NCBI GenBank assembly: GCA_964016885.1
Contig: OZ024740.1
Coordinates: 194,804,001 to 194,868,000, forward strand
DNA: 64,000 nucleotides
Source of the DNA: Eledone cirrhosa
Taxonomy: Eukaryota
Direction of reading: 5' to 3'
Under the pieces are notes generated by a model. The model did no database searches and was not told where the DNA came from. It saw only the letters and a list, made by a program, of their open reading frames with translations. Of the stretch, positions 1 through 64,000 are shown in pieces. Both the position numbers and the translations under genes were made by a program. Each line of letters opens with the position of its first letter. Position 1 is the stretch's first letter.

Positions 1-1191
1 TTAGGCGGACCTTCTCTTGAGAATCTGAAACACTACCAGTTGTGTCTGCTACAACACTGACAAAATAGTAAATGTCTGCTATCCGTGGATGGAATTGTGA
101 TTAAAAATATAAAACAGAAACCAAAAAAAAAAAATAAATGAAACATAAAAACAATATCGACTGTATAGAAGGACAATTTTAGAAAATTCCCTGCTCTGAA
201 AAGTGAGTAATGGAAAAATTAATATAATTGTTTCCTTCTCAATCTTTTTTTTATTGTTTACTTTTTATATAAATTTCATTCACATTCTCGAAAACAAAAA
301 TTACATTTTTGCAACAAAATGGAACCTATCTATTTAAAACAAAAATAAACAAAAAAGTAAAAATATATACATCACCTCTTGAATCTATTTAGATTCAAAT
401 GACCTTAATTCTTAGACAGAAAGAAAGAAAGTTAATTCCTATAGCACAGTAGAGTTTTTTTCTTTGAAGAATCTAAATATCACAGTTGGAGGCAATGAAT
501 ATTTTACTCTCTAAAATGGTTCTATTAGCCTTAAACCAATTGAGCCAAAATATCGAAAGTACCGAGCATCATATTGCCACTTTAGTCTTTCTCTCTTTTT
601 TCCTTATTTACTATTCCACGCTGAGAAGTATTTTAAGTGTCAGAGGCTTGTTCTAGCGACATAGCAATTTACTCGGTTTGTAACCGACAATTACTCTCCA
701 AAGTCATTTCTTTAACTTGCCCTGAGGCCAGTTACATTTAATAGGATGAATATACATGACTGTAAATCTTCTTAGTCCAACAACTTATTTTACAATCTAT
801 TTTAGCCGACACATACAATTTCAAGTAAAATGATTTGCAAGATACACAATTTCTTTTGGTGTTGGTGGATGTCGTAAAGGGTATTGGTAGATAGCACATT
901 TATTTGGTGGAGCAGTTGAAGACTCTAGTCAAAACACTAGCAAGTTTATGTTATAAAAGCATCAGAATTACTAAATATTATCATTAATCTAATATTTAAC
1001 AGAATTTTTAGAGGGACAGGCAAAATACTATGTGGCATTTGTTCTGGCTCTTTATATTCTAAGTTCAAATCCTGCTGAGGTAAACTTTGCCTTTCGTCCT
1101 TCCAGGGTCAATAAAATAAAGTACCAAGAACTGAGATTGATATAATTGACTTTGCTTTTTCCTCCAAAATTGCTAGCCTTGTGTCTAAATT

Positions 1192-1615
1192 AGATAACAG
1201 TATCTGGAAGATATGGAGTTTCATTCCTCATAGCAGCCAATGGCAACATCTATTTCCATCTTTAAGGGTCTTCACTTTTTATAAGCTATTTTATTGCATC
1301 TCCATGCATAAGCACACCATTTTGTATATTAACTTTATTCCCTCAGCGCTTCAAAAAGTCAGAGATCGACTACGTAAACACAATGTTTATTGACATTGAA
1401 AGGTTGTGGTGATTCAACTATCTAAGACAGTAAGAGTTGTCATGGTCCCTTGGCTTAATGGTTTAAAGCACCTAGACAATATCTGGGAGAGAAGGGGGTT
1501 CAATTCCTGATAGCCAATGGCAACTTCTTTTTCCATTTTTAAGTATCTTCCCCCTATTTTATAAACTATTTCATATCATCTCTACACATGAGAATGTGAC
1601 TCTTTATATTATCAT
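1192..1615. repeat. Old direct duplication of ~145 bp (1192-1335 vs 1472-1615)
   Basis: Shared TATCTGG..ATTCCT.ATAGC..CAATGGCAAC.TCT.TTTCCAT.TTTAAG..TCTTC...TTTTATAA.CTATTT. Confidence 0.7.
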
Positions 1616-3510
1616 TATTATTCAGTTCCTGTATTTTTATGATGTGCATTCATTGCATTACTGAGTTAAGCTCTGTATGCCTTGGATATGTGCAGTGTTT
1701 TGATTTGGAGTTACTATTTCTATAGTATTAAAAGTAGTTTACATGTGTGTAGTACCGAATAGTGTTATTATCGGTATGTTGTGCATACTTGTAGGCCAGA
1801 TTAGCAAATGCCAGGCCATCTCAAACAGCCCAGCCAAGGCAATGCAAGCTTATTTCATCCAAGTTGAGGTGAAATCAGCTCAGTCTGACCATAATGATAT
1901 CAGGCTCTCTCCTACCCTGTGCAAAATAAAAAATAAAGAAAAAACATCCAAACTACTTGCTCAGAGCAAGCCAACTCAGTTCAGTATATTCAAGTCCAGG
2001 CCAGTCAGATTAGCTGAAAGCAGTCCAACCAGGTTAGCTGAAGGCAGTTCAACTATGATCTGCTCAGCTCTGGCCACCCTAGTGGAGGCCAAACTATCTC
2101 ATGTAAACCAGATGAGATCAAACCAGCCCACTAACTCAGATGGGCTAGATCATCTCCTCAATAAAGCATAGCCAAGATCTGGACAGGCCAGCTCTAATCA
2201 ACCAAGTAAAGGGCAGGGTAATATATGCCAATCCAGCCAAACTAATCAGTAAGCCTAGCTGAAACTGTCCCAGCCAATGTCAGTTCATCTCAGAACAACT
2301 CTGGTATGGTGCACTTATATGGGGCTCTAAGAGATTAGACTAGTAACACCAACCAGTCTAGCTAACACCAGATCAGTTCATGACAGATCAGCTAAGTCAA
2401 GGACAGGCAGTACATCTATGGCAAGGGAACATGCCAGTCAACTGAAACTGGCTCTGCTAAGGACAACCTACCTAGTCAGGATAGCTCAGGTCTTACAAGA
2501 TGAGAGGAAGCTAGCCTTTTCAGACCAGAGCAACCAATGCCATCCCAAGTCAGGTAACCCCAGCCAACTGAGGCTAACTAGATAAAGTCAGGGTAACTGA
2601 ACTCAACCTAGCTAAGTCCAGGTAGCCTAAGCAAAGACACACTGGCCCAGGGTAGTCTTTCCAAGGCCAGGGCAATTTAGGCCAACATACTCAATGTTAA
2701 AACATCTTAGATCAGCCTTACCTATCATCCCAGCTGAAGCCAGACCAATTCAAATCAACACAGTCCAGCCATTCCACCAACCTAACAAAATTAATAAATC
2801 ATCAGGTCAGGCGCCTGTCTGTTACCTGTTTCATGGTTGAGTGGTCGGCAATTAAACTGGCTTCCCCACCAGACCCTGGTCTGATGAAGAAGGTAAGTGG
2901 AATGCTCGTCATCATCGTAGTGGTAGTAGTAGTAGAACCAGCAGAAACAGCCGAAGATGAGGAGGATGCAATTGCTGCTGCTTGTTGTTAATGATGATGA
3001 TAATGATGGTATTGACAATTATGATGATGACAACAACAATGATCACAAAGAATTTAAGGAATATTCTCTCTCCCCCTCTACCATCACTTTCCCTTTCAAA
3101 ACCATGCTACTTATATGAAAATATCCTTCTTTTACAACTACGAATTATAGTTATCTCCAGATGTTTGGTTAAGATAAAGTTTATGTATAAAGAAATATAA
3201 AATAGAAACAAGCTAACATCTTAAGGATTTAATAAAAATCTATATAAACTAAAATCAATGAATTTTATGATAACTAAAAAAAAAAGGAAATAAAAATTTT
3301 TTAAGGAAAATAAAACTTTTTTATTCTCTTTTTTTTCTCTTGCCACCTTTTTTGATCTTCAAGTAATTTATTTCAGTGTGAAAATAAAAATAACAAATCA
3401 ATTTATTTTTATAATTTATTTTTATTAATTTATTCTATATTACTTCACTTAATTTATTATGTATTTTTTATATTTCTCTCTTTTTTTCTTTTTTAAAGAT
3501 TATTTTGGGA

Positions 3511-3663
3511 TCAAAATTTCGAGACTGCCAGCAAAATGTTCTTCAAAGCAGATTTTGCCTCAGATGCTTCAAATATATCTAAGGCTTCCAAAGCCTTTTG
3601 TTTGAATTCTCGTGATTGTTCTTTGCACTCTGTCAGTGTTTTCTCATCTATCAGGTTTAGAAC
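3511..3663 (-). CDS. PDSS2: Terminal coding exon of all-trans-polyprenyl (decaprenyl) diphosphate synthase subunit 2
   Basis: Strong acceptor on minus strand (ttctgttttctttttctttttctttag|GTT), phase 0, 50 codons then TGA: VLNLIDEKTLTECKEQSREFKQKALEALDIFEASEAKSALKNILLAVSKF*. Matches the recalled vertebrate PDSS2 C-terminus ([29 protein letters not shown]). Below the ORF-track length cutoff. Confidence 0.9.
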   Translation of the reverse strand, partial: VLNLIDEKTLTECKEQSREFKQKALEALDIFEASEAKSALKNILLAVSKF

Positions 3664-3950
3664 CTAAAGAAAAAGAAAAAGAAAACAGAAGAAATAAGTA
3701 AACAACAACAACAACAGCAGAATCAATAATAATAATGGTTTCTAATTTCGGCACAAGGTCAGCAATTTGGGGTGAAGGAGGGAACAGTTGATTACATTAA
3801 CTTCAGTAGGTGACTAATATAGACCCTGGAAGGATGAAAGGCAAAGTTGACCTTGGCAGAATTTGAACTCAGAAGGTAAAGAACTAGAATAAATACTGCG
3901 AAGCATTTGTTGAATGTTTTAACAATCCTGCTAATCCATTGATCTATTAA

Positions 3951-4172
3951 CCCTTTAGCATTTAAACCAGCTGTATCTGGCCAAAATTCTCTGGCTTCTT
4001 TCTGTTCAAACTGGCTGTAACCAGCCACTCACAATGATGTTAAGATATTGTTTTCAAGACAAATAATATCAAAATCTCATATATTTGATATTATGTAAGA
4101 TAACTATGTGTGGCAAAGCCTTTAACATTAAAAATATAATAGTATATTTAGAGTAATGTGAATGCTAAAGGG
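3951..4172. mobile_element. piggyBac-type MITE
   Basis: TTAA|CCCTTTAGCATT...AATGCTAAAGGG|TAAA; second copy at 28510-28722. Confidence 0.75.
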
Positions 4173-6124
4173 TAAAAGATTTTCTAATAGAAGCACAAGG
4201 CCTTAAATTTAGTAGGGAGGGAATAAATGATCATACAGACCACAGAATTTGATGATAAACGTCTGGCACTCTACCTTTTTTGTTAATCCATCACTATAAT
4301 AATCATAATGGTTTTTAATTTAGGCACAAGGCAAGAAATTTGGGGGAGGTGGTGGGATGAGTCAATTACACTGATCCAGGGGGATAATAATATTAATAAT
4401 TGTTTCTACTTTAGGTACACGGCCAGCATTTTTTGGGGGAGGAAAAAGTCGATTAAATCGACCCCGTAAATTGACCCCTGTAAGGATGAAAGACAAAGCT
4501 AATTTCGGCAGGATTGGAACTTAGAACTTTAAAGGGCCATAAACTCTATGCTACTAAACATGTTGTCCGACGCTCTACTGAGTCTGCCAAAGACAGTTTT
4601 GCAGAGAGAGAACATTCACTTATATTGATACTTTATTTTATCAGACCCTATAAAATAAAAACAAAGATAACTTTGTCAGGATTTGAACACAACACAAAGG
4701 AATGTGACTAGCATTTTACCAATTCTACCCCACCACCATGAAAAAGATATACAATGAAATGAAAAAGCTAAAATAATTACGAATAACATATCTTTAGAAT
4801 TTTAAAAATAGCAATGAAATGAAAGGTTGGACTAACTAATATGATGAAACAATGGCATGTAATGTTACAATTATTAGCTTTTGTGAATGAAATAATTTTC
4901 ACATATAAAGAAGGAAGTAAAAAAAAGAAAATAGGAAAAACAAATCGACAAACAGTTAATTGCTCATTTTAATGTAATTTTGAAATTTAAGAAAAACAAT
5001 TTAAACAAAAGCTGTACAGAAACAAGGAAAACAAAAATATATATATTAATTTTATATATATATTATATGTGTTATATATATATATATTATATGTATTATA
5101 TATATATATATATTATATGTATTATATATATATATATATTATACGTATTATATATATATATATTATATGTATTATAATATATATATATTATATGTATTAT
5201 AATATATATATTATATGTATTATAATATATATATATATATATATGTATTATATATATAATATATATATATGTATTATTTATATGTATATGTACTATTTAT
5301 ATATATATGTATATGTACTATTTATACATACATACATATTTACATACATTACATACATACATCCAGTAAAGAGGAATTATATACAATATGATTCAATAGA
5401 GATGAGAAATATTTTTTGTTTGTTTACTTTATCTGAATGTACTTGGAATTCTATGTATGATTCTATCTAAGTGTTTCTGTTATTGTTGTTATTGTTGTTG
5501 CTGTTTTGTGTAAAACAAGTCTTGTGAAATGATAATCAGGAAATGGGGAAGGTTTTCTACAGAGGATATTTGTTAGAACATAGAAAGGAATATAAAAGAA
5601 CATAATAGAATGTGACTTTAATCATTGAGAAAAGGAAATTTTCACTCTTAAATGTTTAAATATATTTAGATGTATGTGTGTCTGTCTGAATGTGTATATT
5701 TGTTTATATGTGTGCTATATGCATGTGTGAGTCTGTGTTTGTGTGTGTGTATCATTAGTTATGCATTCATTTGAAATGGCAAGAGCTACTATTTAAAATA
5801 AAGTACTCAATACATGAAGTAGAATTGATATGGTATTGTATGGTCCCGTAATACCTGATGGAATCATATGGGTGCCATTGTGACATATGGCATTTCTTGG
5901 GCATTTTAAGACGGGAAGAACACAATCCTTTCCTGGTCTGACCAAAGAAGATTTCTTCCACAGAAGGATTGGTAGTTTTTTATCAACTTCGAAAGGATGA
6001 AAGGCAAAGTTGACCTCAAAATCAATATATTTTCATTTATTAAATTAATGACCTTTACAGGACTAGTTTTTTTTTTTTTCTATCTCTCTAGTTCTACATG
6101 AGGCGTTAACTTTTTGTTACCAAA

Positions 6125-6366
6125 CAGTTGCTAGAACTTGCAGGTCATATTATGAGAAGCAACAAACCTGCTACACAACTTTTACTATGGGAGCCCCCTA
6201 ATGTGAAACGCAAACATGGAAGACCTCTCAAGACATTAAAGAGTGCCATTGAAGAAGATACAGAATTATCCGGTGAAGAACTGAGGCAGTTAATATTAGA
6301 TCATGTGAGATGAAAAGGTTTTATCATGTGACCACAAAGAAATTGGATGAATTTAGTAGTAGTAGT
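6125..6366 (+). mobile_element. RTE/RTE-X LINE 3' fragment
   Basis: LAGHIMR..QLLLWEP..RKHGRP..T; (TAG)n tail. Confidence 0.7.
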
Positions 6367-6544
6367 ATACTTTTACTACATTTACTCATAGCCTTAGTAA
6401 GATAACCTATATGGAAGAAACTATCAACATCTAATAAACCACTAAAGCAGTCTGGAGGCATTATACCTTAATCAAAGACATAGATGATCACATCTTAAAC
6501 ACATTTTATCTTAGGTCTACACAATCATGGCTGACCTTGAGTAA

Positions 6545-7395
6545 TAATTGTTTCTATTTTAGGCACAAGGCCAGCAATTACCCAGTACATTACTGGTACT
6601 TTATTTTATCGACCCCCATAAGGATGAAAGGCAAAGTTAACCTCGGCAGGATTTGAACTCAGATCGTAAAGGGACGTAACTATGCTGGAAAGCATATCCG
6701 ACCCTCTACCAATACTGCAAAAAATACAAAAAAAACAAAACAACAACAGCTGCTGCCACCACCACTACTACTACTAGGCAGGATTTGGAATCAGAACGTA
6801 AAGGGCCATAATAAAGTATTTTTGTCCAATGCTCTACTGACTCAACCAATCTACTGCCCTCAAATCAACCCATAACAATAACAACAACAATGGTTTCTGA
6901 TTTAAGCACAAGGCCAACAATTTTGGGAAAAGGAAAGTCAATTAAATCAACCCCAATGTATTATTGGTACTTTATTTTATCGACCCTGTATAGATGAAAG
7001 GCAAAACTAACCCTGGCGCGATTTGAACTCAAAACGTAGAGGGCCGTACCTCTGTGCCACAAAGCATGTCGTCCAATGCCATACTGATACTGTCAATCTA
7101 ATGCTCCAACAATAATCTTATATATAATAATGGGAGGAGTGCAGAACTATGCCCTGTTCATATCTTTTATCCCATTAGTAAAATAAGTTGGATTACATTG
7201 AATAAATAATTGTTTCTACTTTAGGCACAAGGCCAGCAATCACCCAGTGCATTACTGGTACTTTATTTTATCGACCCCGTAAGGATGAAAGGCAAAGTCA
7301 ACCTCGGCGGGATTTGAACTCAGATCATAAAGGGACGTAACTATGCTGGAAAGCATGGCGTCCGACCCTCTACCGATACTCCCAATCCACCAATT
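6545..7395 (-). mobile_element. Run of 3-4 copies of the most abundant SINE family
   Basis: Consensus ..TGAGTTCAAATCC.GCCGAGGT.AACTTTGCCTTTCATCCTT..GGGGTCGATAAAATAAAGTACCAG..GCTGGCCTTGTGCC.AAA.TAGAAAC. Further copies near 1010, 3735, 4400, 12130, 12850, 13505, 15035, 15225, 34590, 36830-37120, 40112, 40730, 47150, 54410, 55375 and 57960. Confidence 0.85.
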
Positions 7396-8204
7396 GAATA
7401 AATAATGAAGGAATATTACATAATTTATCTACTAAATTTCATAACTCTTGATTAAACATAAATAATGTTGTTGCTTATTTCAAGAGTCATTTCTGTTAAT
7501 AGTTTCAAATTTCAACAATTCCGGTATATCGCCTCCACCACCACTTCAACTACCATATATATAGATAGAGCAATAAAGAAACACAGAGATACAGATAGAT
7601 AGAATGACTATGTGACAGATATATATACATATATATATATATAGAGAGAGAGAGTGAAAGTACAGATAAAGAGATTAGGATTTTTTTCAACACACTGACA
7701 TGTATGTGTGTGCATATACATTTATATGTATGAGTATATAACTATAATCACGGAAACACAATCCTTACAAAAATACACACTCATGGACATACATTCACAC
7801 AAATATACATACATTCACACAAACACACACACATACACATGCAGTCACACACAGCATGATAGCAGCGTTCAATAAATTTGGAAATGGGAGGATAAAATGA
7901 AGTATAACTTTTTATTTATTCTTAACAACTCAGTTTATCTTTTTTTTAACTTATTTGTTGTTACAGGTTTATTCACAGTTGTGTAAAAATATTATAATAT
8001 AATGGTTACAGAATGAAAACACAAACAAATATAATATATACAAAGGAAAGTGAAAGGAAAAAAGAAAGAGAAAAAACACACAAGCAGGTAATACACACAT
8101 CTAGAACCACATACAACGAAAGACAGTCAAAAGGGGTGGACAAACGAGCCAGTGTCAGAACAAAAGATAACAATATAACGAGGAGCACTGGGAAACCTCT
8201 CTAA

Positions 8205-8580
8205 TAATTTTTTAGGCAAGCCAGCATGCTCACAGCATTACCTCGGGTGATGGCGAGGCTGAGATGCTAAAACAACCAAATGCATTCATGAGCATCACCA
8301 GTTACCTTGGTGAGGAGAGACGCCAGTGAAGATAAAAACCTTGCTGTCAGTAGCCCGACTCTCCCAAACGTCTTCAATGTCACAGGCTGCAAAATGTAGT
8401 TGGCCGACAGATCACAGTATTTTAGGATTTTGTTCCGTTCAGCTGAGGATGCTGTAGCTCTTGCCCTTACCGCTGCATCCAGGATGTAGGAAGAAGCAAA
8501 AGAGTCACTAACTGTGACGTCCCAGATAAGATACCTGCCTCTTGACCAGGGGCACAAGGTAAGACCATCAATTCTGGACA
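8205..8580 (-). mobile_element. CRE-like non-LTR retrotransposon restriction-like endonuclease remnant
   Basis: DGLTLCPWSRGRYLIWDVTVSDSFASSY..AERNKILKY..LF*HLSLAITRGNA; related fossils at ~16500-16700 (-) and ~39915-40105 (-). Confidence 0.75.
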
Positions 8581-8744
8581 ACACAAAATTGAGGGGATGT
8601 TTGCCCGGGCCAAAGCTCTTAAGTGCTAACAGGACAGTGTATGTATGTGCGTGCACGTGAGTTTGTCTGTGTTCTTAAATTAGAGACGTGCATGTGTGTG
8701 TCACCGCTTTTAATTTAGAGACATATATATGTGTGACAGATGGA

Positions 8745-9397
8745 TGGACAGAAGCTCCTCAAATTGTTATACATGTGGATGGAGTTCTACTGAAGCAGTT
8801 AGAGAAGTTCAAGTATCTCGGAGCCAGGTTCAAGAGTGATGGAACGCAGGAGGTTGAATTAAGTGCAAGAATTGAAAAAGCTAATGCAGTAAGGCAGCAG
8901 CTTCAGCATTCAGTAATCATAAGAAGGGAGGTAGGTGTAAAAGCCAAACTCTTTGTCTTCCTGGGATTCCTGCCAACCCTTATTGAGGGTCATGAATTTT
9001 GGGTAATGACCAAAAGAATACAATCACAAATACAAGCGGCAGAAAAGGGGTTTGTCCAAAGGATCTATGGAGTAATGTTACTGGATAAAGTGCATAGCTC
9101 GGAGATCAGAGAGTCACTCCTGGTAGAGCCGCTACTTCTCTGGATTGAGAGATCACAGCTCCAATACTATGGAAATAAGGTTAGAATGTCTCAGGAAAGA
9201 ATCGCTGGACAGATTTTACAGGCAAAACACAACCGGCAAGAGACCCTGAGCAAGATAGTTGGATAATATCCATGAGCTTAGCTGGTCATGCTGGATCAGT
9301 TAGAGATGTTTGCTTCTGACAGACTCACTGGAAGGAGTGTTTGAGAAGGATTCTGCTCTCACAACCCTCTCAGAAATAAGTGGGTGAAGAAGAAGAT
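8745..9397 (+). mobile_element. Expander/Rex3-like RTE LINE 3' fragment
   Basis: ORF 8688-9266 EKFKYLG..PTLIEGHEFWVMTKRIQSQIQAAE..VEPLLLWIERSQLQYYG; (GAA)n tail. Confidence 0.85.
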
Positions 9398-11054
9398 ATT
9401 GTCAATTAACTTATATTTATATTTGCATTAAATACCAATATGCATACTACATATGCTAGCAGAAAACCACCCAAAGGGCAGTTCTTCTGGTAGTAATAAT
9501 TTAAAGCACCAGTAATGTACAAGGGTAATTTCTGGCCTTGTGCCAAAAGCTGAAACAATTATTCTATCTCACAGAATAGCTAAATTGAAAAAAAAAAGAA
9601 TTCATCAGTGTGAAAATATTACAATAAAGTATATACACACTTGTAATCAGTTCTCAGTTTAGAATAGCTATACGCAGCATGGAACATTCAATTTATATTT
9701 ACATTTACAACTTGGTGCTGTTGAAATATTCTAATACATACTGAGACTGGCAAACATCAAAAGGTCTAAAGTAGAGTGCCATTTGTCAACACCTGACTAT
9801 ATATAAAACTGTTGACTGAGTTACTATTATTACAGCATTCTGCTCTATTCAAGCACACTTATGTCATTAAATTATAAATGGCAACAGGTAAAGGTGTTGC
9901 AACCATTAATAAAATCTTACCTATTGATCTGTAAAGACATAAAATATAAATGTTATCTACATTTCTGTTCTTTGTTTCTAGTTTTGTTTTTGTCTTGTAT
10001 TGTCTTTTTTGTGATTTTCTTTGCTAATTTTTTTTTTTTTTTTTTTTTCTAGCACACAGATAAATAACCTAGTTATGATGCAAAATTTAGTTTTTAAACT
10101 TAATAAGTATGAGATTAGTGCCAAGAAATTTTCTTTTCTTTCTATCTCTCTCCTTCACCTCACCTCAGTGAGTGATAAGTAGATAGACTGACAGCTAAAT
10201 ATATAGAAAGAAAGAGAAAAAGAAAAAGGAACTGGTGTGCAGCGGCAAGGAAAGGAGAAACCCTACAAAATACCAAGAGAATTTTCTAGTTCTGCATTCA
10301 TAAATGTCACCTCCCTCTCTCTCCTTCCCTCATTCCACTCCTCCTTTCGAGAAGCCTCTCTTCAGTTATTATGGTCTTATTGGCAACTATCGATGAAATT
10401 GAGGTGCAAAGCTGATTTATTATGAGTCAAGTTGGAAAGTTAGTAAAATTGTGAATTGCTCGTCAAACATTAATCAAAGTAGTGAAAGAAATCGGGTAAA
10501 AACTGCCTTGCCTCTCATAAAATATTACATGCATATTTATTGATCAATTTATATTCTACAATATATGTGTGTACTTATGTGTCTATGTGTGCTGTATTTT
10601 TTATGTATGTGATTTTGTGTGTTGTATATATATATGTATATGTGAAGTGTTATGTATATACGTAGGTATATGAGATGTGTTGTGTAAGTGTATTTGTGTG
10701 TGTGTGTGCATATTTTTTTCTGTGTTGTGTGCAACTATAGCTTAACTAAATCTTCATATTCAGAACTTCTAAAGAAGTTAAATACTGGTGTTCTTGTGTA
10801 GCGCACCAGTCAGAACAACCAAAGCAAATACAAATAAACAAAGTATTCAAGTGAACAAGGGATTCGAAGGTTGCTAGAGATCCTAGCTAACAAGAAATCT
10901 GAGCCAACAAAAGATCAGCCTAACCAATAAGAGAGGCTCTATATAGTTGTTTAATCTTCTAGAAATAGCAGCCATAACTCCTTTACATCACATCACAAAT
11001 TACCATCTTTAAAAAATACAAAACAATATGGGTATAATAGACATATATATATAT

Positions 11055-11921
11055 ATCATCATCATCATCGTTTTATGTCCGTTATTCCATGCTAGCATGG
11101 GTTAGACGGGTTGTCCTGTTGTGGGCAGTGTCCAGTTGGCTGACCTTGTCATGCTCATACAGAAACTGATTCTGGCTTGATTTCTACAGCTGGATGCCCT
11201 TCCTAACACCAACCTCATTTACAGTGAGTGCTGGGTGCATTTTTCCGTGGCGCCTACACGTCCACTTTACAGAGTGGGCTGAGTGCTTTTTTGCTGTGGC
11301 ACCTCCACGACCACTTTGCAGTGGGAGGGTGTGGGGGCATATTGTCTATATGCTTCAGCTTCAGCTTGTTCCTGAGGGAGGTCGGGTCTTCTGTATTACT
11401 GCGTGACACCAAAGGTCACGGCCGTGTGCCATTGCTCTTGAGAGGTGCGATTGGGTAAGGTCGGCCTTTATCACCTCATCCCAGGTCTTCTTGGGTCTCC
11501 CCACTCCATCGACTTCTAGTGCTCTGCACCTTTTTGTGCAGCTGTCATCCTTCAGACGCATCATGAGTCCATACCAACGTAACCTCCTCTCCTGCACACA
11601 GAATTTGATTCCTCTGATGATCAGTCTCTCTCTCAATTCGTTTATACTTTGCTGTTCACGTATATTACTATTACACATCCATCGGAGTATGCAGGCTTTG
11701 TTTCTTTCTAATCTGCACAAGTCTTCAATAGACAGCGCCCAGGTCTCACTACCATGTAACATTGCCGTTCGTATACACGCATCATACAGTCTGCCTTTCA
11801 TTTTGAGGGAAAAGCCTTTTGCAGCTAGCAATAGCAGTAGCTCCCTGAACTTCTTCCATCCCGTTCTTACCCTAGCTATTGTACATTCCGAACACCCACC
11901 TCCGCTGCTAATTCGGTCACC
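11055..11921 (-). mobile_element. 5'-truncated RTE LINE (second subfamily)
   Basis: ORF 11361-11831 KGRLYDAC..HGSETW..RRLRWYG; (GAT)n tail; TA flanks. Confidence 0.92.
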
Positions 11922-11942
11922 TATATGTATATATATATATAT

Positions 11943-12535
11943 ATTTATTAAAATAACAGATTAAATTTTAAGCAAAGAGCGTGAAACTAATAAACCTTTG
12001 TTCGTACTGCCTCTCTGTTTTGTTCCCGTTCAATTTTTCACTATACATATATATATATATTTATTAAAATAACAGATTAAAGTTTAAGCAAAGAATCACA
12101 GCGATTCTTTGTTAAACTTTAATCTGTTATTTATTTTATCTACCCCATAAGGATGAAAGGCAAAGTTAACCACGGTGGTATTTGAACTCAGATCGTAACT
12201 ACGATGGAAAGCATGTCAGACCCTCTACCAATACTGCCAATTCACCGCCCATAATATATATCAAATATATATCAAATATATAAGAACTGTAGAGCAAATA
12301 TTTATTAAAATAACAGATTAAAGTTTAAGCAAAGAATCGCTGCGATTCTTTTCTTAAACTTTAATCTGTTATTTTAATAAATATTTACTCTACAGTTCTT
12401 ATATATTTGATATATATTTATCCTTCTTATTATAGTTCTTATATATTATTACAGTTCTTATATATTTGATATATATTTATCCCTCTTTGGATTTTTGTCT
12501 TCAAATTTTATTATTTTTACTATATATATATATAT
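11943..12535. mobile_element. Cluster of fold-back copies of a TA-targeting element (TTATTAAAATAACAGATTAAAGTTTAAGCAAAGAATCGC family)
   Basis: Half copy at ~11943, hairpin ~12062-12131, hairpin ~12265-12420 centred on GAATCGC-T-GCGATTC, then 3' tail to ~12530. Confidence 0.75.
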
Positions 12536-12539
12536 TTAT

Positions 12540-12746
12540 ATACGAACAGCAATGTTACATGGCAGTGAGACCTGGGCATTGTGTGCAGAGGATATACGCA
12601 GACTGGAGAGGAATGAAGCTTGCATGCTCCGCCAGACAGTCCTATGCGAGCAGGACAACCAATCTTGCCTCAAGTGGTAAAACTCCCGTCCAAACCCATG
12701 CTAGCGTGGAAGATGGACGTTAAACGATGATGATGATGATGATGAT
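12540..12746 (+). mobile_element. RTE LINE fragment with internal deletion
   Basis: ORF piece RTAMLHGSETWALCAEDIRRLERNEACMLR joined at CCGC to the distal 3'UTR and (GAT)n tail. Confidence 0.9.
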
Positions 12747-12783
12747 ATACTGCAGCTACCATCTTCAATTTATACCTATTATC

Positions 12784-12817
<34 letters not shown>

Positions 12818-13028
12818 TGCAGCTACCACTTCAATTTAAACCTATTATTATTATGGGCGGTGAATTGGCAGTATCGGTAGAGGGTCGGACATGCTTTCCA
12901 TCATAGTTACGATCTGAGTTCAAATCCCACCGTGGTTAACTTTGCCTTTTATCCTTATGGGGTAGATAAAATAAAGTACCAGTAATGTACTGGGTAATTG
13001 CTGGCCCTGAGCCAAAAGTAGAAACAAT

Positions 13029-13087
<59 letters not shown>

Positions 13088-14948
13088 GGAGAGATGCTAT
13101 ATATGTATCCAAGAAAATGGATAGCAAATATATATTTACACATATACTATGCATATATATTATACATACCATTCACAAATATGTTATATACATGAATACA
13201 TATTTGTGAATGTATGAGTGAGAGAGAGAGAGAAAGAGAGAGAGTGTGTATGTGTGTGTGTGTGAGTGTGTGTGAGTGTGTGTGTGTATGTGTGTGTGTC
13301 TGTGTCTGTGATTGAATGAGATATGAAATTTTAGAATTAATGAAAAAAGAAGGAATCACCAAGTCATATTTAATCATAGATATAAATGACCAAAACTAAG
13401 TAAATTAATTAGTCATTTCATCTTTTCCCTCGTTACTTTACTATCTTTTGCTGATGTTGCCCTCCTCAGCTTACCTTAGATGCTGGTTCATTATTATTTT
13501 AATTTTATTCTGAGTTCAAATCCCACCGAGGTTAACTTTGCCTGTCATCCTTACGGGGTCGATAAAATAAAGTACCAGTAATGTACTGGGTAATTGCTGG
13601 CCTTGTGCCAAAAGTAGAAACAATTATTATTTTTATTTTATCCAGTTTGTTTTGTAATTTTATTTATATTTGATAACTCGCATGCATTTATGTATCTCTT
13701 TTAAAGTCTTTGACTATTCATACTAAAATATGCTACAACCAACTGAAGTTCCTGAAAAACATTAAACACATGGATGTAGGTATGGCTGTGTAGTTAAGAT
13801 GTTCCTTTTGCAATCACGGCCCCAGACCTCTTCGCATACCACGTGGAATGGAACTCGTCAAATTGGAACATGGGAACCATGTTTCCGTTGCTATTTCCAT
13901 TGCTGATACTATCTACTAGTCACAACTCATGGCAACCACAGATTTTTTAATTTGATCACATTGATTAAAGTACAAATACCTTTGAATGAAATTTGGTAAA
14001 CTGGACCTGCATGGAAGCCTGAAAGTCATATTAATATCATCATCGTTGATTTTTATGATTTCTTTCCCATGTTGATATAGGCTTGCCAAGACTTTTAAAG
14101 GTAGTTTTTCAATAGTCAGATGCCGTATCTGATATCAACCTATACTTTTATTTTTAAGTAAGTTAGTTATACATAGCACTCATCTTCATTGAATCAGCAT
14201 ATACTGCTCATACATTGAAAAAATTTTGCCTAGGCTTGCACCCTGGAGAGGGACATCCCTGGTGTAAATACATGATTAACGTACCTGATGGAAGTCTGTG
14301 TGTGTGAGTGTGCATATGAGTGCATGTGTGTGTGTTTGTCTGTATCATTGGAATTAATAAAGTGTTGAACAAATTATTTTGCAGCACATAGTTATGTCCT
14401 TTTACTTTATTACTTTATTTGCACGCTCAGTTTGCCTTTCACTCTTCAAGGACTGATAAGATATGTACAAAACAAAGTTCTAGAGTTGATATTACAATAA
14501 ACTAAATATTTTTGGATGCAGTAACCTGCTACCCTCAGCTTTGATGCTATCCAATGTTAGAAGCCAGTAAAATAATACAAGAATAAAACTAATACTATTT
14601 ATACTTTGTACAAGCCAGTGTAATAGCTTCTACATGATCATTTGGCCTGTTTAATGTAGCACTCTATCAAGAAGGTTACTGATATACAGCTATTAATTTT
14701 GTATAAGTCGATATTGAAAGAATACGCCTTGTTCTTCACTTTATTATAAGCTGCTTTTGTTGCAGCAACCTTTGCCATATTACTTTCAAACAAGCGAAGG
14801 AATTCTTAAGTAGTTGCTCAGTCTTCATGGCATAACAATCTAAAACTTCTATTGTCTTTAGAATAGGGAAGACATTTTTTTCTTTTTCGTTTTAAGTTCA
14901 AAATCATAAAAGATCGTCTACAATATGTTTCATTTGATTATAACCTAC

Positions 14949-14959
14949 ATGTTTTAGAT
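14949..14959 (-). CDS. Candidate 11-nt PDSS2 microexon
   Basis: ttttccttttgcag|ATCTAAAACAT|gtaggt; would give (D)LKH in phase with VLNLI of the last exon, aligning to vertebrate DYAK-LRERI. Short motif, may be chance. Confidence 0.25.
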
Positions 14960-17900
14960 CTGCAAAAGGAAAAACCTAACCAAAACTATACTACTACAGT
15001 TAATACTACTGTTGCTGCTGCTACTGTTGATAATAATTGTTTCTCCTTTTGGCACAAGGCCAGCAATTACCCCAGTGCATTACTGGTGCTTTATTTTATC
15101 GACCCTGTAAAGATGAAAGGCAAAGCTAACCTCGGCAGGATTTGAACTCATATCTAAAGGGCCAAAACTCTATGCTGTAAAGCATGGTGTCTGATGCTCC
15201 ACCGATACTACCAATCTACTAATGATTTTTAGTACAGGCACAAGACCAGCAAGTTGTGGTGGAATGAAAATTCAATTCTACCAACCTCAGTATTTGACTG
15301 GTACTTGATTTTACTGACTTAGGGTGAATGGAAGGCAAAGTTGACTATGACAGGTTTTGAATTCAAACCTGCACAGAATCAGAATAAATACCACAAATAT
15401 TTTTTGTTTCAATTTTTTTTTTACGTTCTAATGATTTCATCAATCTTTACTGCAGGTAATTTGGAGAAAGTAGATACAGTACTTATTCCTGTTGAACTGC
15501 AACTTGTAAAATTATGTGAAGTTTCCCAGAAATTACACAAAATGTTTTAAATGGATTTAAACACAATGTCTATAAGACTGTTTGTCCAATGCCTTATCCA
15601 CTCAATTATTTAACCCTATTTTGCTATAGATAGTATATAATCTCCCAACATCTCAGTTTCTCATTAATCTCCAAGAAACGATCAATATCGATCAACTTCC
15701 AGACATGTAAACTTATTTATCCTATTTTTTGTTTTGTTTTAGTTCTGCTCTTCTTTGTTATATTCTCTCAGACATCTATAATTTGTAAACCAAATGAGAA
15801 ATGAAAAGTTCCACATTTACATAGCTTTTCAGATCTCTCTGTGTTGATTTAGTTAAGTCTACATTTTTAAAGAATTCATTTGTCACTAATCACTGTTAGG
15901 TATGTTAGACAAAAGCATTTTTAATTGAAATCATGTATTTATCTGATAAGCTGAAATTTTTTGATAGGAATTAAGTAATGGCTATTCGAAATTTTGGAAT
16001 GGATCCAACACAATAGAAAGTCTTCACAGATAAGTAGGAGAAAGGCAAAGATAATAGCTGCTAATAGTTCACTTGTGATGAATAGAAGACAAATGGCATT
16101 TGTTAATTGCATTCTATGTGATTAAGTGTAACTTCATATTTCAATCAATATAGTTATTTCCATAACCAATAATTAAGATTTATCAGCCTAAAGGAGTTAT
16201 TGAAACACTTTTAGAAATAATTACCATTAAGTTCTCATTATATAGCTCCAAGACAAATAACTGTTCTGCTTAACTGACAAAATGTTTAAATATAAAGATT
16301 TTGGGATGTACAAAAAAGCCCATTGTTTTCCTTTCTGTTTTAGGATTTTATTGATGTCAGAATCGTGGAGACTTGTTTAATATAAGACAAAGTTGAAAAC
16401 TTTTACAAATGTGCTGACAAATATGTTTCTGTTTTTGCTTTTTTATGTTTGAGTATCTTTTATTATTTTCTCTTGCTAGTTTAAGCACTTACATAAATTT
16501 TAACATTACACCATGATTTCCAATCGAGTATTCTTTAACTAGCTTCCTCTCCTCTGCATTGCAGGCAGTGGAGTCAGGGTTTGTGACTGAAGTGACAAGG
16601 CTGGAGACGGAGAAAAAGTCGCATGTTCCATCCCAAATTAGGGATTTGCATCCCTTGAAAGAGATATGCATCTCAGACAGGTCCAGTAGACAGCACTTTC
16701 ATACCTGCAGAGTTTGTCTCAAACTGAAAATGACCTCAGATAACACTACTATACCAAGGGTTTCTGGAAGTTATCCATATTTCCTGAACTGAAAGTCCTC
16801 TGGAACAAAACCACCAACCAATTGTTTTTGCATTGCCCTTCCACCCGCACCCCAGTTACTCTGATAATATCATCACTCTTTCCCACTACCACTACTTCTC
16901 TTTGGAATGCTAATGCAGAAGTCCCACTGAATACACAGTCCAACTGATAAAAGGAATAAATTAATTTGAACAGATTACACTAAACAAGGTTTCAATTCTA
17001 GATAAACTCTCCCAATAAGCCCCAGGGAAATTTCTCTATTCTGTCCACTGGGGCAGCAGGGCAGCCAGTGCGTGGACCCCATTACCTTATAATAGTGAAA
17101 GATGAGGAGAGTGAGAGAGAGAGAGGCAGTGAAAATTAATAAAAGATGTACAAACAAATAGGTAAATAAATACCGAGGAACATATAGAACCTAGAGAAAA
17201 TAGCACTACTAGGTACTGCACATATATTGTGCAGAAGACACTGAATACCATAGAAAGGCATAAAAACATACTAAAACTCTACACATAGCTACATACCTAA
17301 GGCACACAGAGTTACACTCTGTTGTGCAGTGAAATAACACAATGGAAAGAAAACTATTTGAATAATAATATATAATTATTCATAGAGAAGAATAATTAAA
17401 AAGTAATGATAATAACAAAATGTATATAAATCTAAATTTATTGTAAAATGTCAGAATGATGTGAAATAGAAATTATTATTTTACTGATTTAATGGAAAAG
17501 ATATGTGTGTGTGTGTGTGTGTGAGTATGTATGTGCGTGAGTGTGTGTGCGTGTGTATCTTATGATCTTGTATAACAAAATGATTATAATATATATGATG
17601 AATGAATAGAAATAACATCTCTCTCACCCTCTCCCTTAAAATGAACAAAAAAGTAAACACTCACACACACATATGAAATTTTAAACATAATTCATAGGTA
17701 CACATATATATATACACATACACATATGCAAATATATGTATGAATGTATCTATTTATCTTATATATGTGTGTTTATATATATATATATATATATATATAA
17801 ACATACATACATAAGCACCTACATATATACACACACATATATATATCTATATACAAACACATATATATAACACCTACATCTATACATATACATACACACA

Positions 17901-19456
17901 TATATAATCAATTAATCAATTTTGTAAGTTGTAAGAAAAAATACCATGTAAAATTCCCTGGAGGAGAGGTTCTCAACAACCCAATGTTAAGGGTGAATAG
18001 ACAGAACACTTTGCAGCTTTTTGTGTTCAGTTCTAACCTCGTTCATTAATTGATCACAATAAATAGATGAATAAATGAATTAGTTTGGTGGCACCATAGT
18101 TAGCCTACATCATAGCATCTTGACCTTCAATCAATTAGTTTTATGTATTTTATTTTATTACAACATATGTAAATTTTCACCCAATTAAAATGCTTATGTA
18201 TTTATTTTTTCTGTTTCAATTTTTTATAATTAAAAAAAATACACTTTTCAGAAAAATAAATTTGTAAGACAACCCCACCCCCCACCCCCATACCTGCACA
18301 TACACTCCAAATAAAAATAAGAACAAATAAATGAGAATTAAATACAGAAGTGATAATGATGCTGGTTTCTTAGGCACAAATTCAAATAGACAATTATTGA
18401 TCAAAAGAACTGCAATGTTTTGTTTTGGTAGAGAAGAATCTATCTTCAGTTGAAGGCCATCATCTATTTTAAGAATGGAATAAGAGGAAGGGAGCCAGTC
18501 TTAATCCCATTCTCTTTTATTTTTATTGCATTAACAGAAGAAAAGGGCAATGCCCAAAACTCTTTTCAGAACCTCTAAGACAGGAGAAAGAGGAAGGTAT
18601 CATCAGACCAGAGATCTAACCCAAATGTTTACATCTCAGGAGACACAGATGGTGCTGTAAGCACCATAGGGACAGGTTGGTTTGTTAAACTGATATCTTG
18701 TAACAAATGTAGTGGCTCATACTGTGCAAGCACTGTTCACAAACTGCATATATGGATCAAAGACCATAATAACACACCCACAGGGGTCCTTCTTAAGTCA
18801 AAAGATACCTGTAGAAGTGCCACACTCAAGATATGAAAGTTACCATAGAAGCCACCAAATGAAACATAAGAAATCTGTGTATCAAAGATGCTATTCTCAT
18901 CAATGGAATAAGACCAACCATAAACAGCAGGTATGAGTTGTATGAAGTCAATCAGCTATTGTGATTACACTACTGCACATGTCACCAAAATTTCAATTAA
19001 ATTTCTCTGCAGTAGAACACCATTCATCACCATCACCATACTCCCTTTTCTTTCTTTAAAAAATATAATAGTAAAAGTGTGAACTCTACGTTGTAAAGGC
19101 ACATGGTTTAAAGAGTTGAATTTGCAATCATGAGGTTGCGAGTTCAATTCTCAGAAAAGGGGATGCATTATGTCCTTGAACAAGACACTTTATTACACAT
19201 TGCTCTTTCTACCAGGAGTTGCGACTGGTAGATAGTATCAGCAATGGAAAGACCAATGTAAACATTGTTTCCTTGGTTTGATTTGATGAGTTCCATCCTA
19301 CTTAGTAAATGAATGAGATCTGAGATCTTATTGATTGATTCCTTTTCCACTAGTTTTCAAGACTGTATTTTTAATTTCAATTGTACTAACTTTCACAAAA
19401 CGATCAAAACCACACATCTCACAATGCTTCATATGATCTATATTTTTATGTAATTT

Positions 19457-20030
19457 CCTTCTTCTTTACCCACTTATTCCTGAGAGGTTCATGGAGATAG
19501 AGTTCTCAAACAATCCTTCCAATCTGTCTTGTCAGAAACAACTGTCCCCAATTGATCCAGCTGGATCACCAAGCAAAACCAGTTGAGCTCCTGGATGTTA
19601 TCCAACCATCTTTCTCAGAGTCTACCACTGTGTCTCCTTCCAGTTGGTTTTGCCCATAAAATCTGTCCAGTGATTCTTTCCTGAAACATTTTAACCACAT
19701 GCTCATAATATCAGAGCTGTGATACCTCATTTCAGAGAAGTAGTGGCTCTACCTGAAACAACTCTCTGATCTCCAAGCTTTGCACTCTATCGAGTAACAT
19801 TACAACAAAGATTCTTCAGAGAAACCCCCTTTTGGCCACTTGATTTTGCAATTGTATTCTTTCGGTCATTACCCAAGATTCATTGTTTGGCATGAATACT
19901 GAATTGAAGATAGCGAGTTTGGTTTTTACACCTACCTTCTTCTGATTACCGAATGCTGAAGCTGGCACATTACTGCACCAGCTCCTGCAATTATTGTTCT
20001 TAATTCAGCCTCCTGCCATCCATCACTTGT
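19457..20030 (-). mobile_element. Second, more decayed copy of the Expander/Rex3-like LINE
   Basis: Reverse complement aligns by eye with 8830-9397. Confidence 0.8.
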
Positions 20031-20909
20031 ATAACTTTCTTAAATTTCGAAAAAGCTAGGCAAATTAGATCAAACATTATTAAACATTTCACATTCCTAC
20101 CCTGTTTCCAAACATTACTTCTGTTTCATATATAAAATTTATTCATTTTATTAATAGATGTTATGAATTGATAAATAAGTAAAAACTTTCCAATAAGTTA
20201 GGAAGGACTGTTTCGAGTTTGCTTAAATGATTATAGTAAACAGCAATAGATATTCATAATTAAAGAAGTTTTCAACATTTGATTGACAAAGTTATTAATG
20301 TGAATTCAAAAGCTAAATAGGTTACAAAAGGTTGGATGGATTCATTAGGGTAATAGAGAGAAGAATTATGAAGGGAAGAATAATAGGAGAAATAGAGAGA
20401 GAGGAAGAAAGAGAGCAATAGAAAGTACATTGAAACCAATTTAGTTCATGAATTTTATTACAAGCAAAAATTTGATTTAAATATTTATGAGGCTACAGTA
20501 TTGCGATAGTTTATAACACATCCTTTTCTTAAATTGATGCCTGCTATTTGAAATTTTCTATAACATTTATTTGTATCGATAGTCTATTTTGACTAGTTTC
20601 CAAGTATTCCAAGTATGTATTCATATAATTGAAGCCAATTCATCATAATTTCATATTTTCTTACAATTTATCCTCTTTAATGAATCAAGCATGCTCCTAC
20701 AATCTAATAGCAAACATCCTTACCTTACAAAGGATATACACTTGACACCTAGTACCTGATGCTATTAAATATTCTATTAACTTTCTATAATTCAAAAGAG
20801 CTTAATATGTTATATCATTACTTTGTCAAATAAATCTCAAAATGCTACATTTGAAGAATATTATTATAAAACAAGGTAAATACAAGGTAAACACAAGGTA
20901 AACACACTG

Positions 20910-21080
20910 GTGTAAACACTATGGCCATGTAATTAAGAAGTTTGCTTCACAATCACATGGTTTTTCGTTCAATCCCACTATATTATGGTGTGGCAGCTTG
21001 TAGAAGTGTCTTTTACTATAGCTGTTGGCAAACCAATGCTTCTTGAGTGAAATTCAATAGATGGAAGCTGTTCAGCAGTG
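20910..21080 (+). mobile_element. Third tRNA-derived SINE family (decayed)
   Basis: TGGCC.TGT..TTAAGAAGTTTGCTT..CAA.CACATGGTT...GTTCAATCCCACT...AAGTGTCTT.TACTATAGC; relatives near 13775, 39125, 50760 (-) and 54650 (-). Confidence 0.65.
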
Positions 21081-21109
21081 CACCATATATATATAATTAA
21101 GTTGTTTGC

Positions 21110-21480
21110 TCTGACATAGCATGGGTTTAGACGGGTTATTCCATTAGAGGCAAGTTAGGTCAGGTGACTGTGACTTACTCATATAGGAATGTTTCTGGAT
21201 AGGTTTCTATAGCTGGATGCCCTTCCTAACACCAACCACATTTACAGTATGCTGGGTGCTTTTTGTCATTATTCCTACATGACCACTTTACAAGGGAAGG
21301 GGTGCTTTTTTTGTGACACCTACATGACCACTTTACAGTGTGGGCTGGGTGCTTTTTATTGCGACACCTACACAACAACTTTACAATGTGGACTAGGTGA
21401 CACCTACACACCCACTTTACACTGAGGGCTGGATGCTGGATGCTTTTTTGTGATACCAACATGATTTTACAGTGTAAGGG
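21110..21480 (-). mobile_element. Older RTE 3'UTR remnant with ~6 internal ~45-bp repeats
   Basis: CAGCTGGATGCCCTTCCTAACACCAACC-like family motif plus repeated CCACTTTACAGTGTGG..GGTGCTTTTT..GACACCTACA units. Confidence 0.75.
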
Positions 21481-21894
21481 TGATATGGACAGAAGTGGGT
21501 AGGTGGATGTTAGGGCATGAGAAGTGTATGGAAGGGGGTATAGTGGTTAAGAGGTGTCTACTAGATGTATGTTTGAGACAGTGCACATGAGAAGGCATGT
21601 CTTCAGTATTACTGAAGGTATGTGTATTTGTATATCTAGCGATATATGGTATGTTTATAAATAAACATTTGAAATCCTTTAACTATGAATTTTAGAAGCT
21701 GATGGCTAGCGCCATCAAGTGGATTCCAGCAAAAGCAGGAGCAGGTAATCTGTTAGCAGTTGACTGTTTCTGACTTCGGTCGTTATCAAGACTGAATGTA
21801 GACAGAAGAAATTTAATATGGTGAAATCTTTATTTAGCCCAGCATTGTACAGTTTTAGTGACCTTCACCACCATATTTGTATAAAATATGTATT

Positions 21895-22015
21895 AATCTG
21901 ACCCTAATGCACCAATCACAACTGGTATCACTTTCACATTAACCTCTTGCCTTCCAAATAGTCTTGGCAGTTCCGCTTTTAATTCAGAGTAGTGATTTTT
22001 TCAATCTCCTACATT
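21895..22015 (-). mobile_element. R4/Dong-like RLE non-LTR remnant
   Basis: Translates YSELKAELPRLFGRQEVNVKVIPVVIGALGS. Confidence 0.65.
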
Positions 22016-22331
22016 TTGAATTGAAATCCTGCCAGGTTTAATAACATGAAGCACCAGCTAAGTACTGGAGTCAATATAAATGAATATACCTTCCCCCAAA
22101 ATGTGTGCCTATGTTGATATACCCAAAATGTGTTATTTCTCAAAAAAAGGTTTTTCATTTCTTTCCTCTTCTAACACTCTATCTTTTATTTCTCATTCTA
22201 TCTTCTGCTAAAAACCTAGTGTCTGAAACTTAAAAACTCTTTTCTTACTATATCAAGCATTAAACTAATATATTTTTCATTGTACTGAGTTGTTTGCTCT
22301 GTTGTTTCCATTTACGTTTTACATATATACA

Positions 22332-22417
<86 letters not shown>

Positions 22418-22512
22418 ATTTCAGTCCACGCTTCGCTATTTCCTTTCCACTGAATTATTTTTTAATAAGTTTCCAGAGTCCTCGCTATGCCTAGAAACTT
22501 ACATGAAAATAG

Positions 22513-22594
22513 ACTTTCCTGACGACGGAATGCTTTTCTATATGTTCTTCGGAAAATATATTTACTCCATTCCAGAAACTAATTAGTTGGAAGT
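22513..22594 (+). ncRNA. Type I hammerhead ribozyme motif
   Basis: ACUUUC-CUGACGA-c-GGAAUG...CAUUCC-a-GAAA-CUAAUUAG-UU/-GGAAGU: 6-bp stem I (one G.U), 6-bp stem II base, palindromic stem III (ACUAAUUAGU), GUU triplet; inside a ~250-bp insert bounded by TA tracts. Confidence 0.72.
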
Positions 22595-22878
22595 GATATT
22601 TTAGTAAGTAAGTCAATTTTATAAATTTTTTTATAATTTTATAATTTTCTTATCTTACGTCTCTCATATATATATATGCAACACACACACACACATATAT
22701 ATATATATATGTGCAAATATACATATATATATATATGCACACACACACACATAAAACATATAGCAGAATATACTACAAACTTTGCCTAAAAAAACAATTT
22801 GGGTAGTTACAAAGTTGATAATACATTCTAATACAGAGCTAATTAAATTGTATGTTCTGTGATGTTATATAAATAATG

Positions 22879-22954
<76 letters not shown>

Positions 22955-23527
22955 CATACATATACACAGGTGCTTACACATATATATACATACACATTCA
23001 CATTATACATTAAAAATATATGCATGCATAAATACATAAATATACACCCACATATGGTGTATATGCTTCTGTAGAGGCAAACTAACCAAATGTGTAAGGT
23101 ATTTCTTGTCGGTGATAAATATTCAATTTCTGTTTTACACTGAAATATGTGTTATAACAATTTTGATTTTAAAAAAAAATTAAATTACAAATAAAAATAT
23201 AAATTTCCTTTTATATGGTATATCATATAGATTTTTAAACATATTTTTATTTTTGGCTAGTTTGCTCTAAGCAAATTTTTACATTTTTTTCTTCTTTTCA
23301 TTTCCTGCGTGCATTGGTTGAATGGTTCTTCAAATTCGGATATTTGCATGAATTGTTGGAACTGGTGTTTTCCACTTGGATTCTCTTCCTAGATCTCCAG
23401 CCATTCGACTATAGAGTGTTTGATGTGTTATAATTTATTGAATAAATAACGTCTAATTAATCTCTATATAACTAAACAAAAATATAAATATATAAAATAA
23501 ATAAATAAATAAAATAAATAAATAAAA

Positions 23528-23586
<59 letters not shown>

Positions 23587-23990
23587 AAATATCCTTTTTT
23601 TTTACACTAGAACAGTGTTATTATGCTAGCTCCATGTTTTTTCACCTATCTGAAGGTGTGAAATACTTTAAAAAAATGTTGTTTACTGAAGCTAGTCACT
23701 AGTTAGAGAATTTCAGTAGCAAGGTGAAAAAAAAAGAAGAAATATGTTGCTTTAATAATGATTTCCTTTAAATAGACACAAAGCCAATTTCTCACATGAA
23801 GAACTATATGATTGATAAGTCACTTCTATATCACTAATGTAGCACTGTTTAACCATTTGAAGAGAAAAAGCCTACTTATCCTTCTACAATGAAGAAAATT
23901 GTACCATTTTTAAGTGATAAGAGGAAAAAAGGTATTAGTATCTGAATTTTAAAAAATATATATCTAAGTATAATAAACAGAGATACATAT

Positions 23991-24633
23991 ATCATCATCA
24001 TCATCATCATCATCGTTTAACGTCCGTGTTCCACGCTTGCATGGGTTTGGACGGGGGTTTTCCCACTTGAGGCAAGAGTGATTATCTTGCTCGCATAGGA
24101 CTATCTGGCGGGTTTTCTACAGCTGGATGCCCTTCCTAACACCAACCACATTTACAGTGTGGGGCTGGGAGGTTTTTACGGTGTTGCCTACACGGCCACA
24201 TTACAGCATGAACTGTGTGTTTTTTTGATGTGACATCTATACGATCTCATTTGTTTCGGCCTGGATGTTGTGGCACCAACATAACTTTACATTGAAAGGG
24301 GTGGTGTGGATGGAGTGGGGGTGGTGGGACGGGGGTGTATTTTGTTAGAGATGCCTACTGATTGTAGTAGGTTTTACTTTGTATTTAGGTAAGGCGGGTC
24401 TTCTCTATTACTGAGTACCGCCAAAGGTCTCGGTCCAGTGACATTGTCTTGGTGAGGTGTAAGTGTGTGAGGTCGGAATTTATCAGCTCGTCCCAGGTTT
24501 TTCTGGGTCTGCCTATTCCGTAGCTACCGTCTATCTTTATTGCCCTGCACTTTGTTATACAGCTATCGTCCTTCATGCGCATCACGTGACCATACCAACG
24601 TAGCCTTCTCTCGAGTAAACAACATCTGATCCC
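23991..24633 (-). mobile_element. 5'-truncated RTE LINE
   Basis: ORF 24385-24666 C-terminus, 3'UTR, (GAT)n tail; head-to-tail with the long copy across a TA tract. Confidence 0.92.
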
Positions 24634-24650
24634 ATATATATATATATATA

Positions 24651-27600
24651 TCATTATCATCATCATTTAACATCTATCTTCCACGCTAGCATGGGTTTAG
24701 ACGGGAATTGCCCCACGTGAGGCAAGATTGGTTGTCTTGCTCGTATAGGACTGTGGGGACTGGGAGGTTTTTACCGTGTTACCTACACGGCCACATTACA
24801 GCGTGGACTGTGTGTTTTTTTGTCGTGAGACCTACACGACCTCATTTATTTAGGACTGGATGTTGTGGCACCAACATAACTTTACAGAGAAAGGGGTGGT
24901 GTAGATGGGGGTGGGGGTAGTGGTAGTGGGATGGAGGTGTATTTTTGGTTAGGAGGTGCCTACTGACTGTAGGTTTCGCTTTGTACTTAGGTAAGGCGGG
25001 TCTTCTGTATTACTGCGTAGCACCAAAGATCTCGGTCCCGTGACATTGTCTTAGAGAGGTGTAAGTGTGTAAGGTCGGAATTTATCAAATCGTCCCAGGC
25101 TTTTCTGGGTCTGCTTATTCCGTAGCTTCCATATATTTTGATCGCCCTGCACTTTTTTATACAGCTGTCGTCTTTCATGCGCATCACGTGACCATACCAA
25201 CGTAGTCTTCTCTCAAGTAAACAGCATCTGAGCCCTCTTATTCCTAATTTCTCACTTAGTTCATTTATGCTTTGCCATTCACGTATATTACTATTACACA
25301 TCCAACGGAGCATGCAAGCTTCATTCCTCTCCAGTCTGCGTAGATCCTCTGCACACAATGCCCATGTCTCACTGCCATGTAACATTGCTGTTTGTATGCA
25401 GGCATCATACAGTCTGCCTTTCATTTTTAGGGAGAACCATTTAGCAGTTAATAGTGGTATAAGCTCTCTGAACTTTTTCCATCCCGTTCTGACTCTAGCT
25501 ACTGTACTTTCAGGGCACCCTCCACCACTGCTGATTTTGTCACCCAGGTAACGGAAGGTGTCCACTATTTCTATAGAACGATCTGGGCAATGGAAGGAGC
25601 TAGTATCCTGTGGGCACTTGCTACTACTTATTGCACCTGAGCACCGGCCAAATATTAAATATATGTTCTTAGTTAGTTTACCTGTGATCCCACTACATCT
25701 TTTATGCACCTATACTTTGCATTTGGGACATATAATGGAGTTTCTGCCTACTCCTTTCCTACACACTGAGCATGGCCATTTCCCAGAGGGGACCAGTGCC
25801 CTATTTTCCTTCCTGCATACTAGAACTTTAGTCTTAAAGAAGTTAATTTTAAGGTCTTTTGATTCTAGGCCATGCTTCCAAGTTTGGAATTTCTTCTCTA
25901 GTTCAGCCATTGATTCAGCTATGAGCGTTAGATCATCTGCGTATAGAAGTTCCCATGGGCAGCCGGTCTTGAACTCCTCTGTTATAGCCTGAAGGGCAAT
26001 AATAAATAGGAGGGGGCTAAGGACAGAGCCCTGATGAACACCGACTTTTACGCTAAATTCTTCACTATATTCGTTGTTAATTCTAACCTTGCTGACTGTT
26101 TCTTTATACATGGCTTGTATAGCTCACACAAGCCATTCATCAACACCTAGTTTTCTAAGAGCCCACCAGATAATGGAGCAGGGGACTCTGTCAAAGGCTT
26201 TCTCCAAGTCAACAAAAGCTAAGTATAGGGGTTTACCTTTAGCTAGGAACTTCTCCTGTAGTTGTCGTACAAGGAAAAGAGCGTCTGTGGTACTTTTACC
26301 TGACACAAATCTAAACTGCATTTCATCTAGATCAATTCGCTCTCTGATTAGTTGCGCTATAACTTTTTCTGTGACCTTCATGACCTGGTCAATTAATTTA
26401 ATGCCTCTATAGTTTCCTCTATCTAGGGCATCTCCTTTACCCTTGTAGCAGTTAATGATGATACTGCTACGCCAGTCATTTTGTATGACCCCATTCTGTA
26501 TGACTTGGTTTACTATCCGGGAGACCATAGTGTGTCCCACCGATCCAGATGCTTTCAGCATTTCAGCAACTATCTCCGAAGGCCCAGCTGCTTTGCCTGT
26601 CTTCATATCTTTGATTGCCTTACTTATTATACTACCTTCAACTTGCACTGCTGGTCCCTCTATTGGATCGATTTGGGGCATCTTTTTCTCACTTATTCTC
26701 CTCATTTAGTAGCTTCTTATAGTGACACTTCCAAACTACCTTCTTATCAGTATCAGTGATGGCAAGTATACCATCATCATTACGGACACACTTCTCCCCG
26801 ACAATATCACGGTTTTCCTTGACACATTGTCTAGCAATCCTGAACACCTCACGTCTTTGGTCCTCGCGTTGTAGAACATGCCTGAACTTTCTTTCCTCTG
26901 CTTCCCTTCTTGCAAGGTACACTTGTCTCCTAGCTTCTCTCCTGGCCACTTGATAGTGTTCTCTACTTCCCCCATCCTGCCATACTTTCCAAGCTTGCTT
27001 TTTGGCCTTGATTGATTCCACCTTACTGTTCCACCACCAAGTTACTCTCCTCCTGCCTATAGGTCTGCTCCAGCCACAGACTTCTTCTGTCGCCTTCAGC
27101 AGGTTAACTTTCAGGAATTCCCACTGTTCCTCTATACTGTACATCTCTAATTGCTCTTCCTTACTGTCAAAAGCATCAAGTAGCATGCTTTTAAATTTGT
27201 TACGGGCTGTGGGGTTCTTTAACTTCCATATTCTTCTTCTCAGGGTGGTCCTCCTCCTGTTGTCGAGTTCGTTTCATCCTGATTATGAGGTCACTAACTA
27301 TGAGGCCATGTTGGGAGGTGCATTCTTTGCGGGGGAGGGATTTAGTGTTTACAACGGACACTTTGTCACGTCTTCTGGTAAGGATATAATCTATCTGACT
27401 GGCGTGTTCCCCTGATCCATAGGTGATCAAGTGATTGTCTCGTTTTTTGAAGTTTGTGTTGCAGATAGTTAGGTTATTTGCGTCACAGAATTCTGAAGCC
27501 TTCCTCATTTCTGGTACCAAACCCGTAGCCTCCATGGATTCCGTCATAGCCATCACAATGTTGTCCAACATGACCATTTAGGTCGCCAGCAATAATTATG

Positions 27601-27850
27601 TAGTCACTGTCAGTTAGTTGGGAGGTAGTGAGCATTAGCGACTCATAGAATCTGTCTTTTATAATGCCAGGCAGTCCAGATTGGGGTGCGTAAGCGGATA
27701 TTATTGTCACAGTAGTTCTATTTAGGACAAGTCTTATTTTGATTATTCTGTCATTGACTCTATTTACGTCAATTACCTTATCTACCCATTTTTCTGCTAA
27801 CATAATTCCTACTCCACCCAGCCCATTTTCATTTTCCACCCAGAAAAGTT
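24651..27850 (-). mobile_element. Near full-length RTE-clade LINE (APE endonuclease, RT, PHD-like finger), 5'-truncated and disrupted
   Basis: APE motifs (SAYAPQ, GDLNGHVG, QIDYIL), RT motifs (AFVDLEKAFDRV, GVHQGSVLSPLLF, LLYADD), C-terminal RRLRWYGHV..GRPRKTW, 3'UTR and (GAT)n tail; split by stops/frameshifts across ORFs 27932-24987. Confidence 0.95.
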
Positions 27851-28509
27851 TATATATATATATATACATACATATATACCATATATACATATATATATCA
27901 TCATCATTTAATGTCATTTTCCCTGCTAGCACTGGTTGGACAGGTCTTCACAGACTGAGCCTGTACTGAAGCAGACCTAAATGCTGTTACATCTGTCCTC
28001 CCCATACTTAATTTAACCTGTTCACATTGGTAGGCGAGTTTTCTAATGTAAACATACAGGTTGTGCTTATTTGTGGTAACAAGGACATTTATAAACTAAA
28101 TAAAGTACTTGCTACTTCATAAATTTGTTAATTTATTTAAGCTATAGTTTACAGGTTTATGAAACTATTTAAATAAACATTATTTCTTCAGAATTAATCA
28201 AGTTGGTAAAAGTAGATTTTTAAATTATGGTTTAAATAAATTGACACACACACCCATGTATTTTTGAAGATATCTTCTTTATAGCACAAGCAGATTAACC
28301 TAGTCATCTTAGTACAACTAATGATCCCAATCCAGGGTGATGAAAGAAAACCAGAATGAACTCTAGCAAGATTTTACAGTATTATTTACACCATCTACTT
28401 CTGACAGTGAAAGTATTAACTCTTTCATTATTAAGCAGTTGTTTGAAAACATAACTTAACAAAGTGAGAAAACTTTATTCCAAATACTACTGTCATAAAC
28501 AAAACGTAA

Positions 28510-28722
28510 CCCTTTAGCATCTAAACTGGCCATATCCAGTCAGAATTCTCACTTCTTTCTGTTCAAACCAGCTGTAACAGGCCACTCATACTGATGCTAA
28601 CATATTGTTCTCAAAATAAATAATATCACAATCTCATAGATTCAATATTATCCAAGATAATTATGTGAGGGAAAGCTTTTACTGTGAAAATATAATAGTA
28701 AATATAGAGTTATGCTAAAGGG
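28510..28722. mobile_element. piggyBac-type MITE, second copy
   Basis: CCCTTTAGCAT...ATGCTAAAGGG termini; interior aligns with 3951-4172. Confidence 0.75.
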
Positions 28723-30298
28723 TTAGAGTCAGTTGACCTTGTGGTCTCAGCAAACAGGATGGAGAAGACATTACCCCAGATGATGATGAGGAAGACTCAC
28801 TGGAACAGCCACTCTACTCCATGGGGCTCACACATGCATGTAGCGAACTCCGCTCTGATAGCTGTGAGTAGAGATGTGGTCCAAGCACATAAAGAAACAA
28901 GATTAAATGTAGTTATCTATTTAGTCTGGCACTCTACAACATATGAAGGCTAATGAATATTTATTGATTGATAACAAACACAAATAGTAAAGCATTAAAT
29001 GAGAAAAAAGAAAGCTTAATATTCCATCACAAGGCCTTAGTTCAAAACATCAAATGTTTTCACTCCTCATGATATTAAATTCATTCACATCTTAGATTTT
29101 ATTATCACTGTTGCCTACACAAAGATGCAGAAACATACCAGTTTTCTTGGCTTCTGTATTTTACCATTTTAGGGTGTAGTTTTAATAATTTCATTGTCAT
29201 GAAAGTCACTATCTATGGCTTTCAAAATATTTTGATAGTAATAAAAAATTTTGAAGAATTTAATAATTATAACTAACTCTGTCTTTTTTAAAATGGTGTT
29301 TGGATGATCATTTAACAAAGGTTTTACATAAAATTATGACGAGATTTTTAGATAAATATAATTACTTTAGAACAAACAGTTTTGTATCATAGAACCTGGG
29401 ATAATTTCAGGTGGGTGGGTAAAAAAAGGGTTAATGAGAGAAAAACCTAAACAACTTTTCTACTGTAGGCTTCTCTGTGAAACATTAGATTTCTGGTCAA
29501 CAAATAAAACTTTCTGTATTGATTATTGCTAACCAAGATGTCTATGAAGAAGCCTTAACTTGCTAGAAATAATAGTGAAATCTTCTTCAAACCACAACCT
29601 ACCATCCTAAAAAAGAAAAGGACACATTAGATAATGTAGTCATAGATATCCTTAAAAGGATTAGATTGGAAAACAGTGGAATTGAAATCCAAACTATGCT
29701 GTTGCAAAGCAAATTTTGTACACAATACACCCATATTCACATTGATGTTTAGTAAAGAAACAACAACAATAATGATGATGATGATAATAATAATTACTAT
29801 ATTAGGTTTGCATTTCAAAATATACAAAAGAGACTGGCAACTTAGCAATCCAAAACCAGTAAGGACAGATTTTAAGAAAGATTTAGAGCAGCTGTAATGT
29901 TAGACAGAAAAAGACTTCATATAAGCTCCTCATTGTAAACACCGATACATACTTACTTGAATGTAAATTGAAATTTTAAAAAATCTCTAGTCTTAAATGA
30001 CTGTCAAACTATCTTCAGGATTACACAAAAAGATAAAATGAACAACAGGCATGGACTATTAAAATAAATACAATAGAGAATATGGGTGATGGATGTATTG
30101 TTTCTTTTTATATATTTTTATTTAAGAAAACTAAAACATTTAGAAAGCTTTGGAAATCCTGTTATATGATTTATCTTTTAAAGCCTTCTTTATAAACTTA
30201 GTGCATATGTGTGAGATACAGAAAATAAGTTAGTATAGATATTTGAAGAAATAATGCCCCAAAAGATATATGTATCAATGTGCAGGAACACAAAGATA

Positions 30299-31562
30299 TC
30301 ATCATCATCATCACCATCATCACCATTTTATGTCAATTTTTCCATGTTAGTATAGATTAGATGGGTTGTCCTATTGTGGGCAATGCTAGGTCAGGTGACC
30401 ATGTCTTGCACATACAGAACTGATTTTGGCTTGGTTTCTACAGCTGGATGCCCTTCCTAACACCAACCTCATTTACAGTGAGGACTGGGTACTTTTCGCA
30501 TGTCACCAGCACGACCACTTTACTGTGTGGACTGGGTGTTTTTATTGTGTCACCAACATGACCACTTTACCGTGTGGGTTGGGTGCTTTTTGTCATGACA
30601 CCTACTCGACCACTTTACAGTGTGGGCTGGGGGTTTTCACTAGATGCATACTTCATACTGTCCTCGCGGGAGATGCATACTCTATATATGCTTCAGCTTC
30701 AGCCTGCGGGTCTTCTGTAGCACTGCATAATGTCAGAAATATCAGTTCTGTGTCATCACCTTTGATATATATGTATATACATACATATATATCATCATCA
30801 CCGTTTTACGTCCATTCTTCCACGCTAGCATGGGTTAGACGGGTTGTCCTGTTGTGGGCAGTGTCTGGTCGGCTGACCATGCCTTGCTCATACAGGAACT
30901 GATTTGGCTTGATTTCTACAGCTGGATGCCCTTCCTAACACCAACCTCATTTACAGTGAGCGCTGGGTGCTTTTTCGTGGCGCCTACACGTCTACTTTAC
31001 AGTGTGGGCTGGGTGCTTTTTTGCCGTGGCACCTCCACAACCACTTTGCAGTGGGGTGTGTGGGGGCATATTGTCTATATGCTTCAGCTTGTACCCATGA
31101 GAGGTCGGGTACTCTGTATTATTGCGTGACGCCAGAGGTCACAGTCGTGTGTCATCGCCTTTGAGAGATGTAATTGGGTAAGGTCGGCTTTTATCACCTC
31201 ATCCCAGGTCATCTTGGGTCTTCCCACTCCACGGTTTCCATCGACTTCTAGTGCTCTGCACCTTTTGATGCAGCTGTCATCCTTCATACGCATCACATGT
31301 CCATACCAACGTAACCTCCTCTCCTGCACACAGCATTTGATTCCTCTTATGCTCAGTCTCTCTCTCAATTCATTTATGCTTTGTCGGTCACGTATATTAC
31401 TATTACACATCCATCGGAGCATGCAGGCTTCGTTTCTCTCTAATCTACGTAAGTCTTCCACCTTCACCGCCCAGGTCTAACTACCATGCAACATCGCTGT
31501 TCGGATACACGCATCATACAGTCTGCCTTTCATTTTGAGGGAGAAGTCTTTTGCAGCTAGCA
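30299..31562 (-). mobile_element. Two tandem RTE LINE 3' fragments (~30299-30760 older; 30791-31562)
   Basis: Two (GAT)n tails and 3'UTRs; ORF 31084-31467 C-terminus. Confidence 0.9.
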
Positions 31563-33164
31563 GAATATATATATATATTTATTTATATATATTTATATAT
31601 ATATTTTTCTTTTTATCTTCTAATTCCTGGTGGAGTTGTAGGGGTGCCATATTGGCATACATCATTTCTTGAGCATTCTTTAAACCTGATAGAGTGCAAA
31701 CCTCTCCAGGCTTATATGTGGAGGCTTGAGTCTTATCCTAACATCACTGTTAACCTGAAAAGTAACATGCTTCAGCAGAGTCTTGAGCATCTGAGCAGCC
31801 CTTTTTGGGGACTCACTGTTCATCCACAGCACATAGGAAGGGTCTAGAAAAGGTGACCTAAACAAAACCTGTTCAATCATCAAACTAGCCAGCAGCCTGC
31901 AGTTGGCAGTAGTTCATAATAGCAAGAAATTAATTGAAAAAATGACTGTCTTCTGTAAAGAAATGGTAGTTATCATATATAGAATATAATCATTATCATT
32001 ATCATCATTTAATGTCTGTTTTTGAATGGCAGCATGAGTGGGATGAGTCATCACAAGTTAGTATTTAATTACATTATCTGACTTCTAACTTACATACAAT
32101 CAAGCACTTTACATACATAACTGAAGTCAGTAGATCCAATTAAGTACTATCTTGTGACAATCCATTCAACCCATGCCAGCTTAGCAAAATGGACAATATA
32201 TATATATATATACATATACACTGTGTTAAGGTACTATAAAATATATAATGTTTATGATGGTTATGTTTCTCAATAAAAACACTCAATGGACCTTGGCCCA
32301 GAGTATTAATAATAATATGGTTGTATATATGTGTACAAAATACAATGTGTTTCTTAAACGATGTATGGCTCTCTCTCATCATCATCATCATCATCATCAT
32401 CATCGTTTAACGTCTATCTTCCATGCTAGCATATTACTTTTAATTTGAATGATATATATATATATATTCATTTTATTAATGCTAAATAGTGAGTTTTGTT
32501 ACCCTGGAGTTTTGTCTGTTCATTGCCTCAGAGGGCAACTCTCTATGTGCAAATCCCATTGCCATCCCATTTATATATACAAATAATATCTAGTGTTGGT
32601 GCCACAAACAAAATGCACTCAGCACATGCTGTATAGTGGTTGGTGACAGGGCAGGCCCCAAACTGTAGGAAACTTGTTAAACAAAGGGTTGACATGATTC
32701 TTGACTCATGCCAAAGATATGACAACTTCCTTAGTGGTGGTGGTACCATAAAATGCACCTGGTGCACTCTGTGGAGTATGGGAACATATGTAAGCGAGAT
32801 AATGCTCCTAGCCCATCTGAAAGATCACTGACTCTGATTAAGTACTGGCTTGGTCTGTGACAACCCATTAAAACCTTGCAAGCAGTAAAAACATACGTTA
32901 AATGATAATGATGAGTTTATGATCTCTCTCTCTCTCTCTCTTATATATATATAATATATATATAATTTTAGAAATCATGGAACTTGTAATTTCATTGATT
33001 GCCCAGTTAAAGGTACACACCTATATCTACATATATAAATATAAATAGATGAAGTTGTATTTTCCAGCAACAAAAGTAATTGTCAGTCATATTGGTTTCA
33101 ATGTTAAATATACAAACAAATACATACATACATACATACATACATACATACATACATACATACA

Positions 33165-33198
<34 letters not shown>

Positions 33199-33199
33199 A

Positions 33200-33257
<58 letters not shown>

Positions 33258-34560
33258 TGCACATATTTTTATTTATTTATCAATATCCATAACTCTGTCT
33301 ATATCTATCCACCACACATATAGATAAAGACACCATGACAGACACACACAGAAATACAAAAAATTAATGACTCTACTTAAATTCAAAGTATTTGAACAAA
33401 ACAGATTTTTGGACATTTTGACATTTATGCATCTAAATGTTAAGAATATTGTGTCTTGTTTCTGTAGAAATTCTGTGAAATATAAAATTACTTGCAGAAG
33501 ACAAACTAGTAGAAGAAGATGAATCAAACATCTGTTATGTAAGACAATAATCCATTGACTTAGATAAAATATGAAAAGTTGATAATAATGAATGGAAAAG
33601 GAAAATTTCAAATATTCTAGAACCACTGACGTCTTTTTTGAAAATAACTTGAAAGGAAATAAAATATTGACAAAAGTGTGTGGGGTGGGGGGAATGGAAA
33701 ACGAAAAGAAAAATGATAGAATGTAAAAAAAGAGAAACAGCAAATTAACAAACTAAACAAAAAATATATAACAAAGAATTTAGGACACTATTCTAAGTTT
33801 TTGATGTCTCCATTGATTCTTTTTTTAGTTTGGTTTGGAAATATATGAAAAATGAAAGTAGTAAATGAAAGGAATGATATCAAATAATTAGCTTTAATAT
33901 ATTCTTGAGTTTTATTTTTAATTTTTACTTTCATTGTTTTTTGTTTGTTTATTTGTTTTTTTTTCCATTTTTTCTCTTTTTACATTAGCTTATTTTTTTG
34001 TTGGGGGGAAAGTGTGGGTGGTAGATTAATAGTCGCATTCTATCTATATAGTTTTAAATTTCAAGAATCAATATATATAATATTTCTGTTGTAGAGACTG
34101 ACTGTCATGCAAATAAATGATGTCTATAGAAAAATGGTCATTAAATGAAGAAGTATTACAGTATCTCACACACCATACACATTCTTTCACACATTACAGC
34201 CACCACCACTCTTTCTTTCATACACTTGCATAAACATATACATATATATTTTGTTTGAATTCTGTGAAGGGGAATTATTATTATAGAGCAATTTATTCAA
34301 ACTAGTGTCCACATCTTGGTTGTTATAATCACAAGGTTTTAACCATTATACCTTTCAGCCTTTATCAGTTGCCTGACATATTCATTAATGTTATCAGAAT
34401 TTTTAATGAAATACTTTATTCAAACAATGGTGCTGATTGTTCTCAGTCTGTTATTAATGACCAGGATATCCTTGTATTAATCAGTTGTCATGTCATTTGG
34501 TTGTTCTCTTTAAGGTAAAGAAAAGGACCCTTAATTTCTAATGGAGTTGTAGGGGCACCA

Positions 34561-34735
34561 TATAACTATATATACACTGGTTTAAGAAGAAGGGAGGTGT
34601 GATTTGGCAGAGTTATTAAAGCCTAACTGATATTTGTTCTAGCTTATATTGGTCTGAGTTCAAATTCTGCCAAGGTCAACTTTGCCTCTCATCCTTTTGA
34701 AGTTAATAAACCAAGTATCACTCTAGTGCTGGTGT

Positions 34736-34785
<50 letters not shown>

Positions 34786-34878
34786 CTGTCTCTCTTTCAC
34801 TCACTCTCTCACCAGCTCTGGTAAAAATCAGCTGTGTTCTAACCAGAGCTGGTGAGAGAGTGAGTGAAAGAGAGACAG

Positions 34879-34912
<34 letters not shown>

Positions 34913-35087
34913 ACACCAACACTAGATTGATACTTGGTTTATTAACTTCAAAAGGATGAGAGGTAAAGTTGACCTTGGCAGAATTTGAACTCAGACCAAT
35001 ATAAGCTAGAACAAATATCAGTTAGGCTTTAATAACTCTGCCAAATCACACCTCCCTTCTTCTTAAACCAGTGTATATATAGTTATA
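34561..35087. repeat. Fold-back inverted duplication (~250-bp arms, ~18-nt spacer) of an old SINE plus (CT)n tract
   Basis: Arms are reverse complements with about 3 substitutions and a different (CT)/(AG) length; spacer AAAAATCAGCTGTGTTCT. Confidence 0.95.
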
Positions 35088-37812
35088 CCAATCAAAGGAC
35101 TGAACTTACATCCAACAAGTGAAATGCAACACTTAAAATTTAATCATTGTTTATATTGACTATCGTATTAACATATAAGAACTTTAAATCTCACATTTCT
35201 TCGACTGGAGTGTTTTTTATCATAAACCTACACACATCTACATATATATTACATATATATACAATGAGACAATGAGGGGATTCGAGGTGCTTGTTTAACC
35301 TGCTAGAAACAGCAGCTAAAACTCCTTCAAACTGCATTCTACTCTCTTGAAAAGAAAACATTGAATAATGTACGTCTAGATATACTATATCTTGTTATAA
35401 ATAAAAAAGATGGAATTGTCATTGATGGAACACCTTTGATCATAGGGCAGCTCAGTGAGAAGCTAAACAACAACAACAACAACAACATATATAAACAGAG
35501 TCCCAAAAGTAATTCCCAATTTCAAAACAATTTTATTGAAGCAATAAACTGACTTCAATTCTAAGATTATATTCACATCAATTTTCAGAGTTCATATATG
35601 TTTTAAAATTGATCAGTACTTTTGGGACCAGCTGTTAGTGTGTGAGAGGTAAGATTTCTGTGTCTGTATATAGATATGTATGTGTGTTCAGGTGCGAGTA
35701 TTTCTGTGAATGCGTGTATGACAAGGATGGCGTGATAAATCAGACAATAAATTATTGGCAATCGAGAGTCTCATGGTGATTGTTCTTTTGTGGTTGAAGA
35801 CACCTTAATAAGTATTGCTTCTTTGAGTAATTAAATTGTTGACATTTCCATTGGTGGCCTTTATAAAGACTATAACCTCAGTATCATATATTTGCCAGTA
35901 TTTACAGTTGTTGTTATTTGGCCCAAGATCAGTAAATAGAAGTATAATCAAAGGCTACATTTTAAGGGCTGTCTAACATGCGAGTACTAGATATGCCTAA
36001 AATGTGTCCTTTCTTTTTCAAGATAGTAAGGTGGTGTTATTTTATTTACTATGTCAGGAAGGGAAGGACAGCACTCATGACCCTTTACAGGGTCACCAAA
36101 GCTGGTAGAAGGGAAGGATTAAAGCATCCTCAAAATGAGGACAAGGCCCAAGTGCTTACAACATAGTAAATTCTGCTAAATGCATCCAAGGACCACATAA
36201 TAATAATAATGAAAATTATTGTGTACAGTGTAGGGGTGTTAAAACAAATAATAGATTATGTCTACTACCTAAGAAATTGTAACTTGAATGAAACACAGCT
36301 GTTACTTTTAGCTATATATTCTTAGAAAGTCGAGTAACCATGTAGAGCAAATATTTTCAATTTCTGTACCATGACACAGTTGCATGTAAGGTGTGAAAAT
36401 ACTTAGATATGTATAAAGCTTTGATGTTTTTACTCTACTATAACAGGGCATCTGTATTCCATTGCAACACAGTGCAATCCATAAACCCATACTTTACTTA
36501 AAACAATCCCAATGTTTTCTTGACATAATAAAAATTTTAAAGTTGGTGGTATGCTGTCACAACCTTAAGTGATACTGATTGAAAATGGTGAAAAATTGCA
36601 GGTGTTGATCCCACCCCACTACTGATTTGTTGGCTGAACAATTTTCAAATATACATATTCCCTTATGATCAGAGATTACTCTATGTTGCATCAAGTAAAC
36701 TTTGCAGACGAAATCTGAATAGGTAAGTTGTCTGTTTAGCATTTCATTCACAGGAATTGAGCTAATTTTTATATTTGTTTACATATGAATTTAAACTGGC
36801 AACTGGCAACGTACATTCTGAGTTCAAATCCCACCAAGTTTTAATTTACCTTTCATCTTCTCAGGATCAATAAATAAAGTACCAGGTGAGAGTATTGAAA
36901 TTGTGCAGTCATTAGAGCATCAGATAGGATGCTTTGCACTACTTATTTCAACTCCTCACATTCTGAGTTCAAATCTCACTGAAGTTAATTTTGCTTTTCC
37001 TCTTTCTGGGGTCAGTAAATAAAGTATCACTTTATAACAGTGGATTGATGGAGTTGTTAGAGCACTGGGTGGGGTACTGTGCAGTATTTGTTCTGGCTCT
37101 TTGCATATTTTGAGTTTAAATCTTTCACCTGGTCTAATACTTCCACCTGGCCCAGGGGTGTCTTGAGCAAAGTTTCCTCTGAAACGGATCATGTATGCTG
37201 ACCTTCCTCCTGACTAGGCAATGAAAAATGGCTTATATCATGGTCCATATCTATATATTCATACTTAAAATATAAGTGTAGAGTTATGTATTTTAGAAAT
37301 ATTAAGTGGTTTTCTATAATATGCAATACTCTCGATATTGAAGATCATTTGATGATAGTTGTTACTATTGGCGATGATGATAATAATGGTATATGTCATT
37401 GGGCTTGCAATTGTGAGGTTGTGAGTTCAATTCCCAGACCGAGTTATGCATTATTTCGCATTGCTCTAGTTTACTCAGCTGTAGAAATGAGTTCCGACAT
37501 CACTGATGCCAAGCTGTAACAGCCATTGCCTTTCCCATCAGTGGTATGGAGAGGGGAGATTAGAATGCATGAGTGACTGCTGGGCTTCCACAATCAACCT
37601 TGCCCAGATTTGTGCCTCGAAGGAGAACTTTCTAGGTGCAAATCCCATGGTCATTTGTGACCGAAAGGATCTTTATGTGGTAATGATGGGGGTGTAATCA
37701 TGATGATGAAAATGGTCATAGTGGTGTTCATCATGTCATCATTGTGGTGATGGGGTTAGTAGTAGTAGTAGTAGTAGTAGTCGAAGTAGTAGTAGTAGTA
37801 GTAGTAGTAGTC

Positions 37813-37843
<31 letters not shown>

Positions 37844-38559
37844 AGTAATAGTAGTAGTAGTAGGAATAGTAGTAGTAGTAGTAGTAGTGATTGTATTATT
37901 GAAAATGACATTTTTCAGTGACCATTACGTTTTTAGTTTTATTTGTTTTTGTTTTTCCCCACCCACCCATAATAAAAATATTCCCATCTTTCTAAAACAA
38001 TCTTTGAAACTTACTAACATTAAACATAATGAGCAATGCAAGAGAAAGAGGGGTAGGGAGAGACAGAAAGAGAGGGAGGAGAGAGATAGATAGAGAGGGG
38101 GGAGAGAGATAGAGAGGGGGGAGAGAGGGAGGAGGAGAGATAGAGGGAGAGAGAGAGGGAGGAGAGATAGAGAGAGGTGGGGAGAGAGAGACAGAAAAAG
38201 GTGGATGGGGAGGGATGGAGAGTGGGGAGGGGCAAAAAGAGAAAGAAAGAAACAGATATAGCACAATGAATAACTACAACTGTCTCTAAATGATTTTTTG
38301 ATTTTTTTTTTTTTTTGTTTTTTTTTTCAAAAAATTAATAATAAAACCAACTAACGAGATTGACACGGATTTTAATTATAACTAAATATTTCATTTTAAA
38401 TATAATTTAGGCAAGAAATATTAATGTTAAATTTCATGTCATGCTTCGATTGCAATTAATTGTAGTAAAAATGTTCATGGGTTGGGGGAGATATGTGCTG
38501 TAATGTTGCTGGTTGGTTGGATAGCAGGGGTGCTGTGGAGTGTAGTAAGGTGATTGATT

Positions 38560-38850
38560 GGTAGGTTGAGTAAATAGGGTATGTGAGCTGTAGTAAGGTC
38601 ATTGGTTAGCTGGTGGGTGGTTTCTTGGGTAGATAGGGTATGTGGGATGGAGTAAGGTCGCTGGGTGGCTGGTTACTTGGGTAGATAGGGTATGTGGGAT
38701 GGAGTAAGGTCATTGGTTAGCTGGGTGGCTGGTTACTTGGGTAGATAGGGTATGTGGGATGGTGTAAGCAGAGTGATTAATTAAGTTAGTTGAGTAGATA
38801 GGGAATGTGGAGTGTTGTAAGGTGGCTGGCTGGTTGGGTAGATAGGAGAT
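38560..38850. repeat. Degenerate G-rich ~55-60-bp tandem repeat, ~5 copies
   Basis: GGGTAGATAGGGTATGTGGGATGGAGTAAGGTC..TGG..GGCTGGTTACTT. Confidence 0.85.
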
Positions 38851-41111
38851 ATAAGGTGTGGGTTGTGAATTTTGCAGTGATTATTGTCCTACCAGCTATC
38901 CAGTCAAACAACCAGTTTAGTATGAAATGTTCTAATTTTTGTTTTATTTAATTGTTTGTTTTTTTTCTATAACTTGTTTTCTGTCTTTTTTCTATAAAAT
39001 GTTTCTTCTTTTTTTCTCTTTATATACCAGAGAGAAAGAGAGTGGTGGAGGAGAAACTATAGCTAGGAGAGATTTTTTTTTCTATAGTTTTCTATATTTT
39101 AAAATTCTTTTTATTGGAGATAAGGAAAAATGGTTCAGAAGTTTGCTTTGCAACCACATGGTTTTCTTTTCAGTTTTTCTAGTGTGGCACCTTGGATAAA
39201 TATCTTCTACATCCTTGAGCTGACCAATATATTTTGAATAAAATTTTGTCACCAAAAACTGGGCTGAAACCTCAAGAAACTGAACCTCACAAGAGAGATA
39301 TCACAGAACTGAGCAGAGTAGAAATATGCAATAATAGAAAAGACCTACCCTCATGTACTGCACAAAAGTAAATATAGTGAGTAAACAGAAGCTACAGTGA
39401 TGGAAATGAAATGGACACAGTATAGGGTTTGAGCAGATCATTCAGTCAATATGAGCATGTAATAACCTAGCTAGTTTTGGTGCAGTGATGAAATGTACTC
39501 AAAATACTCTATAAGGTGGTTGGCATAGAGGCCATGCCAAAAATCTAAGGTATGAGCAAGACAGATTGATCTGACCTGCCTGGTGTTAGACTGTGACAAA
39601 CTATTCCAGAATTAGGGAACCTTTTCATGTTGAAAGGTCATATTAAGTTATTTGTGATGTAATAAGGCTACATTCAAGAAACCATAATTATATATTCTTA
39701 AAATTGACATTAAATTGACTATTTATTCACAGTTGTATAAATGACATCACAAATTGTTTATAATTCTTACAGAATGAAAATATATACACAAATAATATAT
39801 AAAATTAATTATTGCTAAATTTAATACGCAAAAATATATAATCAAAGCTAGAGAAAAAAACATCAATTCAACACTAAGTATGTCAAATGGTCACACACCA
39901 AGCCAACACACTCACGACATTACTGCAGGTGATAGCGAGGCTAAGGTGCTGAAACAACCAAGCACTTTCACATACATCACATGACATGACACCTCAGTAA
40001 GGCGAGCCACTAATGATTCAAGAACTTTGCTGTAAGCAGATTTTATTCCTTTCGGCTACAGAAACAGTGACCCTCACATTTACCGCGGCATCCAGGATGT
40101 GCGACATTATTTTCTTTGCCTTTCATCCTTACGGGGTCGATAAAATAAAGTACCAGTAATGCACTGGGTAATTGCTGGCCTTGTGCCTAAAGTAGAAACA
40201 ATTATTTTGGAAGAATCTAATTACTATGTACTAATTATCTAAAAAACGAAAAAAAAATTAATTTTAAAGCTAACAACCTTGTACATTCCAGAATGGGATT
40301 AGAAGTAAAAGATGACTCTAGAGCTGATTGGGCCCTAATAATCTGCTAATTTTTCTCTGACTTATTTCTGACCTATTTAATCCATGCCAGCATAAAACGT
40401 GGATGTAAAGTGATGTTGATATATACACACACACAGGTGCATATGTGTGTGTGTTTGTCACCATTCTATGTTTACGTTGATGCCATTCATTAAAACAGCT
40501 CTCTTTGTTTATGTCCTGTAACTTAGCAGTTCAACAAATAGAGATCAATAACAAAAGTATTGGTTTTGATATGATCAACTGAAACTCTTTCTGGTGGTGC
40601 CCCAGGATAGCCATGGTTCAATGACTGAAACCAGTAATAAAATAAAAGACTATGAGAGGTGGTTATGTAGGAATTAAAGTTAGAAAAGGTAATTTTTATT
40701 GGTTTAATTTAATATTTCTTATACATTAGGCTGGTGGATCATCAGTATTGGTAGAATGCCAGACAACATACTTTGTGGCACAGAGTTAGGTCCCTTTACA
40801 TTCAGAGTTTAAATTCAGCTGAGGTTAGCTATGCCTTTCATCCTTATGGTGTTAATAAAATAAAATACCAGTTATGCACTGATTTAATCAACTTCCACCT
40901 CCCCGAAAATTGTTGGCCATGTGTCTAAATGAGAAACCAATATTTCTTATACATGAGAAAGAAGGTGGATTAAGAAGATTTATGTCCAGGGAAGATCATT
41001 TTTATTAGTTTGTTGTTTTTTATTCATTAATTTTATATAATCTTCATTTTTATTTCTTTTTTTTTCTGAATGAGAGGCAAAGATGATCATACTACTACTA
41101 CTATTACTACG

Positions 41112-41143
<32 letters not shown>

Positions 41144-41473
41144 GATGAAGACGATGACAATGACTACTACCACTACTACTACCACCACCATCACTACTAC
41201 TACTACTATTACTACTTTGATTACTGCTACTACTCCCATTACTACTACTACTACTACCACTACCACCACTATTACTACTACTACTACTATAGTAGCAGTA
41301 ATAGTAGTAGTAGGAGGGGGTGAGGAGTGATAAGAGAATGAAAATGGAATTATGGACAGTAGAGGAAAGAAGGAAAGAATAGAAATTGTTTAAAAAGAAT
41401 GGAAAAAAAAGTTCAATTTGTCATTTTTTTGTCTTTGCTTTTTTTTCTTTCCTTGTTTTATTGTTTTTCACTC

Positions 41474-41561
41474 AGACACACACATATATACACACATGCG
41501 AACAAATATATTATATAAGACACACACATATATACACACATGCGAACAAATATATTATATA
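41474..41561. repeat. Perfect 44-bp tandem duplication
   Basis: AGACACACACATATATACACACATGCGAACAAATATATTATATA x2. Confidence 0.9.
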
Positions 41562-41696
41562 TTTCCAATAACAGAAATATTTCCACCAATGGAATCAAAG
41601 GATTTCATGGAGACAGAATATTCACTGAAACAAACCAATTAGGCAGAGTAACATGCTGGTGAAGACCATGTCAGTGTTTTATTTGTTTTATATTTC

Positions 41697-41746
<50 letters not shown>

Positions 41747-42066
41747 ATGTGTGTGTGTGCATGTGTGTGCATGTGTGTGTGTGTATGTATGTGTGTGTGT
41801 GTATGTGTGTGTGTGTATGAGTATGTGTGTGTGAGAGTGTATGCATGTGTGTGCATGTGTCTGTCTGTATGTGTGTGTGTGTGTGTATGTATGTGTATGT
41901 GTGTGTGTTTGTGTGTTTGTGTGTGTGTGTGTGCATGTATGTGTGCATATGTGTGTGCATATATGTGTGTGTATGTATGTGTGTGTGTGTGCATATGAAT
42001 GTGTGTATGTGTGTATATGTGTATGCATGTGTGTATGGATGAATATGTGTGTGTGTTTGTGTGTGT
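41697..42066. repeat. Compound (GT)n microsatellite
   Basis: Direct reading; source of the spurious HT/CV ORFs. Confidence 0.95.
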
Positions 42067-42804
42067 CTAATACTTTCTTTGTTTTTCTTTTATTTGTGAG
42101 GGGGGGGATTAATTGCTTAAAAGCTCCTGGTTTCAGCAGCAACTGAACCAAGGACATTAACAAACAACAACAGCAGAGTTATAGATATTTCAAACAAGGG
42201 AAAGGGGGGGGGGGGGTTATTTTCATCATCATCATCATCATCATCCTTATCAATATCATTACTGTTGTTATCTCCATAACCACCAGCAGTGCCATCATAA
42301 TCATCGTCAAGAACAACTTCAACATCATCACTATAGATGTTATTACAATCATTACAACTATCACTGCCACCACTGCCACCATCATGATAATTATCATCAT
42401 CATCACCATCACCTCCATCATAATCAACATCATCACCTCCATCATAATCAACATTATCATCACCTCCATCATAATCATCATCATCATCACTATTGCCTCC
42501 ATCATAATCAACATCATCATCACCATCACTATCACCATCACCTCCATCATAATCATCATCATCATCACTATAGTTATCATCACCACAATCACCACAGCCA
42601 ACTCCATCACCACAAACCACAATATTGTTTTCATTATGATCACCACCAACACCATCATCACAACCACCAACTCTATCATATTCATCACCATCATTACTGT
42701 GACTTTCCTACCCCAACACCACCACCACAACAACATCACAATCCCCACCAGCACCATCAACATCATAATGGTTATCCCCACCACCATCACTACCACCATC
42801 ACTA

Positions 42805-43880
42805 CATCATCACTGTAGCTATCCCCCACCACCACATCATCACTGTAGCTATCCCCCACCACCACATCATCACTGTAGCTATCCCCCACCACCACATCAT
42901 CACTGTAGCTATCCCCACCACCACATCATCACTGTAGCTATCCCCCACCACCACATCATCACTGTAGGTATCCTCCACCACCACATCATCACTGTAGCTA
43001 TCCCCCACCATCACTACCACCACCACCACATCATCACTGTAGCTATCCCCCACCACCACATCATCACTGTAGCTATCCCCCACCACCACATCATCACTGT
43101 AGCTATCCCCCACCACCACATCATCACTGTAGCTATCCCCCACCACCACATCATCACTGTAGGTATCCCCCACCACCACATCATCACTGTAGATATCCCC
43201 ACCATCACATCATCACTGTAGCTATCCCCCACCACCACATCATCACTGTAGATATCCCCCACCATCACATCATCACTGTAGCTATCCTCCACCATCACAT
43301 CATCACTGTAGCTATCCTCCACCACCACATCATCACTGTAGCTATCCCCCACCACCACATCATCACTGTAGCTATCCTCCACCACCACATCATCACTGTA
43401 GCTATCCCCCACCATCACATCATCACTAGCTATCCCCCACCACCACATCATCACTGTAGATATCCCCCACCACCACATCATCACTGTAGTTATCCTCCAC
43501 CATCACATCATCACTGTAGCTATCCCCCACCACCACATCATCACTGTAGCTATCCCCCACCACCACATCATCACTGTAGCTATCCCCCACCACCACATCA
43601 TCACTGTAGATATCCCCCACCACGGCATCATCACTGTAGCTATGCCCCACCATCACATCATCACTGTAGCTATCCTCCACCACCACATCATCACTGTAGC
43701 TATCCTCCACCACCACATCATCACTGTAGCTATCCCCCACCACCACATCATCACTGTAGCTATCCCCCACCACCACATCATCACTGTAGCTATCCTCCAC
43801 CATCACATCATCACTGTAGCTATCCCCCACCACCGCATCATCACTGTAGCTATCCCCTGCCACCACATTATCATTGTAGT
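42805..43880. repeat. 30-bp minisatellite, ~35 copies
   Basis: Unit CATCATCACTGTAGCTATCCCCCACCACCA with recurrent variants; embedded in decayed (CAT/CAC)n at 42220-44290. Confidence 0.97.
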
Positions 43881-44918
43881 TATCACCACCATCACTACCA
43901 ATATCACCACCATCATCATCACTGTAGCTATCCCCCTCCATCACCATCATCACTGTAGATATCCCCACCAGTACAACAATCATCAACATCATCACTGTAG
44001 TTATCCCCCTCCATCACCATCACTACAAATACTACCATCAGCATCACTACCAATACCACCATCATCACTATAGTTATCTCCACCATCACCACCACAACGA
44101 CCACCACTATCACCACCAACACCATTAACACCATCACAACCACCATCACCACCAACAGCACCACCACCACCACCAACAGCACCACCACCAACACCATCAC
44201 AACCACCACCATCACCACCACTGCAGCCATCACCACCACCGCAGCCATCACCACCACAACCATTACCACCAACACCAACACCATCACAACTAACACTATC
44301 CAAATGTTTCTTGGCTTCACTACTATATAATCATTTTTAGGCATGCACGCCCAAACACACACACACACACACACAAAGTGGTCAACTATTTACAAAGGTG
44401 TAGTTCAGGATTTTGAAAGGATAAACATATTGGGTTTGTATTTCTCCAATTAACAGATTGCTGTTAAGTACACAAACGTAATCTACAAACTGATCGGTTT
44501 GTCGCTTCTGAGAGTTTTTATTTGCATATTATTAATTACATTTCCAGCCTACAATGCCACTACTGCCACTACAGTCATCACTGCCACTACAGCCATCACC
44601 ACCAACTACCACCAACACCACTACTACATAACTCAACCACCATTATCCAATCATAGATAACATTCTAACTTTCATTAAGTGATTACCTGCATGTAGGAGT
44701 TAATGTCCACATTCTGTTGATGTTCTTCTCTAACACTTTATATTTCAAAACACATTTATTACATACATGTACATATATATAATTCCTTTTTTTGTGTGTG
44801 TGTGTGTGTGTGTACATGTGTAATATTCTTTATTATGGCTAAGTGATGGGCCATGTTACTCTGGATTTTCATCTATGTACTCACAGGATCATCAAACAAG
44901 ACTCATATAATATACATA

Positions 44919-44972
<54 letters not shown>

Positions 44973-45387
44973 TTCTACACATAGATGATGGCATAACTTG
45001 ATTTCAAGTAATGCCATTGCTTGATACTTAAGCATGAGCATCACAGACGTTATGTTTTAGTCCTGCTAGGGACTTGCCTAGGGTCAACAATGCCATGCAA
45101 AGTTGAACTGGTCTACATGATTGGATGCAAATGAAGTCGCAGGTTTTATATCAGAGTGACTTTCTCCAAGAGAGATGTCTTAATGAAGACTAGGAGTCTT
45201 ATGCTGCACAAAAAAAAAACCCCAAAACATTACTGTGTGTACAGGGTGAAGTATTCCTGCCACCAGCACTAGAGAGCTTGCCTTACTGGACACAAGAGTC
45301 TTCTCCACGCTGTCTTAGTTTTTATTTAGCGTATTTGCTTTCCTAGATGTGTTGCCTTTACTACAGCTTACGGAGCCCATGTCTACT

Positions 45388-45458
<71 letters not shown>

Positions 45459-45667
45459 CAACACATATTAAAAGTTTAAGCAAACAATTTAAGCATCATA
45501 TTGATACCCTGTGGTATGCAGACCAGTCTGATTACATTACAACTTGGAAAGTAAACTACAATGAGTGCTCAATCCTGTCTATACATTGGTTAGGTTGATC
45601 AATGAGTACAACTTGAAAACCAACAACGGATTAATGAACACAATATATAGAATATATATATAGAGAG

Positions 45668-46735
45668 ATTTTATATGTGGCCGGTGCTCAGGTGCAATAA
45701 GTAGCAGCAAGTGCCCACAGAATACTAGCTCACTCCATTGCACAGATGGTTCTATAGAAATAGTGGATACCTTCCGTTACCTGGGTGACAAAATCACCAG
45801 TGGTGGAGGGTGCTCTGAAAGTACGGTAGCTAGAATCAGAATGGGATGGAAAAAGTTCAGAGAGCTTATACCACTATTAGCCGCTAAAGGGTTCTCTCTG
45901 AAAATGAAAGGCAGGCTGTATGATGCCTGCATACGAACAGCAATGTTGCATGGCAGTGAGACCTGGGCATTGTGTGTAGAGGATATACACAGACTGGAGA
46001 GGAACAAAGCTTGCATGCTCCGCTGGATGTGTAATAGTAATATACGTGAACGGCAAAGCATAAATGAACTAAGGGAGAAATTAGGAATAAGAGGAATCAG
46101 ATGCTGTTTACTCGAGAGAAGGCTACGTTGGTATGGTCACGTGATGCGCATGAAAGACGACAGCTGTAAAAAAAAGTGCAGGGCGATAAAAATAGATGGT
46201 AGCCACGGAGTAGGCAGACCCAGAAAAACCTGGGACGACTTGATAAATTCCGACCTCACACACTTACACCTCTCCAAGACAATGTCACTGGACCGAGATC
46301 TTTGGCGCTACACAGTAATAGAGAAGACCCGCCTTACCTAAATACAAAGTAAAACCTACTACAGTCAGTAGGCACCTCTAACAAAATACACACCCGTCCC
46401 ACTACCCTCACCCCATCCACACCACCCCTTTCAATGTAAAGTTATGTTGGTACCACAACATCCACGCCAAAACAAATGAGGTCGTGTAGGTGTCACGACA
46501 AAAAAAACACACAATCCACGCTGAAATGTGGCCGTGTAGATAACACGGTAAAAACCTCCCAGTCCACACTGTAAACGTGGTTGGTGTTAGGAAGGGCATC
46601 CAGCTGTAGAAAACATGCCAGACAGTCCTATGCGAGCAAGACAACCAATCTTGCCTCAAGTGGGAAAATTACCGTCCAAACCCATGCAAGCGTGGAAAAT
46701 GGACGTTAAACGATGATGATGATGATGATGATGAT
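45668..46735 (+). mobile_element. 5'-truncated RTE LINE
   Basis: ORF 45763-46341 FRYLG..HGSETW..GRPRKTW; 3'UTR; (GAT)n tail. Confidence 0.93.
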
Positions 46736-48239
46736 ATATATATATAGGGTGAATGAGAGAAAGTGGGGAGGAGGTAAGAAACGAAGCTGATTATGAATAT
46801 CAACAATATGGCTGTTGGGAAAATATCTCTGCAAAAGTATCTGTCTATGAAAAACAAATCTCATAAGGTTTCACATGTGTATTATATGCAATATACTGAG
46901 TTGATAAAAAACCCACTGAATAACTGAGATTATCCAAGCAGTTAACAGAAAAAAAGCTCCCTGTGTGGAGTGTGAAGGGGTTAAATATAAAGACAAATGA
47001 GATACCTCTAATAAGATCAGTTGTGTAACAATTTTGAACAATATAGACAATGAAGATAGGGGAAGTTAGCCATGCTTGTGTCTTTAGTTTGGGGACAATA
47101 TCAAATTCTGCAGAGGAGTATATTAACAAATAGTATATTACTGGTATATAGGTGTCAAATTGGCAGAGTCATTAGAACATCGGATAGAATGCTTTATGGT
47201 ATTCATTCCGGCTCTCTGCTCTCTGAGTTCAAATCCTGCCGAGGTCAACTTTGTCTTTCATCCTATCAAAGTTAATAAAAAAAAGTACCAGTCTAGTAGT
47301 GTGGTTGATTCTTCCTCTCTCTGGAAGAAAGCTGCTGTAGTCAGGCCTGGAGAGGGATGGGCTCTGCCAGGCTTAAAATGTCCAAGAAATGGTGTATGTC
47401 AATACGGCACCCCTAAGACTCTAACAGGAGTTACAGGATCATACATATTACTGGTGCATAATTTGCCAACACTAGATTAGTACAAAAAAGTGACAGCAGA
47501 ACCATGATATTTATGTGGCATGACTAAATGCAATAAAATAAATTGAAACAATACTCTATCATTTATGTTCAACCTGACCGCCTTTTATTTTTATCAAATA
47601 TTGCTTTGTACGCTTTCCCCGTGGTTGTTCTGCATGATAATTTCTGTTTAACCTGTCCAAGTGCAATGCAGAATTATAAACAACATTTGAACTTTTGCCA
47701 AAAGAAATACCAATTAAAATCACCCACGTCTAAATCTATTGCCTTTTAAGATAAGATAAAAGTTGAAAGAGAAAAAATATTTATTCTTTCAAGATCAAAA
47801 AGCACAATGAAAAAATAAAACCTAGAGAGGAAGTAAATAGATGAAAAAAAATCAGAGATTCTACAAAGATCATAAAGATACTGCAAAGTACTTTGTGAGA
47901 AGGCTATATTATAGCCAATGAAGCATAAATCTAAGGTACAGTTATTTCTGCTGGGAAAGTATTTTAAAGAGAAGATGGATATTACAATTGGCACATCAGT
48001 AAGATTTCCAGAATATATGTACTTTTATTCTTTCACTGCTTTCAGTCATTGGACTGCGGCTGTGCTGTGGCACTCACTGCAAATGTTGATCATATTGACC
48101 CCAATAATGGGTAGTTTTTATATAAAATTTTGACATAGAGGGATGCAATTAAACACAATGCTTTTAGTAACAGTATACATAAAAATACACACAGACATAA
48201 CATTTCTCTCTATCTCTCTCTCTATATATATATATATAT

Positions 48240-49070
48240 ATCATCATCATCATCATCATCATCATCATCGTTTAACGTCCATATTCCATGCTTGCATGGG
48301 TTTGGACGGGAGTTTTCCCACTTGAGGCAAGAGTGGTTGTCTTGCTCGCATAGGACTGTCTGGCGGGTTTTCTACGGCTGGATGCCCTTCCTAACACCAA
48401 CTACATTTACAGTGTGGAACTGGGAGGTTTTTACCGTGTTACCTACACGGCCACATTTCAGCGTGGACTGTGTTTTTTTGTCGTGACACCTACACGACCT
48501 CATTTGTTTCGGCCTGGATGTTGTGGTACCAACATAACTTTACATTGAAAGGGGCGGTGTAGATGGGGTGAGGGTAGTGGGACGGGTGTGTATTTTGTTA
48601 GAGGTGCCTACTGACTGTAGTAGGTTTTACTTTGTATTTAGGTAAGGGGGGTCTTCTCTATTACTGTGTAGCGCCAAAGATCTCGGTCCAGTGACATTGT
48701 CTTGGAGAGGTGTAAGTGTGTGAGGTCGGAATTTATCTGGTCGTCCCAGGTTTTTCTGGGTCTGCCTACTCCGTGGCTACCGTCTATTTTTATTGCCCTG
48801 CACTTTGTTATACAGCTGTCGTCTTTCATGCGCATCACGTGACCATACCAACGTAGCCTTCTCTCGAGTAAACAACATCTGATCCCTCTTATTTCTAATT
48901 TTTCCCTTAGTTCGTTTATGCTTTGCCGTTCACGTATATTACTATTACACATCCAGCGGAGCATGCAAGCTTCGTTCCTCTCTAGTCTGCGTATATCCTC
49001 TGCACAAAATAACCCATGCTAGCGTGGAAGATGGATGTTAAACGAAGATGATGATGATGATGATGATGAT
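48240..49070 (-). mobile_element. 5'-truncated RTE LINE (-) fused to a second, inverted RTE 3' tail (+, 49011-49070)
   Basis: (CAT)n at left end, ORF 48638-48964, then AACCCATGCTAGCGTGGAAGATGGATGTTAAACG and (GAT)n at right end. Confidence 0.9.
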
Positions 49071-49084
49071 ATATATATATATAT

Positions 49085-49320
49085 ATTAAAATATCAGATT
49101 AAAGTTTAAGCAAAGTATCGCTGCTTTCACCCTTAACTGGATCTTCTGAAACTTGTTTTTTTTTAGTTTCAGAAGATCCCGTTAAGGGTGAAAGCAGCGA
49201 TTCTTTGCTTAAACTTTAATCTGTTATTTTGATAAATATATATATATATATATATATATTTATCCTTATCGAACCCTCTTTCGATTTTAATCTTCACATT
49301 TATTATTATTACTATATATA
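49085..49320. mobile_element. Fold-back copy of the same TA-targeting element
   Basis: ~70-bp arms around a T-rich loop (49085-49235), followed by the family tail TTTATCCTTATCGA..CCCTCTTT..ATTTT..TCTTCA; tail-only copy at 58215-58310. Confidence 0.8.
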
Positions 49321-49328
49321 TATATATT

Positions 49329-49778
49329 ATCATCATCATCATCACCGTTTTACATTCGTTCCTCCATGATAACATGGGTTAGACAGGTTGTCCTGCTGTG
49401 GGCAGTGTCCAGTCGGCTGACCTTGTCTTACTCATACGGGAACTGATTCTAGCTTGATTTCTACAGCTGGATGCCCTTCCTAACACCAACCTCATTTACA
49501 GTGAGTGCTGGGTGCTTTTTTTTTTTCCGTGTCACCTACACGTTCACTTTACAGTGTGGGCTGCATGCTTTTTTGCCGTGGCACCTCCATGGCCACTTTG
49601 TAGTGGAAAAATAGGGACCCCAGTCCTATCATCTCATTTCTACTGCTGAGTAAACTGGAACAATGTGAAATAAAGTGTCTTGCTCAAGGAAACAACACAT
49701 CACCCGGTCCGAGAATTGAACTCACAACCTTTCGATTGCAAGCCCAATGCTCTAACCACTAAGCCATGCGCCTTCACA
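49329..49778 (-). mobile_element. tRNA-derived SINE with RTE-derived 3' tail
   Basis: A box TGGCTTAGTGG, B box GAGTTCAATTC, central CCTTGAGCAAGACACTT domain, then ~270 bp matching the 3'UTR of the 11055/30791 LINE subfamily and (GAT)n. Confidence 0.85.
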
Positions 49779-49827
49779 GGCGTGATACCACTTCCAACGT
49801 GGTTGTGCATGTCAATCCTGTTCATGA

Positions 49828-49859
<32 letters not shown>

Positions 49860-50127
49860 GTATGATAACACACAAACACACACACAAACATATACACACG
49901 TGCACACATATAGCTCTATATACAAAAGGGTTTCTTTCCATTTCAGATAGCCGTGCTCCATCATCAACTTTTCTAGAAAGGTATATTATACACAAAACAC
50001 TAGCATTAACAGTTTTCCAAGAGATGGCAATATCAATGGACCTGTTATTTTTCTTGAAAAATATTTTTCCGATTCCACCCTAACCATTCCCCTCAATCTT
50101 TCTATTTCTTCTTTAATTTCTCATTCT

Positions 50128-50165
50128 TTCTTTTGATGAAGGACTGGTATCCGAAACGTTAACAC
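50128..50165 (+). ncRNA. Degenerate minimal hammerhead in a Penelope-like 3' end/pLTR remnant
   Basis: UUGAUGA-a-GGA-cuggua-UCC-GAAA-CGUU; stem I only 2 bp. More decayed relatives at ~22200 (+) and ~59175-59210 (-) share the downstream TCAAGC(G/A)TTAAACTAATATA tail. Confidence 0.5.
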
Positions 50166-50337
50166 CCTTTTCCTGCTATTTCAAGCGTTAAACTAATATA
50201 TTCCTTCAATGTACTGTGCTGTTTATTTTATTATTTCTGTTTACCTTTTACATACATATATATATATAAATCAGTTTGAAACTGGTTAGACCATTACTCA
50301 ACATAGTACTTGATACTTGGGGTAGTAGAGTATGGTT

Positions 50338-50462
50338 ATATTATAAAGAGTCAGGACCCCAACGGCTGAGCTCTTGCCATTTTAACAGCCAGTTCCAGAC
50401 ACTGGAACTGTCTGTTGAAATGGCTGGAGCTAAGCCATCCAGGCCCTAACTCATTATAAAAT
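50338..50462. repeat. Decayed ~125-bp hairpin (fold-back/MITE-like)
   Basis: GCCATTTTAACAGCCAGTTCCAG-ACA-CTGGAACTGTCTGTTGAAATGGC core, with imperfect pairing extending to both ends; abuts a TA tract. Confidence 0.7.
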
Positions 50463-51138
50463 ATATATATATATATATATTGTAGGTGTCATGAACAAAA
50501 GCACCCAGCACACACTGTAAATGTGGTTGGCATTGGGAAAGGTATCCAGTCATAGAAAACCAGCCTCAAAACACCCAGCACACACTGTCAATGTGGTTGG
50601 GTTTAGGGACAGGCATCCAGCCATAGAAAACCAGCCAGAAACTCTCCTATATGAGCAAGACATGGTCACCTGACTCAACTTACCTCTAACTGGGACAAAC
50701 CCATCTAACCCATGCTAGTATAGAAGATAGAAGATAGACGTCAATCGATGATGATGATATATAGTTTCTCGCTATGAAATTTCCTCACAAAGCATTAGTC
50801 ATATGGAGGCTATAATAGAAATCACTTGCCCAAAGTGCAATGCATTGGCATATAAAACAAGACCACATAAATAAAAGTAAACTATTTAATCACTCAGTCG
50901 TATCTGCACCTACATATAGATGTATAATTTTGAACTTGGTGACCTATTTTCTTTGTTAATCTATGCTCCGTGATTGTAAATCTAAGATGAACATAAGTAT
51001 ACTAGCTGGATTTACCTCTGAAATACCCCTCGCTATTCTAGATATTGAATAAACCACATTTGAGCTTTAAATAAATATCTGAATGCCTTACTGTTGTTTT
51101 ATCAACTTATAGAATTGACTATATATATATATATATAC

Positions 51139-52717
51139 ATTATCTGGTGGGCTCTTAGAAAACTAGGTGTTGATGAATGGCTTGTGAGAGCTATAGCCAT
51201 GTATAAAGAAACAGTCAGCAAGGTTAGAATTAACAACGAATATAGTGAAGAGTTTAGCGTAAAAGTTGGTGTTCATCAGGGCTCTGTTCTTAGCCCCCTA
51301 CTATTTATGATTGCCCTTCAGGCTATAACAGTGGAGTTCAAGACCGGCTGCCCATGGGAACTCCTATACGCAGATGATCTAACGCTCATAGCTGAATCAA
51401 TGGCCGAGCTAGAGAAGAAATTCCAAACATGGAAGCACGGCCTAGAATCAAAAGGCCTTAAAATTAACCTGGCTAAGACTAAAGTTCTAGTTTGTAGGAA
51501 AGAAAATAAGGCGCCGGTCCCTTCTGGGAAATGGCCATGCACAGTGTGTAGGAAAGGCGTAGGTAGAAACTCCATTTTATGTCCCAAATGCAAAGTATGG
51601 GTGCATAAAAGATGTAGTCGGATCACAGGTAAGCTAACTAAGAACATAGATTTTACATGTGGCCGGTGCTCTGGTACAATAAGTAGCAGCAAGTGCCCAC
51701 AAAATACCAGCTCTTTCAATTGCGCAGAGGGTTCTATAGAAATAGTAGACAGCTTCTGTTACCTGGGTGAAAAAATCAGCAGTGGGGGAGGGTGCTCTGA
51801 AAGTACAGTAGCTAGAGTCAGAACTGGATGGAAAAAGTTCAGAGAGCTTATACCACTATTAGCCGCTAAAGGGTTCTGCCTAAAAATGAAAAGCAGGCTG
51901 TATGATGCCTGCATACGAACAGCAATGTTGCATGGCAGTGAGACCTGGGCATTGTGTGCAGAGGATATACGCAGACTAGAGAGGAACGAAGCTTGCATGC
52001 TCCGCTGGATGTGTAATAGTAATATACGTGAACGGCAAAGCATAAACGAACTAAGGGAAAAATTAGAAATAAGAGGGATCAGATGTTTACTCGAGAGAAG
52101 GCTACGTTGGTATGATCACGTGATGTGCATGAAAGACGACAGCTGTATAAAAAAGTGCAGGGCAATAAAGATAGACGGTAGCCACAGAGTAGGCAGACCC
52201 AGAAAAACCTGGGACGACCAGATAAATTCCGACCTCACACACTTACACCTCTCCAAGACAATGTCACTGGACCGAGATCTTTGGCGGTACTCAGTAGCAG
52301 AGAAGACCCGCCTTACCTAAATACAAAGTAAAACCTACTACAGTCAGTAGGCATCTCTAACAAAATACACCCCCGTCCCACCACCCCCACCCCATCCACA
52401 CCACCCCTTTCAATGTAAAGTTATGTTGGTGCCACAACATCCAGGCCGAAACAAATGAGATCGTGTAGGTGACACAACAAAAAAACACACAGTCCACGCT
52501 GTAATGTGGCCGTGTAGGCAACACGGTAAAAACCTCCCAGTCCCACACTGTAAATGTGGTTGGTGTTAGGAAGGGCATCCAGCTGTAGAAAACCCGCCAG
52601 ACAGTCCTATGCGAGCAAGACAACCACTCTTGCCTCAAGTGGGAAAACTCCCGTCCAAACCCATGCAAGCGTGGAACATGGACGTTAAACGATGATGATG
52701 ATGATGATGATGATGAT
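51139..52717 (+). mobile_element. Young 5'-truncated RTE LINE with open RT C-half
   Basis: ORF 51094-52320 open from IIWWALRKLG through YADD and the Cys/His finger to the native stop; full 3'UTR; (GAT)n tail; TA tracts at both ends. Confidence 0.95.
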
Positions 52718-53112
52718 ATATATGTGTGTGTGTGTGTATAAACAGACATTAAATGATGATGAGGTTGATAGTGGGGGGGGGGGGTATCACAACTATTTAA
52801 ATTGATACAGTGTTATATTAACTGAAGACCACCTAAGTCAATGAGGCAACACTTGTTTCTCTTTCTGTAATATTCCATGATTAATTTAAGAAATTGTGAG
52901 TTATGAAAGGATTACATCTGTGAAATTGTATTGAATTAAATCTGAGGTTCATTAACAAAGTATCTCATGTAAAGTAAGGATGTTTAGGGGACAAAAGTTT
53001 GCAAAGTGGAGCTACATAAGTTCATGCACATGCATGGCTTTTGGTGAGCCCACCGGATACATAGGTTTTTGTTAGACAGTCAGCAAATAAGGTACATTTT
53101 CCTTTCACTCAT

Positions 53113-54085
53113 TATGATAGAACTTGTGGAGCAAGGATCTTGCATCAGGTTTTGTCAAAAACTTGGAGACACCCAAGCAGAAACAGTAAAATTCAACAGC
53201 CTTTGAATGTCAATGCCATGGCAATACCCAAATAAAAGAATGGTACAACAGGTTAGAAAATAGCTGCACATCAGTGGAGAAAGACTAGCATTCCCTGATG
53301 CCATCAACAAGTTGGAATGCAGTTGTTATTGAGAACCATGTGCAGACTTTAATAATGGAGGATGGTCATGTGACAAGGTTACAAGTAGTAAAGATTTTGC
53401 ACATGCAATTTTAAAGGAGAACTTGGGCATGTGCAGAGCTGCTTTCTTAGGAACAACAAAAGCCTTCTTTGGGGTTGTGCAGGCTCTGCTGAATACTACC
53501 AACAAGGATCCTGAATTTCTGAATATTATGATAACTGGAGATGAGATGTGGGTGTATGGGCATGACATGGAAACTAAAGCATGACAGTGGAAGCAAAAAT
53601 GTCACCAAATCTCAGAAAACATATCAGGTGCAGAGCAAAATCAAGGTGATGCTGAGTGCTTACTTTGACTACTGAGGTGTTGTGCATCATGAATACACAT
53701 CAGAAGGACAAACAATTACATGAAGTACTACCAGGAAGTCCTTCAATGTCTTTGAGGTGAGGTTTGGCACAAGAGATAAGATCTGTGGATCTCACAAGTC
53801 TGGTAGCTACATCATGACCTCAGCTCATTCATCCCAGCTGGTCCAATGTTTCTTGTCAAAGAAAGGCATTACACTCATTCGTCAGGCTCCCATACTCTCC
53901 AGACATTGTTTCTTCTGATTTCCGGTTGTTTCAAAATATGAAGATACCATTGAATGGCTGCCACTTTGAGAGCCAAGTGGATATCAACAGCAAAGTTGAG
54001 AACCATTGAAAACATGCTTCAAACAGTAGAAGGATCAGAAAACTAAGTGTGTGGAGGTACACGAGGCCTACTTCAAAGTGGATTA
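53113..54085 (+). pseudogene. Decayed mariner transposase
   Basis: Across frameshifts: CIRFCQKLG, ITGDEMWVYGHD, KVML..FDY.GVVHHEY..EGQTI, LHHD, QAPYSPDI.SSDF.LF. Confidence 0.88.
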
Positions 54086-55299
54086 ACAATTGAACCTCCA
54101 CCAAGTATGTAATTCTTTTCCTTAGCTTATTCAACATTGTATTTGGCAATTATTCTTTTTTCAACCTACACATTATGCTAATATATTCATTTTTATTTAA
54201 AATTCCATCAATTTTATTATATATAAAAAAGATATAAACATCACAAGTATGATATTTGCATCAGCTTATTTGATGTATTTGTATAACTTTAAAATGTATT
54301 ACATTGATATATGTAGTTGAAATTCACATTCCACATTTTAACTTTTTCATTCAGTGTATTCTTTTACTTGTATTAAGTATCAAATTGTCTCTGTATTTGT
54401 TCCAGATCACTGCACTTTGAGTTCAAATCCCACCAAGGTCAACTTTACCCTTCATCCTTTTGATTTTGATAAATAAATTACCAGTTCAATACTGGGGTTG
54501 ATTCTTATTTTGTCTCTTTTTACTATTTTCTCTTTTAAGGAGCTTATTCTGTCATTTCAATGCTATCACTTAATTTTTCTATACAGTTCTATTTTATAAA
54601 TATTTTGTGTTGAACCACTAAGTTACAGAATATAAACACAAACAGACAAATGGCTTCTGAAGTTTCCATCTACTAAATTTGACTCATAAGGCACTGGTCA
54701 ATGTGTAGCTAAAGTAAAAGGCACTTGTCTAAGGTGCCAAGCTGTGGGAGTGAACCCAAGACCATGTGATTGCAAAGTGAAGTGCGTAACCACACAGGTA
54801 TAGATATAAAGCTATACCAGTGATTCAAGGTCCAGGATATTTTACTTCCACACATTCTTCAAAACTGGTGTTTTTATGAGAATGAGGAAGCCAGTTAGTT
54901 GGATATATTTACACACTGTTATTTTTAGTTTTTATATTAGAATTTCCCTATGATAGGACAAGATTTTGTGTGGCTAGATGTTTGTTTTTGATACCAAATC
55001 ATACCTTATTTTTAGGTATGGTATATACTGCTAACATTCATCTACCTGCTACACTGCAGGAGGTATTTTTTATGAGAGATATAAACAATATCAGTGATTC
55101 TCTTTATTTATGTCTACAAATACACTTACAAGGTACTGGTCAGCCCAGGGGTATAGAAGAAAATACTGCATGCAGTGTGGAACAATCTGACACCATGAAA
55201 TGCCTATAACATGGGATATAGAATCTGTGTATTGAACAAAATTACCCTATGTTCTTTAGTTCTAGTTTATGCATCTTTTCATTCATATGAGTATATACT

Positions 55300-55726
55300 A
55301 AGGGCGGTGGAAGCATTTCTGAATTGGAGGGGCCAAATTTAGTCAATTTAGTTGTAGTGATTAGTTTAGCTGTTTGGATTGGCAGAATCGTTAGAGCGTC
55401 AGACACCATGCTTTGCAGCATAGAGCTTTGGCCCTTTATGTTCTGAGTTCAAATCCTGCCAAGGTTAGCTTTGCCTGTCATCCTTATCGGGTTGATAAAA
55501 TAAAGTACCAGTAATGCACTGGCATAATTGCTGGCCTTGTGCCAAAAGTAGAAACAATTATCAAATATCAACAAAGATATAAAAAAATTTGATATGCGAT
55601 AAACATAACATATACATAAATTGCAGTGCGTATAGAAATAGATGAGTGTTTTGGTAGCTTAGGAAGAGAAAAATATAAATATCAGGAGGGGGGGGGGGGC
55701 GTCCCCCATCCGTTTCACCGACCCTG
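55300..55726. mobile_element. Possible MITE with a nested SINE (55375-55560)
   Basis: Termini AGGGCGGTGGAA / TTCACCGACCCTG, flanked by TATACT on both sides. Confidence 0.4.
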
Positions 55727-55954
55727 TATACTCACATATACACCAATAAATATGTGACAAAGAAATCAATGGTAAAATGGGGGATGGCTTATATTTGAGG
55801 TCAATACTTTTCTGATTTTCAACTTGTTTAAATTCTATGTGAATGAGGTGCTAAAATATTTTTGCTTTGGAGGTGAATATTATACACTTTCAACATCTAA
55901 TTCCTATTGTTTTTTTTAATGTATTTTGAATGACTATAGCATTCAAAATGGACA

Positions 55955-56232
55955 GAAATTGATAAAAAATCATTATGTACTGGAGATCTGAAACAAAAAC
56001 TATACTGTAAATGATACTTGAAACATTTTAAAAATATCAAAATGATAAAACTTCATAAATAAATTTTCTACTTATGAGAATTTTAAAAACGCATGAAATT
56101 TGGTAAAAAGTCATTATGTACTAGAGTTCTGAAACAAAAACCATACTCTAAATGACACTTAAAACATTTTGAATATGAAAATATTAAAATTTATTAAATA
56201 TATTTTCCACTCGTGAACATTTCAAAACTGCA
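55955..56232. repeat. ~140-bp diverged tandem duplication
   Basis: TCATTATGTACT.GAG.TCTGAAACAAAAAC.ATACT.TAAATGA.ACTT.AAACATTTT occurs twice. Confidence 0.85.
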
Positions 56233-58333
56233 CCATTTAAACATAATATGTTGGCTTATAAATGGGGTTTGGATTTTTTATCATTTCTCTGACATAAAAT
56301 AGGGACTCCACTTATATTCAAGTATATACTGTACTTCCCATCATCCTAAAATGGAAAGACATGCTTGGTAATGCAATCCTAGAAGTTTAAAGAAAATATG
56401 ACTATGACAGGAGTGTAATGATTGGAATGTCAGTTCAGCTGTATGTTTATAAAACATTATCGACAATACAGAACACTACTGAACAAAAATTATTTGAATA
56501 ACATTGTTTAATATACATGTTCATCTTGGTTTTAGAATACCATGTGTAACCTAGTTCTGGAAACCAATCCAATCTAAGACCTTCTCACACTTTTGGAGGA
56601 ACACTTCCCTGGTTGACGTTCACTGCATTCTGCTTGGGTTTGGTGATGTCAGGAGTGTAGCCATACTCACCACGCTTGGTTAATTGCTGGTTGGTGAGGC
56701 TATTTAACCCATAGTTGGGAAAAGGTATACAAAATACCTGTATGTTCTAAGAGTGACTAAAAAAGTTGGAAGAGCATCCAACAATAAATCACTGTCTCCA
56801 GAAGTCATGTCCAACCCATGCTAGCACAAAAAGAAGACTTAAAACTATGATGATAATGATGTTTATGACAATGATGACAACAATGATGATGATTCGTCTA
56901 AAAATGTTATCATTCAGTCTAGCTATTTATTTCCAACACCTAACAACCAATATTAAAATTCTTCAGCTATTATACATCTGTCAATTTCCTTTAACAACAT
57001 GAAACTGAACATATTAACATATGTTACCTAGCTATCAAGAATAGGTATCACATCAAATAGGAAGGATACATGTGACAGAGCACTAACCAATTCACAACAA
57101 ATACAAGTTCTCACCCCTCCAGACGTTCTTGGTATTCCAGAAGGCATTAGCATTTACATTACATTTTAATTGATAGAAAGCTTCTGGTGGTCACCCAATC
57201 AAACACTTTCGAATTTTGATTGGTACATTTACATTTTTACACCTATATCTTCTACTCCATATCCCACCACCACCACCCCCACCACTACTACTAATACCAT
57301 CACTACTATTACTACTACTACCACCACCACCAGCACTACTATTACTACTACTACTATTACTAATACAACTCCAACTACAAATGGAAAATAAATTTACAAA
57401 CCAAAGCAATAAAATGAATCCTGTTTTTTTTTCATGTTATTTTATTATATATTTGGAGGCTGAATACGTATGAAGAGCTAAAAGACAAAAGATAATTAAG
57501 TCAGAAGTTAATTCAAGTATGAGAAGAGAAAAAGATAAAATGAGGAAGGAAGGAGCTCATTGTAAAATAAAACAAATCAAAGCTCCACCAAAAAACGACA
57601 ATCTAACACTCTTAGGAAATAAACTATATTATGTAAATCAATGAATGAGGCAAGGGAAAAATGGAAGAAAATTTATGGGAAATAAATATTGATTAGAATT
57701 AAGTTTAGGTTCAGGGATTAGTGTTAGGGTTGGGGTTTGGGTTAGGTTTAAGTTTTGAATTACACATTCTAGAGCTCATGAATTTATAGCAGGGAGAAAG
57801 TTAATAATAAGAAGAAAAAGGATAGCCTGAATTCAATTTTCTTAGCTTCATTTATAGTTTCAGTACATTAACTAACAAGAGTATACGAACATAGTGACAA
57901 ACGAATACCATGCATACATGTACATAGCTATAAATATATATATATATATGTATATAGGGCTGTGAATAGAGTTATTACAGTATAAGATTAAATGCCATGC
58001 CGTATTTATTCCTGCTCTTTGCATTCTGCTTTCAAATTCTACTGAGATCAACATTGCCTTTCATCTGTTTGGGGTTTAATAAATAAAGTACTAGCCTGAG
58101 ATATTGAATTAGCAGAATTGTGATTATATATACACAGTCACACATACACATATATATATATATGTAAGTATGCATACGTACATACATACACACATGCACA
58201 TATATATATATATATTTATTTGCTCTACGGTTCTTATATATTTGATATATATTTATCCTTATCGAGCCCTCTTTGGATTTTAGTCTTCAAATTTATTATT
58301 ATTACTATATATATATATATATATATACTCACA

Positions 58334-58860
58334 GAATAGGCAGACCCAGAAAAACCTGAGACGACCTGATAAATTCCGACCTCACACACTTACACCTCTC
58401 CAAGACAATGTCACTGGACCGAGATCTTTGGCGGTACTCAGTAATAGAGAAGACCCGCCTTACCTAAATACAAAGTAAAAAAAACCTACTACAGTCAGTA
58501 GGCATCTCTAACAAAATACACACCCGTCCCACCACCCCCACCCCATCCACACCTCCCCTTTCAATGTAAAGTTATGTTGGTGCCACAACATCCAGGCCGA
58601 AACAAATGAGATCGTGTAGGTGTCACAACAAAAAAACACACAGTCCACGCTGTAATGTGGCCGTGTAGGCAACACGGTAAAAACCTCCCAGTCCCACACT
58701 GTAAATGTGGTTGGTGTTAGGAAGGGTATCCAGCTGTAGAAAACCCGCCAGACAGTCCTATGCGAGCAAGACAACCACTCTTGCCTCAAGTGGGAAAACT
58801 CCCGTCCAAACCCATGCAAGCGTGGAACATGGACGTTAAACGATGATGATGATGATGATT
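58334..58860 (+). mobile_element. 5'-truncated RTE LINE
   Basis: Near-identical to 52190-52717. Confidence 0.92.
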
Positions 58861-59461
58861 ATGACTCACACACATATATACATATGTAAGTATGCATACG
58901 TACATACATACACACACGCATATATATATATATATATATACTCACACACATATATATATACACATATGTACATATGGATTATATCAAATATTATTATTAT
59001 TAATGTTACATATGTGTATGTATATGTGTGTGTGTGCATATGCATACTTATATTTATGTATCAACTGTGCTAGAGCAAGAAATAAAATTCTAATTTATAT
59101 ATATATATATATATGTATATGAGAAATCAATGATGATATATATTAGTTTAATGCTTGATATAGTAAGAAATAGAGTTTAACATTTCTGACATTAGTTTTT
59201 CACCAGAAGATAGATTGACATATGGAAGAAGAAATAGGATAGAAAAGACAAAACAAAAGAGATTTTTTTACATGAGGAAAGTATGTGTGAGTGTGTCTGA
59301 AGGTGACCAAAATTGCTGGTACCAGAAGTGTGTCCAGCTATAGAATATTGCTGCAAAAAAGGATTCGCTGATGAATATTAAGCCTATCACAGAGCCTGTA
59401 AGTCTAGCTTCTGCTTTAGTTGAGAAAATGGCTTGAAAACATTTGATGTATATATCTATGT

Positions 59462-59796
59462 ATCATCATCATTTTACGTCCGCTTTTCCCTGCTTGCAAG
59501 GGTGGGACGGGAACTGATTTTGGCTCGATTTCTACAGCTGGATGCCCTTCCTGACACCAACCTCATTTACAGTGAGTGCTGGGTGCTTTTTTGCCGTGGC
59601 ACCTACATGTCCACTTTACAGTGGAATGATGGGGACCCCAGTCCCTATCATCTCATTTCTACAGCTGAGTAAACTGGAGCAATGTGAAATAAAGTGTCCT
59701 GCTCAAGGAAACAACACATCACTCGGTCTGAGAATTGAACTCACAACCTTTCGATTGCAAGGCCAATGCTCTAACCACTAAGCCATGTGCCTTCAC
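59462..59796 (-). mobile_element. tRNA-derived SINE with shortened RTE tail
   Basis: Same head and junction (GATAGGACTGGGGTCCC) as 49329-49778. The head also occurs at ~19095-19215 (+) and ~37395-37675 (+) with other tails. Confidence 0.85.
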
Positions 59797-59810
59797 TATT
59801 ATATATATAT

Positions 59811-60329
59811 AAAAGAAATGAGATTTCGCTTCAAGCATAGCTTTATACAAATATGTAGAGAAATTTTGTATTTCTAAAGAAACACGGTTTTAGGAAGCCA
59901 TAGCTATGCAAACACCGGGGCTAACGCCCTCTGGTGGTGTCCAGCAGAGGCAAGGGGGACAACTGTCTATGCATTTCAGGCTTGACTGGCCTTCATCAGG
60001 ATGGTCCCTCCCAATGCTTGCACTTGCTGGACTTGAAAACAGTCGAGAATATATAGTTTTCTCATCTGTGTAAATGAGGTGATTAATCTCATTTGCATAT
60101 GAAGCTGCATAAGTTGGCCAGCCCCAATGTTTGCATAGCTACGGCTTCCTAAAACCGTGTCTCTTTAGAAGTACGAAATTTCTATACATATTTGTATAAA
60201 GCCATGCTTGAGGTGAAATCTTATTCCTTTTCTATTATAAGTTGAGCCAACTTATGCAGCTTAGTATGCAAATGAGATTAATCACCTCATTTACACAGAC
60301 GATATATTCTTGACTGTTTTCAAGTCCAG
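59811..60329. mobile_element. Interleaved inverted-repeat element A-B-A'-B' carrying a hammerhead
   Basis: A 59811-59922 pairs with A' 60120-60231; B 60027-60118 pairs with B' 60246-60329; starts at a TA tract and is fused to an RTE fragment on the right. Confidence 0.75.
59955..60009 (-). ncRNA. Type I hammerhead ribozyme motif, partly decayed
   Basis: GGGACCAUC-CUGAUGA-AGGC-cagucaa-GCCU-GAAA-UGCA-UA/-GACAGUUGUCCC. The two stem I mismatches are each explained by CG>CA decay of an ACCGUC/GACGGU helix. Confidence 0.68.
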
Positions 60330-60331
60330 GG

Positions 60332-60784
60332 TTATACGATGCCTGTATGAGATGCACGATACTGCATGGTAGTGAGACATGGGCAGCAACTGCAGATGAT
60401 ATGCGAGAAATGAAGCAAGCATGCTCCGTTGGATGTGCAATGTCAATGTGCGTGAACGACCAAGCATAGATGTGTTGAGAGAGAAACTGGGTATAAGAGG
60501 GATAAGCTGTGGTGTGCAGGAGGAAAGACTGAGATGGTATAGACATGTGATGCGCATGGAGGATGACCTCTGAGTAAAGAAGTGCCAAGAAATCCCAGTA
60601 GAAGGAAGACACAGTAGAGGAAGACCACCAAAAACATGGGCGGGGTGGGGAGAGCAGACCTCAGATCGCTGAAACTCAGGGAGGAGATGACGAAGGACCG
60701 TGACAAGTAGAGAGATGCTGTGCTGAATAAGACCCATCCCATCCTTGCAAGCAGGGAAAAGAGGGAGTAAAATGATGATGATGA
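60332..60784 (+). mobile_element. RTE LINE 3' fragment (divergent subfamily, short 3'UTR)
   Basis: LYDAC..LHGSETW..RLRWY..GRPPKTW homology with frameshifts; tail CTTGCAAGCAGGGAAAAG..(GAT)n. Confidence 0.85.
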
Positions 60785-60893
60785 TATATATATATATATA
60801 TATATACGCATTTCAAAAACAAATATCATCATATCATTATATATATATATATATGCATACATATATATATATGCATACATATATATATATATA

Positions 60894-60954
<61 letters not shown>

Positions 60955-60970
60955 TTACATATATATATAT

Positions 60971-61015
<45 letters not shown>

Positions 61016-61112
61016 CATATATATATATATATGCATACATATATATATATACTTACATATATATATATATATATATACATACATACATATATATATATAT
61101 ACATATATATAT
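60785..61112. repeat. Compound (TA)n microsatellite with higher-order units
   Basis: Direct reading; similar tracts at 5040-5330, 22345-22412, 22895-22950, 33120-33255, 45390-45455 and 63047-63381. Confidence 0.95.
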
Positions 61113-61329
61113 ATTACCCACTCTACTACCCTAAGTATTGAGTACTCTGGTTCGTTATGGTCCATCTGGTTCCTTACCACAATTCCTTTGTTATATATAT
61201 ATATATGGTGGCTGCCAACTTATTTTCGAGTACAGCCACTACTCTATATCCATGTAGGAGAACCCCTACCGATGCGCTGAACGAGTGTGACATTTTAGTC
61301 CAGCCAGTGACTTGAAAACTATGGTACAA

Positions 61330-61812
61330 ACACAACACTTGTGACAATTATTGACACAAAGTGCTGGGTCCATGGTACCATGTGACGACAAGTGCAGAGA
61401 GATCTCCAGATATAAAGCAATGCCTGTGCCGTGAAGCTTTTATAGTGAGCAAAGGCACTGCACAAAGCCAGTCCCACTCTCTTAACCAAGATGATATTTA
61501 CCAAAAAGAAGAACAAGTCAACATCATTGGATACCATCAGAGTTGCAGGTGTTATATCAGAGTTTTCCTTCTCCTAGAATTCTGCCTTGACAAAGGCTAA
61601 GGGGTCATCTCTCCCGGTGATTTTGGATGGCCATTGACTCTTAAGAGCTCCTTTGCCCTTTGACAGGTTTTGTTTTTAGTCCTGCAGGATGTCCAAAGTC
61701 ACCCTCCTCACCAAGAAATCTTGGTGGGGTTGCCAGTTTAGTCGCCAACAACCCGACCATGAGACAGGTTGTACTGGGATACATGTTACCAGTAGCACCA
61801 ACTGGTGACCTG
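61330..61812 (-). mobile_element. Non-coding RTE 5'UTR-like element
   Basis: Contains CTAGGAGAAGGAAAACTCTGA and GGCGACTAAA motifs recalled from RTE 5'UTRs; starts at a TA tract. Confidence 0.45.
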
Positions 61813-61817
61813 ACATA

Positions 61818-61884
<67 letters not shown>

Positions 61885-62094
61885 GATAACAAGTTATCGT
61901 CATAGGTAATCCAGTTAGAGGTTGTGAGTACTCTGCGTCATGGATAGTTTTAACATACGGCTTTGTTTGACTCAACAAAATGCTTCCATCGTTATGCAGC
62001 GAGTTTGCAGTAATTTCTATGCAGGTTATACTTGGAGTAATAATAGTTAAAGTTATCTTTAACTATATATATATTTATAGATATATATAAATAC

Positions 62095-63046
62095 ATCATC
62101 ATCATCATCATCATCAACGTTTAACGTCCGTGTTCCATGCTTGCATGGGTTTGGACGGGGGTAGTCCCACTTGAGGCAAGAGTGATTGTCTTGCTCGCAT
62201 AGGACTGTCTGGCAGGTTTTCTACAGTTGGATGCCCTTCCTAACACCAACCACATTTACAGTGTGGGTCTGGGAGGTTTTTACCGTGTTGCCTACACGGC
62301 CACATTACAGCGTGGACTGTGTGTTTTTTTGTCGTGACACCTACACGATCTCATTTGTTTCGGCCTCGATGGCGCGGCACCAACATAACTTTACATAGAA
62401 CGGGGTGGTGTGGATCGGGTGGGGGTGGTGGTGGTGGGACGGGGTGTATTTTGTTAGAGATGCCTACTGGCTGGAGTAGGTTTTACTATATATTTAGGTA
62501 AGGCGGGTCTTCTCTGTTACTGAGTACCGCCAAAGGTCTCGGTCCAGTGACATTGTCTTGGAGAGGTGTAAGTGTGTGATGTCGGAGTTTATCAGCTCGT
62601 CCCAGGTTTTTCTAGGTCTGCCTATTCCGTGACTACCATCTATCTTTATTGCCCTGCACTTTGTTATACAGCTATCGACTTTCATGCGCATCACGTGTCC
62701 ATACCAACGTAGCCTTCTCTCGAGTAAACAACATCTGATCCCTCTTATCTCTAATTTTTTTCCTTAGTTCGTTTATGCTTTGCCGTTCACGTATATTACT
62801 GTTACACATCCAGCGGAGCATGCAAGCTTCGTTTCTCTCTAGTCTGCGTATATCCTCTGCACACAATGCCCAGGTCTCACTGCCATGCAGCATTGCTGTT
62901 CGTATGCAGGCATCGTACAACCTGCCTTTCATTTTTAGTGAGAACCCTTTAGCAGCTAATAGTGGTATAAGCTCTCTGAACTTTTTCCAACCAGTTCTGA
63001 CTCTAGCTACAGTACTTTCAGAGCACCCTCCCCCACTGCTGATTTT
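62095..63046 (-). mobile_element. 5'-truncated RTE LINE
   Basis: ORFs 62672-62932 and 62494-62694, 3'UTR, (GAT)n tail. Confidence 0.93.
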
Positions 63047-63216
63047 ACATATATATATATACTTAGATACATACGTATATATATACTTAGATCATATGTA
63101 TATATATATATATATATATACTTAGATACATATGTATATATATATCTATATACTTATATATATATATATACTTAGATACATATGTATATATATATATATA
63201 TATACTTAGATCATAC

Positions 63217-63264
<48 letters not shown>

Positions 63265-63304
63265 GTATGATCTAAGTATATATATATATATAAGTATATA
63301 TATG

Positions 63305-63368
<64 letters not shown>

Positions 63369-63419
63369 CATATATATACATATAATATAAGATCAAAAGA
63401 TGGTTAAAGGAGTTCCATA

Positions 63420-63490
63420 TATTTTATTATGCGCATTTCAAAAACAAACATCATCAAACAATAATATTTGCGTTTTCATCAGATAAAACA
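63420..63490 (-). ncRNA. Type I hammerhead ribozyme motif (left arm of palindrome)
   Basis: Exact reverse complement of 63695-63765. Confidence 0.8.
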
Positions 63491-63694
63491 GGAGAACATG
63501 ATATGAAGGCTAAAAAACACTTGTTGATAGTGCAGTTTTAAATCAACATATGAAAAGTGGTTTTAGATTGATGTGTGATATTGGGAAAAATATATTTTTC
63601 CCAATATCACACATCAATCTAAAACCACTTTTCATATGTTGATTTAAAACTGCACTATCAACAAGTGTTTTTTAGCCTTCATATCATGTTCTCC

Positions 63695-63765
63695 TGTTTT
63701 ATCTGATGAAAACGCAAATATTATTGTTTGATGATGTTTGTTTTTGAAATGCGCATAATAAAATA
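63695..63765 (+). ncRNA. Type I hammerhead ribozyme motif (right arm of palindrome)
   Basis: UGUUUUAU-CUGAUGA-[~16-bp stem II with G.U pairs and one mismatch, GUUU loop]-GAAA-UGCGCA-UA/-AUAAAAUA: 8-bp stem I, palindromic stem III (AUGCGCAU), AUA cleavage triplet. Confidence 0.8.
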
Positions 63766-63918
63766 TATGGAACTCCTTTAACCATCTTTTGATCTTATAT
63801 TATGCATACTCCAGTCCCACAAACTGTAGAGTGCTTCTTATCCGATATCTGCATTGCTTTATTGTACTACAATAAAACTCACCTCCTACATATATATACA
63901 TATATATATATATATATA

Positions 63919-64000
63919 GCTAAAAGTAAGCCACTCTACTTGGCATTTGTCAACCTTGAGAAAGCCTTTGACAGAGTTCCACGTGCTGTAATCTGGTGGG
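63919..64000 (+). mobile_element. Start of another 5'-truncated RTE LINE (runs off window)
   Basis: AKSKPLYLAFVNLEKAFDRVPRAVIWW immediately after a TA tract. Confidence 0.88.

Follow-up and report, generated by a model that had tools for sequence, protein, structure and literature searches.

The locus raises the question of which enzyme moves a set of short, dissimilar hammerhead-bearing inserts that lie beside TA microsatellites, and whether such inserts are non-autonomous retrozyme-type families or truncated ends of Penelope-like elements (PLEs). For the window, i.e. the whole 64-kb stretch of Eledone cirrhosa DNA that was analysed, a sequence-only reading had claimed at least four distinct hammerhead contexts. 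Motif sites were confirmed at the claimed positions, and five type I hammerhead families (A-E) are present, the fifth, E, having been overlooked in the earlier list. The type I core boxes and stems I-III were found in correct order and complete in A and D, and in C if the letters of the family majority are used; in E a single core position is changed, and the B copies individually do not reach the full set. A short palindromic stem III, attributed earlier to all of them, was found in A, C and D, whereas E has a 5-bp hairpin stem III.

Comparison with shuffled sequence, which had been named as a check, gave a divided result. The bare core showed no excess (12 in the window against 7.6 ± 2.8 in shuffles, 23 of 200 shuffles reaching 12), while the structured motifs stood far above the shuffles: with descriptors adjusted after the sites were known, the core with stem II and a palindromic stem III was present at 4 loci against 0.02 in shuffles (0/200), and the full three-stem fold at 3 loci against 0.04 (0/100). 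The hits at 5560+, 15428+, 21803+, 42229-/42232-, 49967- and 27951-, the last being an RTE 3' end, were obtained only with relaxed descriptors that also match shuffles, and were rejected; the alignment of 49967- with family B is confined to the core. Among the 150 Rfam matches listed, of 152 for the window, there was no hammerhead model, nor was there one in local scans of C and D; the matches listed were to microsatellite-driven miRNA and snoRNA models. No Pfam family exceeded the cut-off in the 179 filtered ORFs (at least 55 aa) outside the RTE copies, in agreement with the claim that the inserts have no convincing ORF.

Family A is represented by a 251-bp insert on the forward strand (22415..22665) with a TA tract on both sides, and no second copy was found in the window. 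Its complete type I fold (22513..22594, +) has the core at 22519-22525, GAAA at 22575 and a predicted cut after 22588; stem I is 6 bp, stem II is long and stem III is a 10-nt palindrome. The fold that uses the nearer GAAA at 22552 yields no stem I and was discarded. Family D forms, in this assembly, a perfect tail-out palindrome of 422 bp (63382..63803), its two 211-bp halves being 100% identical, and each arm carries one complete hammerhead with the full three-stem fold (63695-63765, + and 63490-63420, -), in which stem I is 8 bp, stem II is long and stem III is an 8-nt palindrome. A further D fragment (60806..60842, -) lies in a TA tract, and at the predicted cut its 3' end passes into TA.

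Family E was recognised as a tail-out inverted pair between TA tracts (49089..49230) with a hammerhead-like fold at 49170+ and 49148-. Both arms carry a U4-to-A core change, stem II is closed by a U.U mismatch, and stems III and I are 5 bp and 5-6 bp, respectively. Two further short E palindromes (12059-12132 and 12283-12399) fold back inside stem III, a long E 3' end runs into TA within 12059..12535, a 3' fragment on the minus strand (11949..11978) ends in TA, and a distal 3' fragment (58220..58310, +) has TA on both sides and a similar piece at 49260-49312; thus E pieces of many lengths are present. Judged from its sequence, the core change leaves the activity of E doubtful.

The grouping of 50128+ with relatives near 22200 and 59190 was borne out in that three similar B copies exist (78-83% mutual identity over 101-149 bp), but each is decayed as a hammerhead. 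B1 (50102..50254, +) is a decayed minimal hammerhead with one change in its core at 50133 and a 3' end that enters TA; B2 (22182..22329, +) has two core changes and ends at the CA/TA tract preceding A; B3 (59128..59237, -) has one core change and a shortened 3' part followed by TA. The start points differ between copies. A possible B-related 3' fragment (B4, 11978..12045, +) that ends in TA is weakly similar (72% over 85 bp, E 0.23). Since each B copy has one or two core changes and at most two stem I pairs, B is a putative hammerhead, recognised only through decayed copies, and this decay makes its activity doubtful as well. A 6-nt motif near the 3' ends is common to A and B2; it occurs 17 times in the window. 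Exact-pattern scans for E and B in metagenome and viral collections gave no match, and two matches of these patterns to bacterial genomes were taken as chance.

No insert of A, B, D or E reaches more than about 110 nt upstream of its hammerhead core, and the predicted cut lies 22-143 bp before the TA tract (for B, as judged from the decayed copies). In the octopus Hydra PLE the stop codon is about 130 nt upstream of the core, as estimated by eye from the sequence given in PMC8557442. These inserts therefore start within what is the 3' untranslated part of a Hydra PLE, and the absence of an ORF says nothing on their autonomy. No PLE ORF (reverse transcriptase/GIY-YIG) was found in the 64-kb window, the A, B, D and E inserts being too short to reach one, and within the window none of the five families is linked to a PLE by an ORF. 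Truncation at the 5' end together with tail-out inversion was found in D and in three E palindromes; for A and B no inverted tail-out copy was found. Of eleven motifs of 10-15 nt taken from the window (four of them as RNA/lower-case), none had a match in the consensus files for Naiad, Chlamys and Hydra that accompany PMC8557442, a set that holds no Neptune, Penelope or Nematis consensus and in which line breaks may mask matches.

The claim of non-autonomous, retrozyme-type families thus stands for C, as described below, while A, B, D and E are likely explained by plain truncated PLE ends, according to our analysis. That all five are retrozyme- or SINE-like, with no ORF-bearing parent, we regard as unlikely. 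Non-autonomy holds for C as far as examined; the 251-bp A insert, with TA at both ends, is within the 170-400 nt given for animal retrozymes in PMC7229834, and five families are present in 64 kb with no PLE ORF. Against this, the differing starts of B and the many lengths of E form a truncation pattern, A, B, D and E have no head-to-tail or tandem unit in the window, and A and D fold little better than their shuffles (z -1.2 and -1.8), unlike C.

The C unit, composed of segments P-H-Q, occupies 59812..60118 on the minus strand (307 of about 320 nt), with its 3' end at the TA tract 59800-59811. Its hammerhead (59963..60004, -; core 59999-59993, predicted cut after 59968) has a 4-bp stem II and a 6-nt palindromic stem III. 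Stem I is eroded to two proximal pairs in the window copy, has five in most aligned Eledone cirrhosa reads, and extends as a long interrupted helix. An inverted partial copy (Q' then P', 60120..60329, +) is about 88% alike and contains a head-to-tail junction at about 60232-60245; at 60330 an RTE fragment truncates it. The unit is non-coding, with stops in all three sense frames and no Pfam match, and the window copy is predicted to be highly self-paired (fold z = -3.76, equalled by 0 of 100 shuffles).

In order to compare C with reads, four runs were used, 14 runs with shares below 0.2 being left out. Matching records numbered 4168, 42, 207 and 1873; with 4168 contigs in X1, which is possibly the sample behind the window assembly, 1873 reads in X19 and 207 contigs in a second organism (X5), C is multicopy. 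The letter that allows stem I pairing accounted in X1 for 129,470 of 131,633 depth at 59964 and for 4,455 of 5,273 at 60002; in X5 it was in the minority at 59964 (25/151), the opposite stem I strand being uncovered. At least four contigs (three X1, one X4) return from 60116-60118 to 59807-59823, and at least four bridge the junction at 60240 (two X4, one of them at depth 133, and two X5), so the end-to-start junction recurs in X1, X4 and X5; Q-H-P is bridged by contigs among those listed. Among the loose ends listed, with 558 rows beyond the list, at least 34 X1 contigs and at least three X19 groups (186, 189 and 90 reads) leave the C stretch only after 8-12 nt of TA, and 33 X5 contigs diverge to unlike sequence at 60230-60238.

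Since C is multicopy, with stem I paired in most reads, many TA-joined ends and head-to-tail closure at about 320 nt, it appears to work like an animal non-LTR retrozyme, and this high-copy non-coding unit of about 320 nt is likely a non-LTR retrozyme that borrows Penelope enzymes. A tandem array is suggested by the junction, since among the records listed none spans two whole units. The latter finding also suits the quite improbable alternative that C is the terminal repeat of an autonomous PLE, with the Q-to-P junction produced by stacked pLTRs and every hit a plain PLE end; partial tandems are formed by PLEs (described in PMC8557442), and pLTRs are presented as the origin of retrozymes in bioRxiv 10.64898/2026.07.22.740005. 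However, stacked truncated copies should join variably, while the observed junction has the same position in two organisms and its depth in X4 equals that of P (133 vs 139), and the 4-bp stem II with a long interrupted stem I makes up the classical retrozyme-type motif.

The claim that the RTE LINE uses the same TA niche proved correct: in 11 of 11 RTE copies one end is no more than 30 bp away from a tract, so that TA is used as strongly by RTE as by the hammerhead inserts, a point against the PLE reading. This LINE might itself have moved the hammerhead inserts, or at least C, as it has many young copies (up to 96% alike) flanked by TA, and a fragment is directly joined to C at 60330. RTE-clade LINEs would be expected to need a shared 3' tail. 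In the window 12 clear matches to RTE-type ends, with the shared tail and (GAT)n, were found, and neither the tail nor a GAT run was present in any of the eight hammerhead stretches compared (0/8), which thus do not carry the common 3' tail ending in (GAT)n of RTE-dependent SINEs. LINEs are kept open as movers in the text of PMC7229834, but in view of the missing tail an RTE mover is very improbable here, and a PLE enzyme is the likelier one. As far as sequence can tell, the missing RTE tail, together with tail-out inversions as a PLE trait, favours the PLE.

All hammerheads had been said to adjoin TA/CA tracts. A (TA)5+ tract was found within 157 bp downstream in 7 of 7 independent inserts, compared with 3 of 26 copies of a control repeat; the exception to strict adjoining is the right arm of D, which stops 84 bp before its TA/CA tract. 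The adjacency is one-sided (7/7 downstream, 1/7 upstream) at a cut-off of 160 bp that was picked after the distances were known; none of 63,600 joint shifts reached six and one of 100,000 local shifts reached seven. Palindromes apart, TA flanks both sides in no inserts but A and two E pieces, single tracts are common to different families (B2/A, B4/E, RTE/E and RTE/D fragment), and C and E contain short TA-like stretches at their junctions. That the tracts were mostly born by slippage from the AT-rich 3' ends of the elements, instead of being pre-existing targets, would fit the one-sidedness and these TA-like stretches but is hardly credible given the two-sided cases, the shared tracts and the (TA)n preference published for Hydra and Naiad PLEs (PMC8557442).

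Taken together, we consider it probable that all five families were inserted by PLE enzymes, A, B, D and E as heavily 5'-truncated PLE 3' ends and C as a retrozyme. As the folds and the published families suggest, the hammerhead would free the RNA of the element from a longer transcript, and in A, C and D it may do so as a dimer that forms by way of the palindromic stem III; in case of C, cleavage would release a unit-length RNA that could be ligated to a circle. From published PLE biology, the GIY-YIG endonuclease would nick (TA)n and the reverse transcriptase would copy the RNA from the nick. The 3' junctions are located where AT-rich stretches of the element pass into the TA tract; this suggests priming by pairing between the nicked TA strand and the RNA. 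Copying would usually end within 100-320 nt, as the observed lengths indicate, and often fold back, which would explain why D and E form tail-out palindromes and why the second copy of C is inverted.

The P segment of C contains an octamer motif, one of ten in the window, which is placed in the arm of a hairpin. A promoter has reportedly been found in newt satellite 2. Retrozymes, according to a review, seem to lack promoters. Tentatively, C could be a cephalopod retrozyme, dispersing in the form of circularly permuted monomers, with its own UA-rich priming stretch by the unit-junction hairpin, away from the ribozyme cut, where the PLE-nicked (TA)n would anneal for telomerase-type priming; the conserved segment with the octamer may serve as its own promoter. 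If this is true, the TA target and the fold-back inversion of C would show directly, from genomic sequence, that animal retrozymes are moved by PLE enzymes and not by LINEs.

The five families are further members of known hammerhead and retroelement kinds. In Hydra-clade PLEs, as described in the available text of Craig et al. 2021 (PMC8557442), canonical hammerheads lie close to the 3' end, and nearly all of these elements, Hydra-1_Obim of Octopus bimaculoides among them, insert in (TA)n; strong 5' truncation is the rule and an inverted copy is often present. The inserts in the window likewise have a type I hammerhead before the 3' end, (TA)n, 5' truncation and inversions, and the U.U-closed stem II of E is found in many Hydra rows of the hammerhead table given there. 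They differ in that no ORF is attached, stems II of A and D are unusually long and the core of E is changed, and the Hydra-1_Obim hammerhead of that paper differs from all five motifs. According to Cervera and de la Pena 2014 (PMC4209133), the minimal hammerheads of animal genomes are for the most part solo copies, 'probably related to truncated PLEs'; several dissimilar families per genome, some close opposite-strand pairs, the palindromic stem III and the extra base before stem II (in B) are shared with them, while the palindromes of A and D (10 and 8 nt) are longer and their stems I are of full length. No mention of TA adjacency was found in the available text of that article. A, B, D and E are likely ordinary, probably under-annotated PLE debris.

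In case of C, the non-coding unit of about 320 nt, the GC content of 42% (under 45% in animal non-LTR retrozymes), the classical type I hammerhead, the predicted high self-pairing, the thousands of contigs and the head-to-tail junction, all known from DNA, agree with the animal non-LTR retrozymes of Cervera and de la Pena 2020 (PMC7229834) and Li, Clavereau and Pollet 2026, as these sources describe them. Unlike those elements, the C copy in the window ends at (TA)n and is made up of one unit with an inverted part. The word 'microsatellite' is absent from the main text of PMC7229834 and stands once, on another point, in the 2026 preprint, from which 'octopus' is absent; no description of an octopus retrozyme or of a microsatellite-targeted retrozyme was found in the open-access papers searched. 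The mover of animal retrozymes is, in the available text of both sources (PMC7229834; bioRxiv 10.64898/2026.07.22.740005), still a proposal drawn from co-occurrence and phylogeny. A high-copy retrozyme that bears the TA-target and inversion signature of neighbouring PLE ends makes this mover testable from genomes alone.

Five families of hammerhead-bearing inserts (A to E), complete folds in A and D, a one-sided adjacency to TA tracts and inverted arrangements were found in the window. The excess of motifs over shuffled sequence expected by the sequence-only reading holds for the complete fold and fails for the bare core. For the bare core, the count of 12 is no more than chance gives (equalled or passed in 23 of 200 block shuffles), while the full three-stem type I fold with intact core was found at 3 loci vs 0.04 in 100 shuffles; these shuffle figures are generous, since the fold descriptors were adjusted across three scripts after the sites were seen. 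The complete fold with intact core is present in A (22513-22594, +) and in D (63695-63765, +; 63490-63420, -). The E hammerhead at 49170 (+) appears when one core change and a mismatch in the lowest pair of stem II are allowed, and its partner at 49148 (-) requires a 2-bp stem II. In C (59999, -) stem I has only two proximal pairs, beside a core, a stem II and a stem III that is palindromic, and the three copies of B, 78-83% alike, are all decayed in core and stem I. At least four distinct contexts had been claimed before; E, the fifth, was overlooked. Rfam gave no hammerhead model among the matches listed for the window, nor in local scans of C and D. By constrained folding, the active fold of A, C, D and both E arms is predicted to cost 1.3-3.4 kcal/mol over the unconstrained one, and the stem III palindromes are predicted to pair between two copies with -9.0 (A), -4.7 (C) and -10.5 kcal/mol (D).

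In 9 of 9 motifs, representing seven independent inserts, the predicted cut is followed downstream by a (TA)5+ tract at a distance of 22-157 bp. The base rate of such a tract at 150 bp is 0.11 in the window; 0 of 63,600 joint shifts of the seven sites reach 6 of 7 and 1 of 100,000 local shifts reaches 7, with a distance cut-off picked after the distances were seen. A tract equally close upstream accompanies only one of the seven. The proposed placement beside TA tracts is confirmed beyond shifted positions. The right arm of D ends 84 bp short of its tract, and this stretch (63804-63886, leading to a TA/CA tract) is either flank or a one-sided tail of PLE type (Penelope-like element), for which 30-40 bp have been published and which would be longer here. 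The control was the most frequent short repeat in the window (15025-15223 and some 25 further sites), which has no TA preference; a TA tract was within 100 bp in 3 of its 26 matches.

D is a perfect tail-out palindrome (3' ends outward) of 422 bp, and a 37-bp fragment of it, lodged in another TA tract, passes into TA repeats where the cut is predicted. E comprises three tail-out inverted pairs, two of which fold back inside stem III, and several 3' fragments. A short imperfect palindrome (77%, 50341-50459) adjoins a TA tract downstream of the first B copy. Separately, a 527-bp inverted duplication without hammerhead (34561-35087; its 234-bp arms, 96% alike, enclose paired (CT)n and (GA)n runs) has short TA-like outer ends and gives the top Rfam miRNA matches. 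The absence of a convincing ORF in the inserts was upheld, since none of 179 filtered ORFs lying outside the window's LINE copies matched a Pfam family above cut-off; five LINE ORFs were included as controls, with RVT_1 in two. A, B, D and E start nearer to the core than the stop codon of the octopus Hydra PLE, so the lack of an ORF is uninformative there. A 135-aa frame at 8270-8674 (-) had no Pfam match; it may resemble the terminal restriction-like endonuclease of non-LTR elements of CRE/R2 type, and a piece of it recurs at 39899-39961.

The AT-rich animal DNA of the window is crowded with microsatellites, pieces of RTE-type LINEs and short repeats; a minisatellite of 30-bp period and 36 copies (42796-43895) lies inside a wider CAT/CAC-rich region. 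The young RTE-type family (24015-27950, 45666-46711, 48270-49048, 51140-52695, 58329-58846, 62114-63045) encodes a PHD finger downstream of its reverse transcriptase, carries a (GAT)n tail and strongly prefers TA on either side. Among matches named as eukaryotes, the nearest to its protein is one from Octopus bimaculoides at 63%, against 45-53% for the other named animals, which suggests an octopod-like host. The TA niche attributed to this LINE was recovered, all 11 hand-delimited copies having a TA tract within 30 bp of an end, and 12 clear ends show a common tail followed by (GAT)n. Two short repeats (49345-49777 and 59463-59796, 92% alike) terminate in (GAT)n as the RTE does. Neither the RTE tail nor (GAT)n was found in any of the eight hammerhead stretches.

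In the window, C consists of a single unit and, next to it, part of a second copy in inverted orientation. The stretch 59797-60340 was compared at 80% likeness with 4 of 21 listed public runs, and matched 4168 contigs in X1, from which the assembly may derive, 42 in X4 and 207 in X5, which is from another organism, as well as 1873 raw reads in X19 (another sample of the same species label); depth in these runs does not equal copy number. Two positions of stem I have, in most sequence of this organism, letters completing five pairs; in X5 the pairing letter is the minority at the one position covered. The start of the unit runs back into its end in four of the listed contigs, the same junction is bridged in the inverted copy in four, and other listed contigs bridge the segments P, H and Q in order, which indicates a closed unit of about 313-321 nt. 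C combines high copy number with a closing junction. Between the unit end and unrelated DNA, 8-12 nt of TA were seen in at least 34 X1 contigs and at least three X19 read groups, two of which are single loci each by read agreement; the part of the unit that borders its 3' junction comes itself close to a TA repeat. The unit in the window has 42% GC and a predicted folding z of -3.76, while A and D are unremarkable (predicted z -1.2 and -1.8). Segment P (60027-60118, -; 60246-60329, +) is the deepest-covered part in X5 and contains, in one arm of a hairpin, an octamer motif that might have a promoter role.

The reading of the inserts as non-autonomous retrozyme/pLTR-like families is supported for C, multicopy and closing on itself, and probably gives way in the other four to a likeness to PLE 3' ends. 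C works like a non-LTR retrozyme and shows those features of the group that were open to testing; none of the records listed spans two units. The other four behave as 3' ends of PLEs do and are candidate members of that group, no ORF having been linked to them. The hammerheads would cleave RNA, perhaps as dimers, RNA circles may form, and a PLE enzyme would be the putative mover, with priming on TA.

In the available text of PMC8557442, PLE inserts are highly truncated, often with an inverted copy, Hydra-clade PLEs carry canonical hammerheads and nearly all insert in (TA)n, and a (TA)n preference is recorded for octopus Hydra and Naiad families. The octopus Hydra consensus, read by eye, has its stop codon some 130 nt upstream of the core. 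PMC4209133 describes genomes with numerous solo hammerheads of dissimilar families, which it regards as probable truncated PLEs, and PMC7229834 and bioRxiv 10.64898/2026.07.22.740005 give the definition of non-LTR retrozymes, with PLEs proposed to move them. For O. vulgaris, the available part of PMC13282606 gives 31 recently active Penelope-like families and leaves ribozymes unmentioned. The five families belong to kinds already known, to which C makes a modest addition: in an octopod-like genome, a retrozyme-like family that is dispersed and targeted to TA.

Follow-up and report, generated by a model that had tools for sequence, protein, structure and literature searches.

How does a long palindrome with a hammerhead ribozyme motif on each strand come to lie in a TA microsatellite, and does its symmetry matter to the ribozyme? 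The first-pass annotation of this locus had described a loop-less 422-bp palindrome of two identical 211-bp arms, and this description holds: within the 64-kb stretch of DNA analysed here (the window), positions 63382-63803 form a perfect palindrome with arms at 63382-63592 and 63593-63803 (211 nt each, 100% complementary, zero spacer), which is the only non-TA member among the 265 perfect palindromes of the window with arms of at least 12 nt. The neighbouring TA tract was also noted correctly, and TA tracts in fact bracket the whole element on both sides. The whole element is larger than first noted, comprising in addition an 18-bp direct repeat that flanks the whole and a one-sided extension (63804-63889, hereafter the tail), at the end of which lie a small hairpin and an AC-rich stretch (Table 1). 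We consider it probable that two identical truncated repeat ends were joined head-to-head in the TA microsatellite, likely when a Penelope-like reverse transcriptase/endonuclease made a single recent insertion.

The interrupted 18-mer of 63367-63384 occurs twice in the window, both times at an edge of the element (the other copy being 63887-63904). Any 18-mer is shared by 308 of 1482 pairs of TA-tract edges, one with at least 2 C/G by only 3 of 1482, this pair among them, and 2 of 1481 mock pairs of TA-tract edges matched as well as this pair. The insert (~63385-63886) thus sits inside a candidate target-site duplication of 12-18 bp, which is of low complexity. Just left of the element, an interrupted-TA motif at 63058-63280 comprises five direct repeats and one inverted repeat (63203-63219 versus 63262-63278).

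Table 1. Features of the insert and related repeats, in window coordinates
Feature	Position	Strand	Basis or remark
Left copy of 18-bp direct repeat, candidate target-site duplication	63367..63384	+	In TA tract; 3-nt overlap with arm
Left arm, inverted 5'-truncated copy stopping at the family's short 3' end	63382..63592	-	Palindrome search; TA-joined ends in public runs
Type I hammerhead core, minus copy	63428..63482	-	Descriptor scans
Head-to-head junction, centre 63592/63593	63583..63602	.	Self-complementary AT within A/T-rich stretch
Right arm, direct 5'-truncated copy, pseudo-LTR-like, 211 nt	63593..63803	+	Palindrome search and public runs
Type I hammerhead, plus copy	63695..63765	+	Descriptor scans, folding, family variants
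Optional 3' extension (tail), 83-86 nt, right side only	63804..63889	+	Family records run through, then TA
Right copy of 18-bp direct repeat	63887..63904	+	Exact-repeat search of window
25-nt scrap of hammerhead family, 3' half of stem II to mid helix III	60807..60831	-	24/25 identical
Second-family fold-backs	12067-12132, 12263-12419, 49069-49249		Arms 88-97% identical, TA-side

Anatomy of the hammerhead motif

Each arm contains one complete type I core, at 63703-63757 on the plus strand and mirrored at 63482-63428 on the minus strand; the complete type I hammerhead per strand that had been claimed was thereby recovered by descriptor scans with its core, three stems and palindromic helix III. 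In the plus copy, an 8-bp stem I (63695-63702/63758-63765) encloses the catalytic core at 63703-63709 and 63746-63749 (CUGAUGA from 63703, GAAA from 63746), a stem II of 15 bp with one mismatch (63710-63745), the palindromic helix III (63749-63756, AUGCGCAU) and an AUA site whose last base is 63757, after which cleavage is predicted. All invariant type I core residues are present (C3 U4 G5 A6 N7 G8 A9, G12 A13 A14, A15.1-U16.1, H17), and the three helices follow the type I order, with a helix III of 2 bp in the monomer or of 8 bp between molecules (predicted at -10.5 kcal/mol). The pair closing stem II is A-U in this copy, whereas the consensus has G-C. The hammerhead lies 46 nt from the family's short 3' end, i.e., within the pseudo-LTR-like arm.

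Our hammerhead descriptor matched the window twice, in the two palindrome arms. Across approximate dinucleotide shuffles, a relaxed descriptor found a match in 14 of 100 (mean 0.19), and one requiring a palindromic helix III in 0 of 100. An Rfam search, which the first-pass annotation had proposed as a check, recognised no hammerhead family here, neither at gathering score (0 matches) nor among the 59 + 16 weak rows. Rfam rows of miRNA families, all of them under gathering score, were set aside as reflecting merely a long hairpin. The fold energy of 63690-63775 is ordinary (z -1.57, equalled by 14 of 200 shuffles). The family fragment reported earlier at ~60805-60835 was confirmed; this scrap lies between TA tracts, and its single difference is a common family allele at 63736. 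Viral contigs gave 0 matches to the hammerhead pattern, and 9 loci in metagenome contigs, whose flanks resemble the arm in nothing beyond the motif, were treated as chance.

A second, unrelated hammerhead-like motif is located at 59950-60016 on the minus strand, with CUGAUGA at 59999, a 4-bp stem II, GAAA, a palindromic AUGCAU and a 2-bp stem I with a 5-bp extension. Our descriptor, which demands 4 contiguous stem I pairs, overlooked it, and it scores 13.1 bits (E 2.2) against Rfam Hammerhead_3, which is below cut-off. It sits between inverted arms of 88% identity (59802-59922/60120-60239) adjoining a TA tract, and the element at 59802-60239 is possibly another Penelope-like insert.

The repeat family in public sequencing runs

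The stretch or part of it is present in 17 of the 21 public runs listed, none of these 17 being on record as RNA, which carries no information on expression. Four were compared over 63570-63900, namely contigs (X1 and X7) and raw RAD-seq reads (X19) from organism A and contigs from organism B (X4), which yielded 4575 (X1), 403 (X7), 5119 (X19) and 31 (X4) records. The palindrome arm is one end of a high-copy, hammerhead-bearing repeat family. Among the loose ends listed, the short 3' end at 63803 is joined to TA in 18 contigs of X1, 4 of X7 and 295 reads of X19, and the long 3' end at 63889-63898 in 54 contigs of X1, 3 of X7, 1224+351 reads of X19 and 2 contigs of X4; in the insert, the left arm stops at the first of these family ends (63803) and the right side at the second (~63889). 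A subfamily diverging at 63790 contributes 55 (X1), 2 (X7), 210 (X19) and 1 (X4) of the listed ends. Other copies extend before 63592 into unrelated pyrimidine-rich sequence (13 contigs of X1, 1 of X7 and 1 of X4 among the listed ends), and since they continue past the centre 63592/63593, this marks a 5' truncation point and not the natural start of the family. Both arms carry the same minor alleles, including the rare 63714 G (~1.5% of X1 depth), and therefore derive from one template.

The rows of variants listed include 15 within the hammerhead (63695-63765), 5 of them in loop II. In the same rows, N7 alone varies among the 13 core positions, 7 of 8 stem changes preserve pairing, and variation affects 5 of 5 G-U pairs, all towards Watson-Crick alleles, versus 3 of 18 Watson-Crick pairs (Fisher p 0.0017). 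It is the concentration at G-U pairs that constitutes the signal, because transitions at such pairs always preserve pairing. Judging from these alleles, variation within the family leaves the catalytic core untouched except at N7 and tends to maintain the stems, and the hammerhead is a conserved family feature. The eighth stem change, 63745 C, shares its distance to the record end with a loose end (63738) whose sequence has G at position 10.1, and this shared distance suggests that 63745 C travels with the G-at-10.1 subfamily as a compensatory change from A-U to G-C.

Among the 15 rows, a change at 63751 (G>T), which breaks the helix III palindrome, coincides with a heap of read ends at 63748 in X19, and together these likely represent a restriction-site effect. 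At 63772, A>G reaches ~14% of depth in X7, whereas in the other runs it is found at ~0.01% (X1), in 2 of 2586 reads (X19) or not at all (X4); this would fit editing if X7 were RNA, and X7 is another sample. A literature search, with Repbase and Dfam outside its scope, found no description of this repeat family, and the hammerhead motif was absent from the searched supplements of PMC8557442 and PMC4209133 (for the latter, all but one file).

Predicted RNA folding and coding content

The antisense-first order on either strand and the resulting self-sequestering duplex, both claimed by the first-pass annotation, are reproduced as a prediction: read-through RNA of the palindrome would fold into a 209-pair hairpin (-340.5 kcal/mol) in which stems I and II have probability 0. 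The role given to the palindrome in silencing was not supported. By prediction, leaving out the antisense arm would not switch the ribozyme on, since helix III has 2 bp in the monomer and, in RNA beginning at the centre, stem II is predicted with a probability of 0.86 and stem I with at most 0.09; the palindrome would therefore be unnecessary for silencing, and the lone ribozyme is likely off regardless of it. Once the RNA passes the short end, a predicted 8-bp helix between 63753-63760 and 63798-63805 would cover the cleavage site (probability 0.86-0.96). The tail was also considered as a specific switch, an idea that was rejected because shuffled tails drive stem I below 0.05 in 119 of 200 cases as well. 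Single min-HHR motifs showed no cleavage in the experiments available to us from PMC4209133, and the hammerhead described in PMC11167929 requires protein for cleavage and can be dispensed with in vitro. The hammerhead of the present family would depend on protein assistance or on a partner for dimerisation and is in this copy likely inert cargo, and the hairpin RNA would arise only through read-through from outside transcription.

The Pfam search covered 150 of the 185 window segments of at least 55 aa, a length below which shorter exons would escape. Among these segments, neither a GIY-YIG domain nor a host exon or gene was recognised, and the host-intron setting proposed earlier was accordingly not recovered. 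RVT_1 matches were obtained in 3 window segments, one of which also had PHD-like matches, and three further weak matches in the window fell below cut-off. We take the RVT_1 segments to be pieces of RTE-type LINEs. Many broken LINE reverse-transcriptase pieces are scattered over the window (24987-27947, 45664-46341, 51064-52320, 62500-63045 and 63920-64000). No reverse transcriptase or GIY-YIG gene adjoining the element was found in the insert or in the window segments searched, and in this copy no frame is open from the hammerhead through the tail. A coding role of the tail was discarded, since most of the listed variants in its single open frame change codon positions 1-2.

Origin of the insert

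The layout closely resembles that of EN+ Penelope-like elements (Penelope/Poseidon, Neptune, Hydra), as far as it is described in the portions of the papers available to us. As in PMC3846280 and PMC8557442, an inverted, 5'-truncated copy is joined head-to-head through a palindromic junction; PMC3846280 offers a self-priming model for such junctions and reports pLTRs of 193-218 bp in Adineta elements, the size range of the 211-nt arms. Shared with PMC8557442 and PMC11167929 are the optional tail at one end with its two 3' ends (63803 and 63889-63898), the short target duplication (here a candidate) and the AT-rich or microsatellite target: PMC8557442 places the inverted copy at the element's 5' end and mentions a tail of 30-40 bp, often at one end, and a microsatellite bias, while PMC11167929 describes AT-rich targets, priming of both strands and a tail whose limits are set by two reverse-transcription start sites. 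A type I hammerhead near the 3' end, here inside the pseudo-LTR, is likewise known from PMC11167929. In contrast to these published cases, the tail of this family measures 83-86 nt instead of 30-40, both arms are truncated at the same base, so that the palindrome is perfect over its full length instead of over 18-38 bp, and no ORF was found inside the insert or linked to it in the window. An ORF start inside the pLTR or tail, which is seen in anole and rotifer elements and not known to be universal, is missing from this copy. The Penelope-like reading is thus supported by the head-to-head arms, the tail, the two ends and the hammerhead; no RT/GIY-YIG gene was found beside the element. The element works like a Penelope-like insertion, and strict membership is unproven as the RT/GIY-YIG gene is unlinked.

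We envisage that a Penelope-type endonuclease would nick the TA tract and that cDNA would be primed from the outer of two start sites, which corresponds to the end of the tail. Synthesis would halt after ~300 nt at the A/T-rich centre, fold back and copy itself, and the second strand would be resolved at the inner start site, 63803. Resolution at this site would thus leave the tail on one side only, together with a short target duplication.

Further inverted structures occur in the same window. A second TA-anchored family at 11925-12535, 45385-45495, 49066-49325 and 58205-58325 includes the three fold-backs listed in Table 1, with arms of ~33, 78 and 90 nt and a one-sided extension; their centres lie at different points, two have the longer extension on the right, and no hammerhead was seen in the short copies of this family in the window. 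At 34561-35087, a 527-bp near-palindrome with a short spacer has arms holding a dispersed repeat and a CT microsatellite of differing lengths, and represents mixed DNA, not a single element, that was duplicated in inverted orientation. Finally, a 187-bp island between two TA tracts (61884-62070), with no second copy in the window, is possibly another TA-targeting insert.

Two rival readings concern the palindrome itself. It seems to us improbable that the junction is an artefact, produced by a fold-back read or by polishing that equalised two similar arms and deleted a spacer, even though the arms are 100% identical without a spacer, an inverted interrupted-TA motif lies just to the left (63203-63219/63262-63278), and no record covers 63570-63581 in 4 of 4 runs, leaving the junction without independent read support. 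The zero depth is a weak test, however, as three of the runs consist of contigs, which lose rare or dead-end paths, and X19 is reduced-representation data from another sample; contig assembly removes dead-end paths by tip clipping. Moreover, a fold-back read would mirror the tail and the flank as well, whereas the symmetry ends exactly at the natural family end, and the direct 18-mer on both sides fits a real insertion. The diverged fold-backs of the second family in the same window also argue for biology over artefact, as does the probable head-to-head joint in raw reads discussed below (63634 to 63860). Far less credible is a host-retained intron hairpin that keeps its own ribozyme silent and supplies substrate to ADAR or Dicer. 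Its appeal lies in the predicted duplex, which abolishes both hammerhead stems, and in the siRNAs matching Penelope inverted repeats in flies (described in the available part of PMC3681739), but no host gene was recognised in the window, the identical arms indicate a very young insert rather than a retained one, and the folding predictions leave the ribozyme inactive with or without the duplex. A broader scenario, which we regard as speculative and hardly probable, would be an ORF-less hammerhead family, derived from Penelope and very high in copy number, that has an unusually long tail and would routinely insert as perfect hairpins, with a switch at the tail border and fold-back dsRNA that would be edited or diced and so restrain the whole family.

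Two other alternatives retain a Penelope-type enzyme. In a twin-priming scheme, which we hold to be possible though doubtful, an enzyme dimer would prime from both target nicks, one per start site, and the two cDNAs would join via the central AT. Cutting of both strands, and their extension from two start sites, is known from in vitro work (PMC11167929), and the scheme directly accounts for the one-sided tail and the exact centre: plain fold-back of the parental sequence misses this centre unless a small slip is allowed, whereas twin priming joined at the 2-nt AT gives it. An asymmetric opposite-strand joint, 63634 to 63860, is also present in raw reads (98 reads, one start), and depth steps indicate that it is head-to-head; a further joint, 63648 to 63796, is ambiguous in direction and was left out of the evidence. 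On the other hand, twin priming requires two cDNAs halting at the same base, and the near-symmetric fold-backs of the second family at different truncation points fit fold-back better. We think it rather unlikely that the insert is a non-autonomous hammerhead element, retrozyme-like or SINE-like, which has no coding master and moved in trans. While no frame is open through arm and tail, thousands of short dispersed records occur in public runs, and animal retrozymes have been argued to derive from pLTRs (bioRxiv 10.64898/2026.07.22.740005, as far as available), there is no tandem unit in 60000-64000 and no end-to-start joint among the joints listed, and the listed 3' loose ends (63803 as well as 63889-63898) continue as TA. 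The tail and the head-to-head joints are, furthermore, Penelope-type marks, so that the mobilising enzyme would still be Penelope-like.

The Penelope-like insertion that we favour can also be set beside other hammerhead elements. PLE minimal hammerheads (Cervera and De la Pena 2014, PMC4209133) share the CUGANGA/GAAA core, a long helix II, a small palindromic helix III suited to dimers and U-rich 5' and AU-rich 3' flanks, and the opposite-strand pair found here, 220 bp apart, falls within the 100-700 bp published for min-HHR pairs. In the material available from that paper, however, helix II has 7-8 bp versus 15 here, helix I 4-5 bp versus 8, and the stem II closing pair is G10.1-C11.1 versus A-U in this copy. 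Non-LTR retrozymes of animals (PMC7229834, partially available) are likewise non-coding and low in GC, with a type I hammerhead in a unit of a few hundred bases; retrozymes are defined by tandem units (PMC7229834; bioRxiv 10.64898/2026.07.22.740005), and no direct tandem hammerhead units, the mark of retrozymes, were found in 60000-64000. Unlike them, the present arms are inverted. Naiad PLEs resemble the insert in their (TA)n target, tandem or inverted structure and tail, but are described in the accessible part of PMC8557442 as lacking canonical hammerheads, whereas this family has a complete one.

The layout is thus already published in its parts, as opposite-strand min-HHR pairs (PMC4209133), head-to-head pLTRs (PMC3846280) and inverted-repeat siRNAs (PMC3681739), to the extent that these sources were available, and the differences from the published cases are the long tail, the long stems and the full symmetry. 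The case also warns against taking every perfect palindrome of this kind in a TA-rich animal assembly for an artefact. A genome-wide count of junctions would separate self-priming from twin priming, an open question of Penelope integration (PMC3846280 and PMC8557442, in the parts available). As it stands, the insert is a further example of a known insertion plan, its family being uncatalogued, and its value lies in providing a clean snapshot, with identical arms, two natural ends and a candidate target duplication within ~520 bases.
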